A stretch of 64,000 bases of DNA from contig NC_134028.1 of the NCBI RefSeq assembly GCF_964204645.1, positions 10,540,001 to 10,604,000 of the forward strand. The letters are read 5' to 3'. The stretch comes from Tubulanus polymorphus (lineage: Eukaryota; Animalia; Nemertea). This document shows, piece by piece, positions 1-64,000 of the stretch. The notes beneath the pieces were generated by a model. That model did no database searches. It saw only the letters and a program-made list of their open reading frames with translations, and was not told the origin of the DNA. Position numbers and translations under genes: made by a program. Numbering within the stretch: position 1 is the stretch's first letter; every line of letters starts with the position of its first letter.

Positions 1-1556
1 GCGTTTTTTCATTCAAAACGTTTATGTTTTTAGAAAGTCTGGAAATCAAATAGTTGGCCAGTAAGTAGTAGCTAAATGACTGCTATTTTGGCACCAAAAT
101 ACCCACAAGATTAAGAAGGCTACTAAAAATACTAAAATTAAATGATTGTTACCAGTACTGCTCTGTCCTGTTCAGTTACTCGAGATTCGTGTTTCTTTGA
201 CTTTCCGAATAAAGCACCCATTTCATCCAAGTTATAACAGTAAGGCCTATTTAATTCTTGCTTTCAGGGTAAATTGAATTGATCGATTGAGGGTGAAACG
301 GTCAATATAAATTTATTTTCATTTATTTCCGGGTTGGACTAAGGGAGCATCTAAAAATTTTGTTTTTGTTTTTGTTAATCGGTTTTTTAAGCCAAAGTTG
401 GAACCATTGATTTTCTAATGAGAGACTATAGACAAAGATAAGACACCTCACGAGTGTGTATTTCGATCACAACTTTTCATTGAAAAATGAAATATCAAAA
501 TTACAAGTGGAAAACCTATTAAAATTAAACAAAATCAATCTAAAATACCAACGGCATCTAAAAGAAAGACAGTTAATACTAATGCTTGTAATACATTTGA
601 AACTGCAATTCAATTCAATGTTCTTGCACCACAATAAGTCGATAGTTCGGCAGTCTTGAATCAGGCCGCGGGATGCCTTTACCCCCCTTCCGCGAGTTCA
701 TCTTCACCCGTCAAGGGATTCGAACCCACTACGCTAAAGCTGTTCCCCGAACCCCTTGACCTCACGAGTCGTTGGAGTCGTTACTACTAGCCGAACAGAA
801 TCCGGTCGTACCAATCACAGCGCTTGTAACAAACCGACAGTAGACTTCTGTTGGTTTTCCCGTTAAATGGACCAATCAGCGAAGGTTTTACCGAATATAA
901 TAATAATGAAATCGCGCTTCGTGAGGCCAGGGGGCTGGTGGAAGCGAGTCCGGGAGTAATACTGGACCCCTGGCAAGCGAGGATGCCGCGAGTTATATTC
1001 AATTCAATTCAATTTCAATTCAATTCAATATATCTTTATTGTCCTTTGAGTAATATAAAATACAAGTCAGGTTTTTTTTTTACAATAAAGATGAGAAAAG
1101 GGTAAAATACAAAATTTATAGGAAATCGTACTAAAAACGCAGTTGAAAAATATGAATAAACATTTTTTTTTTAAATAACAATAACAGTGATCGATTATTT
1201 ACATACGTTATATGATATGCTCCCTAACGGACCAGACTAGACTGGTTGCCGGTCTCATACTCCATTTTACATTTTCGCCGCATGTCAAACATGTCACGCA
1301 GGCTTAACATGATATTGTAGGCCTACTAGTAGAAACGTAAACATCTACGTATCGTGTAGTCTGAATACCAGTCGTTGTTACGGTTCCCTACTACAAAGTT
1401 GTTTGAGGAACAACGGCTACTACTAGTAGCCCTAGTAGTAGTAGGTATAGTATAGTGTACCGGTACCCTTTTTTTATTCTCGAATGTTGCTTAAAAAAGA
1501 TAATCTTTCAACTGCCCACATTTAATTTTACTATTCTTACGATACGCTTCATTTTT

Positions 1557-3015
1557 CAGTCAGGAACACTTTCCAAAAACGGCTTATTCTGCCAATTTCG
1601 GCGTTTTCCGCCAATTACGGCAGAATCAGCCGTTTATGGATCACTCAGTTTTGAAACTTTCACAGTCGTTTATGGCTTAATCAGCCAGTTTCAGCTCACT
1701 AATTTTCGAGTTTTGCTTTAAAGTTTTTTGCGCACTTCCGGTTCAATTAGCGCATGTTGCCGATGACGTCATAATCGCGAGCAGACGAGTACGATAAGCT
1801 TTCATATGACGCTAGGATGGAAATTTTTGAGCTAGGTAAAGTGGTCAAATTTACGTTTTTCTAAATGATTACGTCATATGAAGCCCAAAAACTCCGGGAA
1901 AACTCTCAAAACTACTACAGCATGAAACAAGTTTATTAATCATCTAGTTCTAAAAACTATTATAAAGTTTTCAAGTAAACGTTGCCATGGGTACACATAA
2001 AAACATTCGCCATTTCTGGCGTATTCCGCCGTTTTTGGCGTAGTTAGTTTTATAATCATAAACTATTAAGCCATTATTGGCAGTCCACTTGTTATATAAA
2101 AGGATTCCCCCACCCACTTAGACGTTTCCCCTAGTGTCTACACGGTACTTTTTTCGGAATAAAATAATTAATTTGCTGAGGTGAACGGATGTGTAAATAT
2201 GATATGTTAAAAATAAAAATAAAATTATTATTATAATTATCATTCTCATAAGACAAATCAATCATGGATGTATAAACTAGTGTATCAAAAATCTAGTTTT
2301 AAGTTTTGCCCATGGTCTTATCTTGCCTAATAAAGCATAGAATGGTTGAGGGATATATTGGACTGCATATGATGTTGGTTAATTGAAGGTAATTAACATC
2401 TTCGATGCCTCCAAGCTAATTGATGGATTCTTGTGATGGATAGTGATTGAATGAATTGGTGGCCGATGACGTTACAACTCAAAATCGATACAGCTGTATC
2501 TAGACTCATTTCAAAATACAACAAACATTTTCGAAACAATTTGGGATACATGTATGTATATATTTATTTCATAGAATACAGGTATACAGAAAGAACAGAA
2601 TTCAAATACATTTGCCATCGGAAACCCATACATTTATATTTAATTCTTTCTTGAAGCCTGGAACGGATCAATAAGATTAATTTTTCGGCGAAAATATACA
2701 AATGTATGCCAGCAGAAAAGCGATGATGTCATAATAGGGACTCCCATCGAACTAAGCATTATAAATAGCACCTGTAAAACTATCTAAGCTAAAAACGCCG
2801 TTTCTGGCGATGTAGTTTTAAAAACTGTAACAGCTGAAAAGGGCAGAAATGGCGTTTTTTAAGAACAAGCCAAAAATGGCAGAAAACGCTGATTTCGGCT
2901 AAATTGGCAGAAGCAGTTTAAAACTGAGTAATCCATAAATGACTGATTCTGCCGTTATTGGCGGAAAACGCCGAAATTGGCAGAATAAGCCGTTTCTGGA
3001 AAGTGTTCCTGACTG
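1557..3015. mobile_element. Non-autonomous TIR DNA transposon (MITE-like) with ~100 bp TIRs
   Basis: CAGTCAGGAACACTTTCC...CTCAGTTTTGAAACT at 1557-1658 is the near-perfect reverse complement of ~2914-3015; TTTTT on both flanks (possible 5 bp TSD); no coding capacity. Confidence 0.85.
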
Positions 3016-5401
3016 TTTTTGCAGCTGCCATTTCATTATCTCATAATAGGCTAAGTCTTAATTAATTTTTTAAAAAGTTGTACCTACCGATTTCTATCGC
3101 GTGCGTGGTAAATCGATTGCCCTACTCTCTAGAACAGGAACATGAACTTTCTGCGGTTGAAAAGGCCGCCATTTTGTTTTTTCAGTGTTGTTGCAAACGA
3201 ATCAAAAGGCATTAGGGCCAACACAAGTACCAAATGTAGCTTACTCAAACGTACAGGCGAGTAGGTTCGCATTTCAAGATGGTGCCTAGTGCATATGTTG
3301 ATAAATCAAAACACAAAATGGCTGTTGTTACAATCGCAGAAAGTATAGGTTGCGGTTCAGTCACTTATTGAAGGCGATTCAATTTGTACCACGTGCTCAT
3401 ACGTGGCTGTCGAATTCGAATTAACCTAGTTGCTTAAACAAAAATGCCTAAAACGTCTCGAGGAAGCGATTTGGTTAAATAAATGTGTTGCTTAAATGGA
3501 CGATTCGATCTGTGTGGATATGAGTTGCTTAAATAAGAAGGCCTTTAATGTTCCACTGAGGATCAATAAAGCTTTAATTGAATTGTCTCTGAGTCGTTAT
3601 GAAATTGAGAATTGAGAAAAAAATACAAAATTCAAATTGGTGCCTTATCTAAATGCAAGTTTTTAATAAATACTTAGCCTAAATTTTCATGACTTTAAGG
3701 TGTAAGCATTTCACTTCCAGGTGCGGATTCAGACAGTAGCATTTAAAGGCACGTGCTATAGTCATGAAAGTTTCATGCCCTTGGCATTCCTTGGATATTG
3801 CACACACTCAGCAATTTTTTAGATTTCTTTGGGGCTGTTATGGATTATGCCATTAGTTTGAAGTTCTGTACAGTTGATCCTGGAACCGCCCCTGACTTCG
3901 CTAGTGGACATGGTGTCCCAGGACCCCTAGTATACTGTATTGAAGGATTGCTCATAGGCCTAAAGGTGTGCAATGGCACCCCTTAACCCATTAGACGCGG
4001 CGACTTCATATAGGCCTATATGTGTCTAATGTGTCGAATAACAAATCCTGAAAACTACTGATAATGATGCTTTACTACAACCATTAGTTAGTTTGAAGAT
4101 AATTATACAGGCTTTCTATTGCTGTATAGATTTTGTCAATAATTGGTCAAAAGTTTGGCCTATGACCCCCCTCAAACTATAAGTGGTGCTATAGTACAGC
4201 GTACATTGGCGATCGTTCTGCGGAGATACAAGTCGAGCGTTGATGGACGTTCTGCGGTTTACTGGGTTAAAGAAAACCTGGTGGAGGGTCATCATCAGTC
4301 TTTAAATCTAAACATCAATCGTTTTCAGATTTGACATAGGGCCTAATTCAGCAGTGAAGCTGTGCGAATCGAGTGATGACAATGCAATACAAAAGGATAA
4401 ATTAGTTTAAACTTTATTTGCCACACAGTTGAAACTCTTACATGATTCTGTTTCATATGGAACCTGTCAGCCGCGAATCCAGAGGGGGGGCAACCAAAAA
4501 TAATTTTCAATCGTTTTCTTGATGGAATGTAGGCCTACTCGAGGCAAAGCGGGCGGACAGTACCACATCGGCCTAATCGATACCATATCATATGTTTGGC
4601 CAAACAATATGCCGTATATGCCCTCTTATTGTCATGGCGGATATGACATGCACTTGGTGCCTGTCATGTTTATGAAAATGTATTAGGCTACAATTCACGC
4701 ATTTCTTCTCGCAGTTGACAGATGCACCTCAAGAATCCCCCCAGAATGAACCTCACAGACGTGTATTTTCAAAATTGTTTGTCCCTCACCCCCTGTGCTT
4801 AACTTCATGTTAGTTACGCGCTCCAAACATTTTTCGTGAACCCCCTCCTGGAAAAAATCCTGGATCCGTGCCTGCCTGTTGATTATTGATTTCCAACATG
4901 TCCCAGCTAAGTTATTCATATGAATCAAGATTTCGATAGGCCTAATACGAAACCTGCTTGATACAACAATTTTACTTTTTCCAATAAGATTTGTATTAAG
5001 GAAACGAAATTGATACCTTGTTTCTCCGCAGCGGCCGGGTCATTTTTGTAAAATACAATGAAATTTGTAATCAGTTCCTTTCTATAGCTGCCAGATTTGT
5101 TCTCGTTGAATTGATCACGACTTAAAAAAAAGTTATGTACTGGGTACATAGGCGGCCAGCCGTGTCAACTTTTAAGCTCAGCAGAGCAGAGAAACAAGGT
5201 ATCATTTTTTTGTGTAACGAGGTTCCACTATACACTTGAACATTAAGACAAGATAGACGTTTTGTTTTAAAAAAAACATCTGGTAGCCTGTTTTGACTGT
5301 AGTTCCCAACATGTGTATTCCTTTCTAAGATTAATTTCTATTTTATAGATGAGATGGTGATAGTTTGAATTAGGCCTACCAAATATCGATACTAGACTAA
5401 G

Positions 5402-5550
5402 ATGGTTAGGATAAGAATTATCAGTGCATGGACACTGCAAAGGTCGTTTGCTTCATTGTTTCTAATATTAGAGCTTATTATAGAGGTATTTGCAACTCAT
5501 GAAAATAAGCCAACCATGTTCAGATCAATTGAGGAGTATGGTTTTCATAG
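5402..5550 (+). CDS. PIGX: PIG-X coding exon 1
   Basis: ATG 5402, MVRIRIISAW...EEYGFH(R), donor AG|GTAAGT. Confidence 0.8.
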
Positions 5551-8500
5551 GTAAGTTTGTAGAGATGGCCTGAAGTACTGGGCCTAATTGGCCTACTGTT
5601 TCTTCCAATTTGCATGGAAAAGCTTTCTAGGTCACTTTCCATTTTCCAGGAATCTTGTGACTGAGATAAAACTACCAATAAAGAAAAAATTGAGTTCTGC
5701 AGGTGACAGGTGTCATGTTGCGCTACACGAAGTTATTCCCAATAGTGTGTATATCGACGTGTATCAGATACAACAATTGGAAGAGTTTAGCGGACCACAG
5801 GTATGGGAACTTGAACATTTTGACCTGTCAGGATAAGTTTACCAAACTGATTGCATTTGTAAACTAACAGTACAAAGAACCTCAGGTATATGATAACAGT
5901 GAACCTCGCCTGACTCAGACATGGCCAACTTGGACTTTTAACTAAAACCAAATCAAACTAATTACTGACTTACTCATACCATATTTTAAATTTTAAGGGT
6001 TTATTGACGGTCATGTAATTGTTTTCACCAAAGAAATAGACGTTGTGCCAGCTCGTGCATATAGCTATAAAGATACATAGGCCCTACAGCAACCACTGAG
6101 TTAGATCGTGTTGTTACCACTATAATGAAAATAGACTGATGGAATCTTTAGCCTTTTGTTACGATGGGAGTGTACAGGCTGATTTTACTGGCCCAATTTT
6201 AGAACAACTGCTTCACAACAATCGGCAATCGGTTTAAAGTCATTCAGATACATCTACGGAAGGTTCCGTCATGGAACAACTTCCATGAACAATCTTGATA
6301 AATTTGAATTGAGCTGCAACAAACTGAACATTTTTGTGTCAAAATTGCAGCTCCCTGAGTGAGTAGAAATTGGCCTTATTTTTAGCACGCTTGACACTTT
6401 GGTCTCAGTGGGCTATTGCATTCACTTTTTGTCTGTCTCTCCGTCCGTCCATAGACTGAATCCAGTTATTGTTGGAAGTTAAGAAGTTGGAAGTTCAATC
6501 AATTGTCCTTTTGATATTTGCGTGATTATTATTAGGGTTTTCTGTTTCTTCACAGAAAACCCTTATATTCCCGTGATTATTACTTTTATTCCACATTTTT
6601 TGTTAAAAACGTGAATAGGCTTTTTAGCCCACTTAGGACTTTAGCAGTTTATACATGTATCTACCCTAGACACATCTTCAGCCTAAAAACTTGCCCTGTC
6701 AGATTCAAGATGGCCGACTGGCAGCCATTGTTGTTCGCCAAAATCAGCACTTTTTACACATTTTCAAAGTTTTCGAGGGAATTTTGAGGACACTTTCATC
6801 AATTACCTTGATCATTTGTATATATTTGTATCCCCCAAGGGCCCATCAGCATGAGAAAAAGTGGGTCGACCAGACTCAAGATGGCTGTCCTGTGACCTTT
6901 TTAGTGCCCAAAAATGTCAATTTTGGCCAGAATTCTGAGTCCTGTATCTTCCTAATGGTTTGCAATTTTTTATGGCAATTTGTGATGAGTATTCTTTGGA
7001 AAGGGATCTCTCATACCCGAGACAGGTATATTTGATCAGGCAATTTTGACGCAATAGGCGGCCATCTTGGTGTCATCAGTACTCATTCGTAGGTGGAAAG
7101 AAGTTTTTCCACATTAAATTGATACTTAAGCATATTTTTTTACCACAATCAATTGGAAAGTTGTAGCTTATGACATGGTCTATGGTCGTGGTGAGTTTCA
7201 AGGTCATTGGTTTTTTCTTATGGCCACCAGGGGGCGTTGAGCAATGCAATAACTTAGTATTTCTATAATATATTCGTACCTATGCATATTTTGTTACCAC
7301 AATCAATTGGAAAGTTGTTGCTCATGACATGGTCTATGATTGTGGTGAATTTCAAGGCCATTAGTTATTCTATATGGTCGCAGTAGCTATATGTTGAATA
7401 GTAGCACTTAGTATTTCCTTATTACATTGGTACCTCGGCATATTTTGTTACCATGATCAATTGCTAAGTTGTAGCTCATGACATATTCTATAATTATGGT
7501 GAGTTTCAAATTCATTGGGCTTTGCATATGGTCACCAGGGGGCATTGAATAGTAGAATAACTTAGTATTTCCGTATCATATTGGTAACTAGGCATATTTT
7601 GTTACCACAATCAATTACAAAATTGTAACTTCTGACATGTTCTATGATTGTGGTGAGTTTCGAGGTCATTGAATTTTTTAAGGTTTATGGATGGGACGTT
7701 GAATATTGAAATTGTTACATTGTTGAGCATCTGAAACGACTTCCCAAGTTGGCATGCTGTCCCTGAACCCCTAGTTTTCGTTTGAAAATTTTTTTTTGTC
7801 AGAACGAAAAGATTTTCGTTCGAACCAAAAATATTTTGTTCCATTGAACAAAATCGATTTCATTGGAACAAAACTTATTTGGAAAAATTTGTTCGAACAA
7901 AATTGTTGTCGCTCAACAAATCGTTTTTGTTGGAACAAAAAGTTTTTCATTTGAACAATAACATAGCTTTTTATTCGAACAAATTGTTTTGTCAGGATGA
8001 AAATTTTTTCGTTCGAACAAAAAGTTATATTGTTCAAGCGTTTTTCATTCCAAGGAAAAAAAACGTTCGTGGAACTAAATAGTCTTTTCGTTATAATGAG
8101 TAATCTTCATTCGAACACAATAATCTTCTCACTTGAACAGAAAAGTATAATATGACCCTGGGTTTTCTTTGTATCCATATTATGCCTTTTTCAGGTTGAA
8201 GCTCATCTTCCATGTTTCTGACCATGTTCGGAACACAGCTTGTTTAGGTCGTTTTGGAAATTAACTCGGTCCTGTAAATTTTGGATTACTCTGTATATCA
8301 TTTACCAGGACAGTGAAGAGAAGACGACTTAGGATACTACCTTGCGTGACGTTAGAAGTGCTTATTTCCAAGATGAGACAGTTCCGCCGATTTGGGCCAC
8401 CTATTTTCATTCGGAGAAAACTGCTGAGCCATTTACCGTAAAAACCGGCGTATAAGTCTACGCGGCGTATAAGTCGAGGTCGATTTTAAGACCTACATTT

Positions 8501-11500
8501 CATGATTTTAACATATATCCGGCTTATAAGTCGAGTCCCTTCTCTTAGAAGAATAATTACTAGTATCATTGTATTGAATAGTTTGTTTTGATAAGGATGT
8601 GTGCCTTCACGCACGCCGCCACACGTCAGCCTGATTGCTGCTGTGTGTTAATCAATAGACTGTTACACACACTCAGGTATAATACACTACCATACAGTGA
8701 TACAGTAGTGTGAGTCACACGCTATATATAGCCTAATGTATTAAGCGCTGCTATGAGCGCGCATATATGAATACATGGTTTTAAATGAAGCTGTGTCAAA
8801 ATGAAAGAAGTTTTTTTCATTAAATAACTTTATTTATCATGAATAATTATTCAAACTGTTATAGCAGTAAGAAGATGAACACTGTCTTTTTTGTCTGGTA
8901 GAATCAATATTTCTTGTGACCTGAAAATACTTTGTAGAAGACTGTACTCGGCGTATAAGTCGAGGTCAATAATTTAGTGGTAAAATCAGGGGTTAAAAAC
9001 TCGACTTATACGCCGGTTTTTACGGTAAGCGACCCATCACAATACCGTTTCCTAATAGCTTGTTAATTGCTGATGTAGTATCCATGAAGACTAATTAACG
9101 CATTACAGTCGATTTTCCGGAGTCAAATAACCATCTGGTCAAGTCATCCATGGTTTCAAATACGTAGGCCTAATAGACTGTTTGTAGACCTTCTTTTTAT
9201 AAAACGGTGTTGACCGATGACCGATGATGATGGGGCTGTGTCAGTATCCAGACAAGATCAAGAATATAACAAGGCTGTGCAGAAAACCCATTTTGCTGCT
9301 TTCTAGATTGATTTTCATGAAGTTTAATGGATGGGTTTGGCCAGTGAGATGTGCGACCCTACTAATGGAGGTCATCAAATATGGCCGCCAGGGCAGCCAT
9401 CTTGAATGATCTTGTTAATATGATATATCCTACAATTCTTGGATTTCCATGAAACTTAGTGTGAGGATCGGAACTGGTGAAATACCTACCCCTATTGATA
9501 GTGTCTTCTATGTGTCTCTGTGCACTGAGTATGTCTGAGAGATGCTAGACCCATACAATTTGCACTGATTGTCTATAAATTACCACGCAGCAATACACTT
9601 TAACTCAATACACTCATTCTATTCTTTCATTTTCATTGAGAAATATTGTAGTGCAGACAGGAGTGTCAAGCGCGACGGTTCATATTCAATGGCAGAAAAA
9701 TAATGTATCGGGTCTTGGAGTTTGTTCAGAATTTCTGAAGTATGCGATATTTCTGACATATTCTTTCAAAGATAGTTCTGAGGTGTGCGATTTTACCAAT
9801 GTCTAGAATTCTGAGCTACACCAAGACATTTATTTGTAAATGAATTATTGAGGAAAAGTTTTTACAACTTCTGTCCGGGCAATACAATATTTTTAGCTAT
9901 GCAGATCCGAGGTATGCGGAGTCTATTGTATCAGTACGTCACCACCTGTTGAGTTATTATCAAACATGTCTGCCACTGATAGTTATTAATTATCACAGTT
10001 TGTCATGCTCACGTATATAAACCATCATATTTTGTGAATAAAGGACACTTCCATTCATGTAGATAATTTGGAGATGGTTGTCATTGGCTTGTCTTCGAAC
10101 TCCGAGGTACCTGTTGGGTTCAGCTAGTTCCCCCTACAACTTACAGGTTACAAGTCCGTAGTGTACTACTTCGCAAATCATAAATGTATACATCATTGCC
10201 TTTACAGATATTGCCAGATATGGATATAGATATAGAGAAACCAGATTATAAATCACCACCACACAAAGTTTATGTATTCAGTAAATTGCAACTCAACAAT
10301 AGTGACTTCTGGTGGACAAGAATAGTACTACCAATACATTTACGGTACCATCAAGCAGGAAGCGGTCATTCAGCTACCATCGCGATTGATAAACCACATA
10401 TACTGGTCAGATGTAAAGGTAAAGTTCTTATGTCACGAGTAGATTGAGGTGGGTGTCCAACAGGGTATGGATACCCCCTTGAATTTTAGAAGGGCCCTTA
10501 AAATGTTGAAAATTCCCAATTACATTTATTAGCCCACGTCTTGGGACTTTGATGGCTATCGTCCCAGCAGGCTATTGCATTCACCTTTCGTCTCATCGAT
10601 TGGACATCCGTAGATGGAATTTGATTATTTTGGGAAGTTTTGAATACGCTTCACTGGATTGTCTTGAAGTTAGGTTTATACATGTATTTTCCCATCCTCC
10701 CCCGGCAGGGATTCGAACCTGATGGCATCGAGATTGCCACGGCACGAAACCCTGCCATAATCGACCGAGTGCGCAGATACATGCGCAGTTCAGATGATGT
10801 GATTTTTAGCCAATCAGAAATCCCGTTTTATTTTAGCCCGGGTTTTCCCATTTATAGTTCTTCCTTGAAATTTGCCTCAACGATTATACAACGAGCAATC
10901 TGATTGGTGCCGCCAGTTTTCGTTCGGATAGCTGCGCATGTACCTGCACACCCGGTCTACTGATGCAGGGGTTCGTGCCGTGGCTGAGTGTAGCCATGCC
11001 ATCAGGTTCGAGTCCCTGCAGAGGGAGGATGGTATTTTCCCTACTGTCGGTCACACCTGCTCTCTGTGCGACGTTTTGGTCCATACTTTTGTTAATAATC
11101 GGTTTATCTACCTTTTTTCAGCATCAATTTGTTCAGTGAGGAATTTGCATTCAGAAATAAACAACAATTTTTACTAAAAGTTGTTTTGTTTTCATTTATG
11201 AGCGATAGTTTCCTCAGCATACGCTCCTGCAATGCTGAAAAATCCGCTCCGCGGACGCTCGGAAACGTTACAGTGACGTCATCACCTGCTCATTAGCATA
11301 TCAAAATACAGTAGGTGGCGCCATGTGACGGGCCAAAAAAGCCATTTTTCAGCATTACGCGAGCGTATGCTAGGTAAACTATCGCTGATAGTTGTAAACA
11401 AAAACAAATCTATGCCAGTTCATGATTTATTTCTGAATGCAAATTCCTTACTGAACAAATTGATGCATAATATTTACAGATCAACCGATTAATAACGAAA

Positions 11501-14500
11501 TTACGGACCAAAACGTTGCACGGGGAGCAAGTGTGACGGACAGTAGATACATACTCTGCTCTAAAAACTGGCCGATCCAAATCAAGATGGCTGCCTGACC
11601 CTGAATTTCCAGACCAGTATCTTCCAAATAGTTTGCCATTCTTCATTGAAATTCGTGATGCGTATACTTTGAGCGAGGCCCTTAAACATGGCAGACAGAT
11701 TCTTTAATCAGTCATGTGTGACAGAATTGGCTGTCATCTTTGTGTCAATCAATTGCAAAGTTGAAGTATAAGACATGTTGTACATGATATGTATGATTGT
11801 GTTTGAGTTTCAAGGTCATTGGTTTTTGTATATGGTCAGCAGGGGCCGTTGAATATTTTATTGGTACCTATGCATATTTTTATTCCACAATCTATTGCAA
11901 AATTGTAGGTCATGACATGCTCTATAATTGTGAAGAGCTTCTCGGTCATCAGTTGTTGTATATGGTCTTCAGGGGGCGTTAAATAGCCTAGAAATTACTA
12001 TTTTCATATTGTATTGGTACCCAGGCATATTTTGTTACCATAATGAAGTGCAATTTTGTAGCTTGTGACATGTTCTATGATTTTCAAGGAGATTGGTTCT
12101 TGTATATGGTCACCAGGGGGCATTGAATAGCCGAATAACTGAGGAATAAAAGCTTTATACCGTATTTTCCGATGATTAAGCCGACTCGGCCAATAAGGCG
12201 AAGGAAGTTTTTTAGCCTAAAATAGGCCTACATGGATTTCTTTATGCTTCGCCCAATAAGCCGAGGCCCAGCATCTGGAGATTTTAATTCACTGAGTTGT
12301 CAATTATTTTGTCTTAATTGACGATGTATGAAGCTGATGATATGCGCCTGCTGATGCGTGATAGTGCTGTATATACTATCTTCGCCGAGTCACTGCTATA
12401 TATAGACTCGCTCAGGTGAAAAACTAACACACAGATCCATGTATTGTAACCTACTTTTGCAAACATGCGGCTGACTGCTGACGTGCGTATATACAAATGT
12501 ACTAGCGCTGCGGTATTAGATTGGTGCTGTGAGGTGATGAAAGAAACAAAGTAACAAAATAGATCTAAATAGATTATTGGTAGTAAATAATTACCTCAAA
12601 TAAATATGGAACATTCTTATTGATATTGATGATCTTTGGGAGCATTAGAGTGAAATAGTTCGGAAAGTAATTATTTAGGTCAGATCGTATCCATCCAATA
12701 AGCCATTCATGATATTTTTGGGGTAAAAATTTGAGGCTAGAAAATTGGCTCATTAGTCGGAAAATACAGTGTCCATGGACCCCTAGTATTTCCGTCGAGT
12801 ACTGTACCCTTTCCTATGATTTTTGCCAATATTTTCTAAATTTGGATTGATCGCCAATGGTTTTTCTATACGACCCGGCCCTGCGGTATTGCATTTAGCC
12901 ACCGGCGAAATCCGCCATCTTTTTTCTTGGCATTCTTGTACATGAACGCATTGGATTTTTTCGCCAAGAAAATTAAAGGAATTAGGAATTTAAGGGAGTT
13001 ATCACTCTCGTAACGGTGAGTCCGTTCGGTTTGGGGGCTATCCCTTGTTTCTATTTGACCGTAATAATTTACCAATATAATTTAATTGAATTGAATTTAT
13101 TATTTTGACCGAAATAATTATGCTGCCCCCTTCTAAGGGTCAACATCGTGGCGGTGAGGGCTGTGGGCATTTGTTCGGTGCCTGGGATGATCACGGTTTG
13201 TGTGCGTCGTACAGGCGTAAATCTGGACAAATCTGTGCAAGGAGTAATCCTTGCAAGATTCGCGAGGTTTGGTCCGAGGACCTTTGGATTCGGGCCGATA
13301 AGACTCGCAAGCTTAGAGATCGTCGTCGAGTTAATAGTAGGGATTCGTCGGTTTCGGCCGACGTGCCAACTGACGTCTCTAATTCTATTTCTAATCGTAT
13401 ACCGGAGCGGTCGCCAATCGTTCTGGCACGGTCGGCTTCACCGTTCACCGGCACCGGTCGCTGGTCGTTCATTGGTTCAGCCGGTTCAGACTATATGTTC
13501 TGAACCGAGCATGCCGCGGTAGTCGGGATCGACCGGCACCGGTTCGGTCGGTACCGGTCCGGTCCAGACGTCACCCGGTTCAAAACTTCCGGTTCTTACA
13601 TCGTCTGATTCTGATTGTCGCTTGGGGATAGAGCTCGCTCTCCCACTAGATCCAGACGCCGTGAGCTTAAACGCGCAAGGTCTCCTCGCAGATCAAGGTT
13701 TGATCGCGAGAGGGATTACGATCGTTATTGCAGGAAGTTTTGCCGTCGGTCTTCTCATTGTTCGTCGACGTCGTTTAGCGATGAAGGCGATTCTTCTAGT
13801 AGGTCTCGATCCCGTTCGAGGGACCGTCACCGAAGTTGGCATGATCGTCGGGATACTGGAAAATTCCTGACTCAGAAGGATTTCCATGTATTTGAAGAGA
13901 AAATTTTAAACTGGTTATCGTCGTCGCAGTGAGTCGCTACAACCTCTACAACAGGTAAGCCAATTCCTGATTGTCTGGTTAGAAGTTCGCCAGCCCACTC
14001 AGTTGTTCAGAATTCTGACACTGAATTCCTGGATGCTGGGGTAGGGTCTGATTTCAATGAGGATCCGGTCCCAGAAGCGGCAATTCCTTCTGGGGTCGTT
14101 CCTGTCGCAAGCAATTTTGGTTTGCCCCATACGATGGGGACTTCCCTGGCTCGCAATGTATCTCCGTCCCGTTCAGTTTTATCTGAACCAGTGGGGGACA
14201 TGCCATTTAGAGCAATGATTAGTGAGTTTTTTGTCAAACACGGGGCAACTTGCGCTAAGCCCACAGCAGGTGGGTGAGTCAATGGAAGCTTATCGCCCTC
14301 CGGACTCGGATGCCGGTTGGAGAACTAGCGCGCAACTTCAACAATCGCGTCAAGTTTCGTCCAGTCGTAACAGTTCCGGTTCGTATCGGGGCAAGGGGAA
14401 GGCTCCAAAAAGGGGCTCTTCCTTTCGGAAAAACTCGAAATGAATTCTCGGGACCAGTGGGAGGTTGTCTGCAGCAGGCAGCAACCCACTGGTCCGACCT

Positions 14501-17500
14501 TTTCGGAGACGGTTGGCCCTCCCAGGTCATCTCTCGTGGCTACCATCTCCGTTTCCTAAGGCGACCGCGCCTGACGAGGTCACCTCCCGTCATGCGGCCA
14601 AAACCGGGTCAGGGGGCCTTAATCTCTCCGGCTCTCAAGGAATTGGCCGAGAAGGGAGCGATAGAACCAGTTTGCAACGAACATTCTCCCGGCTGGTTTT
14701 CTCAAATATTCATGGTACCAAAGGCCACAGGGGGTCAACGGATGGTGATAGATCTGTCATCCCTCAATCGGCACCTAGGCATTCCAAGGTTCCGGATGAC
14801 CAAACCCAAGGACGTGATTCAAGGGCTCCGTCCATCAGCTGGGGTTCCGCGTAAACAGGGAAAAATCTCAGTTGACGCTGGCCCAACAGTTCACTTATCT
14901 CGGCATGGACTTCGATCTCCGAATCGGCGAAGTCTTTCCGTCTATGGCTCGAGTAGCCGAACTTCAAGAGGCTGTAGTTGGAGTGTCCACAACCCCGAGA
15001 ACAGCTCGTTACTGGTCACGGCTTCTAGGCTCCATCAGCTCCATGGGTCTGGTGGTGCCCTTAGGCTGCCTCAGAAGCAGGCGCTTGCAACAATATTGGA
15101 AGGTCTTCTGGTCTCGGTCGAAGGGCAACTGGGAGACCTTGATTCCCGTACCTCCAACCGATCTAAGTCCGGATCTTCAGTGGTGGGCAGCAACTACGAA
15201 TCTTCGGCGCGGGGTGTCACTAGCCCCGTTAGAGGCTCCAGTTCGTGTATTCACGGATGCCAGTCACCAAGGATGGGGGGGGCACATCTGGAGAACCGAG
15301 TCAAAGCCGGGAGATGGTCTCACTACGAGGCCACCAACCACATAAATTTCCTAGAAATGCTGGCCGTGTGGAAGGCCCTGAAGTTCTTTCACAGGAGAGT
15401 GGAGGGCCACCACGTTTGGTTAGCCACAGACAATTCAACAGTGAGGGCTTACCTTCAGAACCAAGGGGGCACTCACTCAGAAACCCTCACGGGTCTGTCG
15501 GCCAAAATTCTTCTTTGGTGCCAGACAAAGGGCGTGTCCCTGACTGTGGCACATTTAGCAGGGAAAAGGAACGTGATGGCCGATGCTCTTTCTCGTCGAG
15601 GTCAGGCTATTGCGACAGAATGGGTTCTCCACCAAGAATTAGCCGATCGGGTTCGAGACATGTTTGGCAATCCGCTGCTGGATCTGTTTGCCACCCAGTT
15701 CAATCGGAGGTGTCCTCTTTTTGTTTCCCCATTTCCAGACGCGAAAGCGTGGGGGGTCGATGCCTTCTCTCTGGACTGGTCAGGGATGCATGCGTATGCG
15801 TTCCCGCCCACACCAGTCCTCCCGCGCTTGCTAGATCAAATACAGAGATCAGTCAATTGCAACATAGTTCTGGTAGCACCATGTTGCAGGGTTCGTAGCG
15901 ATCCTGGAAAGTGCTTAATAGTGCTTGAATCACAAAATGCGTTTTCAAGGCCTTGAAAATGCTTGAATTTTCAAAATTTCAGTAAAAATCATTGGAAGTC
16001 CTTGAATTTTTAATGTTGTCCAAATTTTGTCAATTATTTTGTTGTATTGACTTCAATATGCCCGCGCACTGCCAACCACGTGTGAGAGTGCTGTGACTCT
16101 GTACTGTCAGCGTACTATAGACACGTATACACTGCTGACTTGTGTATATATACAGTACAAATGTATTAGGCACGTGGCTCACTGCTGACAATGCGTATAC
16201 AAATCTATTAGTAGACACGTGGCGGCACTACCGCTGTCGCGCGCCGCATATATACAAATGCCGTTGTGATGAAATAAACAAACAAAATACTTCAAAATAA
16301 TTCTAAATAGATTATTGGTAGTAAATAATGACCTCAAATTAATATAAAGACTGTTCTTGATTTTGACGATCTTTGGAGCATTATCGAAAAGTGATTTTTT
16401 ATGTCAGGGTATCCCGAGCTGATCATGATTAAGCGTTAAGCTGTTATCATTTAGACGTTTAAGCCGGTCATCGAAATTTGTTGGATTCAAAATTAGATAG
16501 GCCAGTATGGGAAAGTGCCATTTCTCTGACTCCTGGTTGGTGCATGAATCATACAAAAGTTGGATTCAACGCAGACCAATTTCAACAGAAGCTAGGTGCA
16601 AGATATGCGCCAAAACCATTTACATATCTTCGATGGGAGAAGCGGCTCTAAAGAGCTAATTTCAGCCATCGAAACTCAAAAGGAGCAAATTAATCGATTG
16701 TAAATAGGTAGATGAGCTGTAATTTAATTTTGTATAATTTTGTTATTTTTGCTTTCGATAGTATAGCTTTTTGATGGCGAGGTCTACCTGTAGTTCTGTT
16801 GAAAGGCCCACAGATTTCTTGTTTTAAAGTTATTTATTTCTGATGCATGTAGAAAATCTTTCTTAAAATAAAGCTGAAAGATTCCAAAGTTATCAAGTAC
16901 TCTGCTACGCGTGGATGTTTCTTTATGATGATTTGCGTTTGTACTTCTTTTAAATTTCTGCAATAAAGGAATTTTCATTGCAATAAATTCGCCTTAAATA
17001 GTAGTGTTTATATGGTATTTTTCAGAAAATAGTACTTGAATTAAGTTGGGCCTGGAGGCTATGAACCCTGTGTTGGCCGGCTGAGAAATGGTTCCTACCA
17101 CTTCTCAACCTACTGTGCGACAACCCCAGGATTCTTCAGAATTTCCCATCGCTTCTGTCTCAGGGGAACTTTCGGCATCATCCAAACAGCCAGTGGTTAA
17201 ATCTGCTCGCCTGGCCATTGTCCAGTGATCCTTGTCAGCTTCAGGCTTTTCAGAACAGGCTGCCTCCTTTATAGCAGGATCTAAGCGGCCATCAACAAGT
17301 ACCATTTACGATGCCAAATGGGGTCATTTTGCGGATTGGTGTGCTGCAGGGGAAATTGATCCATGCTCACCCTCTGTAGCTCAATTGGCAGATTATAACT
17401 ATTAAACGTTACCGCTCCGCGATTTCTCATACATTGCGTGCTTCTGGACGGCCAAATGTAACAGGAGATCATCGGATATCCCAGCTTGTTGCAGGGTTTT

Positions 17501-19231
17501 TTCTATTTCCCGGCCTCGGGTACCGAGGATAGTTCCACCATGGGATCTGTCTGTAATTTTGAAGAAGTTAATGGAGGCTCCATTTGAACCTCTTTCTGCA
17601 GCGTCATTTGCGAATTTGTTGAAAAGACTGTATTCCTGCCGTTCTTAGCTTGCTCGGCCCGTCGCTCTGAGATTCATGCGCTTTCAGTGCGACAAGGTCA
17701 TATTGTCTTCGAGCCAGCGAAGGAATTTGTTTCGCTGCGGCCTGCTTTGGAGTTTTTGGCAAAGAACCGACGACCAGGCTCAGTTGGTCGTCAATGGCGA
17801 ACTGAAGCCCTAAAACATCGAGTGGAATCGGGTCTTCCAGACAAGACATTATGTCCTGTGCGTGCGTTGTGTTTCTATTTAGATCGTTCTGCTCCACCAA
17901 GGGGTTTGGAAATTCTGAAGCCTGAAATTCTGCTCTCGCCCTCCCTTCAAAAAGGAACCCACCGGACATGAGACCCAGGTTTCACAAGCTGTTAGAAAAA
18001 GGGGTTCTGGAGGTTCTAAGGGACCAACGCTCGCTCCGTTGGTTTTCGCACCCGTTCAACTTTTTCAAGTTATCAGGGGGCAGGGGCACAGTAATAGACC
18101 TCTCGTGGTTGAACGACTTCTGGATGTTCTGAACTTCAAGACGAGTGGTGTGGCGGTGTTTTTGAGAACGTTTTTTGTAGCCTGGAAATCGGACGTGCTG
18201 TCATTCCACTGGGACGGTCTCCACGCATACGTTTGTTGAGCAGGACTCTCAGGACAGTCCGACAATGGTCCTGGTGGTTCCCTGCTGGCTTGCCCAGACA
18301 TGATTCCACCATCTTCTGTGCAATCACCTCGGGTGACTGCCAGTCTTTCCATCTCTCCTGTCTCAAAGGCACCAACAGCGTTGAACAGTGGCTGAACCTG
18401 TACGTGTGGCAACTGTCCAGCAGCATCTCGAGCATGTGGGGTGCCAAGCTCATCGTCACTTCAAATCATCCCTCCTCTAGGATCGTCTATGAGGCCAAGT
18501 GGGAGCACTTCTGTGCTTGGTGTGAGGCGAGGCAGGTTGATCCACGCCATCCCACTGTAGCATCATTGGCTGATATCCTTCGTTTGTTGTTTCATCAAAA
18601 GAAGCAGCAGATTTCAACTATCAAGGGCTACCCTCCGCTCAGCAGGGTGTCCAGTTGTCACAGATGACTAGAGAATTTCTCAGCTGGTGTCAGGCTTCGC
18701 CGTGGAGCAGCCCATGAGATTTGTCGATATTCCTATGTGAAATTATTCAGACACAGAACCATAGTGCGGCGGAAACTTGATACTACTTTCAGAAGTCACC
18801 TTTCAGCTCGTGGACTTCGTCTTGTCTATCATGTTGTTTAATTCATGTTACCTTATTATTAATAATTTTTTTAGAATTTGACTCTTCTACATAACTTCAC
18901 GTTTTAGGTTTTGAGTCTTCCCATATCTCAACTCAGAGAGAAGCTCCTTGTTATGCAAACAATGCTAGCTTATGTAGATGGAATCTTATACACTATTCTA
19001 CTGTAAGTATTATTGGTTATGATACTGAACTTTCAATTGTAATGATTTTAATGATCGATAGTTTGTATTTTATAGGATATTGAATCACTGATTGTAACAG
19101 TACCTATCGGAAATACTGGCGATTTACCTGTAGTTCTCTCAGCCACTATCTTTGTTACCGTATCCTGTTGCCTGCTGTTACTGTGGATACTGTATAAACT
19201 CATTCAGCGGAATGAAGTTAAATCCGATTAA
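5402..19231 (+). CDS. PIGX: Phosphatidylinositol glycan anchor biosynthesis class X (PIG-X), 5 coding exons: 5402-5550, 5650-5800, 10208-10418, 18908-19002, 19076-19231 (762 nt, 253 aa)
   Basis: All introns are GT-AG with consistent phases (2,0,1,0). The spliced protein has an N-terminal signal-like segment, GFHR, IPNSVYIDVYQI, DIEKPDY, LPIHLRYH, APC-x6-CRW, VPIG and a C-terminal TM helix. These match the order and spacing of PIG-X/PBN1 family motifs. Confidence 0.9.
5650..5800 (+). CDS. PIGX: PIG-X coding exon 2
   Basis: Acceptor TTTTCCAG, NLVTEIK...IPNSVYIDVYQI...GPQ, donor CAG|GTATGG. Confidence 0.9.
6620..7776 (+). mobile_element. Helentron-associated non-autonomous element with internal 154 bp tandem array
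   Basis: 5' TTTTTAGCCCACTT, 3' AAGTTGGC...CCCCTAGTTT; closely similar to copies at 30396-31604, 51654-52625 (-) and 63655-64000 (-). Confidence 0.75.
7130..7720 (+). repeat. Tandem repeat, ~154 bp unit, ~4 copies
   Basis: GCATATTTT(G)TTACCA recurs at ~7130, 7284, 7438, 7592. Confidence 0.9.
7776..8150. repeat. Low-complexity array of short GAACAAAA/TTTGTTC motifs
   Basis: Repeated TTCGAACAAA/TTGTTCGAA units in both orientations. Confidence 0.6.
8170..9220 (-). pseudogene. Degraded non-LTR retrotransposon (LINE) reverse transcriptase relic, split by a MITE
   Basis: Minus-strand fragments QHRFIKRRST, TQGSILSRLLFTVLVND (PQGS.LGP.LF..Y.ND-like), QNDLNKL, WSETWKMSFN. Confidence 0.6.
8436..9025. 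mobile_element. Tc1/mariner-pogo-type MITE
   Basis: TIR CCGTAAAAACCGGCGTATAAGTC / GACTTATACGCCGGTTTTTACGG; TA on both flanks (8434-35, 9026-27). Confidence 0.9.
10208..10418 (+). CDS. PIGX: PIG-X coding exon 3
   Basis: Acceptor TTTACAG, ILPDMDIDIEKPDY...LPIHLRYH...LVRCK, donor AAG|GTAAAG. Confidence 0.9.
10687..11040. mobile_element. Palindromic MITE
   Basis: CCATCCTCCCCCGGCAGGGGATTCGAACCTGATGGCAT is inverted at ~10996-11032; inner arms also pair. Confidence 0.7.
11041..11546. mobile_element. Palindromic MITE with ~200 bp arms
   Basis: CTACTGTCGGTCACAC...GCATTCAGAAATAAA is inverted at ~11426-11546; inner arms 11199-11243 and 11344-11386. Confidence 0.8.
12160..12769. mobile_element. pogo-type MITE (family of 23550-24157)
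   Basis: TA-CCGTATTTTCCGA... / ...TCGGAAAATACAG; body aligns with 23550-24157. Confidence 0.85.
13120..14443 (+). pseudogene. DIRS gag-like ORF1 (fragmented)
   Basis: N-terminal Cys/His cluster CGH...DDHGLC...C...PC, R/S-rich middle, C-terminal basic GSYRGKGK tail overlapping pol. Confidence 0.65.
14444..17110 (+). pseudogene. DIRS pol: RT (catalytic core deleted), RNase H and methyltransferase-like domain; interrupted by hAT-type insertion 15887-17070
   Basis: PVGGCL...W, KGAIE, FSQIFMVPKATGGQRMVIDLSSLN, TYLG, FTDASHQGWG, HINFLEMLAV, TDNSTV, NVMADALSR, DLFA, YAFPP. No YxDD (deletion at ~14832). Removing the insert restores APCWPAEKWF. Confidence 0.9.
15887..17070 (+). mobile_element. Internally deleted hAT-like (hAT5-type) DNA transposon
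   Basis: Termini CAGGGTTC / GAACCCTG, 5 bp TSD TGTTG (15882-86, 17071-75); transposase N-terminal BED-finger remnant at 16507-16659 (MGKCHFSDSWL...ARCKICAKTIYISSMGEAALKS). Confidence 0.8.
17215..17971 (+). pseudogene. DIRS tyrosine recombinase (frameshifted, 3' truncated)
   Basis: RPSTSTIYDAKW..FADWC, PPWDLSVIL, PFEPL, SARRSEIHAL, LCPVRAL. Confidence 0.88.
17972..18780 (+). mobile_element. Second, heavily deleted DIRS-like fragment
   Basis: Successive scraps LLEKGVLE (RT), DVLSFHWDGLHAY (MT-like), SSRIVYEAKWEHFCAWC...DP (recombinase N-terminus), divergent from the first copy. Confidence 0.75.
18908..19002 (+). CDS. PIGX: PIG-X coding exon 4
   Basis: Acceptor GTTTTAG, (G)FESSHISTQREAPCYANNASLCRWNLIHYST, donor GTAAGT. 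Confidence 0.85.
19076..19231 (+). CDS. PIGX: PIG-X last coding exon (TM anchor)
   Basis: Acceptor TTTTATAG, DIESLIVTVPIGNTGDLPVVLSATIFVTVSCCLLLLWILYK...D-stop. Confidence 0.88.
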   Translation, partial: DIESLIVTVPIGNTGDLPVVLSATIFVTVSCCLLLLWILYKLIQRNEVKSD

Positions 19232-19473
19232 CCCTTTCGGCGCATCTACACTGCAGGGCAATGTATGAACTGGTGATGGATTTTGCTAGTACACCGCACT
19301 GCGGTGTATTGATGTAAGTAGTAATTAGTCTTTACCTCTATTAGATGGTGGTAGCACCTGTCAAAAATAGTGAAATATTAGTAACTAACAATACACTGCG
19401 GCGCGGTGTAGACGCACTATAGTGGTATTCCCGTTATTCAACACACTAGGGTGGAATTTTTACAAAATTTTAA

Positions 19474-20910
19474 AGGGTAACTGACACTTTTTTTTTTATT
19501 TCAAAATATGATGTATTCTATTGATCTATACACTCATCTTCAACCGTTCTGTTCCAAAATGTTTAGTTAACGCGCAATTTGTGATTTTGTAACAAGATTT
19601 TTGACCTCATTTCGTTGTTTACATCGCTTACTGTTCAGCGTCGGCTAAATCAGCAGGTGCGCGCTGCAACGTCATTACAGGCAGAGCTGAGAAATAGCGT
19701 CTATAGAAATGTGTTGAATTTTGAGGAAACTGCGTGTATTTTCTGTTATATCTCAATGCCAGATTGTTTTACAGCTTTGAAACTGGCCAGGGAGTTAAAA
19801 GGATCTATTGTCTATTGCATAAACCTATTTCAAAGAATCAATGAGTAATTTGAATAGGCTAAATCGATCAAATTGAAGATGCAGATTTCAATCCGCTGCT
19901 ATGAAGCTATTTTAAAGTACACTATGCTAAGCTCTCAGCACTGTTACTGCTGCTCCATAGTTCACCTATAGTTCAGCACCACAAGCATACTACAGTGTCT
20001 TATGTAATCACAGATTTCGATCTCGCTAAAGAATAAATAGATTCATATTCGTTTACTATTTTTCAAAGTCATTTAAGACTAAGTAGGCCTAGTTTTAAAA
20101 CTAACACTTCAAAACTCTACAAAAACTTTCATAAATTTCTACAGCTTTACAACAAATATTCAAAGGAATAATGTTTTTCGATTAAAGTTTCACGCTGCAG
20201 AAGAGTTTTGATAGATTACATCACAAATCTTTCACAAATGTTATTTCTAAGTTTTAAAATAGGATGGATGAGGAAATATTCTTATTTTGTGACCAAAGCC
20301 GCTACCAATACGAGGTATATTTCAAGAAAAGAATTGAAATTATTCTTGCGGCTAATTCTGTCTAAGTTTCATCATCAGTTCATTAGTCAAAATATTCTTA
20401 GATCTAACCATGATCTTACTTACTATCACTAAATGATATTACAAAACGATGATTTAAACATCCGTGTTCCCTGCTGTCTACTAGAAAATGCCATGGATTG
20501 CTATTCAAATCCTATTTTTGCGCTTAGTTGGAACGGATATGGTCCATTCAACAGTTAAGTATAATCATTAATATGTAGACTTTCAAAATCAAGAGGCATT
20601 TTGTCTCAATTCGAATGCCAAATAGGTATAAAATTAAGTTGAATTGCTCTTGTAGCTTATTTCCTATTCATTTCTATAGACATCATTTCCGAGCCGTTAC
20701 TTTAGTGACGTAGTTCTATTAATAGACACAGTACCACGCGTTCAGCAGAAGCAATGTATACACTGAACAGGTGCGCGAACATCAAAATCATCAATTCTGA
20801 CTAGATTGAAAAGATTTGTCCAATTATGAAATCACCTAGCCTTATTGTATACTATAATATATCGTTTAGTGTAAAAAGTAGAAAATCTTTTAAAAAGTGT
20901 CAGTTACCCT
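19474..20910. mobile_element. Non-autonomous TTAA-specific DNA transposon (Kolobok-like)
   Basis: TIR AGGGTAACTGACACTTTTT / AAAAAGTGTCAGTTACCCT; TTAA at 19470-73 and 20911-14. Confidence 0.85.
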
Positions 20911-22825
20911 TTAAGTTATCTCCAGCACTGTAGGGTATTGATTAGTCAGCACTGAAAGGGTAAACTATGTGTTTTTCATGTAGGTTATTGTTGGAAAATC
21001 TTTGAATTTTGAATTGAAATTTGTAAATATTTCTAGTTAATATATTTTTAAGTATCAAATATTTAGCATTTTTCTTAAGTTATTTTTTATAATCTTGACC
21101 CAAATTTTTTTAAACTGCATTTAGAAAATTTTAGGGGGTTCGTTTGCTACCCCCGAACCTCCCCCTCGACACGGGCCTGCTTTCAAATTGCCAAAAACTT
21201 TGGCAAAAAAATAAAAATTTGATATTGCTTGTACCGTATTTTCCGGTGTATAAGTCGAGTTTTTGAGACCAAAAATCATGTCCAAAAAACGTAGGTCGAC
21301 TTATACACCGGCTACACTTTCGATATCGTTTTAAACTGACGATGTTTAGAGTTCAAGGTCGCCATGATGAAATGGAATATTAATTTATGTTAGGCTACAC
21401 TCATATACCAATTAGAATTTAGGATGTTTATAAAAATAGTTTCTTATAGTTTGGAAATGTTTCAAAATTAACTAATGTTAAAAATCAAAAGAGAAAGAAA
21501 ACCGCGTATATTCATTGTACAGTGTTCATATAAGCCGCGATGCTGTGGCAGCGTGCCAATAATCAATACACAGTGTTTATTTCTCACACCTGACGATGAT
21601 CTCTAGGGTGAGATCGAAAAGTCGTGTCTTTTAAATATTTTAGATTTAATAAATAAATTCTGGTTTTTAAATTCTTTTAATCTGTAAATAGTGGGATTTT
21701 ATCTTAATACACAGTGAGTCTAATACTAGACTACAGGCGCGCGGCATTCAACGTATACACTATACATTCAACACGTGGATACAAACAATGAGCACTAATC
21801 TTGTAATTTAATATTAGAAACAACAGATCCCAATGATTTAATAATGCAAACAGTGGTAAAGACTCTCAACTACTATGAGAATGACATCGGCACTGTTTTC
21901 AATGTGACATAGGCCTATCTAAACACATGAAGAAGCGACTCGACTTATACACCGACTATAGCCCTACACTGTAAAAAAAGTAACGGACGAATTCTGTTTT
22001 TTACGCCCTATTTCCATCACTATGAGGAATAAATCGCTTTAAAACTGAAAATTTGATTTTAAAACGGATAAAAATGATTTTCAACGTTGATTCCGTAATC
22101 AACAAAAAACGTAAATGCCCTAAAACCAAATATACGGAGAAAAACAGATTTGAACGCCATATTTCATTCCGAAATCCGTTTTTTAATTCCGTTATTTAGT
22201 CTATACGGCGATGGCAGTTTAAAAACGTCAATTTGCCTTCAAAATAGGGATTTCCCTAAACGCGATCGATAATTTTCCAGTTTCGTACGGACAGCTACCT
22301 TTCAGTACGGAGTTTTACTGTTTCATGAGGAAAAAACTGTTTTGTCACGTGCGTCGTCACACTTGAATTCATCCAAGATGGAAGACAGACTTGATGCCGC
22401 TCGATTCAACAAATGCAGCCATACCAGTGTCGATTGAACAGGTAATAATTCCCACCGAACGTAATTCAAAGCAGCATTTCACGCAGAACTACATGAACGG
22501 AATGAAAGGTCAAAATATTTATTGATTGAATCGAAAACATAGGCCTTTTTGTATTGTAACGTCACTCGGCTTGAAAAAAGTACGTTCGTCGTTCCCGTGG
22601 CGTGTGTCGTGTCCATTTCTATTTAATCTCTGCAAGTAAAACTTACACTGTCTCTGTTGATCATCATCCACTGAACTGCCCCCGTACCGCCCATGTATTT
22701 TTTTGAGTTTCGCAAGTCAAAGACAATGTTGAACACCAACAATTCAACTAAAAGGATCACGATTCAATATGCACCAGGGAAATGTGGTACGTAATGTACT
22801 ACCGGTACTGAAAGAGGCATTTCAG

Positions 22826-23375
22826 TGGCCAATCAAGTCAAAATATGTCCCAGTTTCGGGTGATTTCAAATGACATGAATATCTGCACGGCCATTAATTC
22901 CCCAAGCAGTGACAAAACACTGTCCCAGTTTATCAGAGGGGTTTTGATTTTTTTAGGGGGAGAATTGGAATCATCAAGGTATAACATCAAGGATAACATA
23001 CGTATGTCATTTATGTGGATCGTCTCACAGTCTTTGAAAGCCTATTGTAGACATTATTCCCAACATCGGCATCTTCCAAACATCAAATTTCCCTGTCCAT
23101 TGGCCAATCAAGTCAAAATATGTCCCAGTTACGGGTGATTTCAAATGACATGAATATCTGCACGGCCATTAATTCCCCAAGCAGTGACAAAACACTGTCC
23201 CAGTTTATCAGAGGGGTTTTGATTTTATTAGGGGGAGAATTGGAATCATCAAGGTATAACATCAAGGATAACATACGTATGTCATTTATGTGGATCGTCT
23301 CACAGTCTTTGAAAGCCTATTGTAGACATTATTCCCAACATCGGCATCTTCCAAACATCAAATTTCCCTGTCCAT
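22826..23375 (+). repeat. Direct tandem duplication, 275 bp x2
   Basis: 22826-23100 and 23101-23375 are nearly identical. Confidence 0.95.
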
Positions 23376-26325
23376 TTAGAGGATGTGCAGAGAGAGTTGC
23401 GTAATAATGCATTGAATATGCACATGAGTCGTATCCATCAGTCGCAGCGGGCAGTTGCACAAAAGTCAACAATTCCATTTAGTGGAGTGCAGTTGTGTTG
23501 TACCATTCAACTATGCCATAGTATCTTTTCCAATTTAAATGAACTAATACCGTATTTTCCGGCCAATAAGCCGAGGGCAGTTTTTTAGCCTAAAATACAT
23601 GGATTTCATAAAGCTTCGCCCAATAAGCCGAGGCCCTTCATCAGAGATTTTAATTCACTGATTTGTCAATTAGTTCGTCTTAATTGATGATTTAAGAGGC
23701 TGACAGTAGCGCCCGCCGATGTGTGAGAGTGCTGTGTATACTATCATCGCCGAGTGACTGTGCTATATATAGACTCACTCAGCTGATTACTATACACACA
23801 GCCATACACGCAGTACGCGGCTCACTGCTGATTTGCATATATACTAATGTATGAACTGACACGTGGTAGTACGATGAACTCGCGCGTTATATAAATGTAT
23901 ACCATTGCCACTGTGCGGTGATGGAACAATCAAAGTAAAAATAAAATAGTTCAAAATAGATTATAATTGGTAGTAAATAATGACCTCAAATAAATTTCGA
24001 CCACTTTTCTTGATTTTGACGATCATTGAGAGCATTAGAGTGGCATAGATCGGGAAGTGATTTTTTATGTCAGATCGTATCCGCCCAATAAGCCGATCAC
24101 GATATTTTGGGTAAAAATCTGAGGCTAGAAAATCGGCTTATTGGCCGGAAAATACGGTAACCCATCTAAAATATCACATTACATCAGGTCACGAAATACA
24201 ATGTCCATTTAAATCATGTGGAAATAATTATAAGAAAAAGTCATCATTTTCTAGTCATTTATCCCGAAAACATATACACCCATGGACTGAAGTAACAGTA
24301 AATCCAGGATTATTCATCAATAATGATACCGAATCAGCCATGGATGTCATTTTACGTGCCAAATTGAAAAATTATGGGATCTCAGATGATGTTATCAAAA
24401 GTGTGACAGACAGTTTAGAACAAGATAATGTATTTTATAATCTGACAGATAATAAAACAGGGCCATTTCACTCGGAATATGCTAGGAAATCATTTTTCAC
24501 ACAGCACTTTCATTTTGTTGCCCCTCAAAAACTTCAATTAGGCCAAAGTGATGAAGATTATTTGTATTATATTCCCATTGTTGATTGTCTAAATGGTATA
24601 CTGCATGATGAATCATTTTGTGAACAATTAAATAATCCACTTCCTCACTCAGATATCGACTTTCTCAGAGACGTGCACGATGGGCTTGTTTCCAAGAATA
24701 ACACATTTCTTTCAACTTCTGAAAAAAGATTAGAGTTGATTCTATACCAGGATGAATTCGAGGTAGTGAATCCGATTGGTTCTTCTAGGAAAAAACACAA
24801 AATTCTAGCTGTCTATTATAGTTTAGGAAACATCTATCCGTGTCATAGGAGCAAAATAAACCATATTCAGTGTGTTTCTTGTGCAAACATGACACAGTTA
24901 GAAAATATGGAATTCAAAAGGTGTTTGGGAGACTTATGGATGATATCAAATATATAGAGAATTCGGGAATTGAGATTCCAAATACAAACGATAGCATTAA
25001 AGGCACTTTGCTGTGCGTTTTACGAGACAATTTGGGCTCAAATGCAATTGGCGGTTTCACCGAAAATTTTTCCACATCTTTCAATTGGTGTCGGTATTGT
25101 TTATATTCTTCCCCAGACTTTAAACGAAGAAGTAGGCCTATGACAAAAAGACCAGAAAGAACGTCTGCCAAATATAATGCCTTCGTTGAAATATTGAAGG
25201 ATGGCGATTGGTCTTTCACCAGGGAATTAAAGTGAATTCTGTTTTGAATAGTCTAGAATATCATCATGTTTGTACCCCTGGTCTTCCTCCATGTCTGGCG
25301 CACGACGTATTGTAAGGCATTATCGTTTATGACCTTTTTTGATTTTTGAAATGGTTTAAAGTTGAAGATTTGTTAAGAAAAATTAAAAGCTTTAAATTAA
25401 AGGATAACGATGCGCTTGACCGTCCAGCAATATCATGGAATAAAAAGACAGGTCTTAAGATATCAGGAGGTGCAATCCAAAATTGGGTGCTTTTGCGCCA
25501 TTTACCCATTATCTGAGAAAGTTCTATAATTGATTGGACAGACAAGATTTGGCAACTGTTCATTTTGTTAAAGGAGGTTGTTGAAATTATATGTGCTCCT
25601 TGCCTAAACCATGATATGATTGATAAAATGGATACACTAATTCATGATTACATCGAATTAAGAATACAATACTTTGCTGAAAGTCGAATTAAACCAAAAC
25701 ACCACTTCTTATCGCATTACCCCACGTTGACGCTTCAGTTTCGTTAATTCAAGTGTGGACAATGCGCATGGAGTCGAAGCACTTATATTTAAAAAAATTT
25801 GCTCGGCGTGCACAGAATTTTAAGAATATTTTGCTGACATTATCTGAGAAACACCAATTTCTGCAATCCTACTATTCTGCAGGCAATTTGTTTGGCCAGG
25901 CCTTAACCTATGAGAAAACTGTAGCTTTTTCAGAAACATTGTATAGTCGGGAAATTGTGCAATGTGTTCGATTGAAGATACCAAATACAAGCATATGCTC
26001 TGTTAGCAATGAACTTATATATAATAACACCTTATACAAACATGACATGTATGTAGTTTTGGAATCGTCATCGGAGAAAGGTATTGTGCTTGGAAAAATC
26101 ATTCTTTTGCTCGTAAAAGAAAATAATGAACCCTATTGTATAGTTAAGAAAACAAACACCATTTACATTCGTCGATTCGGGGTACACAAACTAGACTCAA
26201 CCGATAAGCTCAGCTGTGTAAGAATTGATGGTTTGTTGGATTATCACACACTACCTTCTTACATAATGTCTGGTGATACAGAAGTGGTTACATTGAAGCA
26301 TGCGGTGCCTACATACATGTACTAG
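22845..26325 (+). pseudogene. EnSpm-like transposase with N-terminal C2H2 zinc fingers (stops, frameshifts, MITE insertion)
   Basis: CPFKSC...HLSRKH, LILYQDEFEVVNPIGS, DNLGSNAIGGF.ENFS, CRYC, GLPPCLAHD, KPKHHFLSHYP, WTMRMESKH. Confidence 0.85.
23550..24157. mobile_element. pogo-type MITE inserted in the transposase zinc-finger region
   Basis: Perfect TIR CCGTATTTTCCGGCCAATAAGCCGA, TA TSD; excision restores ...ELITHLKYH in frame. Confidence 0.92.
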
Positions 26326-26574
26326 GAATTTTATTTTAGACTTTGATAATGAACCCTATTGTATAGTTAAGAAAACAAACACCATTTACATTCGTCGATT
26401 CGGGGTACACAAACTAGACTCAACCGATAAGCTCAGCTGTGTAAGAATTGATGGTTTGTTGGATTATCACACACTACCTTCTTACATAATGTCTGGTGAT
26501 ACAGATACAGAAGTGGTTACATTGAAGCATGCAGTGCCTACATACATGTACTAGGAATTTTATTTTAGACTTTG
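26123..26574 (+). repeat. Direct tandem duplication (~223 bp x2) of the transposase 3' end
   Basis: NEPYCIVKK...AVPTYMY encoded twice; second copy has 6 extra bp. Confidence 0.95.
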
Positions 26575-26740
26575 CCATTTGGCGAACCATTGGATACAAA
26601 CTATACGTACACATATTGGACAGAGGATAAAAATGATTCAAAGGCTGCCAAAACGGAAGATGTGCTGGTACGTCCATCATGAATGTTCAGAGCTCAATTC
26701 TTCTTAAAACAAGTAGTGTATTGTATATTTTGACTTTTAG

Positions 26741-28430
26741 GTCGTATGCAATGCATTAGCGAATGGAGATTTCCTTAAATTGATGGTAAAGGAAAGGACT
26801 ATTGCGGTCCGACAGGGTACCTGTTATGGTGAATTTGTTGTTAATGGTAAGTTTATAAAGCTATTTTTGTAGCTTTGCAAAAATATGGTATTGATTTTGA
26901 AATGAAAGTATTTAATCATTTCCTATGAATATTTTGCTAGTTGCTAAGAAAGTTGGGATCCATTCAGAAGATGTGAAAGTATGTCTGGTAGACGAAGAAG
27001 TAGAACTAGAGGATGTTTTTCAGTTCTGCACGATGAATAGTAAACTCGCACTATTAGGCAAGTTGAAAAAGAATTCCATCTATTTGATGGATTATTCATT
27101 AATAATTTAAGTCTTATCGGTCAAAGATGAAAAATGATTGATTAAGAAGTTAATTAATCTCATATTTTCATTGTAGAGTACCAGGATCCCAGTTGCTCTA
27201 TATCCCTGGCTTCAACGAGTGATACGCTGATCATAGAACCTACATGTGAAAATAACCACTCTACATGTGAAACTCTGAAATCTACAGTCTCTACCCTGAA
27301 TTCTAGTAATGCATACACGATTCCCTGGCACAAGATAGCCCAAGGCATCACAAAAATACTAGCTGCCGGGACGATCTTAAAACCAGAAAAAACGACGAGA
27401 AGCCTGGGAGAAAAGATTTTTTAAAAATTGCTGCGCAGCTAGTTGCAAAATATGACAATTCCCTGGCATTTTCCCTCTTCTTAGGAGACCAACTTATTTC
27501 TGACGGACAAGAGAGCATAATAAGGTCATTGGAAAATCATCGTGATAACGAAAACCGTAGTTCTTGTCCTAAACGAAAACGCGAACCACTGGAAAGTCAT
27601 GTTATTGTCGATGAAAAGCGACTAAAACTATCTCATCTCTACAATGATGGAGAAAAAATATCAAATGTCGTAGAACAACTAATAAACCTTATAAAAGCTG
27701 ATATCAAGGTTAACATGCCAACTACAGCTTTGAAATGCAAATGGCCACATTTGTTTTAACTTCCCTATTTTTTGTAATATTGCGAATACATTACACGTGT
27801 TGACTTCAAAAACATGGAAGAAAACGTACTCGCAAGGAGTAGGTCTCTGTATGCGTATCTAAAGAAAACTAATGTCAATGGTATCAATGATTTTGAATTT
27901 GATGGAATTCATTCTGCACTACCTTTACTCGCAATGGCATTCAAAGAAAAGGTAACCAGTGTAATCAGGAAAGTACACGTGATAGCAGAAGACTTTGACG
28001 AAACACTCCCAGCCAATCCATTGATAATCCATCTAAGTAAGTGTATACGAAAAATGAGCTCTGATTTTGAAATTGAATTCAGGATTATGCCTCAGAATCA
28101 TTTTTTTTTTAAATTCCAGCTTTGGGAGATAACACGGTTCAGTACATGTTACGTGTCGACGGTACAGTCATTCTTCAAACGCGAGAATATATGAATGCTC
28201 TTAAAGGCTTATTTGCTTTATACTTCAATCTGAATATTCAATATCCATCTGATGCAATGTGTCAGTTGGAGTTTTTCCATCGGTATGTTGAAAAATTATA
28301 CTTAATTCAATATCTCAATCATCGTTTTCATTCTTGTAGTTTCATGGTAAGGTACAACGCACCAGGAGGCAAGAATAGAGGGAAGGTATTGAAGTTGGCG
28401 AAGGCTTAAGCCGAAGCGGAGTGGTTTTCG
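26741..28430 (+). pseudogene. Second (accessory) gene of the EnSpm-type element, intron-containing, decayed
   Basis: KCKWPHLF, ALPLLAMAFKE, LFALYFNLNIQYP...QLEFFHR motifs typical of the companion gene of animal EnSpm elements; GT-AG introns. Confidence 0.6.
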
Positions 28431-30395
28431 ACCTAAAGAAAAGGATACTCACATAGGCCCTATGGTAGTTTCTGATAAATTTTTACAGTTGAGTATCTAT
28501 CAGTTTTCAGCGTAAAACATGATTGTATGTTTATTCATGTTTGTTTAAATCTTTAATGTAAATAATTTTAGGAGAAATATCCCCATAAAATTGATGTCAC
28601 GCGAACATAAATAGACATTAAACAGAGCACATCGGGTGCCCTCGCTCAGTTAGTTTTGGTGGTACATACCCTCATTTAAGCTCAGCAGAGCGGAGAAACA
28701 AGGTATCAATTTTTTTTAGCCTTAATGAGATGAATGTTGTATCATTGTATTTATTCCAGGCCAGTATCGGCTTCTAAAAACAATTGGCTTCAACACATGG
28801 CCATTAGTTCTCCACATGAAATTCCAAGAATAGTTTCAGATGGTTTGAATCAGTTTTTCATTTGTTGCAAAGTATCAATTTTTGCTTTCATTTAATGTGA
28901 TTTACACATAATTAAAAAACTTGCCATTAAATATCTGAAAGTATTCTTGCTCACGTATTGAAACTTGCACTCTACGAGTCCACGTCTGTGATTTAAGTAA
29001 AGAACCACCCTGTATGATAACAATACTAGTCTGAGGGTCCGGTACCACAGTTGTGAGTTAGAATCAGTTCTTTTTCAATGTATTGACTCTTGAGTCAAAT
29101 TTGACAACCGTGGAACTGGATCCTTGTGAGTGTATAAAATTTCTTTAAGATAATGTTTAGAAACTATTTGTGATGCGTGATTCGTGTTTTATCATACATG
29201 TATTGCATTGATCCATACATGAATTTTGATATTATTAGCAACATTTAAATCTTTTAAATCCGTTTGAATCTCTTGTTTTCAATTATGTAAAATTCATTTC
29301 TCAAATATGCGATATGAAAAAATTCGTGGCCTGATTTGTTACGCACGTAAAAATGCTGGGTACTCAACTTTGATGTTCGATTTTTACGCGTGTGCCAAAA
29401 ACTGGCCACAGGTTTTTTATCTTGCTCTCTCGTTGCATTTTCGCAAAGTTGAGAAATGAATTTTACATAACTGTTTAGAATAAATTTTTGGTTCATATCA
29501 GAAATTCATTAATTGTTTCTCAAAATGATTTTTCATTTCACGACATATGATTCTGTATTTAGATGCGGGAAATACCATTTTTATACTTTCAATAATACCC
29601 CTAGCTTTGGAGGGTGTTACACTGAACAAAATGCACATTTTGCTCGCCCGTATCATCACAGTTTAATGCCCCCAAACTGAATAATTATTTGAAAGTATCA
29701 AACATGGTTTTATTAGAACGGACGATAAAAAGGATTCGATAGAAAAACGGCGACACCCTTAAATGAATGGAATAGACGTACAAAACGGAAGAAATCCCGT
29801 TGGTAACCGGTATTATCCGTATTTGAATTACGGAGAAACACGTTAGAAAATGGAAACTCCCTTTGACAACCGGTCTATCCGTAATTTAATTACCGGAAAA
29901 CATCCTCTAAAAACGGACATCTATCGGTTTAAACGGATTTGTATCATTTGTAAAAGTCCGTTCCTAAACGGACTCTGGAAATACGGGCAGAAAAAAATAA
30001 TTCCGGTTCATCTGCTGCCGGAATTTTTGCCAATTCTCACGTTTTTGACGGGATTTATTTTTTACAGTGTAGCACAACTTTTTAAACTGAAAATTTGACC
30101 TCGACTTATACACCGGGTCGACTTGTACACCGGAATATTTTCCTCATCCCAATTCAAGTTATGAGATGATGTGAATTTTATTTATTCTGACATATATTTT
30201 ACTATACAGGTATCAGTTTCTTCATGAAATCTTGTCTTCAGACAGTAGTCTCCAACATCGCAGCAGGACTCAGTGGACTTATATGTATATACCACATTGA
30301 CCTCTGGGCTTTATCATGAAATTTGGTGCCCACATATAAAAACATCGGTGACTTTACACAAATTTCAGTAAGATTGGTTGATGCCTCAGATGAGC

Positions 30396-31604
30396 TTTTT
30401 AGCTTTCACTTTTCGTCCGTCTGTCCGTATACAAAATCCAGTTATTTTTGGAAGTTTTGAGGACGCTTCAATGTAATGTCTTGATATTTGGGTTACACAT
30501 GTATCTACCCTAGACACATCTTCAGCTCGAAACCTGGCCCTGTCAGAATCAAGATGGCCGACTGGCAGCCATTGTTGTTCGCCAAAATCAGCACTTTTTA
30601 CCCATTTTTGAACTTTTTGAGGGAAATTTTGAAAACGCTTTGATCAATTACCTGACCTTTTTCGTATATATTTGAATCCCCCAAGTGCCCACAGCATAAG
30701 AAAAATAAGGTCGACCGAACTCAAGATGGCCGTCCTATGACCTTTTAAGTGCCCAAATTCAGAGTCCTGTAGCTTCCTACTGGTTTGCCATTTCTCATTG
30801 CAATTTGTGATGCGTATTCTTTGGAAAGGGATGTTTTATACCTGAGACAGGTATTTTTGATCAGCCAATTATGATGCAATTGGCGGCCATCTCGGTGTCA
30901 TCAGTATTCATTGGTAGGTGGAAAAAAAATTTTTCCACATTATATTGATACCTAAGCATATTGTGTTTCCACAATCAATTGGAAAGTTGTAACTCATAAC
31001 GTGTTCTATGATTTTGGTGAGTTTCAAGGTCATTGGTTTTTGTATATGGCCACCGGGGGCGTTAAATAATACAATGACTTATTATTTCTTTATTATATTT
31101 GTAGTGTGCATATTTTGTTACAACAATCGATTGCAAAATTGTAGCTCATGACATCGTCTATGATTGTGGTGAGTTTTAAGGACATTAGTTATTCTATATG
31201 GTCACCAGGGGGCGTTTAATAGTAGAATAACTTAGTATTTCCTTATTACATTGATACCTAGCATATATTTTTGTTACCACAATCAAATGCAAAGTTGTAG
31301 TTCATGGCATGTTCTGTGATTGTGGTGAGTTTCAAGGTCATTGGGTTTTTCATATGGTCATCAGGGGGTGTATGTAGTAGAATAACTTAGTATTTCCACA
31401 TTAAATTGATTACGGGCGGCATATTTTGTTATCACAATCAATTACAAAATTGTAGCTGCTGGCATATTCTATGATTGTGGTGAGTTTCAAGGTCATTGGT
31501 TTTTGTATATGGTCACCAGGTGGCGTTGAATATTGAAATGGTTAGTTTGTTGAGCATTTGAAACCACTTCCCAAGTGGGCATGGTGTCCCTGGACCCCTA
31601 GTTT
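30396..31604 (+). mobile_element. Helentron-associated non-autonomous element with 154 bp tandem array (~30950-31530)
   Basis: TTTTTAGC start, (GTCC)n, body matches 6650-7776, 3' AAGTGGGCATGGTGTCCCTGGACCCCTAGTTT. Confidence 0.8.
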
Positions 31605-34600
31605 AAAATCCTGGGGGAGAGCCCCCAAACACCCCAGGATGGCATAGCACCTCGCTGCTCACTTCGTTGTTGTAAAAGAAATTCGAAAAGGTGCTCTATT
31701 GAATGAGTGCTACCACTCATCCAAAAAGTAAATAATTCGTACACCTAAATTTTCTCTATTTTCACATACCTACTGAATGAACAGGAAATGAAAAATCTGC
31801 TGTCTGCTTTTGGAAATCTTATATCTCCCTGTGGCATCATCCCATTGGCGCATCTAAGTACAGGTAGTCTTCCTAGCCTAGACATCATGTCGAATAATCA
31901 TTCAATTTGCCTTGTCTCCATGGAAAATACTAATCATTCAGTGACTGGTTGATTGAAAGTTTCCTAGGTCAATATCCAAATTAGTCACTTTTGGGGCCTG
32001 TTCAAAAGTGACGATTTATTCAATTGACAAATTAAGTGTTTTTGACTCTCACATACAATTTACCTCGTTACCTATGTTAATTTCTGTAGCTTATTTCTGT
32101 AGCCTACGACATTTTTACTGAGACATATATCAATCAATCTGTCCACGATAGGTCTTTATGGGTAAATGAAGTGTGGAAATATACGGGAAATCCTGAGGGC
32201 CGAAACGATAATCAATAATAACAGATGACATGGTTTTTCCCATCCTCCCTTGCCAGGGCGCTTTTGCCTCCAACTAAAGTAGTCGCCGAGTGAGGCTTCA
32301 GTCGAGTGGCAACAAATGCTGACAAGCGAGGATGGGTTTTCCCAGGGAGTTCAAAAGGGCATCCTGCTTTTAAAGGGATACGGTGACCAGTCAGAATGTG
32401 CCCGTCATAAGGACCTTCCGATCAACAACGATACGGTTAACAAAAATAGAAGTGATGTCGTTTTTCAGCACTGCAATGAACGAATGACTGATATGAGTGT
32501 GGATGCTGGGGTATATTGTTATATTGGGGTCGATTGTTTATATAACTTAGCAACCTGTCCACGCGTTTGGACTGAGGTAATGTGTCATAATAAATCAATT
32601 ACAGAGTGACGATTTAACCGAGGTAAATCGAATGCGAAATAACAGGACCGGATTAATAGCGACGATTAAAGCAAAATGACGATTTATAAATGATTTAACC
32701 GCAGAAATGTAAAGGAAATAAAGAAGAAATGTGACGATATAGCCAGAATGACGAATTATGCACTGACAATTAAAGCGATGTCAATCAGCTTTAAGTCGTA
32801 CATGTATATATGTAATTACATTATAAATATAGGGCCTTCATATATAAACTAGAGGACCGAAGGTTCTGAGGCTCGAAAAATATCAGAAATTCAAAGGTGT
32901 CCCCCTTTCGAGTTTAGAACATTTATATTCCGTGGTATTATACTGGTACCTTCTGAAACATGGCCATGGCCGCGACTGCACATCAATACTTGGCATTGGG
33001 TTTTTCCGTGTTATACTTATATATACATGTACAACGTAAAGTAAACGGAGATCGAGAAAACACATACACTGAACGCTTTTACGGTTCGCAGCGCTTTTAC
33101 GGCGCTTTTTACAAAATGTGATCTACCGATCTCAGAAAAATTATGTGACCCTAGTCTCGATAACCCTCATCCCCCTAAATCTCAACATATTTCCACTGCT
33201 CTCTGGAAGGATGGAGATGAAGAAAACATTTTCATCCCTGTACCGCTGTAGCAGCAGTAACACAGCGCAAGCGCCATGACAGTTCTTCTTCTGTTCAGTA
33301 CGACACGCGCTGTTCTGCACGTGTGGCACGGGACAACGAGAATGCTAACGGCGTTAAAAATCGACATCAGTAGCACCAAAGCTAACCGTACCATTTTTTC
33401 TCACTACTTGAAATAACCTATGCGCAAAGCCAGAGAAAAATTTGCGATTTTAGAGAGAGATAATTGTAATGCGACACTCATCATCGATTCGACACAGCAG
33501 TTGTACTTGAATACTCGTAGTAAAGCGCGTTCGATTGATGCGCGCGGGCAGTATCTTATCTTCAAACACAAAACTATCGTATTGTTTCCAATAATTAATT
33601 TGTTTACACTCTTCGCGTAAAAGTAACGCGACACATCTGAATTTCTTCTGGACAGCAAAGTAAAATTAGGCGACAATTGGAACTATTTAATTTCGGGCAT
33701 TGAAACATACATACGCTTTAAGCGGCGTGATCAGTACGCACAATAGGGAGCATTTATTGATTGCTAGAAAAGCGATTAAGCGACTCAACTTGTCGAACTG
33801 AACGGTTGATTGTGCGAATAATACTAGTCGCTCCCTACACTACGGCACATACGATCTGTTAAGGCTCTTTTCGAGCCTAATAATCATTCAGTGACTGGTT
33901 GATCGAAATTTTCCTTCCAAGGCCAATATCCAAATTACGTGTAGTCAAATATCCGCTTTAAGTCACATGCATATACACGCACATAAACGCATACGCATAC
34001 ATTTAATATTGATACGAATTAACTATTACCCATATAAACTATGATTTAAGAGCACAATCCGTATAATAGCTGGTTTATCTCTCAAACAGTGGACGACTAC
34101 TACAGTAGAACCACATTCTAACAATCCATTGGGGGGATAAAAAGTTAAGGTATTATCCGATGGTTCGTTCGATCCATTTGATATCATACCCCTGGCGTGA
34201 TGAAACACAAACCAACTGGTTTCTGTTGAGTAGGACTAATTGGAAGCCATTGTGTGTCTAGTACAGATAACCCACAGGCCATGTACTTGAGGGCGCTTCA
34301 TCAACAGAATTTTGCTGATTGACAGATAATAGCATCTGTATTTAGTGAAGCTTGAGACTAATATGACATTGATGGATTAACTTGAGCGTTTTCTTAGTTT
34401 CTATTTCTTACTGACCACATTAACCTCATTAGATTACAGATGTTTATACTTTTTTCAGTTTCAGTTCAAGTGTATGTTCCTAAAAGCTGATACAACTGAT
34501 ACAGATAACACATAAGGATTTACATATACATCGGACAACGGGACTATGCATTTGTCTACGGAATAAGTGAAAATACGAATTATGGAGTACGAATTAGACA

Positions 34601-35024
34601 CAGAATTTTAAAGGGAATAACGTTACTGAAAAACGGGACCAATTTATTTTTACTGAATAAACACTTATACGGTTTAACCGGAGACAGATTAATCAAAGTT
34701 GACTGTAGAATAAAAAGAAGTTCACATGTCATGACGCCTACACACAACCAAAATTTTTTCCCATCGACTGGCACACCATCTGGTGAGGTAATAGGTTCAT
34801 CTTTGATGACGTGAGTCGATCCTTCACCTCACGACATTTTCCTTCACGTTATGAGTTTATCCTTCAAGTTACTACATTATATATACTTCATGTTATATGT
34901 AATGCACACCATGACCTAACTTGGCAACAGTTTTCATAACGCAAATGCATCTTGAAACGTGCAATGTCAATTCTAAAGAAATTGTGCCTAAATGAGGCAA
35001 ACTACCGCAGATTTGCTGATCGTT

Positions 35025-35213
35025 AGTAATAGGGGTAATAGGCTTTCAGGCCAAAGGTCGAAGGGTCGAGCTCGTAAAAAAATGAAAATAACAATAATTT
35101 ACAGTTGAATTAGTCGCGCACACTCCTAATTCAACTGTAAATTATTGTTATTTTCATTTTTTACTCACTCGCCCCCTCAACCTTTAACCTGAAAGCCTAT
35201 TACCCCTATTACT
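35025..35213. repeat. 189 bp imperfect palindrome at the left edge of the Polinton-like region
   Basis: AGTAATAGGGGTAATAGGCTTTCAGG ... CCTGAAAGCCTATTACCCCTATTACT with paired inner arms. Confidence 0.9.
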
Positions 35214-35458
35214 CTTAAAATATTTATATACATGAATAAAATATATATGAATAACATATAAATTGATAGATTATTCAATATAAAAGTGTGAGTAAAGTGT
35301 GAGCTCTTATAGAATAGATATATAGATATATTTTAAACATTATTTCAATATTTATATTTGTATGAGTTAGATTTTTAAACATTAAAAGTGTTAGTAAAGT
35401 GTGATTGAAATAATTCATATATATATACATGAATAACATATAAATGAATAAAATATAA

Positions 35459-38416
35459 ATGAATAAAATGTGTCAAATCAATTTTAAAAAAAAATTTAGT
35501 ATTAAAATGGAAGCAAATAAGTACTTTTTAGATTTTTATAGATTTCTAGCAAGTTCATTAGATAATTTATCTAAAAGTTTAGTTGATAATGATTTTGTTA
35601 TAACTCGATATTATTATCCAAATGAACAAGATTTTAAATTATTGAGATATAAAGGCGCAATTCCTTATTCATTTTATAAAACACACAATGATTTTAATGT
35701 AACAGAATTATTAAAAGATCAATTTTATGATCAATTAAAAGAGGAGTATGTGAAAGATGAAGTGTTTAATAGAACATTAAATATTTGGAACCATTTTAAG
35801 ATGAAAAATCATGGTGAATTAGTAGATTTATATTTAAATTGAGATGTTATGATATTGGCTGACATATTTGAAAAATTTAGAGAAGTTAATTTGAATCATT
35901 TTAATGTTGATCCTTGTTATTGCTACTCTAGTCCTGGTTTAACCTGGCAATGTGGTTTAAAATACACAAATGTAGAATTAGATTTATTAAAAGAACCAGA
36001 CATGGTTTTATTATTTGAAAAATCAATTAGAGGTGGAATTAGTGGTGTTATGGGAGATAGATATTTTAAAGCAAATGATGAATATAAATTATTATATATT
36101 GACGCCAATAATTTATATGGTTGGGCAATGATGCAACCTCAACCATATAAAAATTTTATACTAACAGAAGTTGAAAATGATGATAAAACTGATTGGGAAA
36201 GCGCAATTGCGAGTTAAAAAGATGAAGCACCAATTGGTTATTTCTTTGTAGTTGATTTAGAATATCCTGAAAATATAAAGTTTAAAACAAGAAACTTACC
36301 TTATTGCCCAGAACATTTAACTGTAGATGATAGTTATTTAAGTGAATACCAGAAGAAAATAAAACCGAAAGATCATGTTTTTACAGAAAAATTAATACTT
36401 ACTCAAAATAATAAATACAATTATATCGTTCATTATAGAATGTTAAAATTTTATCTAAAACAAGGAATGAAATTAAAGAAAGTACATAGATATATTGAAT
36501 TTAATCAATCGAAGTGGTTAGAAAAATATATAGATTTCAATACTCAACAGATAACCATATCAAAAACAGATTTTGAAAAAGATTTCTTCAAATTAATGAA
36601 CAATAGTTTTTATGGTAAAACATGCGAAAATATTAGAAATAGAAATGATATTGAATTAGTAAATAATTCTGAAAGATTAAGACATTTACAATCAAGTCCT
36701 AGACATTTAGGAAATAAAAGATTTGAAGATTATTTAACAGCAGTTTAATTAAAAAGAACGTCAATGAAATTTAATAAACCTATATTCATTGGTTCAACTG
36801 ATTTAGAAGTATCAAAATTATTAATGTATGATTTTTATTATAATGTTTTACAACCACTTTTTGGGGAAAAGCATATTAAAATATTATATTTTGATTCTGT
36901 AACAGCTGACACCCCAATATTATTAAAATGTAATGATAAAATATTAATTAGAAGAATTTCAGAAATAATTCCAAAACAAAATGAATGTTATATTTCATAT
37001 GGTGAAAAAGAATTAATACAAATAAATGGATTAATGGATGTTTGGACAAGAAATGGATGGAAAAAATTAAAGAATATTATTAGACATAAAACAAATAAGA
37101 AAATCTATAGAGTTAGAACTAAATTAGGATTTGTAGATGTTACAGAAGATCATAGTTTAATTAAACGAAATGGCGATGAAATAAAACCAACTGATATAAA
37201 AATTGGAGATGAATTATTACATAAAAGATTTTTCCAAAGAATGAATCATATGTCATTTGATGAAATTATTGATAATATTTATAATATAGAACCTGAAACA
37301 TTTGAAGAAAAAGAATATTTTATCAAAGGATTTTTCATGGGTGATGGTTCAGCAGGTGTGTATAATTATGTTTGGGGTAATAAATATTGTTGGTATTTAT
37401 GCAATCAAGACTTAAAATTATTAGAAAGAATTAAGAAATTCTGTGAAGAAGTTTATCCAAATAAAACATTTAAAATCATGGATGTTATGAAATCATCAGC
37501 AGTTTATAGAATACTTGTAAATAATCCTAAAGATTTTGCTATAAAATATAATGATGAATTCTATATTCATGCAATAGTGAAAAGTAATACTTCAACAAAA
37601 GAAAAGATAGTACCAGATTATGTATTAAATGCAAAAAATAATTTAAGAAAGTGGTTCTTCATTGGATTCTATGCCGCAGATGGCATTAAAAAATTTACAA
37701 AGGATAAAAAGATAACCTTTGCACAGAAAGGAAAAGTTGCTATATCAGGATTAAATATATTATGCAGTTCACTAGGATTTAATATGAATATAGAATTAAT
37801 TAAATCTAAACCAGATTGTTTTAATTTAAGGCATGTAGAAAAAGAATTAACAGAAGAAGTTAAAGATTTATTTGAAATATATAACCCATCAGATTATGTT
37901 TATGATTTATCAACTGAAGATGGTACATATAACTGTGGATTTCCATTAATTGCAAAAAATACTGATGCGTACATACTAAAAATCAAGACAAATGACATAA
38001 CAAAAGACTTGAAAACATTAAAACATCATTTTGATTTTTGCAATTATCCCAAAGATCATGAACTATTTAGCAATGATAATAAAAAGATTCCTGGTAAGTT
38101 TAAAGATGAATTAGGGGGTGATGAAATGATTGAATTTGTTGGGATAAGAAGTAAAATGTATAGTTACAGAACAAAAGATCATGAAGCTAAAAAGTTAAAA
38201 GGAATAACAAAACATGTGGTTGATAAACATATAGATTTTCAAGATTATATAAAGTGTTTATATAACTCAATTGTAATGAAACACAAAATGAATTGTTTAA
38301 GATCAGAAGATCACGAGATGTACATTAATGAAGTTGAAAAAACTAGTTTGAATCCATTTGATGATAAAAGGCATATTTTAGATGATGGTATAAGAACATT
38401 ACCTTATGGCCATTAA
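35459..38416 (+). pseudogene. Protein-primed family B DNA polymerase (N-terminal half missing; in-frame stops at ~35842, 36217, 36748), intein-containing
   Basis: YLN*DVMILADIFEKFR, SIRGG, YIDANNLYGWAM, KLMNNSFYGK, YFD-[intein]-TD, GKFKDE, RSKMY, KKLKGI, FDDKR. Confidence 0.95.
36896..37960 (+). mobile_element. Intein (355 aa) with LAGLIDADG homing endonuclease in the pPolB YxD/TD motif
   Basis: Starts SVTADTP right after YFD; block B VTEDHSL; LAGLIDADG motifs KGFFMGDGS and IGFYAADG; block F YVYDLSTE; ends AKN followed by +1 Thr; removal restores YFDTD. Confidence 0.95.
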
Positions 38417-39198
38417 AACAGAAAATCAATATCATCATACTCGAAATCACTATTGGCTTCTTCATTTTCATTTAATTGTTCTTGTATAATTTGTTTAGGT
38501 TCTTCCATTTCATTTTTCTCATTTAAATAAAGTTCGATCTTGTACCACATTTCATCTCGCTCTCTTTGTTTCTTTTTGTATGTTAATTCGTCAAATGGAA
38601 TTATAATATCGATGTTCATATAATTTACAATCTTATTTAAAAAGAATTCATAATTAATTGAATCTGTTATTCTATTTTCCAAATGATACATTAATATTTG
38701 TTTGAATATTTTTTTTATATTTTCCATATCTTCTTCTGTTAATTTAGGTTTTTCATAATAATCGTTAAATAATAAATATAAATACATTTTCTTTTGTTTT
38801 GTGTTAAATGTTGATGGAATAATTGTTTTTATAATATCTTTTTTAGTTATTTCACCATTTTTATTTTCTTTTATTTTCATTTTTTCAAGCCATTGCACAT
38901 ATTCTGGTGTATGATCTTCTATAGAAAATATTTTAAAAATTTCATCTAGATATTTTAATTTTGGTTCTATGAGAAAATCTCTAGTTTTTTCATCACCCCA
39001 TAAATTCTTTTGCCATCCACATTCATTACAAAATAACACAGTACCTTCTTGTCTTAAGGTCGCATATCTACATTGTGGGCATTTTCGTTTATAATTTAAA
39101 CAAGCTCTTTTATAAAAAAGCTCTTGGTATTTTCTTACGTTTTCTTTATGTTTTATTGTTCTATTATGTAGATTTGAATTACTTGTTGTAATAATCAA
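38413..39198 (-). CDS. Zn-ribbon protein resembling poxvirus A2/NCLDV late transcription factor VLTF3 (frame extends upstream to ~39300)
   Basis: CPQC-x13-CNECG, then PKLTEEDMENIKKIFKQI, INYEFFLNKI, RERDEMWYKI, matching my recollection of the VLTF3 C-terminal pattern. Confidence 0.55.
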   Translation of the reverse strand: MIITTSNSNLHNRTIKHKENVRKYQELFYKRACLNYKRKCPQCRYATLRQEGTVLFCNECGWQKNLWGDEKTRDFLIEPKLKYLDEIFKIFSIEDHTPEYVQWLEKMKIKENKNGEITKKDIIKTIIPSTFNTKQKKMYLYLLFNDYYEKPKLTEEDMENIKKIFKQILMYHLENRITDSINYEFFLNKIVNYMNIDIIIPFDELTYKKKQRERDEMWYKIELYLNEKNEMEEPKQIIQEQLNENEEANSDFEYDDIDFLF

Positions 39199-39324
39199 TT
39201 TACAATATTTACAATAATATGTTTTTCTTGTTAATTCATTATATTGTTTTTCTAACTTTTGAACTGTTTCTTTATTATCTGGTAACGTTTTCTCATATTT
39301 TATTTTTTCTAATAAACTATTTTT

Positions 39325-39741
39325 TCATTCATTGAATTCTACTTCAAATTCATTAGAAATTTTATCTATATGTACTTTACGAAATTGATGATTCTCCCAA
39401 TCTTCTATATTTTCAGGGCTATATTTTATTTGACAAGGCTCGCAGAAATGATCTTTTATATTATCCTTGTCATAGAATAAGAAAGGTCTTTTCCAAATAA
39501 TTTCAGGTTCAATTTCAGCAGAATTACTATTACTTTCATTACTATCAACATTAGCCGTTGTGCCATTAATTTTACACTTCTCTGAAAGTTTTTTAACATA
39601 ATTTCTTGAGAATAATTTATTACATTTTGGGCAGTTTATTTTAGGGGGTTTATAATTTTCATCATGTTTTTTCATATGTCGAGCCATATTACTTTTTCTG
39701 AGAAGTTCACCACAAATTTCACATGCTATCTTCTCATCCAT
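39325..39741 (-). CDS. C2H2-type zinc-finger protein
   Basis: CEICGELLRKSNMARHMKKH, CPKC, CEPC...H...H. Confidence 0.75.
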   Translation of the reverse strand: MDEKIACEICGELLRKSNMARHMKKHDENYKPPKINCPKCNKLFSRNYVKKLSEKCKINGTTANVDSNESNSNSAEIEPEIIWKRPFLFYDKDNIKDHFCEPCQIKYSPENIEDWENHQFRKVHIDKISNEFEVEFNE

Positions 39742-39809
39742 TTATTTAGGAAAAATTTTATTAAGATTAATTTTTAGTGATGAGCGGTAATTTTTTTATG
39801 TTATAAATA

Positions 39810-40568
39810 ATGGTAGAATTAAAAGAATACAGAATATTTGTTGATTCTAGAAAACTTACAAATTATAAATCACATAATTTATTAGTACAATTAGATAGAG
39901 AATTTAAGAATTGTGTAGATTTAAAATTAGTAAATATAAGTTTATGTAATTCTTTTTATAATGTATCGGATAAAAGTCTAGAACATTTAATTTTTTCAAT
40001 CTTTTACAAAAAAAGGAATAAATGGTTTTTTATATATTTAAAACCAGGATTATATAATTTAGATAAATTAGCACAAGAAATTAATAGAAAAGCTCGAGCT
40101 AAATTAGGAAGTGATTCCGGATTTAGTATTAGAATTTTAAAAAGTGATAGTTCTAATAAAATAAAGATTAGGTTAGCTAATGACGAACAATTTAAATTTA
40201 CAGTAAGAAAACCTTTAGGTAAACTGTTAGGAATAAACCCAGATATTGTTACAGCATACGCAGAAGGTAGATCAAATTTAATACCTTACACACATTTTTA
40301 TATTTATTGCAATTTAATTAATCCTACAAAAACATTTGAAGCAACTAAAGATACAATTTGTAATTCTAGTATATTAAATATTTTACCATTAAAAAATGTT
40401 AAACAATTTGGAACGCAAATAAATTATAATTTAGCTGAATGTGATTTTAAACCTTGTATTCCACATTTCAATAATTTTAAATTAGAAATAAGAAATCATA
40501 ATGGTTATTTAATTGATTTGAATAACTTTCCTGTAATATATGAATTAGTTATAAGATGTAAAGAGTAA
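39810..40568 (+). CDS. Minor capsid (penton-like, single jelly-roll) protein
   Basis: FVDSR, NSFYNV, PGLYN...LAQEIN, FYIYCNLI, ILNILP, LEIRNHNGYLIDLNN pattern typical of Polinton/virophage mCP; genomic context. Confidence 0.72.
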   Translation: MVELKEYRIFVDSRKLTNYKSHNLLVQLDREFKNCVDLKLVNISLCNSFYNVSDKSLEHLIFSIFYKKRNKWFFIYLKPGLYNLDKLAQEINRKARAKLGSDSGFSIRILKSDSSNKIKIRLANDEQFKFTVRKPLGKLLGINPDIVTAYAEGRSNLIPYTHFYIYCNLINPTKTFEATKDTICNSSILNILPLKNVKQFGTQINYNLAECDFKPCIPHFNNFKLEIRNHNGYLIDLNNFPVIYELVIRCKE

Positions 40569-40584
40569 TTTTTTCATTATATAA

Positions 40585-41165
40585 ATGAATATAACTGTTT
40601 GACCGAGTATATGTTTTGGATTTGATTTTAAACGTGAGAAAGAAATGAAATTTGATATTAATGATGTAATAACACATATTTAAAATATTGCATTTTCTAA
40701 TGAAACAACATTTGAATATGAAACAACAATAAATAAAGAAACTTTAAATGTAGAAAAGATTACTAATTTAATTAGAGAATCTTTAAGATTTTATGAATTA
40801 GATGAAGATTTTATCATAGATGATATTAAAAACATATTAACCAAAATATATGATAATCATAAAAGTAGTAATGAAATAAATGTTGAAATAATTATAAATA
40901 AGATAACTAAATATTTTGAAGATAGTAATTTTTTTGATTAATTAATGAGTGGTAATAAGTGGATAATAACTGGATTATATAATGGAGCATTACTATCAGT
41001 TGGAACTGTTGGTTATTCAATGGTATTAAAAAAGTATTCAAAATGGAAAGTGTTAATGTTGATAGATTTGATATAAATGACATCTTAAAATTAACATTAG
41101 CAGTTACTTTATCTAATTTAACTATTGATTATTTGGAAAAACAAAAATATATTCCTCCCATATAA
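40585..41165 (+). pseudogene. Two small viral ORFs (broken homologues of 56502-56735 and 56801-57022)
   Basis: Nucleotide similarity to copy 2, with stops and frameshifts. Confidence 0.65.
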
Positions 41166-41189
41166 ATACATAATTATTTTACTAAATAA

Positions 41190-41614
41190 ATGGCTTCTGC
41201 AGTTATAACTATTATAGGATCGGCAATTGTTAACGCTTTAGCTTTACTGGAGGGGGTTATTTATTTAAACATATTGATAAAAATGGATAATTAACAGAAC
41301 AAAAAAGACATAACTTAGCATTAGAGAAATACACTAAAACAGCAGAAGAATATAGAGAAAAGAGACAAAACTATATGGATTATATTAACAAGGAATTATA
41401 TGATCAGAAGATTTCACATAGAGATTTTCAATCAGTTGATGATGCAATGAGTTTATATAACGCGGTAACCAATAAAGAAAAATTACATCTACATAAACCT
41501 ACAATATCAGATTATTTTACCCCGAGTAATGAACAGAAGAAATATGAAATAATATGGATTTTAGGTGGAACTGTTATTGTTATATTTGTTGCTTATAAGT
41601 TTACTAATTTGTAA
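41190..41614 (+). pseudogene. Conserved small membrane-associated viral protein (frameshifted homologue of 57046-57468)
   Basis: MASAVITIIGSAIVNALAFTG start, C-terminal TM; 1 nt deletion near 41250. Confidence 0.75.
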
Positions 41615-41631
41615 TTTTTTTTGCTAAACAA

Positions 41632-42237
41632 ATGGATGATAAAGATAATATTGATATTATTCCTCATGATATAAATAAAACTAAATTAAAAATATATTTA
41701 GAAAAACAAATATTAGAATTTGAAAGTGACTTAAAAGTTAAAAAGAAAAAATATTTAAAATCTAAAATTATATATTATTTGATTATAAGTGGTTCGGTTA
41801 CAATTAGTTCTGTAATAACATTTCTAGCAATATTTTCACCATTAACACCTTTAGCTATATCAATTGGTGTATTAGGATTAAGTTCAAGTGTTTTAACTGG
41901 TATAAGTTCAAAATTAAATATAAAAAGTAATAAAGAAAAAATTAAAACTAATATAAAAGAAATTAATAAATTGAAGAATACACTAGATTATATAATAAGT
42001 TTAAATGGCCATATAACAGTTGAAGAACAAGATAAATTATTAAAATTAATATTAGATGAATTAGAATGTCCTTTACCAGGTTCAAAATATTTTAAAGAAT
42101 TGAATAATAATATTAATTTTTCTAAGTTTTATAAAATATGTAATGAATTTAATATTAATTCAAATAAAGATTTTAGAGCAAAAATTGGAACAATGGGTGG
42201 ATTAGGAATATTATATACTAAAGAATTTGGAAAATAA
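41632..42237 (+). CDS. Two-TM viral protein fused in frame, by deletion, to the middle of the next gene
   Basis: Matches 57487-57906 up to QDKLLK, then jumps at ~42045 to sequence matching ~58316 onward. Confidence 0.7.
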   Translation: MDDKDNIDIIPHDINKTKLKIYLEKQILEFESDLKVKKKKYLKSKIIYYLIISGSVTISSVITFLAIFSPLTPLAISIGVLGLSSSVLTGISSKLNIKSNKEKIKTNIKEINKLKNTLDYIISLNGHITVEEQDKLLKLILDELECPLPGSKYFKELNNNINFSKFYKICNEFNINSNKDFRAKIGTMGGLGILYTKEFGK

Positions 42238-42978
42238 TGAAATTCAGATATAAGAACATTAAATTGGAATGAATTACCAAAATATTATAATAATATACAA
42301 CAACAAAATAATAATGGTTGGGTTTATTTCATTTTAGAAAATAGTGAAGGTTTTACTAAAGCTGGTATACAAAGAATAAATCAATCAATTAGAACTTATT
42401 TGATATGTATTTTAGGTGCGCAAGTTGAAACAAGATCGCCAATAGTTGGAAATGATAACACTTCATTCGATGCGCAGAAACAATTCAAAGTATTATTTGA
42501 AGATTCCATTCATAATGATAAAAATAGATCGATTCCAGAAAACATTGTAAGATATCAAAATTCTTTAGATAAATAACATATTAGACTAAATTATTGTATA
42601 GGCCATAATCTATTAATTATTTCTAATGATTTAGTATTAAAGATGGGAAATATAATTGGTTACAATAATCTAATTAAAACTGCAACAATAAATAATTCAT
42701 TTGGATTAAATGATATAAATAAAAAGATTATTACTGCTCCAAAATTAATGGAAGGTGAAAAAAATAAAAAACATATTCAATCAACAGAAACTAAAACTAA
42801 GAATATTAAATTAAATAATGATTCTAAAATAAAAGATTATAATACATCAGAAAATATTAAAACTGATAATATTCAACATGATATAATTAAAACTGATAAT
42901 GATAATAAATCCCATGAAAATAGTAAAATTAGCTATAACTTGTATAGGAATTGTTATAGGAGGAATATTATATTTTAA
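42046..42978 (+). pseudogene. Remnant of conserved Polinton-like protein (homologue of 57938-59325)
   Basis: GFTKAGIQRINQSIRTYLICILGAQVETRSPI block with stops. Confidence 0.75.
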
Positions 42979-43001
42979 ATTTTAATTTTTTTATTATATA
43001 A

Positions 43002-44438
43002 ATGGATGTAGAAGGTGGAGAACATATTGGAATGGATAATTTTGATGAACCTGGCATAACTGATGAACAACAACCTGATTTTAGTGAAACAAGTTTTAAT
43101 GGCGGTAATGAGCCAGAATATAATAATAATTTAAATATGCCTGATTATATTAAAAATGCAGAATCACAATTAAATCCTGAAAATCTAGACCCAGATTTAG
43201 TAAAACAAGATTTAGATAATTTAAACAAAATACCTAAATTAGAACGTATAATTGAAAATTCTAAACTTAACATAAATGATGAAGACGTTGGACCTTTAGC
43301 AGATCAATTAAAATTTTTAGATAATGGTAAATGGTATTATCATTTGAAAGGTGATTATTATATTGATATCACTTATAAAAATAATTAAAATAAAATATTA
43401 ACATAATCAACTTTGAGTGATTTAGATCCAGATAGAATTAAAAGAATTAGTAATGGTAATGTAATAACTGATGTTATAAAACAAGAATTAACTGATAATG
43501 ATATAGACGTATTTAAACAAAGAATTAATGAATTATTTGAAATAATCAAAAAGAAATCAGAAACAGAAACAACTTCTGAACAGAATATAACTTCCAAAAC
43601 TAGTAAACTTAAATCAAATAAAGTTCCAATTGAAAAACTTTTACAGAATGGATTAATTGATGCAACAGATCAAGAAATTAAAAGTATAAGACTTGCATCT
43701 GATAAAATTGCGCATGATAAAAGTATAAGAGATTTTAAAATTAGAACTTTAGAAAAAGAATTAACTGATAAAAATAAAGAAATAGAAAAATTAAAGTCTG
43801 ATTTAGATCAACAAGTAATTGATGAAATAGAATATAGGCAAAAAGAATTACGATTAGAAAAAGAAATTAATAATTTAAAAGATAATTTAGAAATACAGAA
43901 AGAAGAAATTAAATTATTATTAAAATCATATGATTATAATATTAATAGATTAAAAGTTATTTTTAAAGATTTGTTGATTAAACCAAATTCTGAAATATCA
44001 TTGAAAGATAGAATAAAGTTATTATTTAAATTAGAAGGAATAACGATTCTTTCAATTCTAACAGCTGTAACTATGTTATTTACAACAATTGGTTTAGCTA
44101 TATCAAATGCTTTAAAATCTACTCCTACTCCCAATAAACCAGATAAACACCCGAATGATAATAATTCTATACAAGATAAAGTTAAAGATGGTTTAAAGAA
44201 ATTAGCAAAATATTTATGGGAATTATCTAAAAAATCTGCTGCAGCTTTACCAGGAATTATTGCATCAATTGTTGGTTTTATATTGAAATCTGCTGGGAAT
44301 ATTCTTAACTTTCCCGCTGAACATATTATTCTATTTTTAATTACAGTTGTAAGTGCTATTATTTTTGGGTTAGTGAATATGATATCAAAAAGATATCAAG
44401 AAAAAATAATAAAAATAAATAATTATTTTTTTTGTTAA
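43002..44438 (+). pseudogene. Coiled-coil protein with C-terminal hydrophobic/amphipathic helices (stops near 43388-43410)
   Basis: Acidic N-terminus, heptad K/E/L region, EGITILSILTAV, AAALPGIIASIVGFIL; paralogue at 59327-60744. Confidence 0.75.
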
Positions 44439-44442
44439 ATAA

Positions 44443-45703
44443 ATGAGTGGGAGTTATATAAGTCCTTCTAAGATTTCTAGAATATCTAATGCTATTAAAG
44501 CAGAAAGATCACATCATATAATTACTCATAACCCTTCTAATATTAATCCCGATGAAACTTTATATGTTAGAATTCCTAGATTAACACAAAATACTTTTTA
44601 TGTTCCAAATAGTACTTTTTATGCTCCAAATAGTATTTATTTATCAGCTGATATAAAAGTAACTGGTCATGATAATAATTATGTTGTCGATAATGTTGGG
44701 AGATATTTGATTAAAAAATTAACTATAAAGATTGGTCCAGAAACAGTTTTTTCATTAGATGATTATAATTTATTTATGCATTATAAAGATTTATGGTTAA
44801 CTAAAGAAAATAGAAATAATATGATATTTCAAGACATTCAATCGGAAAACCATAATAAATTAAGATTAGGAGATAATGACGCAATAGTAACTCGTGCCGC
44901 AGATAATTTGATTAAAAAGGTTTATGGAAGCAAATATAAAATTCCATTAGACTTTGAATTGATAAATAATAATGCACCTTTATATAAATACGTAATTCAA
45001 GAAGATATTATATTTGAGATAACACTTGCTCCTGTAAATGGAATTGTATTATCTAGCGTTGTTAAAGATATGGGATATAAATTATCGAATATATGCTTAG
45101 AATATGACACAGTAACCAATGAAAATATTGCTAGCACAATTCAAACTCAATACAATCAAGGATTTTCATTATTATATGATTATATTGATAAATTTAAAAC
45201 TGTAACTATTAATGCAAATGATGAAATAATTAATGAGAATATTAACTTCCCAAGAAGATCTATTAAAGGTATATTAATATTTTTTACCATTGCAACATAT
45301 TCTAATGGTGTAATAAAGGTAGATAATTATTATAATCCTGAAATTACAAAAGTAGAAATAACTATCGAAGGAATAGCAAATAAAATATTTTGTCAAGGAA
45401 TGAGAATGATGGCCAGAAATTAGAAAAAATTTTATGAATGAAAAGGTAAAATCATCTGAAAATTGTAATATTAATCAAATTGATTATTATACCAGCAATA
45501 AATATGCATTATGGTTAGATTTTAGAACAACAGAGGATAATTCATTACATGGTTCTGGAAAAAAACTACAGTACACTAAAGATGGAATACAATTATTCAT
45601 GAAAAAGAAAAAAGGAAGCTTAAATTTTAAAATGCACATTTATATTATATCTGACGCACAATTAAATATTGTAAATTCACAATTAGATAGTATTCAATAT
45701 TAG
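44443..45703 (+). pseudogene. Major capsid protein (double jelly-roll type), frameshifted near 45410
   Basis: ~420 codons, beta-rich, HNPSNINPDETLYVRIP, IPLDFE, ICLEYD, YALWLDFRT, SDAQLNI; located next to integrase and ATPase; 21 nt internal duplication at ~44590-44633. Confidence 0.75.
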
Positions 45704-45733
45704 AAATATAAAGTTAAAATTAACGATATATAA

Positions 45734-46850
45734 ATGGGTGGTAAAAAACTCCTAATACTAAAGAACAATATTTAAGAAATTTATATTACAACCCTGAGAG
45801 TTCGGTTGCTTATTCTTCTACCAAAAATATATGGCGTCAAGTAAAACAAGATAAATTAGATAAGATAATCCCACAAAATTTAGTTAAATATAAAGATATA
45901 AATGAATTTATGTTAGAACAACCAACATATACAACACATAAAAAAATTGTTAGAAAATATAAAACTCGTAAAACTATGGTAAGTTATGTAGATCAACAGT
46001 GGCAAGGAGATTTAATTGATATGAAAAATGTTAAGAAAGATAATGATGATTATTGGTGGATATTGAATATAATTGATATTTTTAGTCGTTATGTACGGAG
46101 TTTCCCACTTTATAGAAAAGATGCTGTACAAACATCAAATGTTTTAAGAAAATTTCTTTCGGATGACCAGAAAAAATACAATTTGTTGATGGAAAAGAGT
46201 TTGATAATTCACTTGTTCATGAACTCTTAGACAATCATAATATTAAATATTTTTCAACAAAATCGGATAAAAAAGCAGCAGTTGTTGAACGATTTAATAG
46301 AACATTAAGAACAAGAATGTGGAAATATTTTACAGCAAATAATACTTTTAAATGGATTGATGTTTTACCAAAATTGATAGAAGGATATAATAATTCTTAT
46401 CATTCTTCTATTGGAATGAAACCTATTGATGCTAAAAAACCTGAAAATGCTAAAATTGTTTGGAATAATTTATATGGAGCATTTCTTGTAGATGATTTTG
46501 GTGAACCTAAATTTAAAGTTGGTCAAAATGTTAGAATTTCTAAGTATAAAAAGATATTTGATAAAGGATACGATCGAAATTTTACTAGAGAAATATATAA
46601 AATAAAAAAGGTTATAACAACAAAACCATATGTCTATAAATTAGGAGATTTAGATGGTGAAGAAGTTGATGGCTACTTTTACGAAGAAGAATTAAGTTTA
46701 ACTACTGAAAATCTAGAACAAGAATATAAAATTGAAAACGTATTAAAAACAAAAACTATTAAAAGAAAAAACTATTCTTTAGTAAAATGGGTTGGATGGC
46801 CATATAAATTCAATGAATGGATATTATCAAGTAAAATTAAAAATATATAA
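45734..46850 (+). pseudogene. Retroviral-like (rve) integrase with C-terminal chromodomain, frameshifted
   Basis: LYYNP, WQGDLIDM, IDIFSRY, VDGKEF, KAAVVERFNRTL, YNNSYHSSIGMKP, FKVGQNVRIS, GYFYEEEL, LVKWVGWP..FNEWI. Confidence 0.93.
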
Positions 46851-47456
46851 ATGAATTAGGAATTATTTATATTTGAGCCTCATAATATGTTAATTTCTGG
46901 TGTAACATATTGTGAAAAAACTTATTTTATATTAAATTTATTAGAAACTGTTTAAAAAAACTATTTTGATAATATAGTATTATTTTGTCCAACATATGAA
47001 TTTAATCAAACTTATGATAGAAATATTACTAGAAATAATAAATTTATTTATATTAGATCATAAAACAGTTAAAGAAAATTTAGATAATTGTATTAAAATA
47101 GCAATTGATATTTATAAAGGATCAAATACATTATTCATTATAGATGATTGTGCTAATCTACATGATTCAAAAGTTAGAGTGAGTTATGCTATTTAGCTTT
47201 TTCTGGCAGACATTTTGGGATAACAACATGGGTTTTAAATCAAAAATATAATTCAATTGTTAAAGACTTTAAGGAGAATATAAGATTTTTAGTTTTATTC
47301 TACAATAAAGATAGAAAATCGATGAAAAATGCACTTGAGGAAAATGATATTATTCCACATGATTTACATAATGAATATATGGATAAGTTGAAAAATATTA
47401 AAAGATCAAAATAACTATTTAGATTACAACACCCATTTAAATATGAATTTATTTAA
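46851..47456 (+). pseudogene. A32/FtsK-like genome packaging ATPase
   Basis: Degenerate Walker A (MLISGVTYC.KT), Walker B LFIIDDCA, SGRH motif; several stops and frameshifts. Confidence 0.85.
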
Positions 47457-47457
47457 A

Positions 47458-47725
47458 TTCAACTAGCTTGTTAATCTAGTTGAATTCTAGTAACATTCTA
47501 GTATGAATTCTAGTCATTAGTAGTTGAAACAAAAATCAACTTGATTTAACAATATTTTAACTAGCTTGTTAATCTAGTATATTTTTAGTTACATTCTAGT
47601 CGAATTCTAGTTATTAGTAGTTGAAACAAAAATCAACTAGATTTAAAAAGAAATAAAACAATATTTCAACTAGCTTGTTAATCTAGTTGAATTCTAGTTA
47701 CATTCTAGTTGAATTCTAGTTGCAA
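47458..47725. repeat. CTAG-rich tandem repeat, ~100-110 bp unit, ~3 copies
   Basis: AACTAGCTTGTTAATCTAGT recurs at ~47461, 47559, 47668. Confidence 0.85.
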
Positions 47726-47753
47726 CAACACAACTAATTTATTTGTTATATAA

Positions 47754-48200
47754 ATGGGAGGTGAAAAGAAAATAAAATCTAAAAATGGTGATGTTCCAAT
47801 CGAAAAAACTTTAGATGATTTAGGAATAACAGAAAACAAATTAATTCCAGATGATGGTGCTTTAAATAATGTTACAACAAATAATAATTATGAATATTAT
47901 CTTTATTGTAAACATCAATCAGAAATATTAATAGCATCTGGAAAATGTAAAAATTTTATCGGTAAAAATTTAACTTATAATGAATTAGATACAATGAAAT
48001 CAGATGAAATTATGTAATAATATACTACCAATTGAAGACGAAAATAGATTATATTCCGATTTAAAAAAATGATTATTTAGTTATGACTGAATTAAATAAA
48101 TGGATTGGATATTTATTATTTCAATTAGGTGGATTTATGACATTATTATTAACTGGGGTTATAACATTTTCAAATATTGAAAGTAAACATATTTCTATAA
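47754..48200 (+). pseudogene. Hypothetical viral protein (stop at 48017)
   Basis: TAAATG start, viral base composition, hydrophobic C-terminal part. Confidence 0.55.
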
Positions 48201-48203
48201 TAA

Positions 48204-48560
48204 ATGAGCGAGGTGGAAGAAGTGAAGGAATTAACTGTGAAGAAAAATCCGAGAACTCAGAAACAAATTGAATGGTCTCGGCAATTAGGAATTAAATCAC
48301 AAGAATATAAAAAAGCTGTAAAAGAAAAAATAAGTAATAAAAATGGTAAAAATATTGTTATTTCTACTCCTTCTAATAATAGAATATTTGATAAATGTCT
48401 ATATTTTACCGTTGGATTTGTAATTGTATTCATTTTGACTAGGTGTAATTGGTATAAGAAATCAAATAAAATTCATGATATTTATAATTCTGAAACAACT
48501 GTTATCAAAAATGAAAATACTTCTGAAATTCCAAAATTGACAATAAAAAAAATGGATTAA
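48204..48560 (+). CDS. Hypothetical viral protein with one TM segment
   Basis: 118 aa ORF with TAAATG start; KKNPRTQKQIEWSRQLG; LYFTVGFVIVFIL. Confidence 0.65.
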   Translation: MSEVEEVKELTVKKNPRTQKQIEWSRQLGIKSQEYKKAVKEKISNKNGKNIVISTPSNNRIFDKCLYFTVGFVIVFILTRCNWYKKSNKIHDIYNSETTVIKNENTSEIPKLTIKKMD

Positions 48561-49583
48561 TATTTTAGAAAAAAAGCAAAAAAAATAATTGAATATCTCA
48601 CTACTTTTGTCTATCTATGCGGAGCAATTGAATTGTCCAGATAAGTCATTTCGGATTCTAGATATTCATTATTTTTATTAATTTATTTTGTTTTTTTAAT
48701 TTGAAGTTTTGACTTGAATATTGTATTACAGTCGTTTCTTATTATTAGTTTTTTCTTAAATTGAAAGATGGCAGCACTGGGTGTGATGCTAAAATGAATA
48801 TTTGAATTTGAATTTGTTAATCAATTAACATGGTAATTGATTACTAATTTGATTAAAAATTATATCATAATTAAGTTAAAAATCCATAATTCATTTATCA
48901 GTTTTCATTCTTATATTCTTTTCATTCGGAATAATTTATAATTTCAAATTTCACATATTTTTTTAGCACCAGCAACATTTACTTAGGTGTTTTAGCTAAG
49001 TATATAAGGCAATTCATTCGACCACTGGAGTGCCGCCGGGCTTGGCTTGCAGGGGCATTTCGAAAATGCACCTTTGTCCACCCTCCGTGGTTCTTCAGTT
49101 TCGACTTTCGATCCTCCTTTCGGGGGTAAGGGGTTGATAGGAAATGCATTAGGCGCCTTTAATATAATGTGTTTCCTGTCAACCATTGAAGGAGAATTGG
49201 TGAGGTGTGGGTCACAGGGGTGTAAGTAGAAATGCTTGGGGATAGGTATCTCGTGGCGCCTCTCAATAACGGGATGCTTATCCCCTAAAAACTCTGCGAG
49301 TCAAGTCGGGTGGTTTTGCTAAAACTTACCGTAAAAACATTGAAATATTCCTTTTAATCACGAGAGAGAGAATGTATCCTGTCCTGTGTGTGTTGTATGT
49401 ACTGCGTGCTTATTATATAACTGCTATAACAACAACGTTGAATTGCAACACCTGTTTGATCGATCAATATTCAAATCGAGCACTCTCTTATAATAACATG
49501 TAACAGATGTTTGGCTGTATGATTGTAGTTGTTTGTAAAACGACTAAGGTCATTTTTAGATATTCATTATTTTTATTTTTTAT

Positions 49584-49910
49584 TTAATCAACAATTTCTA
49601 AATCATGATGACCGTCTTCATTTTTCCCATGATAGATTATTTTAAATCCTTCTAAATCTTTTAATTCCTCTGTACTCAATGAAACCAATTTATCAGGTAA
49701 AAATACTTTAAATTCTCGCGATGTACTAACATTGCAGTAGCTTAAATTAGCTGATACTTTCTCTCCATATTTAGTTTTTATCTTTTCTAATTTCAATATT
49801 TTATGTTCAATTTCTTTTGTAACATCAACTAACCTTTTTATTTCAAATTGTTTTTTTGCTGGTTTTATTCTGTTATTTATTGTTGCTAAGAATGCTTTTC
49901 TATCTCCCAT
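49584..49910 (-). CDS. Small viral protein, paralogue of 55374-55727 (possible OB-fold ssDNA-binding protein)
   Basis: Shared TKYGEK/NKYGDK, VFLPDK/TYLPDR, YHGKNEDGHH/YKGKNEKGHH. Confidence 0.6.
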   Translation of the reverse strand: MGDRKAFLATINNRIKPAKKQFEIKRLVDVTKEIEHKILKLEKIKTKYGEKVSANLSYCNVSTSREFKVFLPDKLVSLSTEELKDLEGFKIIYHGKNEDGHHDLEIVD

Positions 49911-49949
49911 TTATAAGGAAAACAAATTACTTGTGGTGATGAGTGGTGT

Positions 49950-50487
49950 TTAGTACTCTAGCACTCTGGTATGAAACCCACATCTTCCAATTACTGAGTT
50001 GACATTTACGCAACTTTGAAGAAACGCAAACTCAAAAGTCAGATAAAAATGACAATGTAATGGCAATAAAAGGGTCTGGTCAGAGTGGATATAGAGCTCG
50101 GGATATTGTTTGTTGGACCTGTCGTAAACCAGGCCACAAATCAATGAACTGTAGGGAAAAAGGGAGCCATGCCCCAAGGCCAAGGGAATGGTGTCATGTC
50201 TGCAGAAATAACTCACATAATTCAAATGAATGTAGAAAGTCAAAAAGTAAAAGTGGCCAGGGTGCTGGAGTTAATACTGTAACGGATGAACAAAATGATA
50301 ATTCATTCCAGTTCAAATTGAACGATGAGATTGAATCGTGTACAGGAAATCCGTTGCCAGATCCGTTGTTAGTAGACTGTGGGGCTACTAGCCATGTTGT
50401 TAACGATAAATCAAAATTTGTGAGCTATGAGAAAGATTTTGTTCCGGAAAAACATTATATTGAACTGGCCGATGGCACCAGAGATAA
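49950..50487 (+). pseudogene. Ty1/copia gag-protease fragment
   Basis: Two CX2CX4HX4C knuckles (CWTCRKPGHKSMNC, CHVCRNNSHNSNEC), aspartic protease LLVDCGATSHV, IELADG. Confidence 0.88.
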
Positions 50488-51214
50488 TAACTTGATAATA
50501 ATTGTTCAACTTGTAATATCAACATAGGTAAATCCCAAAAAGCAAGACACAATAAAACTAAAACACATTTAGAGAATAAATTGAAATTAGAATATAAAGA
50601 TGATATATTAGAAACTAAATTAGATGAATTAAAGAATGAAAAAGAAACATACAAATGTGATACATGTAATCAATCATTCAGTGATAAAAGATATTATAAA
50701 GAACATTTAAAATCTAAAAGTCATATTAGAAATATGAATAAGAAACATAAGACAATTAAAAGAATAAGAAATAAATTAAACAATAAAAGACCATACATGG
50801 AAGATGTAAGAAATTATATTAATTCATTAGATAATAAAAAAGATATAAAAAGATTATGATTCAAATGATGTTATAGATATACTTTATTATGAAAATCATT
50901 ATATGTGGATTAAACAAATAGATTTATTCTTTAGAACAGAAAGTGATTACCATAATAAAATATATCTTTGTAGAAAATGTTTACATAAATTCAGTAATGA
51001 AAGTACATTATTAAATAATAAACAATTATGTGAAAATCATGATTATTGTAAATTAGTTTTACCAAATGAAAAGGATAAAATATTAGAATTCAAAAAATAT
51101 GATTTCAAAAATAAAGTACCATTTGTTATATATGGAGATTTTGAATCATTAATTAAAGAATTAACTGATCAAGATAGAAAAGAAATATATTATAAAAGAA
51201 AGAAATTAAATTAT

Positions 51215-54070
51215 AAATATAACTGCAAAGCAGCGATTACGGGTTTTCTGGATGCATGTGATCGAAAGGAAAAATTAATTACCGGGTATTCGATGGAAAA
51301 AATAAAATGAGATGATTTGGATATTATCGGAGCAATCCTCTTTTTGGTTGAATGGTCTAACCCCAGTATAGTCCCCCGTGATTTGGAAATTCTCGGAGCC
51401 CTCCTTTATTTACTTACTAAACGACGTCACAAACTGTTATTTCGCCGGCGCTTGTTGTCTAACAATTCAATTCAATTATTTATTTACAGTAACCTAATAA
51501 GTAATTTTAAGTTTCAAATAGGATGGAAAGTACATTCAGACAATCTGTTGGTTCAGAGAGACCGTATCAATTTATACATTTCGTTTCGAAGCTGTCAGTT
51601 GCCGAATCTGAATGAAGATGAATTTTATTTGACGAAATCGGCGGAAAATATATAACAAGAGCCCCAAGGGGCACAATGGCCAGCCTGTCAGATTTGCTTT
51701 TTATAAATGATGTAATCTGTGGGTTATATTTATCAATATACACTCCCTGCTCAATGTCATTTACATAGTACAATCGTGTGTTAACACAGACAGCAGGAGC
51801 GAATGTAATATATAAATACTAAGTTATTGTATTGTTCAACGCCCCTGGTGGCCATATACAAAAACCAATGAGCTTGAAACTCACCTCAATCATAGACCAT
51901 GTCATTAGCTACAACTTTCCAATTAATTATGGTAGCAAAATATGCATAGGTACGAATGTAATATAGAAATACTAAGTTATTGTATTGTTCAATGGTGGCC
52001 ATAAACAAAAACCAATGAGCTTGAAACTCACCTCAATCATAGAACATGTCATGAGCTACAACTTTCCAATTAATTATGGTAGCAAAATATGCTTAAGTAT
52101 CAAAATGATGTGGCAAAACTTTTTTTCCACCTATGAATGAGTACTGATGACCCCAAGATGGCCGCCAATTGCGTCATAATTGCCTGGTCAAAAATAGCCT
52201 CTCGGATATGAAAGATCCTTTTCCAAAGAATACCCATTACAAATTGCAATGAAAAATGGCACACCATTAGAAAGCTACAGGACTCGGAATTCAGGCCAAA
52301 ATTAACATTTTTGGGAACAAAAAAGGTCACAGGACGGCCATCTTGAGTCCGATCGACCCAATTTTTCTCATGCCGATGGGCCCTTGGGGGATACAAATAT
52401 ATACGAATGATCAAGGTTATTGATAAAAGTGTCTTCAAAATTTCCCTCGAAAACTTCTAAAATGTGTAAAAAGTGCTGATTTTGGCGAACAACAATGGCT
52501 GCCAGTCGGCCATCTTGAATCTGACAGGGCCAGTTTTTGGCCTGAAGATGTGTCTAGGGTAGATACACGTATAAACCAAATATCAAGACATTACCTTGAA
52601 GCGTCTTCAAAACTTTGGAACTCTCATGAACTATCTAGATGGTTATCTCTCGACTCAATAGATTCAAGACCCATCTCAAAACAACTTTGTTCCATGCAGC
52701 ATACCATTAACTCTCGGAAAGCGAATTGGATTTAACATTTTTTTGGGCAGAATAAAATTTGATTGAATTTGCAATTCGAGCACATGGCTAATTAGCATAT
52801 CAAGTTCATACACTCGATTTGGGAAAAGAAATTTTTTGCGAACCTTGCGCAATTGTCAAGGATGAATTTTCTGTAGAGCAAATAAAAATTCCTCCCAAAC
52901 ACCAAATCAACTAAAGATTTCATAGAAATCGATCTTGAAATACGATTTTAAATCTTAAAATAAAACCCGGAAGTAAAACAATAGACGATACCGCGGGTTC
53001 ACGTGAACACCTGATTTCTGTAAACGAAATGTTGGTTGTGACAAAATTGTTCAGACGGTTTTAGGTGGTAATAAGTACTTATTCGATGAAATCAGGCCTA
53101 TGTGATATCCAAATTTTGACTTTTTTATTCTCCAGACCTCCCTGATATAGAAATAAAAAATTTGGTGGTACGAATAGTGCAATCACAGCGCCGACGGCGA
53201 CAGAGCCGTGTTAGAGATCGGCGGAGTGAAAATTGCGGAGGTGGACGAACACGAAGAAGTAGGCTATTGAGCTACTTGAATCGCGAAAACTCCTGGCGCG
53301 GCCCCGACGCTTTTCGTTGATTAAGTAGTACAAATATCAAGCAATGGGTTTTCACAATCTACCGCCGGTGTTTACCGGATTTCAATATCACTCCAAAATT
53401 CAAAGAAACCTCGAAATATCGAACCGCAACACTTTCGGTAGATATCCGCAGCTGCCCAACCGGGAAACTTATTTGTTGATAGCATCGATAGGATCCATCA
53501 TCTTCTCCCGTCAAGGGATTCGAACCCACTAAGCTAAAGCCGTGCCAGAATCGGGTCGGGCCAATCACAGCGCTTGTAACAAACCACATTAGGCTTCTGT
53601 GGAATTTCCCAGTAAATGGGCCAATCAGCGAACACGTAGCGAACGCGGAAGTATTGTCGCGTGTTGATACATGACGTCATGCGCAAAAGCGCCAGTAATG
53701 AAATCACGATAATTCACGTGAACAGCTGCTGATATTTTTAGATAAACCAATCACAGGGAAGACACAACTTCCTGATTGGCTGATAAAAATTGAAATTTTC
53801 CCGATTTTATTTTCGTGAAAAATGCAGAAAACATTTTTATGAAAGCCTATTTCAAAATTCTGCTCGCTACGATTCCGAGAATGGATTACGCTTAAATACG
53901 TGATTTGTTCGAATATGCCCTCACTTGGCAAGCAAAAGAGCCTTTTGTGTGGAAACCATGTCATTTAAATTCGCTCCATTTGTATAGTAATAGGCTCAGC
54001 CTACGGCTGGCCTAATAATAATAATCAACAGAATTTCAAGAGGGTTTTCGACGAAAGTCAGAAAACCCTA
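51215..54070 (-). mobile_element. Composite Helentron/Helitron2-type insertion within pPolB
   Basis: Minus strand begins TTAGGGTTTTCTG and ends CAGAAAACCC...GCTGCTTTGCAGTTATATTT (asymmetric IR plus 3' hairpin); removal rejoins the pPolB frame. Confidence 0.75.
51654..52625 (-). mobile_element. Nested Helentron-associated element (family of 30396-31604)
   Basis: Reverse-complement match to 6650-7300; end hairpin GAGCCCCAAGGGGC next to AACAAG. Confidence 0.8.
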
Positions 54071-55373
54071 ATGAAAATGATTTTTCAGATGAACCACCAA
54101 AAACAAATACAATTAAAAAGTTTCATCAATCAGCTGCAGCTTTCGGATTATATATTAAATCTGATTATCCAGAACTAATTGAAAGTGAATATTATCATTA
54201 TAGAAATGAAAATGTTATCAATCATTTTTGTGACTTATTAATTGAATATGAAATAAGATTTAGTAAATCATTGAATACAAATAATGAAATTATAATGACA
54301 GAAGATAAAGAAGCATTTGAGTTTACAGATAAATGTTATTATTGTGAAAAGATATTTAATTATAAAGATAAAAAAGTAAGAAACCATGATCATTTGAACG
54401 GAAAGTTTAGAGGCGCTGCGCATGAGAATTGTAACTTACAAGCTAAGAAAATTAACTTTGTACCAGTTATATTTCATAATCTATCAGGATATGATGCACA
54501 TTTATTTATCAAACAGTTATGTCATAAAATAGAAGAAATTAATAATGAAATAGAAAGATTAAATTCAAATAGATCAAAAGATAAAATACCAACTTATAAA
54601 TTTAAAATGTTAGCTAAAACATCTGAGAATTATATATCATTCCAATTTGGGTGTTTAAGATTTATAGATTCATATAGATTTTTAAACAGCTCATTAGATA
54701 ATTTATTAAAAAGTTTAATCGATGATGAATTAAAGATATTAAAACAACACTACCCAAATAATGATGATTTCCAATTAATGAGATATAAAGGCGCAATTCC
54801 ATATTCATTTTATAAATCACATAATGATTTTAACATAAAAACTAATAACATAACTGATGATTTAAAAATATTAAAACATCATTTTGATTTTAGTAACTAT
54901 CCTAAAAATCATGAATTGTTTAGTAATGATAATAAAAAGCGACCCGGGAAGTTTAAGGATGAATTAGGTGGCGAAGAAATGATTGAATTCATTGGTATTA
55001 GATCTAAAATGTATTCATATAAAACTGAAGAACATGAAGCAAAAAAGTTAAAAGGAATTACTAAAAGTGTAGTAGAAAAGAATATTCATTTCAAAGATTA
55101 TATCAATTGTATATTCAATGAAGAAGTTAGAAAACATAAGATGAGATGTTTAAGATCAGAAGATCACGAAATGTTTATTGAAGAAATTGAAAAGATTAGT
55201 CTAAACCCATTTGATGATAAAAGATATATTTTAGATGATGGAATTCATACAGTTGCTTATGGTTGTAATTTAGATGAATATCTAAAATTTAAAAGAGAAG
55301 AAACAAAAGAGAACGAGATAATAAACAGGATTCTAACGTGTTAATCAAATTTTAATAAAAACATGTTATTAAA

Positions 55374-55727
55374 ATGGAGAGTAAACAAGCACACAGTGAG
55401 AACAACAAATTATTTCTAGATAGAATAAAAGATACTTCAAATGTCAAATCAGTAGATTATAAATTTAAGAAGTTAAAAGAATTAATAATCCATAAGAAAT
55501 ATCTAATTACAAATATTGATACAGTTACTAACAAATATGGAGATAAATTACTTATACACTTAGAATATGAAGGATTAAAAGGAAATATATATAAATTCAG
55601 AACATATTTACCGGATAGATTTCATAGATTATCAAGTGAAGATTTAGAAGAATTATGTTCCGGTGATTTCTATTTCGTATACAAAGGTAAGAATGAAAAA
55701 GGGCACCATGAAATAGATTTCGAATAA
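55374..55727 (+). CDS. Small viral protein, paralogue of 49584-49910 (possible OB-fold)
   Basis: Intact 117 aa ORF directly downstream of pPolB. Confidence 0.6.
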   Translation: MESKQAHSENNKLFLDRIKDTSNVKSVDYKFKKLKELIIHKKYLITNIDTVTNKYGDKLLIHLEYEGLKGNIYKFRTYLPDRFHRLSSEDLEELCSGDFYFVYKGKNEKGHHEIDFE

Positions 55728-55741
55728 AATGTGTAAAATAA

Positions 55742-56450
55742 ATGGCGGAATTAAAAGAATACAGAATATTTGTTGATTCAAGAAAACTTACAAATTATAA
55801 ATCACATAATTTATTAGTTCAATTAGATAGAGAATATAAAAATTTGCGTAGATTTAAAATTAGTTAATATAAGTTTATGTAATTCTTTTTACAATATATC
55901 GAATAAAACTATTGAACATAATACTTTTTTAATTCATATTAGAAATGTAAATAAATGGTTTCATCTAATTTTAAAACCAGGATTATATAACTTAGAAACA
56001 TTATCTCAAGAAATTAATCGAAGAGCACGGTTGAAAATTAGAAAAGATGATAAATTTTTAATTAGATTTATAAAAAGTGATAGCACAAATAAAATTAAAA
56101 TAAAGGTATTTGATGAAAGTCAACATGCATTTATAGTAAAAAAACCATTAGCTAAATTGCTAGGAATTGCACCAGATGTTGTTACAGTAAACGTAGAAGG
56201 CATTTCAAATATAATACCTTTTACACACTTTTATATTTATTGCAATTTAATTGATCCTACAAAAACATTTGAAGCAACTAAAGATACAACATGTAATTCT
56301 AGTATATTAAATATTTTACCATTGAAGAATGTTAAACAATTTGGAGCGCAAATAAATTATAATTTAGCCGAATGTGATTTTAAACCTTGTATTCCTCAAT
56401 TTAACAATTTTAAATTAGAAATCACAATGGATACTTAATTGATTTGAATA
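55742..56450 (+). pseudogene. Minor capsid protein, copy 2 (frameshift near 55840, 3' deletion)
   Basis: Homologous to 39810-40568. Confidence 0.75.
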
Positions 56451-56501
56451 ACTGTTGGACCGAGCATATGTTTTGGATTTGATTTTAAACGTGAGAAGGA
56501 A

Positions 56502-56735
56502 ATGAAATTTAACATTACTGATGTAATTACACATATCAAAAATATTGTATTTTCTAATGAAACAACATTTGAGTATGAAAAAAAAACAATAGATAAAGAA
56601 ACGTTAAATGTAGAAAAGATTACTAATTTAATTAGAGAATCTTTAAGATTTTATGAATTAGATGAAGATTTTATCATCGATGATATTAAAAAAATAATAT
56701 TGAAATATATACAAATGAAACTAGTAATGAAATAA
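56502..56735 (+). CDS. Hypothetical viral protein
   Basis: Conserved with ~40646-40940. Confidence 0.55.
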   Translation: MKFNITDVITHIKNIVFSNETTFEYEKKTIDKETLNVEKITNLIRESLRFYELDEDFIIDDIKKIILKYIQMKLVMK

Positions 56736-56800
56736 ATGTTGAATTAATCATCACTGAGATAACTAAATATTTTGAAGATAGTAATTTTTTTGATAAATAA

Positions 56801-57022
56801 ATGAGTGATAATAAGTGGATAATAACTGGATTATATAATGGGGCATTACTATCAGTTGGACCTGTTGGTTATTCAATGTTATTAAAAAAAGTATTTAAAA
56901 TGGGAAGTGTTAATGTTGATAGATTTGATATAAATGATATTTTAAAATTAACGTTAGCAGTTACTTCATCTAATTTAACTATTGATTATTTAGAAAAACA
57001 AAAATATATTCCTCCTATATAA
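56801..57022 (+). CDS. Small hydrophobic viral protein
   Basis: 73 aa, TAAATG start, conserved with 40945-41165. Confidence 0.7.
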   Translation: MSDNKWIITGLYNGALLSVGPVGYSMLLKKVFKMGSVNVDRFDINDILKLTLAVTSSNLTIDYLEKQKYIPPI

Positions 57023-57045
57023 ATACATATTTTTTTGCTAAATAA

Positions 57046-57468
57046 ATGGCATCTGCAATTATAACTATTATAGGATCGGCAATTGTTAACGCTTTAGCAT
57101 TTACTGGTGGTGGTTATTTATTTAAGCATATTGATAAAAATAGTTCATTAGGAGATCAAAGAAGACATAACTTAGCGTTAGAAAAATATAATAAAGCTGC
57201 AGAAGAATACAGAGAAAAGAGACAAAACTATATGGATTATATCAACAAGGAATTATATGATCAGAAAATTTCACACAGAGATTTTCAATCAGTTGATGAT
57301 GCAATGAGTTCATATAACGCAGTAACCAATAAAGAAAAATTACATCTACATAAACCTACAATATCAGATTATTATACCCCAAGTAATGAACAGAAGAAAT
57401 ATGAAATAATTTGGATTTTAGGGGGAACAGTTATTGTTATATTTGTTGCTTATAAATTTACTAATTAG
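57046..57468 (+). CDS. Conserved small membrane-associated viral protein
   Basis: 140 aa; hydrophobic Gly/Ala N-terminus, RHNLALE coiled segment, C-terminal TM. Confidence 0.78.
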   Translation: MASAIITIIGSAIVNALAFTGGGYLFKHIDKNSSLGDQRRHNLALEKYNKAAEEYREKRQNYMDYINKELYDQKISHRDFQSVDDAMSSYNAVTNKEKLHLHKPTISDYYTPSNEQKKYEIIWILGGTVIVIFVAYKFTN

Positions 57469-57486
57469 TAATTTTTTGCTAAATAA

Positions 57487-57906
57487 ATGGATGATAAAGT
57501 TGATGGTGTTAATATTATTCCTCATGATATAAATAAAACTAAATAAAAAATATATTTAGAAAAACAAATATTAGAATTTGAAAGTAACTTAAAGATAAAA
57601 AAGAAAAAATATTTAAAAAGTAAAATTATATGTTATTTTATTATTAGTGGTTCGGTTACAATTAGTTCTGTAATAACATTTCTAGCAATATTCAGTCCAT
57701 TAACACCTTAAGCTATATCAATTGGTGTATTAGGATTATCATCAAGTGTTTTAACTGGTATAAGTTCAAAATTAAATATAAAAAGTAATAAAGAAAAAAT
57801 TAAAACTAATATAAAAGAAATTAATAAATTAAAGAATACACTAGATTATATAACAAGTTTAAATGGCCATATAACAGTTGAAGAACAAGATAAATTATTA
57901 AAATAA
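57487..57906 (+). pseudogene. Two-TM viral protein (internal stops)
   Basis: Homologous to 41632-42045. Confidence 0.7.
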
Positions 57907-57937
57907 TTAATAAATTATTAATTTTTTAATTATATAA

Positions 57938-59325
57938 ATGGCAGTTAGTTTTCTAAAAGCTTTCCAATATAATAAATCAATTAAATATAATATTCCAGCA
58001 ATAAATTTTAATACAGCATATAGAAATGAAGTTTTAGATTCATTAACTAATTTAGAAATTTATGTTACTGAAACTAATAGTTTAATGCAAAGATGGAAAA
58101 TATATTTCATGTATATTTAATTAATTTTAAAAAATTGAAAGATGAAAAACAATGTTTATTAAAATCTAATATGAAGTATTGGCAGAATCCATTAAATTTT
58201 GCTGTTTATTGTGCAACAACAGGATGTGGAATTAGTTGGAATGATCATTTCAATAATTCTAAATATAAATTAATTCAAAGTTTAATTAGATTTCATACAT
58301 ACTTTCAAATCAGAATAATATTAAATGAATTAGAGTGTGCTTTACCAGGATCTAGGTATTTTAAAGAATTAGATAATAATATTAATTTATCAAAGTTTTA
58401 TAAAACTTGTAATGAATTTAATATAGATATAAATAATTCTGATTTTAGAACAAAAATTGGAACAATAAGATCACTTCCTTGTCCTGAAAATATTTTACAA
58501 TATTGTACACTTCCCATACCATCTAATAGTTTTTATAATATCTATAATAATAAATTAGTTTATGGTAAAAAAGAAACTATGGATTTAGAAACATTAAATC
58601 TCAATAAATTGCCGAAATTTTATGATAATTTAAAACAAGAAAACAATAATGGTTGGGTTTATTTTATTTTAGAAAATAGTGAAGGTTTTACTAAAGCTGG
58701 TATACAAAGAATAAATCAATCTATTAGAACTTATTTGATATGTATTTTAGGCGCGCAAGTTGAAACAAGATCCCCAATAATTGGAAATTTTAATACATCA
58801 TTTGATACACAGAAACAATTCAAAGTATTATTTGAAGATTCCATTCATAATGATAAAAATAGATCGATTCCAGAAAACATTGTAAGATATCAAAATCATC
58901 TAGATAAATCACATATTAGATCAAATTATTGTATAGGCCCTAATCTATTCATTATTTCTAATGATTAAGTATTAAAGATGGGAAACATAATTGGTTATAA
59001 TAATCTAATTAAAACTGCAACAATAAATAATTCACTTGGATTAAATGATATAAATAAAAAGATTATTACTGCTCCAAAATTAATGGAAGGTGAAAAAAAT
59101 AAAAAACATATTCAATCAACAGAAACTAAAACTAGGAATATTAAATTAAATAATGATTCTAAACCGGATTATAATACATCAGAAAATATAAAAACTGATA
59201 ATATTCAACATGAAATAATTAAACTAAATGATGATAATAAATCCCATGAAAATACTAAATTAGCTTTAACTTGTATAGGAATTGTTATAGGAGGAATATT
59301 ATATTTTAAATTTTTGTATTATATA
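57938..59325 (+). pseudogene. Conserved Polinton-like protein of unknown function with C-terminal TM (frameshifts)
   Basis: WQNPLNFAVYCATTGCGIS, IRFHTYFQIR, GFTKAGIQRINQSIRTY; C-terminal LALTCIGIVIGGILYF. Confidence 0.75.
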
Positions 59326-59326
59326 A

Positions 59327-60744
59327 ATGGAAGTAGAAGGTGGAGATTATGAAATGGGTACCTTTAATGAACCCGGCATAACTGAAGAACAACCGCCTGA
59401 ATTTAATGATACAAGTTTCAGTAACGATAATGAAACAGCATATAATTCTAATTTAACTACACCTGAATATATTGATAAAACACGTTCAAAGATAAATATT
59501 GAAAATGAAGTAACAGAATTAACAAAAAAAGATTTAAAATATAATGAAATTATTTATAAATTCAAACCAATATTAAAAAAATCTGGATTCAATATAACAA
59601 ATAAAGGTGTGAATTATTTAGTAAAAGATTTGAAATATTTAAATTGTGATTATTATTGGCATTTGAAAGATGACTATTATTTTAAGATTTCTTCTAATAA
59701 AAGTCTCGATAAAATAATAACAAGACCAACTTTAATTAAATTAGAACAATCTAGAATTAAGAAAATCATTAATGATGTTATAACTGATGTTACAGAAGAA
59801 GAGATAACTCTAAATAGAAAAGAATTTATTCGAAGAAATGATGATTTTTTGAAAATAATTAATGAAAATTTAGAACCAGAAACAATTCCTAAAGAAGTTA
59901 TTAATTCCAAAACTAGTAAACTTAAATCAACTGAAGTTTAAACTGAAAAACTTTTACAAAATGGGTTACTTGATGCAACAGATCAAGAATTAGAAGATTT
60001 AAATATATTTTTTGATGAAGCAATTAGAGAAATTTTTAGTATACGAAAGGAAGCTGATAACATTTCTGAGATAAAATAAGAACGAGATCAAAAAATTATG
60101 TTTTAGCAGATAAATTAACTGATAACAATAAAGAAATAGAACAATTAAAGTCTGATTTAGATCATCAAGTAATTGATGAAATTGAATATAGGCAAAAAGA
60201 ATTACGTTTAGAAAAAGATGATTTAGAATATAACATAGAATTACAAAAAGAAGAAATTAAATTATTATTAAAATCATATGATTATAATATTAATAGATTA
60301 AAAGTTATTTTCAAAGATTTGTTGATAAAACCAAATTCTAAAATATCATTAAAAGATAGAACAAAATTATTATTTAAATTAGAAGGAATAACAATTCTTT
60401 CAATTCTAACAGCTGTAACTATGGTATTCACAACAATAGGTTTAGCAATATCAAATGCTTTAAAATCTACACCTACTCCAAATAAACCGGATAAACCCCC
60501 GAATGATAATAATTCTATAAAAGATAAAGTTAAGGATGGTTTAAAGAAATTAGCAAAATATTTATGGGAACTATCTAAAAAATTTGCTGCAGCTTTACCA
60601 GGAATTATTGCATCAATTGTTGGTTTTATATTGAAATCTGCTGGGAATATTCTTAACTTTGCTGCTGAACATATTATTTTATTTTTAATTACAGTTGTAA
60701 GTGCTATTATTTTTTGGTTAGTAAACATAATCAAAAATAAATAA
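59327..60744 (+). pseudogene. Coiled-coil/membrane protein, copy 2 (stops and frameshifts)
   Basis: C-terminal part near-identical to 43975-44390. Confidence 0.75.
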
Positions 60745-60764
60745 TTAATTTTTTTGTTAAATAA

Positions 60765-61997
60765 ATGAGTGGGAGTTATATAAGTCCTTCTAAGATTTCT
60801 AGAATATCTAATGCTATTAATGCAGAAAGATCACATCATATAATTACTCATAATCCTTCTAATATTAATCCCGATGAAACTTTATATGTTAGAATCCCTA
60901 GTTTAACACAAAATACTTTTTATGTTCCAAATAGAATTTATTTATCAGCCGATATAAAAGTAACCGGTAATAACAATAATTATGTTGTCGATAATGTTGG
61001 AAGATATTTGATTAAAAAATTAAATATAAAGATTGGCCCAGAAATAGTTTTCTCATTAGATGATTATAATTTATTTATGCATTATAAAGATTTATGGTTA
61101 ACTAAAGAAAATAGAAATAATATGATATTTCAAGGAATCCAATCGGAAAACCAAAATAAATTAAGATCGGGAGCTAATGACGCAATAGTAACTCGCACCG
61201 CAGATAATTTGATAAAAAAGATTTATGGAAGCAAATATAAAATTCCATTAGACTTTGAATTGATAAATAATAATGCACCTTAATATAAATACGCAATTCA
61301 AGAAGATGTTATATTAGAAATAACATTTGCTCTCGAAATGAAATTGTATTATCTAGCGTTGTTAAAGATATGGGTTATAAATTATCGAATATATGTTTAG
61401 AATATGATACAGTAACTGATGAAAATATTGCTAACACAATTCTAACTCAATACAATCATATATGATTATATTGATAAATTTAAAACTGTAACTATTAATG
61501 CAAATGATGAAATAATTAATGAGAATATTAACTTCCCAAGAAGATCTATTAAAGGTATATTGATATTTTTTACCATTGCAACATATTCTAATGGCGCAAT
61601 ACAGGTTGATAAGTATTATAATCCTGAAATAACAAAAGTAGAAATAACTATCGAAGGAATAGCAAATAAAATATTTTGTCAAGGAATGAGAATGATAGAT
61701 CAATGGCCAGAAATTAGAAAACATTTTATGAATGAAAAAGTGAAATCATCTGAAAATTGTAATATTAATCAAATTGATTATTATACCGGTTATAAATATG
61801 CATTATGGTTAGATTTTAGAACAACAGAGGATAATTCATTACATGGTTCTGGAAAAAAACTACAGAACACTAAAGATGGAATACAATTATTCATGACAAA
61901 GAAAAAAGGAAGCTTAAATTTCAAAATGCATATTTATATTATATCTGACGCACAATTAAATATTGTAAATTCTCAATTAAATAGTTTTATGTATTAG
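60765..61997 (+). pseudogene. Major capsid protein, copy 2
   Basis: Highly similar to 44443-45703; stop at 61283 and frameshifts. Confidence 0.75.
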
Positions 61998-62029
61998 AAT
62001 TTTAACTTTAATAAAAAATCTTATTTTAA

Positions 62030-63087
62030 ATGGAAGGTGGGATATATGAAATACAAACTCCAAGTGAAATGATATCAGATATATATTATATATTACCTTT
62101 TGATGAATACATTAAGTATTTTGGAGATTACTTTATTCAATTCAAATATAGAATAAGTAAAATTTGAATTATGAGAATTATGATAAGATTGAACCTGATA
62201 TCAAAACCAAAAAGACAAATGAAAAATATTGTGATGTATGTAAGAAATATATATCATATAAAAATTGGGCATCACATAAGAAATCAAAGAAACATATAGA
62301 AAAAGAAAAGAATAATAATGATAATAATATATCAGTTAGTAATATAAAAGATAATGTTAATACAACTGAAACAAATGATACCATAGATAATATAACAGAT
62401 AATGTAATAAATAATGTTAACCCAATTGAAACTAATGATAATGATATAAAAGATAATGAAATAATTGATGATTCTAAAAAACATTGTAACATTTGTGATT
62501 TAGATATCTCTAAAAGTAATTTTTCTAAACATAAAAAATCTCAAGCGCATATGGAAAATGAAAGGGTGTTAGAAGAATATGAAAAGAAATTAGAAGAAAT
62601 AGAAAGAAATAAAACGTGTCGATATTGTAATAAGAAAATTGAACCTGTTGATGAAAATACTCATTATAAATCAAAATTAAATCTAATTAATGTTTATAAA
62701 ATGGTGAGTATGATACCATTGTTAAATAACCCAAAGAAATATATCAAATATTTTAATCCTAAAACTAACCAATATTATATATTCTATAAGTAGTTATTTG
62801 ATAAATTATTAGCTTATGCAGAAGATAATCCTGAACAAATATATAAATTATTATATTTTAGAAAAATAGCTTTAAGTTATCTGATAAATAATTTTAGAAA
62901 TCATTTTGATTTTGATTATGATGATTTTGATGAATACTTAGAAAAATTAAGAGAAAAAGCTAATATACCTACTAATTATTATGTTAAGATGGCTCGACTA
63001 AAATTAATAAATATACCTAATACTTTAGATGAATTAGATATAAACAGAGATGATTTTATAAATGTATTAGAAACGAAATTAGAATAA
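62030..63087 (+). pseudogene. Multi-zinc-finger (C2H2/matrin-like) viral protein
   Basis: CDVCKKYISYKNWASHKKSKKH, CNICDLDISKSNFSKHKKSQAH, CRYC...H; frameshift near 62163, stop at 62793. Confidence 0.7.
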
Positions 63088-63195
63088 TTATTATAAAACT
63101 AATTTATATATCTATGTACTAGACGTACGTAAGAATCTTGGTAAGAATCCAAGAATCCAAGAAATCTTACTTTCTTACTCGTACGTCTAGTACAT

Positions 63196-63231
<36 letters not shown>

Positions 63232-63480
63232 GTTTTCATAAAAATTAAAAACATAAAATTATTAATCTAAGTATAGAAATAGTTATAATATAATCTATTT
63301 TTATTTCAAGAGAAAACGTATGATTGATTCATTTTTATATAATTCATTAAATAATTTATATATCTATGTACTAGACGTACGTAATAATCTAAGAATTCTT
63401 ACTTTCTTACTTTCTTAGCAAGAATCTTGGATTCTTACGTACGTCTAGTACATAGATATATAAATTAGTTTCTATAATAA
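63088..63480. repeat. Double hairpin/inverted repeat with (TA)n tract between convergent genes
   Basis: TATATATCTATGTACTAGACGTAC arm occurs forward at ~63106 and ~63357 and reversed at ~63181 and ~63439. Confidence 0.9.
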
Positions 63481-63494
63481 TTCAAATTAGGATT

Positions 63495-63654
63495 TTATTT
63501 TATACATTTATATTCATATGGAAATTGAAGCCTCAGTAATAATTTTGAACCTTTATTATTCTTTAATTCATTCATATATTCATCATGTAACTCAGTAGGT
63601 ATAATTTGATTTTCTTCCAATGATTGTTGCATAGATTTTCTATCTTTGTTATAA
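63495..63654 (-). pseudogene. 3' end of packaging ATPase (copy 2), cut by a Helentron-type insertion
   Basis: FYNKDRKSMQQSLEENQIIP...LLLRLQFPYEY matches FYNKDRKSMKNALEENDIIP at ~47300-47450. Confidence 0.85.
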
Positions 63655-64000
63655 AACAAGAGCCCCAAGGGGCACAATGGCCAGCCTGTCAGATTTGCTT
63701 TTTATAAATGATGTAATCTGTGGGTTATATTTATCAATATACACTCCCTGCTCAATATCATTTACATAGTAAAATCGTGTGTTAACACAGACAGCAGGAA
63801 CGAATGTAATATAGAAATACTAAGTTATTGTATTGTTCAACGCCCCCTGGTGGCCATAAAAAAACCAATGAGCTTGAAACTCACCTCGATCATAGAACAT
63901 GTCATGAGCTACAACTTTCCAATTGATTATAGTAGCAAAATATGCTTAAGTATCAATTATGATGTGGAAAAACTTTTTTTCCACCTACGAATGAGTACTG
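63655..64000 (-). mobile_element. Helentron-associated element, runs off the window
   Basis: Near-identical to 51654-51960 and 52020-52150. Confidence 0.85.

Follow-up and report, generated by a model that had tools for sequence, protein, structure and literature searches.

Decayed Maverick/Polinton proviruses in a nemertean genome carry a poxvirus-late-type motif at their gene starts

The window analyzed here is a 64,000-nucleotide stretch of the genome of the nemertean Tubulanus polymorphus (NC_134028.1, positions 10,540,001 to 10,604,000). It contains two broken copies of a multicopy Maverick/Polinton provirus, copy A at ~35.5-48.6 kb and copy B at ~54.0-63.7 kb, whose aligned blocks are 78-92% identical; the host genome holds roughly 20-130 copies of the element. 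The initial annotation had read the span 35214..63654 as one element, which instead resolves into these two decayed copies with host repeats and scraps between them. Both copies are truncated, and searches of the two found neither a terminal inverted repeat nor a target-site duplication. As the orthologue reference we used an intact 11.5-kb relative, L005, the proteins of which were placed onto the window by tblastn.

Copy A opens on the forward strand with a gene for a protein-primed PolB (35459..38416; PF03175, 59% to residues 727-1689 of the intact P0114), which lacks its 5' part and has three in-frame stops, at residues 128, 253 and 430. Within it, in an open frame on the same strand, lies a 355-aa intein with a LAGLIDADG homing endonuclease (36896..37960). 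A zinc-finger and VLTF3-like gene with a TAAATG start and one in-frame stop follows on the reverse strand (38413..39741; VLTF3 domain at ~38416-39090). The remaining genes of copy A are on the forward strand. A putative minor capsid gene (39810..40568; 43% to L005:565-1329) is named by size and position only and has no Pfam match above the cut-off. The adjoining block (40585..42978), mapped by tblastn of L005 proteins, contains conserved small genes, one SLATT-like 2TM gene (weak PF18142) and what is left of a conserved 442-aa gene, for which an ESM search gave no usable match; a deletion joins the last two genes of this block. Then come a broken coiled-coil gene with a hydrophobic C-terminus (43002..44438; 44% to L005:4328-5785), a frameshifted double-jelly-roll major capsid gene assigned by the fold of its intact homologue P0003 (44443..45703), a frameshifted rve integrase gene with a C-terminal chromodomain (45734..46850) and a broken A32-like packaging ATPase gene (46851..47456; 65% to the L005 ATPase), each with a TAAATG start. 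A repeat-rich, weakly structured non-coding stretch with tandem repeats (47457..47730; z -3.5) separates the 3' end of the ATPase gene from two conserved genes with TAAATG starts (47754..48560).

Between the copies lie a detached small element gene with a TAAATG start on the reverse strand (49584..49910; 72% to L005:125-469) and a forward-strand pPolB 5' scrap (50491..51310), in which tblastn places P0114 residues 333-468 at 50864-51289. Copy B begins on the forward strand with a pPolB gene that carries an EndoVII domain and has lost its catalytic middle, including the intein site, to an internal deletion (54025..55344). It continues on that strand with a broken gene block running from a small gene to the major capsid gene, with TAAATG at 7/8 mapped starts (55374..61997), and a broken zinc-finger gene with a TAAATG start (62030..63087). 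A long inverted repeat (63096..63471) then precedes the 3' end of the ATPase gene on the reverse strand, truncated by a host repeat (63498..63662). An Rfam search returned 0 matches. Hairpins had been noted between convergent genes, and one of the two convergent junctions in the window indeed has one, formed by the inverted repeat with its 42-bp perfect arms (63088-63497, z -15.5). At the PolB/VLTF3 junction the stops overlap and there is no hairpin (z -0.4), and with relatives included the tally is a patchy 3/8. The tight intron-less packing is borne out by coding fractions of 0.82-0.94 in the relatives and is ordinary for polintons.

By its predicted gene content the element is an integrating Maverick/Polinton and not a virophage. 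The protein-primed PolB scores over the cut-off (PF03175, E 2.8e-13); the integrase combines rve and chromo domains in the window and is above the cut-off in orthologues; the ATPase of L005 matches Pox_A32 (E 4.6e-11); and the model of the intact capsid homologue P0003 (pLDDT 87.8) has double-jelly-roll matches at E ~1e-15 to 1e-18. Mavirus and Sputnik capsids score below NCLDV capsids against this model, all at 8-15% identity, and nothing in the modelled capsid favours virophage membership. A cysteine protease is usual in Group 1 Mavericks; among the element ORFs scanned, which include no complete genome, no protease family match was found, and two relatives encode a deoxynucleoside kinase. 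The element is probably a Group 2 Maverick-Polinton candidate. Capsid, pPolB and ATPase queries of IMG/VR and a capsid query of the prokaryote genome set recovered no relatives; an ATPase query of the latter gave one stray piece, on the high-GC contig L028, which was set aside.

The feature that sets this lineage apart is found at its gene starts. In the window, TAA|ATG occurs at 18/22 mapped starts vs 41/898 other ATGs (p 1e-19), and in 12 intact close relatives, with GC contents of 0.20-0.44, at 48/54 starts vs 78/1904 other ATGs; the start counts leave out the pPolB start. The observation of TAAATG on almost every gene therefore stands at mapped starts and does not extend to a region-wide enrichment: copy A has 36 occurrences vs 30.6+-6.0 expected and copy B 22 vs 20.7+-5.2, so that the region-wide count, being at chance level, is uninformative as evidence. 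A T-run occupies positions -14 to -10 in 16-18 of the 22 window starts, and the close relatives have T at -12 in 48/54 starts and A at -18 in 42/54. In vaccinia, late promoters place TAAATG across the start codon, with a conserved T ~10 nt upstream, and intermediate promoters are AT-rich over a stretch that lies 15-19 nt upstream (PMC11980589). The position of the T-tract matches the published spacing of vaccinia late promoters.

The same triplet could be a translational or gene-packing device of a compact, AT-rich genome, acting as an in-frame stop guard or coupling stop to start: TAA is itself a stop codon, neighbouring genes in some cases touch or overlap (gaps of 0-20 nt), and TAAATG is at chance across the region. 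Yet the stop-like triplet before ATG is always TAA and never TGA or TAG, A- and T-tracts stand in phase another 9-15 nt upstream, and the motif is retained at 40-44% GC as well as behind gaps of 50-300 nt. Base composition also fails to produce it, since AT-rich viral controls reach only 8% (8/103 starts in 16 giant-virus-bin loci and 19/234 in 40 other viral loci). A purely translational role is on these grounds highly improbable.

The motif is absent from a group of more distant relatives used as an outgroup (0/14 starts), and three loci with fragmentary capsid genes have it at only 4/8. On the capsid tree it is confined to one side of a branch with SH-aLRT 94, and 0/500 shuffles gave a value as low; this is one quick-search gene tree of search hits, and because 79 of its 96 rows have no promoter label, the motif counts as one evolutionary event and not as 48 independent ones. 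Against the outgroup and AT-rich viral contigs, which made up the controls in place of ordinary Group 1 Mavericks, TAAATG thus stands above the AT-rich background, restricted to one clade and with no AT effect. Among the Polinton and Maverick papers listed in literature searches, no title or abstract opening describes a TAAATG promoter.

A second line of evidence comes from the Pol II poly(A) signal. On the sense strand of the motif-bearing clade AATAAA occurs 161 times vs 164.5 expected, about once per 280 nt, and close loci with GC of at least 0.27 have 34 vs 39.9 expected. The outgroup has 16 vs 29.2 expected, counted over 16 genes of 5 loci (10 vs 18.2 in the 3 non-redundant loci), with five control hexamers there at 0.94-1.18 of expectation. 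Hence the motif clade as a whole does not avoid the signal and the outgroup does, which gives the promoter argument an independent line; the small size of the outgroup and the count in the close loci with higher GC speak against it. Two other candidate signals were rejected: AATAAA after stop codons falls from 22/55 to a chance-level 14/55 when those lying within the following promoter are left out, and the poxvirus early terminator T5NT is depleted on both strands, in the outgroup too.

The VLTF3-like gene is real by predicted fold and embedding. ESM features of the window protein gave 0.96, with 28/30 matches carrying PF04947, and a Foldseek search with the AlphaFold model, which has the zinc ribbon and helical domain of VLTF3, returned cowpox VLTF3 as the top match (E 2.4e-5), 3/4 matches at E<0.001 being named poxvirus VLTF3s. 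These fold matches are weak, with 14-22% identity and an rmsd of 12-14 A, and length favours the short poxvirus proteins. The likeness reported in the initial annotation is upheld on this basis and fails in profile searches, the Pfam PF04947 profile matching 0/4 proteins (window and 3 relatives, E up to 1); a word-indexed search missed it as well. VLTF3 in a subgroup of polintons is already published (PMC11131425), and it requires no helper, because mriyaviruses, presumed nuclear, have VLTF3 and lack an RNA polymerase (PMC11253617).

These properties would also suit an autonomous nuclear virus, whose own TFIIB-shaped VLTF3 would bring the host's Pol II and TBP to a short viral promoter, the motif reflecting shared ancestry of factor and site. 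Among solved structures the VLTF3 model is best matched by TFIIB chains (Z 6.8, rmsd 3.5-4.2, with ~92 aligned residues), although the score is middling and cyclins reach the same; RNAP-less mriyaviruses retain the factor; and the roughly 20-130 copies in the host genome need nuclear access. Against this, the motif also stands at the start of the VLTF3 gene, so that no early class is evident to begin the cycle, and sense-strand AATAAA is not avoided, in which the outgroup differs. Pol II initiates 25-30 bp from a TATA box; as the motif abuts the ATG, there is no room for TATA-directed initiation upstream. We regard helper-free nuclear transcription as rather unlikely.

The PolB intein reported earlier is confirmed as a predicted splicing element by its site in motif C, a TIGR01445 match over the cut-off and both LAGLIDADG motifs; its junctions are SVT..TP and N|TD, with Ser at the start, Asn at the end and Thr at +1. 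Across the copies in this host, read depth is lower over the intein (about 175-245 vs 250-355), and no skipping joint occurs among the matches listed. In the intein tree it belongs to a clade of 10 inteins of protein-primed polinton polymerases. Near-identical polinton copies elsewhere have the intein in some cases and lack it in others, and the inteins of this clade appear to home between polinton copies. The clade lies within a set of delta-like PolB inteins, of which one is linked to a giant-virus bin; this nesting points to the intein as a mark of old giant-virus contact and not of present dependence. Its insertion site, junctions and LAGLIDADG endonuclease are shared with the Pol-c inteins found in B-family polymerases of giant viruses and archaea, whereas the window intein has a protein-primed polinton polymerase as its host protein. 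That polinton pPolBs can contain homing-endonuclease insertions has been mentioned in general terms (PMC11161782), and a homing intein spreading among polinton polymerases in eukaryotic genomes is unusual by itself.

The helper-type motif stands ahead of most element genes as a putative promoter, and copies A and B as well as L005 lack an RNA polymerase gene. As TAAATG is a poxvirus late-gene signal, the lineage likely borrows the RNA polymerase of a large DNA virus, and we lean slightly towards transcription of this polinton clade, as a satellite, by the polymerase of a co-infecting poxvirus- or iridovirus-like NCLDV. For the initial proposal of NCLDV transcription, the promoter argument holds and the AATAAA line is gained, while the helper need not be a poxvirus. 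The published motif match is poxviral, and iridovirus-like viruses may share the motif, as iridovirus-like contigs have the same T-run with TAAATAA|ATG at some starts. A motif scan of 55 IMG/VR loci yielded no contig with near-universal TAAATG starts and thus identified no helper there. Of the several independent signs of dependence first listed, the promoter remains, joined by AATAAA; VLTF3 requires no helper, though its fold speaks for the helper reading, as does the deoxynucleoside kinase of two relatives; the intein, shared across its clade, the ordinary packing and the patchy hairpins drop out. Against the helper reading, such a polymerase would be cytoplasmic and the element copies are chromosomal. 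The dependence could instead be past, perhaps in a protist host, with promoters, VLTF3 and intein kept and the spread here due to helper-free transposition. The nested intein clade with its giant-virus-bin member would suit this, both window copies are dead, and the relatives are metagenomic and without host assignment; but the motif at 89% of starts over capsids only 52-84% identical indicates continuing selection rather than decay, making a mere relic improbable.

Under helper transcription, the polymerase would start in the AAA of TAAAT and slippage would add a 5' poly(A) leader, which would take the place of the unfavourable T at -3 relative to the ATG. Expression of every gene, those for VLTF3 and integrase too, would fall in the post-replicative phase of the helper. 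The element's VLTF3, with its zinc ribbon and cyclin-like helices, may boost or redirect the helper machinery; genome copying would be the task of pPolB, and the integrase would lay up copies in the chromosomes of the host. Shared promoters have been read as dependence before, in PgVV and type 4 EMALEs. Mavirus/EMALE virophages and the PLV PgVV Gezel-14T are integrated small DNA viruses with their helper's promoter motif, and the element may work alike (PMC10945749; bioRxiv 10.1101/2022.07.28.501842); they differ in their protist hosts, Imitervirales helpers and motifs, and in that dependence is experimental there and sequence-based here. Vaccinia and the yeast pGKL elements have a TAAAT initiator at the start codon (PMC11980589; PMC6211774), the pGKL TAAAN initiator giving 5' poly(A) leaders by slippage (PMC6211774); both encode their polymerase, whereas the element does not.

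With the Maverick-Polintons (Polintoviricetes), including VLTF3-bearing coral polintoviruses, the element shares pPolB, rve integrase, A32 ATPase, double-jelly-roll capsid and multicopy integration; a genome-wide poxvirus-late-type promoter and a motif-C intein, as seen here, go unmentioned in the passages covered, with 0 matches to 'promoter' and 'intein' in both papers (PMC11131425; bioRxiv 10.64898/2026.06.19.733378). The entomopoxvirus-associated PLVs of Barth et al. 2024 (PMC11296320), compared here by description, have been proposed to be hyperparasites of poxviruses in animals, and one of them is integrated into the genome of a beetle. Their genes include one for a cysteine protease, and no rve integrase is described for any of the four. 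They are tied to the helper by their joint presence in occlusion bodies, and the main text of that study analyses neither promoters nor VLTF nor inteins.

A clade-wide helper-type promoter with lost poly(A)-signal avoidance offers a sequence test by which the thousands of Mavericks in genomes could be divided into nuclear ones and those transcribed by a helper, and the helper reading predicts a specific mRNA 5' end. It is possible, if doubtful, that a widespread Maverick clade of animal genomes consists of germ-line provirophages that exchanged nuclear Pol II, in a single step, for a pox- or irido-like late polymerase steered by their own VLTF3, the promoter betraying large DNA viruses that are yet to be discovered in invertebrates and, possibly, an inherited defence of animals against viruses. 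If true, the Mavirus-type provirophage lifestyle would reach animals, and these elements would point to hidden helper viruses.

Two tracts of the window, 35-49 kb and 54-63 kb, stand out by a GC content of 0.21-0.25, down from ~0.37. They are repeats of one another (aligned blocks 78-92% identical), being decayed copies, A and B, of a single element. Two intact sequences guided the gene mapping: the metagenome contig L005, whose gene order is largely the same, and the polymerase P0114. Copy A comprises a pPolB with three stops and its 5' part gone, a zinc-finger/VLTF3-like gene convergent to it with one stop, a putative minor capsid gene, small genes, SLATT-like and coiled-coil genes, the major capsid gene, an rve-chromo integrase, an A32 ATPase and two genes without assigned function. 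In copy B the middle block is repeated and the ATPase is inverted, as in relatives L001 and L003. An intact capsid homologue is modeled by AlphaFold as a double jelly roll (pLDDT 87.8), and one named relative in the capsid search is a bivalve protein (38%). The element ORFs scanned gave no match to RNA polymerase or protease families, and no terminal repeat was found for either decayed copy. Same-species raw reads cover the element at 140-915x and the least-covered host bins at 7-11x (at slightly different likeness thresholds), giving roughly 20-130 element copies. A conserved 442-aa gene (57938-59352; L005:2996-4324; 69-78% between the copies and L005) had no match in Pfam, NCBIfam or ESM, and two relatives carry deoxynucleoside kinase genes (L005:10340-10981, L007:2895-3377).

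The copies are separated by host repeats, retrotransposon scrap and loose element pieces. Copy B is cut short by a high-copy host repeat of 147-155-bp tandem units (6650-7700, 30450-31550, 51800-52620 and 63650-64000), with read depth up to about 7000x. A 190-bp near-perfect palindrome (35025-35213; z -21) adjoins copy A; the reads place it at many other insertion sites, so that it is more likely a host MITE than an element terminus. The stretches at 13000-18700 and 24100-28200 hold a GC-rich, presumably DIRS-like retrotransposon, whose frames include RT/RNase H and recombinase-like ones, and a decayed low-copy DNA-transposon-like gene. The transposon landscape (an RT/RNase H match, with elements tentatively labeled DIRS- and EnSpm-like) and the bivalve relative of the capsid indicate an animal host.

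The initial annotation had placed TAAATG at almost every gene. This stands for the orthology-mapped starts (18/22, against 41/898 other ATGs), but there is no region-wide enrichment over the element. Of 26 relatives fetched, we used 12 close loci, three with fragmentary capsid genes and five distant ones, leaving out L002 (a near-duplicate of L001) and the decayed fragments L022-L026. Genes were called without reference to the motif; on that basis TAAATG marks 48 of 54 starts in the close loci (other ATGs, 78/1904), 4/8 in those with fragmentary capsid genes and 0/14 in the distant ones. That the motif is a translation or packing device we consider very unlikely. Upstream of it, the close set has a T peak at -12 (48/54) and an A peak at -18 (42/54), and the window starts share both. 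In vaccinia, according to the review PMC11980589, TAAATG spans the start codon at late promoters and a conserved T lies ~10 nt upstream; intermediate promoters are AT-rich 15-19 nt upstream.

In a quick-search capsid tree of 96 rows, 79 of them without a motif label, one branch (SH-aLRT 94) parts 13 motif-positive from four motif-negative rows. AT-rich viral control contigs, chosen by motif scan and counted after removal of the seed starts, have TAAATG at 8/103 starts in 16 giant-virus-bin loci and 19/234 in 40 others. The close set includes loci at 0.40 and 0.44 GC. Mere AT richness, named in the initial annotation as a refuting condition, thus does not account for the motif, as judged against distant relatives and AT-rich viral contigs rather than ordinary Group 1 Mavericks. 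Literature searches, at the level of titles and abstract openings, listed no paper in which Mavericks are said to use a TAAATG promoter; the capsid HMMs of a framework preprint may already cover the clade. A TATATA-like run often lies directly 5' of ATG in outgroup loci L020, L021, L017 and L015, and precedes ATG in most genes of the giant-virus bin locus L027. Polinton clades might each follow a different promoter, although the outgroup avoids AATAAA.

A separate line of evidence comes from the poly(A) signal, which nuclear Pol II genes are expected to avoid on the sense strand. Against synonymous-codon shuffles, the 59 motif-clade genes show no avoidance of AATAAA (161 vs 164.5 expected), and giant-virus bins have 401 vs 365, whereas the 16 genes of the motif-less outgroup are depleted (16 vs 29.2). 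On their antisense strand the count is 17 vs 10.9, and in the same outgroup the control hexamers, five in number, lie at 0.94-1.18 of expectation. This contrast supports, without proving, a polymerase switch in the motif clade, given the small outgroup sample and the ambiguous close loci of higher GC (34 vs 39.9). Overall we favor, at slightly better than even chances, a satellite polinton whose every gene would be read by the post-replicative polymerase of a helper NCLDV. Transcription would start within TAAAT, with a poly(A) leader added, a mode of initiation documented in vaccinia and in the pGKL elements of yeast (PMC6211774).

The VLTF3-like ORF is missed by profile search, Pfam giving no VLTF3 match for the window protein or 3/3 relatives, but it is borne out by fold and ESM features. 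The latter give Pox_VLTF3 at 0.96, with a recognition score below the tool threshold and weak taken alone; the structural model (pLDDT 73.9) first matches cowpox and entomopoxvirus VLTF3, then many NCLDV VLTF3s, with Z 6.8 against TFIIB/cyclin folds. As modeled, the protein is a true but remote VLTF3 homologue. VLTF3 in polintons is already published (PMC11131425, which cites Krupovic and Koonin 2016), and mriyaviruses are described as having VLTF3 and lacking an RNA polymerase (PMC11253617), so the protein is compatible with helper dependence and also with an autonomous element using its own VLTF3 and host Pol II, a reading which we judge unlikely.

The PolB intein is real (355 aa, in polymerase motif C, frame open, both LAGLIDADG motifs). 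In a quick-search, midpoint-rooted tree (365 columns) of the window intein and the best 120 of 390 matches, with a few rows cut with extra flank, a branch with support 99 sets the 10 pPolB-borne inteins apart, within a background of DNA-primed PolB inteins. Of the intein-bearing DNA-primed enzymes, P0140 sits in a giant-virus bin, and the best solved relative of P0122 is Pol delta. In clusters P0115/P0243 and P0251/P0254, polymerases 98-99.5% identical over the N-extein have or lack the intein, which suggests active homing within eukaryotic genomes; another carrier, P0117, has an extein dissimilar to that of the window polymerase. Tree, alleles and P0117 extein together point to a likely single entry from a giant virus, followed by homing between polinton copies. 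P0115-cluster polymerases occur on contigs of up to about 1 Mb. The intein records past contact rather than the dependence originally read into it; that the element is itself a relic of earlier helper dependence seems quite unlikely.

Strong hairpins between convergent genes were recovered at 3/8 junctions (window 63088-63497, L001, L003), with z from -8 to -15. Each of the three adjoins the 3' end of the ATPase, yet their sequences are unrelated to one another. No excess structure is seen at the remaining five junctions, of which three have overlapping stops. Beside non-inverted ATPases, repeats at the equivalent spot fold weakly (z -3.5, -4.4). The ATPase-end hairpin is possibly a terminator, and equally possibly an origin or inversion scar.

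As to the helper, the published promoter match is poxviral. Loci L045, L057 and L065 have a T-run with TAAATAA-ATG at several starts. In these giant-virus contigs and in L037 the motif precedes some of the genes and might be a late promoter that is new to the literature; L065 belongs to giant-virus bin G001 and L037 to G002, and some of these contigs are iridovirus-like. L045 carries MSV199, dUTPase and A22 genes. The extended motif occurs 19 times in G002 (reversed control, 3) and six in G001 (2); the G002 capsid is nearest to an iridovirus capsid, its gene start lacking the motif. Selected by motif, these loci and bins are evidence only for the possibility of non-pox helpers. Iridoviruses have a nuclear phase (PMC5294985), which would make a chromosomal copy easier to reach. 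The element is a Maverick/Polinton by membership and likely virophage-like by lifestyle.

Follow-up and report, generated by a model that had tools for sequence, protein, structure and literature searches.

Inteins are absent from metazoan genomes according to two reviews in their accessible parts (PMC5784728, PMC8529194), and the viral inteins listed in the accessible part of the first are those of large DNA viruses. A stretch of 64,000 nucleotides from the nemertean Tubulanus polymorphus (contig NC_134028.1, positions 10,540,001 to 10,604,000; hereafter the window) contains an insert in a DNA polymerase gene which an earlier reading, made from the sequence alone, had described as a full-length intein with a homing endonuclease. 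The locus raises the questions of whether the insert is a genuine intein, whether it resides in the chromosomes of the animal, from where it came, and whether it moves.

The insert, its residues, and its predicted fold

The insert occupies positions 36896 to 37960 of the plus strand as 355 codons without a single stop, lies within a 550-residue open reading frame (36764-38416), and is flanked by YFD and TDA; the sequence-only reading had placed it exactly, splitting YFD/TD (the slash marks the insertion point), and every motif it had named (Ser1, a TEDH block B, two LAGLIDADG motifs, block F, a Lys-Asn end, and a +1 Thr) is found in the translation. Motifs, profiles, and a structural model together describe an intact 355-residue intein in which the two halves of a Hint splicing domain surround a two-motif LAGLIDADG endonuclease. 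Specifically, i) the N-terminal splicing region (36896-37225, plus strand, end approximate), recognized by a TIGR01445 match over residues 2-88 and a match to PI-PkoII (residues 34-111), opens with Ser-Val-Thr and includes block B as T83-E-D-H86 (37142-37153); ii) the endonuclease domain (37301-37840, plus strand, limits approximate), recognized by model helices 136-150 and 248-262, matches to I-DmoI, and conserved Asp residues, has catalytic-position Asp150 (37343-37345) in motif 1 and Asp262 (37679-37681) in motif 2; and iii) the C-terminal splicing region (37856-37960, plus strand, start approximate), recognized by motifs and model, carries block F Asp337 and ends in Lys354-Asn355, followed by the +1 Thr. 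The insertion point falls between the Asp and Thr of polymerase motif C, a site that is free of any insert in close alleles of related polymerases, and the GC content of the intein (24%) is like that of the polymerase around it (23-29%).

Lys354 stands in place of the penultimate His, which is usual but not obligatory in class 1 inteins. This had been called non-canonical, a description we do not retain: among 211 related inteins cut from 441 proteins the C-terminal dipeptide is His-Asn in 111 and Lys-Asn in 71, which rules out the penultimate Lys as a special trait.

Similarity to Hint and LAGLIDADG domains, proposed earlier as a check, was found with both profiles and structures. TIGR01445 (intein N-terminus) scores 30.9 bits against a cut-off of 24.5, and LAGLIDADG_3 (PF14528) 25 bits against 22.5; Intein_splicing (PF14890) gives an E-value of 3e-7, but its 30.8 bits fall below the cut-off of 35.8, and a PHROGs search with the intein returned no match at 1e-10. 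An AlphaFold2 model built on an alignment of 79 sequences has a pLDDT of 94.7, and its top full-length matches in the PDB are the endonuclease-bearing inteins TliVMA, PI-PkoII, PhoVMA, PI-PfuI, and PI-SceI (E 1e-17 to 8e-12); the middle of the model matches I-DmoI with a TM-score by target of 0.67-0.75. The archaeal TliVMA, PI-PkoII, and PI-PfuI and the yeast PI-SceI share the Hint and two-motif LAGLIDADG architecture with the window intein, which however is only 12-18% identical to them, is shorter, and lacks the extra domain of PI-PkoII. Further structural matches are to phycodnavirus, Pandoravirus, Marseillevirus, Megavirus, and HaV01 polymerases, the Megavirus model being 26% identical compared with 41% for the best giant-virus contigs. 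Both catalytic Asp residues and Lys278 are conserved in all 14 aligned rows of inteins from protein-primed polymerases (pPolBs), although these rows are not independent. With these attributes of a class 1 pol-c intein present (S1, T83/H86, N355, the +1 Thr, and a Hint fold split around an insert), sequence and model agree in identifying the insert as a real intein.

The host polymerase and its element in the animal genome

The earlier claim that the intein sits in motif C of a protein-primed PolB holds, but the polymerase of this copy is broken, which had been overlooked. On the N side (35459-36895, plus strand) a 5′-truncated remnant runs in one frame, 57% identical over 464 residues to the intact polymerase P0003 (stops read as X) and weakly matching PF03175; on the C side (37961-38416, plus strand), whose first residue is the +1 Thr of motif C, identity is 59% to P0003 and 41-54% to other HNH-type pPolBs. 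As a test for a pPolB in the element, these identities of 57-59% were accompanied by a PF03175 score of 62 bits, above the cut-off. Because the polymerase is 5′-truncated and its frame is interrupted three times before the intein (stops at 35840, 36215, and 36746), the 550-residue frame is a fragment, and this copy of the element is a decayed passenger unable to yield a polymerase. We considered the open intein frame as a sign of selection within the decayed copy and rejected it: at the rate of 3 stops in the other 631 codons, 1.7 would be expected in the 355 intein codons, and the chance of zero is about 0.18.

At 35 kb the GC content drops to 24%, having been about 38% before, and an AT-rich block begins at 35025 that contains the polymerase, a weak capsid match, an integrase with a chromodomain, and ATPase-like fragments. 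The left end of the element is a 189-bp imperfect palindrome starting AGTAAT (35025-35213, no strand assigned), defined by read ends with unlike flanks and by a contig crossing in from the host flank; no counterpart to this left end was found within the window. A putative gene for the major capsid protein, which is of the double jelly-roll type in Maverick/Polintons, is split over two frames (44443-45703, plus strand) and matches Capsid_N at E 7e-4, below the cut-off, and a retroviral-type integrase with chromodomain (45745-46850, plus strand) is frameshifted, with rve (E 3e-4) and rve_3 on two fragments plus the chromodomain (Chromo, E 9e-5), every score falling below the cut-off because the gene is broken. 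Reading frames at 46978-47414 (plus strand) probably represent fragments of what we take, from their motifs, to be a packaging ATPase; they gave no relevant Pfam match, and no Pfam match to a protease was seen in the frames scanned. We conclude that the element carrying the intein is a multicopy, integrated Maverick/Polinton. With the Maverick/Polinton elements (adintoviruses) described in the accessible parts of PMC8097293 and PMC8502044 it shares a pPolB, an integrase, a putative capsid gene, an end starting with AGT, and many insertion sites.

A second decayed copy (54025-63600), 78-92% identical and with its own palindrome (63057-63512), lies about 16 kb away and also matches Capsid_N at E 7e-4. 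In its polymerase an in-frame deletion fuses the exonuclease region to the C-terminal end. We had considered this copy (approximately 54000-63600) as an empty allele and ruled it out, since its polymerase lacks the entire stretch matching 35697-37979, and with it the palm region and the intein site.

Does the element belong to the animal? Upstream, exons of the host PIG-X gene fall on the plus strand between 5588 and 10444, within frames 5588-5833 and 10184-10444 (PF08320, E 1e-4 and 2e-10). The second frame serves as a marker of the host: across 83% of its length it is 100% identical to a Tubulanus polymorphus protein encoded on a 27-Mb contig, the single match among 8 candidates. Reads from 4 of 11 listed sequencing runs were aligned to window positions 32000-41000. 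In run X6, which consists of raw reads from a separate study under the same species label and of which 12% was examined, depth is 180-250 over the intein and 330-390 over the polymerase sequence beside it, against 10-30 in the lowest host-flank bins. As expected from many insertion sites, 1684 reads stop at 35025 and continue into unlike flanks (agreement 0.34). One contig of run X1 spans the junction between host and element free of differences, reaching 405 and 41 bases to either side, although X1 may be the assembly's own data. The sequence-only reading, which had placed the intein in a Polinton-type element within an animal genome, is supported by the contig across the junction, the deep X6 coverage, and the varied flanks at the element end.

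That the stretch is instead a contaminant or a chimeric assembly we regard as exceedingly improbable. The sharp GC step at 35 kb is what such an origin might leave, and the linkage from the junction to PIG-X comes from the assembly itself, perhaps along with X1; against this are the error-free X1 junction, the intein coverage and many flanks in raw reads of a separate study, and the decay of both the element and its neighbor 16 kb off.

Most reads lack at least one of the three stops of the window copy, and its decay is therefore at least partly private. Many reads from other copies diverge from the window sequence at 35081-35082 and at 35525. Depth over the intein dips to about 0.6 of that over the polymerase flanks, and a comparable dip lies outside the intein at 39224-39825; no joint skipping the intein was present among the 15 joints displayed for 32000-41000 (147 more were not displayed). 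Just before the C-terminal junction, two positions are variable in 42 of 112 reads, roughly a third, and these reads may be empty alleles overrunning the junction or intein copies with another penultimate residue.

Relatives, ancestry, and known systems

Protein searches with the intein region gave 263 longer proteins (120 listed), 87 of similar length (87 listed), and 2078 representatives (150 listed). Inteins were reduced to 176 at 85% identity for a FastTree phylogeny, and a second tree (IQ-TREE, 44 rows) was built from the rows nearest the window intein plus outgroups, a selection by likeness that leaves its root and the direction of transfer uncertain. The best relatives among those listed, P0003 (63%), P0004, P0005, P0010, and P0011, carry this insert within a protein-primed polymerase that is intact. 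PF03175 was found in the three related polymerases scanned, and relatives of the window polymerase also carry an Endonuclease VII/HNH domain. The seven best non-self matches of the intein are all inteins of Polinton-type polymerases, at 41-63% identity. Outside this group, 37 matches in viral contigs included none above 41% identity over the full length, nearly all of the locus-search matches being of giant-virus type, and 10 loci in prokaryote genomes reached at most 36% across the full length. The best of 80 metagenome loci (L038, 31-4197) is a pPolB whose intein is split over two frames between the two LAGLIDADG motifs.

Ten non-redundant pPolB inteins form one clade in the FastTree phylogeny (support 1.0). 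The clade recurs in the 44-row tree (100/100), where its sister group (95/87) consists of 12 inteins from RNA-primed PolBs, 8 of them in Pol-delta-like and 4 in T4-like phage-type polymerases; deeper branches are all in Pol-delta-like polymerases except for two topoisomerase rows and one unassigned row, and one Pol-delta-like sister intein (P0020) is 88% identical to a giant-virus contig intein (L001). The intein tree and the tree of C-side polymerase sequences broadly agree among HNH-type pPolBs, which argues for an old entry of the intein into Polintons; vertical descent alone would also give this congruence. The comparison of intein and polymerase phylogenies had been proposed as a check, and in the intein trees the pPolB inteins lie inside those of RNA-primed polymerases of giant-virus and phage type. 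A clear discordance is P0005, whose intein is 48% identical to that of the window while the C-side polymerase is 25% identical (path lengths 1.6 and about 7), and whose polymerase belongs to a different class with a VSR-like motif, a label that we apply by presumption. An intein this similar in so distant a polymerase suggests that it crossed between polymerase classes; an AU test (p 0.082) does not prove that P0005 is nested among the other pPolB inteins.

The sequence-only reading had proposed transfer from a giant-virus (NCLDV) type polymerase to a Polinton followed by endogenization in an animal. A relationship to giant-virus PolB inteins of the same site is supported, whereas the nearest relatives are other Polinton-type inteins; and if the claim is read as a transfer particular to this animal it fails, the jump being old and the pPolB inteins forming one clade broadly congruent with their polymerases. 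The donor proposed fits 8 of the 12 sister rows, but the 4 T4-like rows make the sister group mixed, and several donors fit. It is rather unlikely, in our estimate, that the intein was donated by a T4-like phage polymerase, or that transfer ran outward from Polintons. The four phage-type sister rows lie in polymerases that match PHROG 262 along their length (P0014 and P0018 tested), P0014 is the best non-pPolB match of the intein, and the uncertain root leaves room for outward transfer; on the other hand, nearly all deeper branches, like most sister rows, are Pol-delta-like, and eukaryotic cells are common to Polintons and giant viruses. We favor a giant virus, probably sharing a cell with a Polinton, as the most likely donor: one old entry of a pol-c-site intein from an RNA-primed polymerase would have been followed by long co-descent with Polinton lineages, the intein being kept alive by homing, and at least once by a crossing from one polymerase class into a distant one.

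Among known systems the closest are the pol-c inteins of giant-virus PolBs. The Mimivirus intein sits in motif C at YGD/TDS according to the accessible part of its description (PMC549080), a motif identical to the insertion site of P0003, and the earlier claim that both inteins occupy the same catalytic motif is therefore correct. Giant-virus pol-c inteins and the window intein share the motif C site, Ser1, TxxH, a LAGLIDADG domain, terminal Asn, +1 Thr, and a length of about 350 residues (for Mimivirus by description, in the same accessible part of PMC549080). Unlike them, the window intein (at most 41% identical to those on giant-virus contigs) resides at YFD/TDA in the protein-primed PolB of an integrating element, falls in its own clade, and is present many times over on animal chromosomes. 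The HNH and VSR domains found within Polinton pPolBs (Jeong 2023, PMC10748475, accessible part) are likewise nuclease inserts in a Polinton polymerase, and were supposed to be intein relics in the accessible part of Krupovic 2024 (PMC11071308); they are located elsewhere and have no reported splicing domain, whereas the window supplies, with an entire Hint intein placed in the catalytic motif, the true intein that was only supposed there. Invertebrate iridovirus inteins, cited in the accessible parts of PMC549080 and PMC5784728, also occur in a virus of animals, but are not described there as integrated, and an integrated giant virus of Chlamydomonas (10.1101/2024.09.03.611062, accessible part) has inteins in a chromosomally integrated virus, but in an alga and an RNA-primed PolB. 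The word "intein" is absent from the main text of two Polinton/adintovirus papers (PMC8097293, PMC8502044) and of PMC10748475. In the accessible open-licence literature of PMC and bioRxiv (including PMC12220804 and 10.64898/2026.10.13.758929) we found no Polinton/Maverick polymerase described as carrying a Hint-type intein, although such cases may lie unremarked in survey supplements, RepBase, InBase, or subscription journals. As far as we have searched, then, the intein allele is of a known type, the class of its host gene is new, and it is the first to be seen residing in animal chromosomes.

Several observations touch on the wider family. In P0010, P0011, P0163, and P0166 the motif C residues ahead of the intein site are ASD or SSD, the usual Tyr being missing. 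Eight of the 211 inteins (P0007, P0103, P0104, P0106, P0110, P0120, P0348, and P0421) lie in type II topoisomerases at a look-alike site, DxD/TDG (CDG in one). The inteins of the T4-like phage-type polymerases P0014, P0017, P0018, and P0312 are nested among giant-virus-type ones, as in a possible virus-to-phage jump. Many partial members of several clusters lie on ENA contigs as long as 1 Mb, suggestive of eukaryotic genomes. A Candidatus Thiodiazotropha bin from Ctena, presumably a clam symbiont, is the recorded source of P0163, which may be host DNA. In the green alga Chloropicon primus, P0071, annotated as a DNA polymerase delta catalytic subunit and encoded on a 1.86-Mb contig, has a related full-length intein at YGD/TDS, a case of a giant-virus-type intein in a cellular nuclear replicative polymerase.

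Empty alleles and the case for homing

Alleles without the intein at the motif C site (P0264, P0129, P0131-3, and P0135-6) occur in two clusters of relatives. The P0160 cluster has 121 members, and among the 15 listed P0264 is empty, its two flanks being 99.7% and 100% identical to those of the intein-bearing P0261. For the P0004 cluster, of 136 members, the 15 listed comprise 7 with the intein, 6 empty, and 2 that do not cover the site. Divergence between its intein-bearing and empty alleles is 1.3-1.7% more than 20 residues upstream of the site, reaches 42% and 40% within 10 residues of it on the two sides, and falls to 16% at +21 to +50 and to 4% beyond. Such divergence, steep only near the site, is as would be left by an intein that brought its donor flank along and by empty alleles that escaped cutting. 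Cutting of empty alleles by the endonuclease is predicted, with indirect signs in this one cluster.

An alternative account of the empty alleles is precise loss of the intein, or recombination with intein-free Polintons, rather than incomplete homing, and we think it improbable. Empty alleles of the P0004 cluster are 24% diverse in the 10 residues upstream of the site and about 2% elsewhere, and recombination with other families could be the source of such local divergence; the same diversity fits escape from cutting equally well. Moreover, upstream divergence is 0.6-0.9% among intein-bearing alleles compared with 2.1-2.3% among empty ones, and the intein-bearing alleles all have one flank type, as after a recent sweep.

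We consider it likely that the window holds a complete intein in motif C of the polymerase of a multicopy Maverick/Polinton, predicted to be self-splicing and probably spreading by cutting intein-free copies. By the established chemistry of class 1 inteins, the precursor made by an intact copy would undergo an N-O shift at Ser1 helped by TxxH, then transfer to the +1 Thr and Asn cyclization without a penultimate His, restoring motif C; the spliced polymerase would keep the element viable, and the freed LAGLIDADG protein would cut the empty site of another copy, whose repair would copy in the intein together with a short stretch of flank. Homing among Polintons could take place during co-infection, from one free genome to another, or from one integrated copy to another, and the data fit both equally.

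A different outcome, in which the intein still splices but homing has been lost in the host lineage, leaving the intein fixed or nearly so and inherited with the element, seems doubtful to us. It would accord with the 15 displayed joints, the congruent trees, and the clusters P0157, P0161, and P0166, where none of the listed members covering the site (15 listed in each cluster) is empty; nor was an empty member seen in the four-member P0010 cluster. However, two other clusters are polymorphic for the intein, and the endonuclease residues are conserved across polymerases only 40-59% identical, where erosion would be expected had homing been lost. If the intein is still spreading between copies, as we prefer, a broader scenario may be entertained, though we would not put it at even chances: that a giant-virus-derived intein lineage in the Polinton polymerases of several animal phyla homes today between integrated germ-line copies, with empty copies escaping via codon changes at the catalytic motif, as the first natural protein-splicing homing system of animal nuclear genomes.

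We wish to stress that this is a complete intein in many copies of animal DNA, yet in a virus-like element and not in a host gene. The lack of inteins in animals can here be studied in a natural setting: do splicing and homing proceed in animal cells, and do multicopy elements provide the empty targets otherwise missing in sexual animal genomes? The intein also cleanly marks gene flow that links RNA-primed polymerases, of giant viruses or phages, with the protein-primed ones of Polintons, and that links distant Polinton classes; with the polymorphic clusters, homing and the escape of targets can be tested directly.

Elsewhere in the window, a GC-rich block at 13000-18700 has reverse-transcriptase and RNase H-like frames with weak Pfam matches, which we take to resemble a DIRS-type retrotransposon, and broken transposase-like frames at 24115-28409, with no Pfam match, presumably resemble a CACTA/EnSpm-type element. 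A Gag/protease-like fragment at 50003-50527 (Pol_BBD, E 1e-3) runs into polymerase-like N-terminal zinc-finger frames at 50491-51310.
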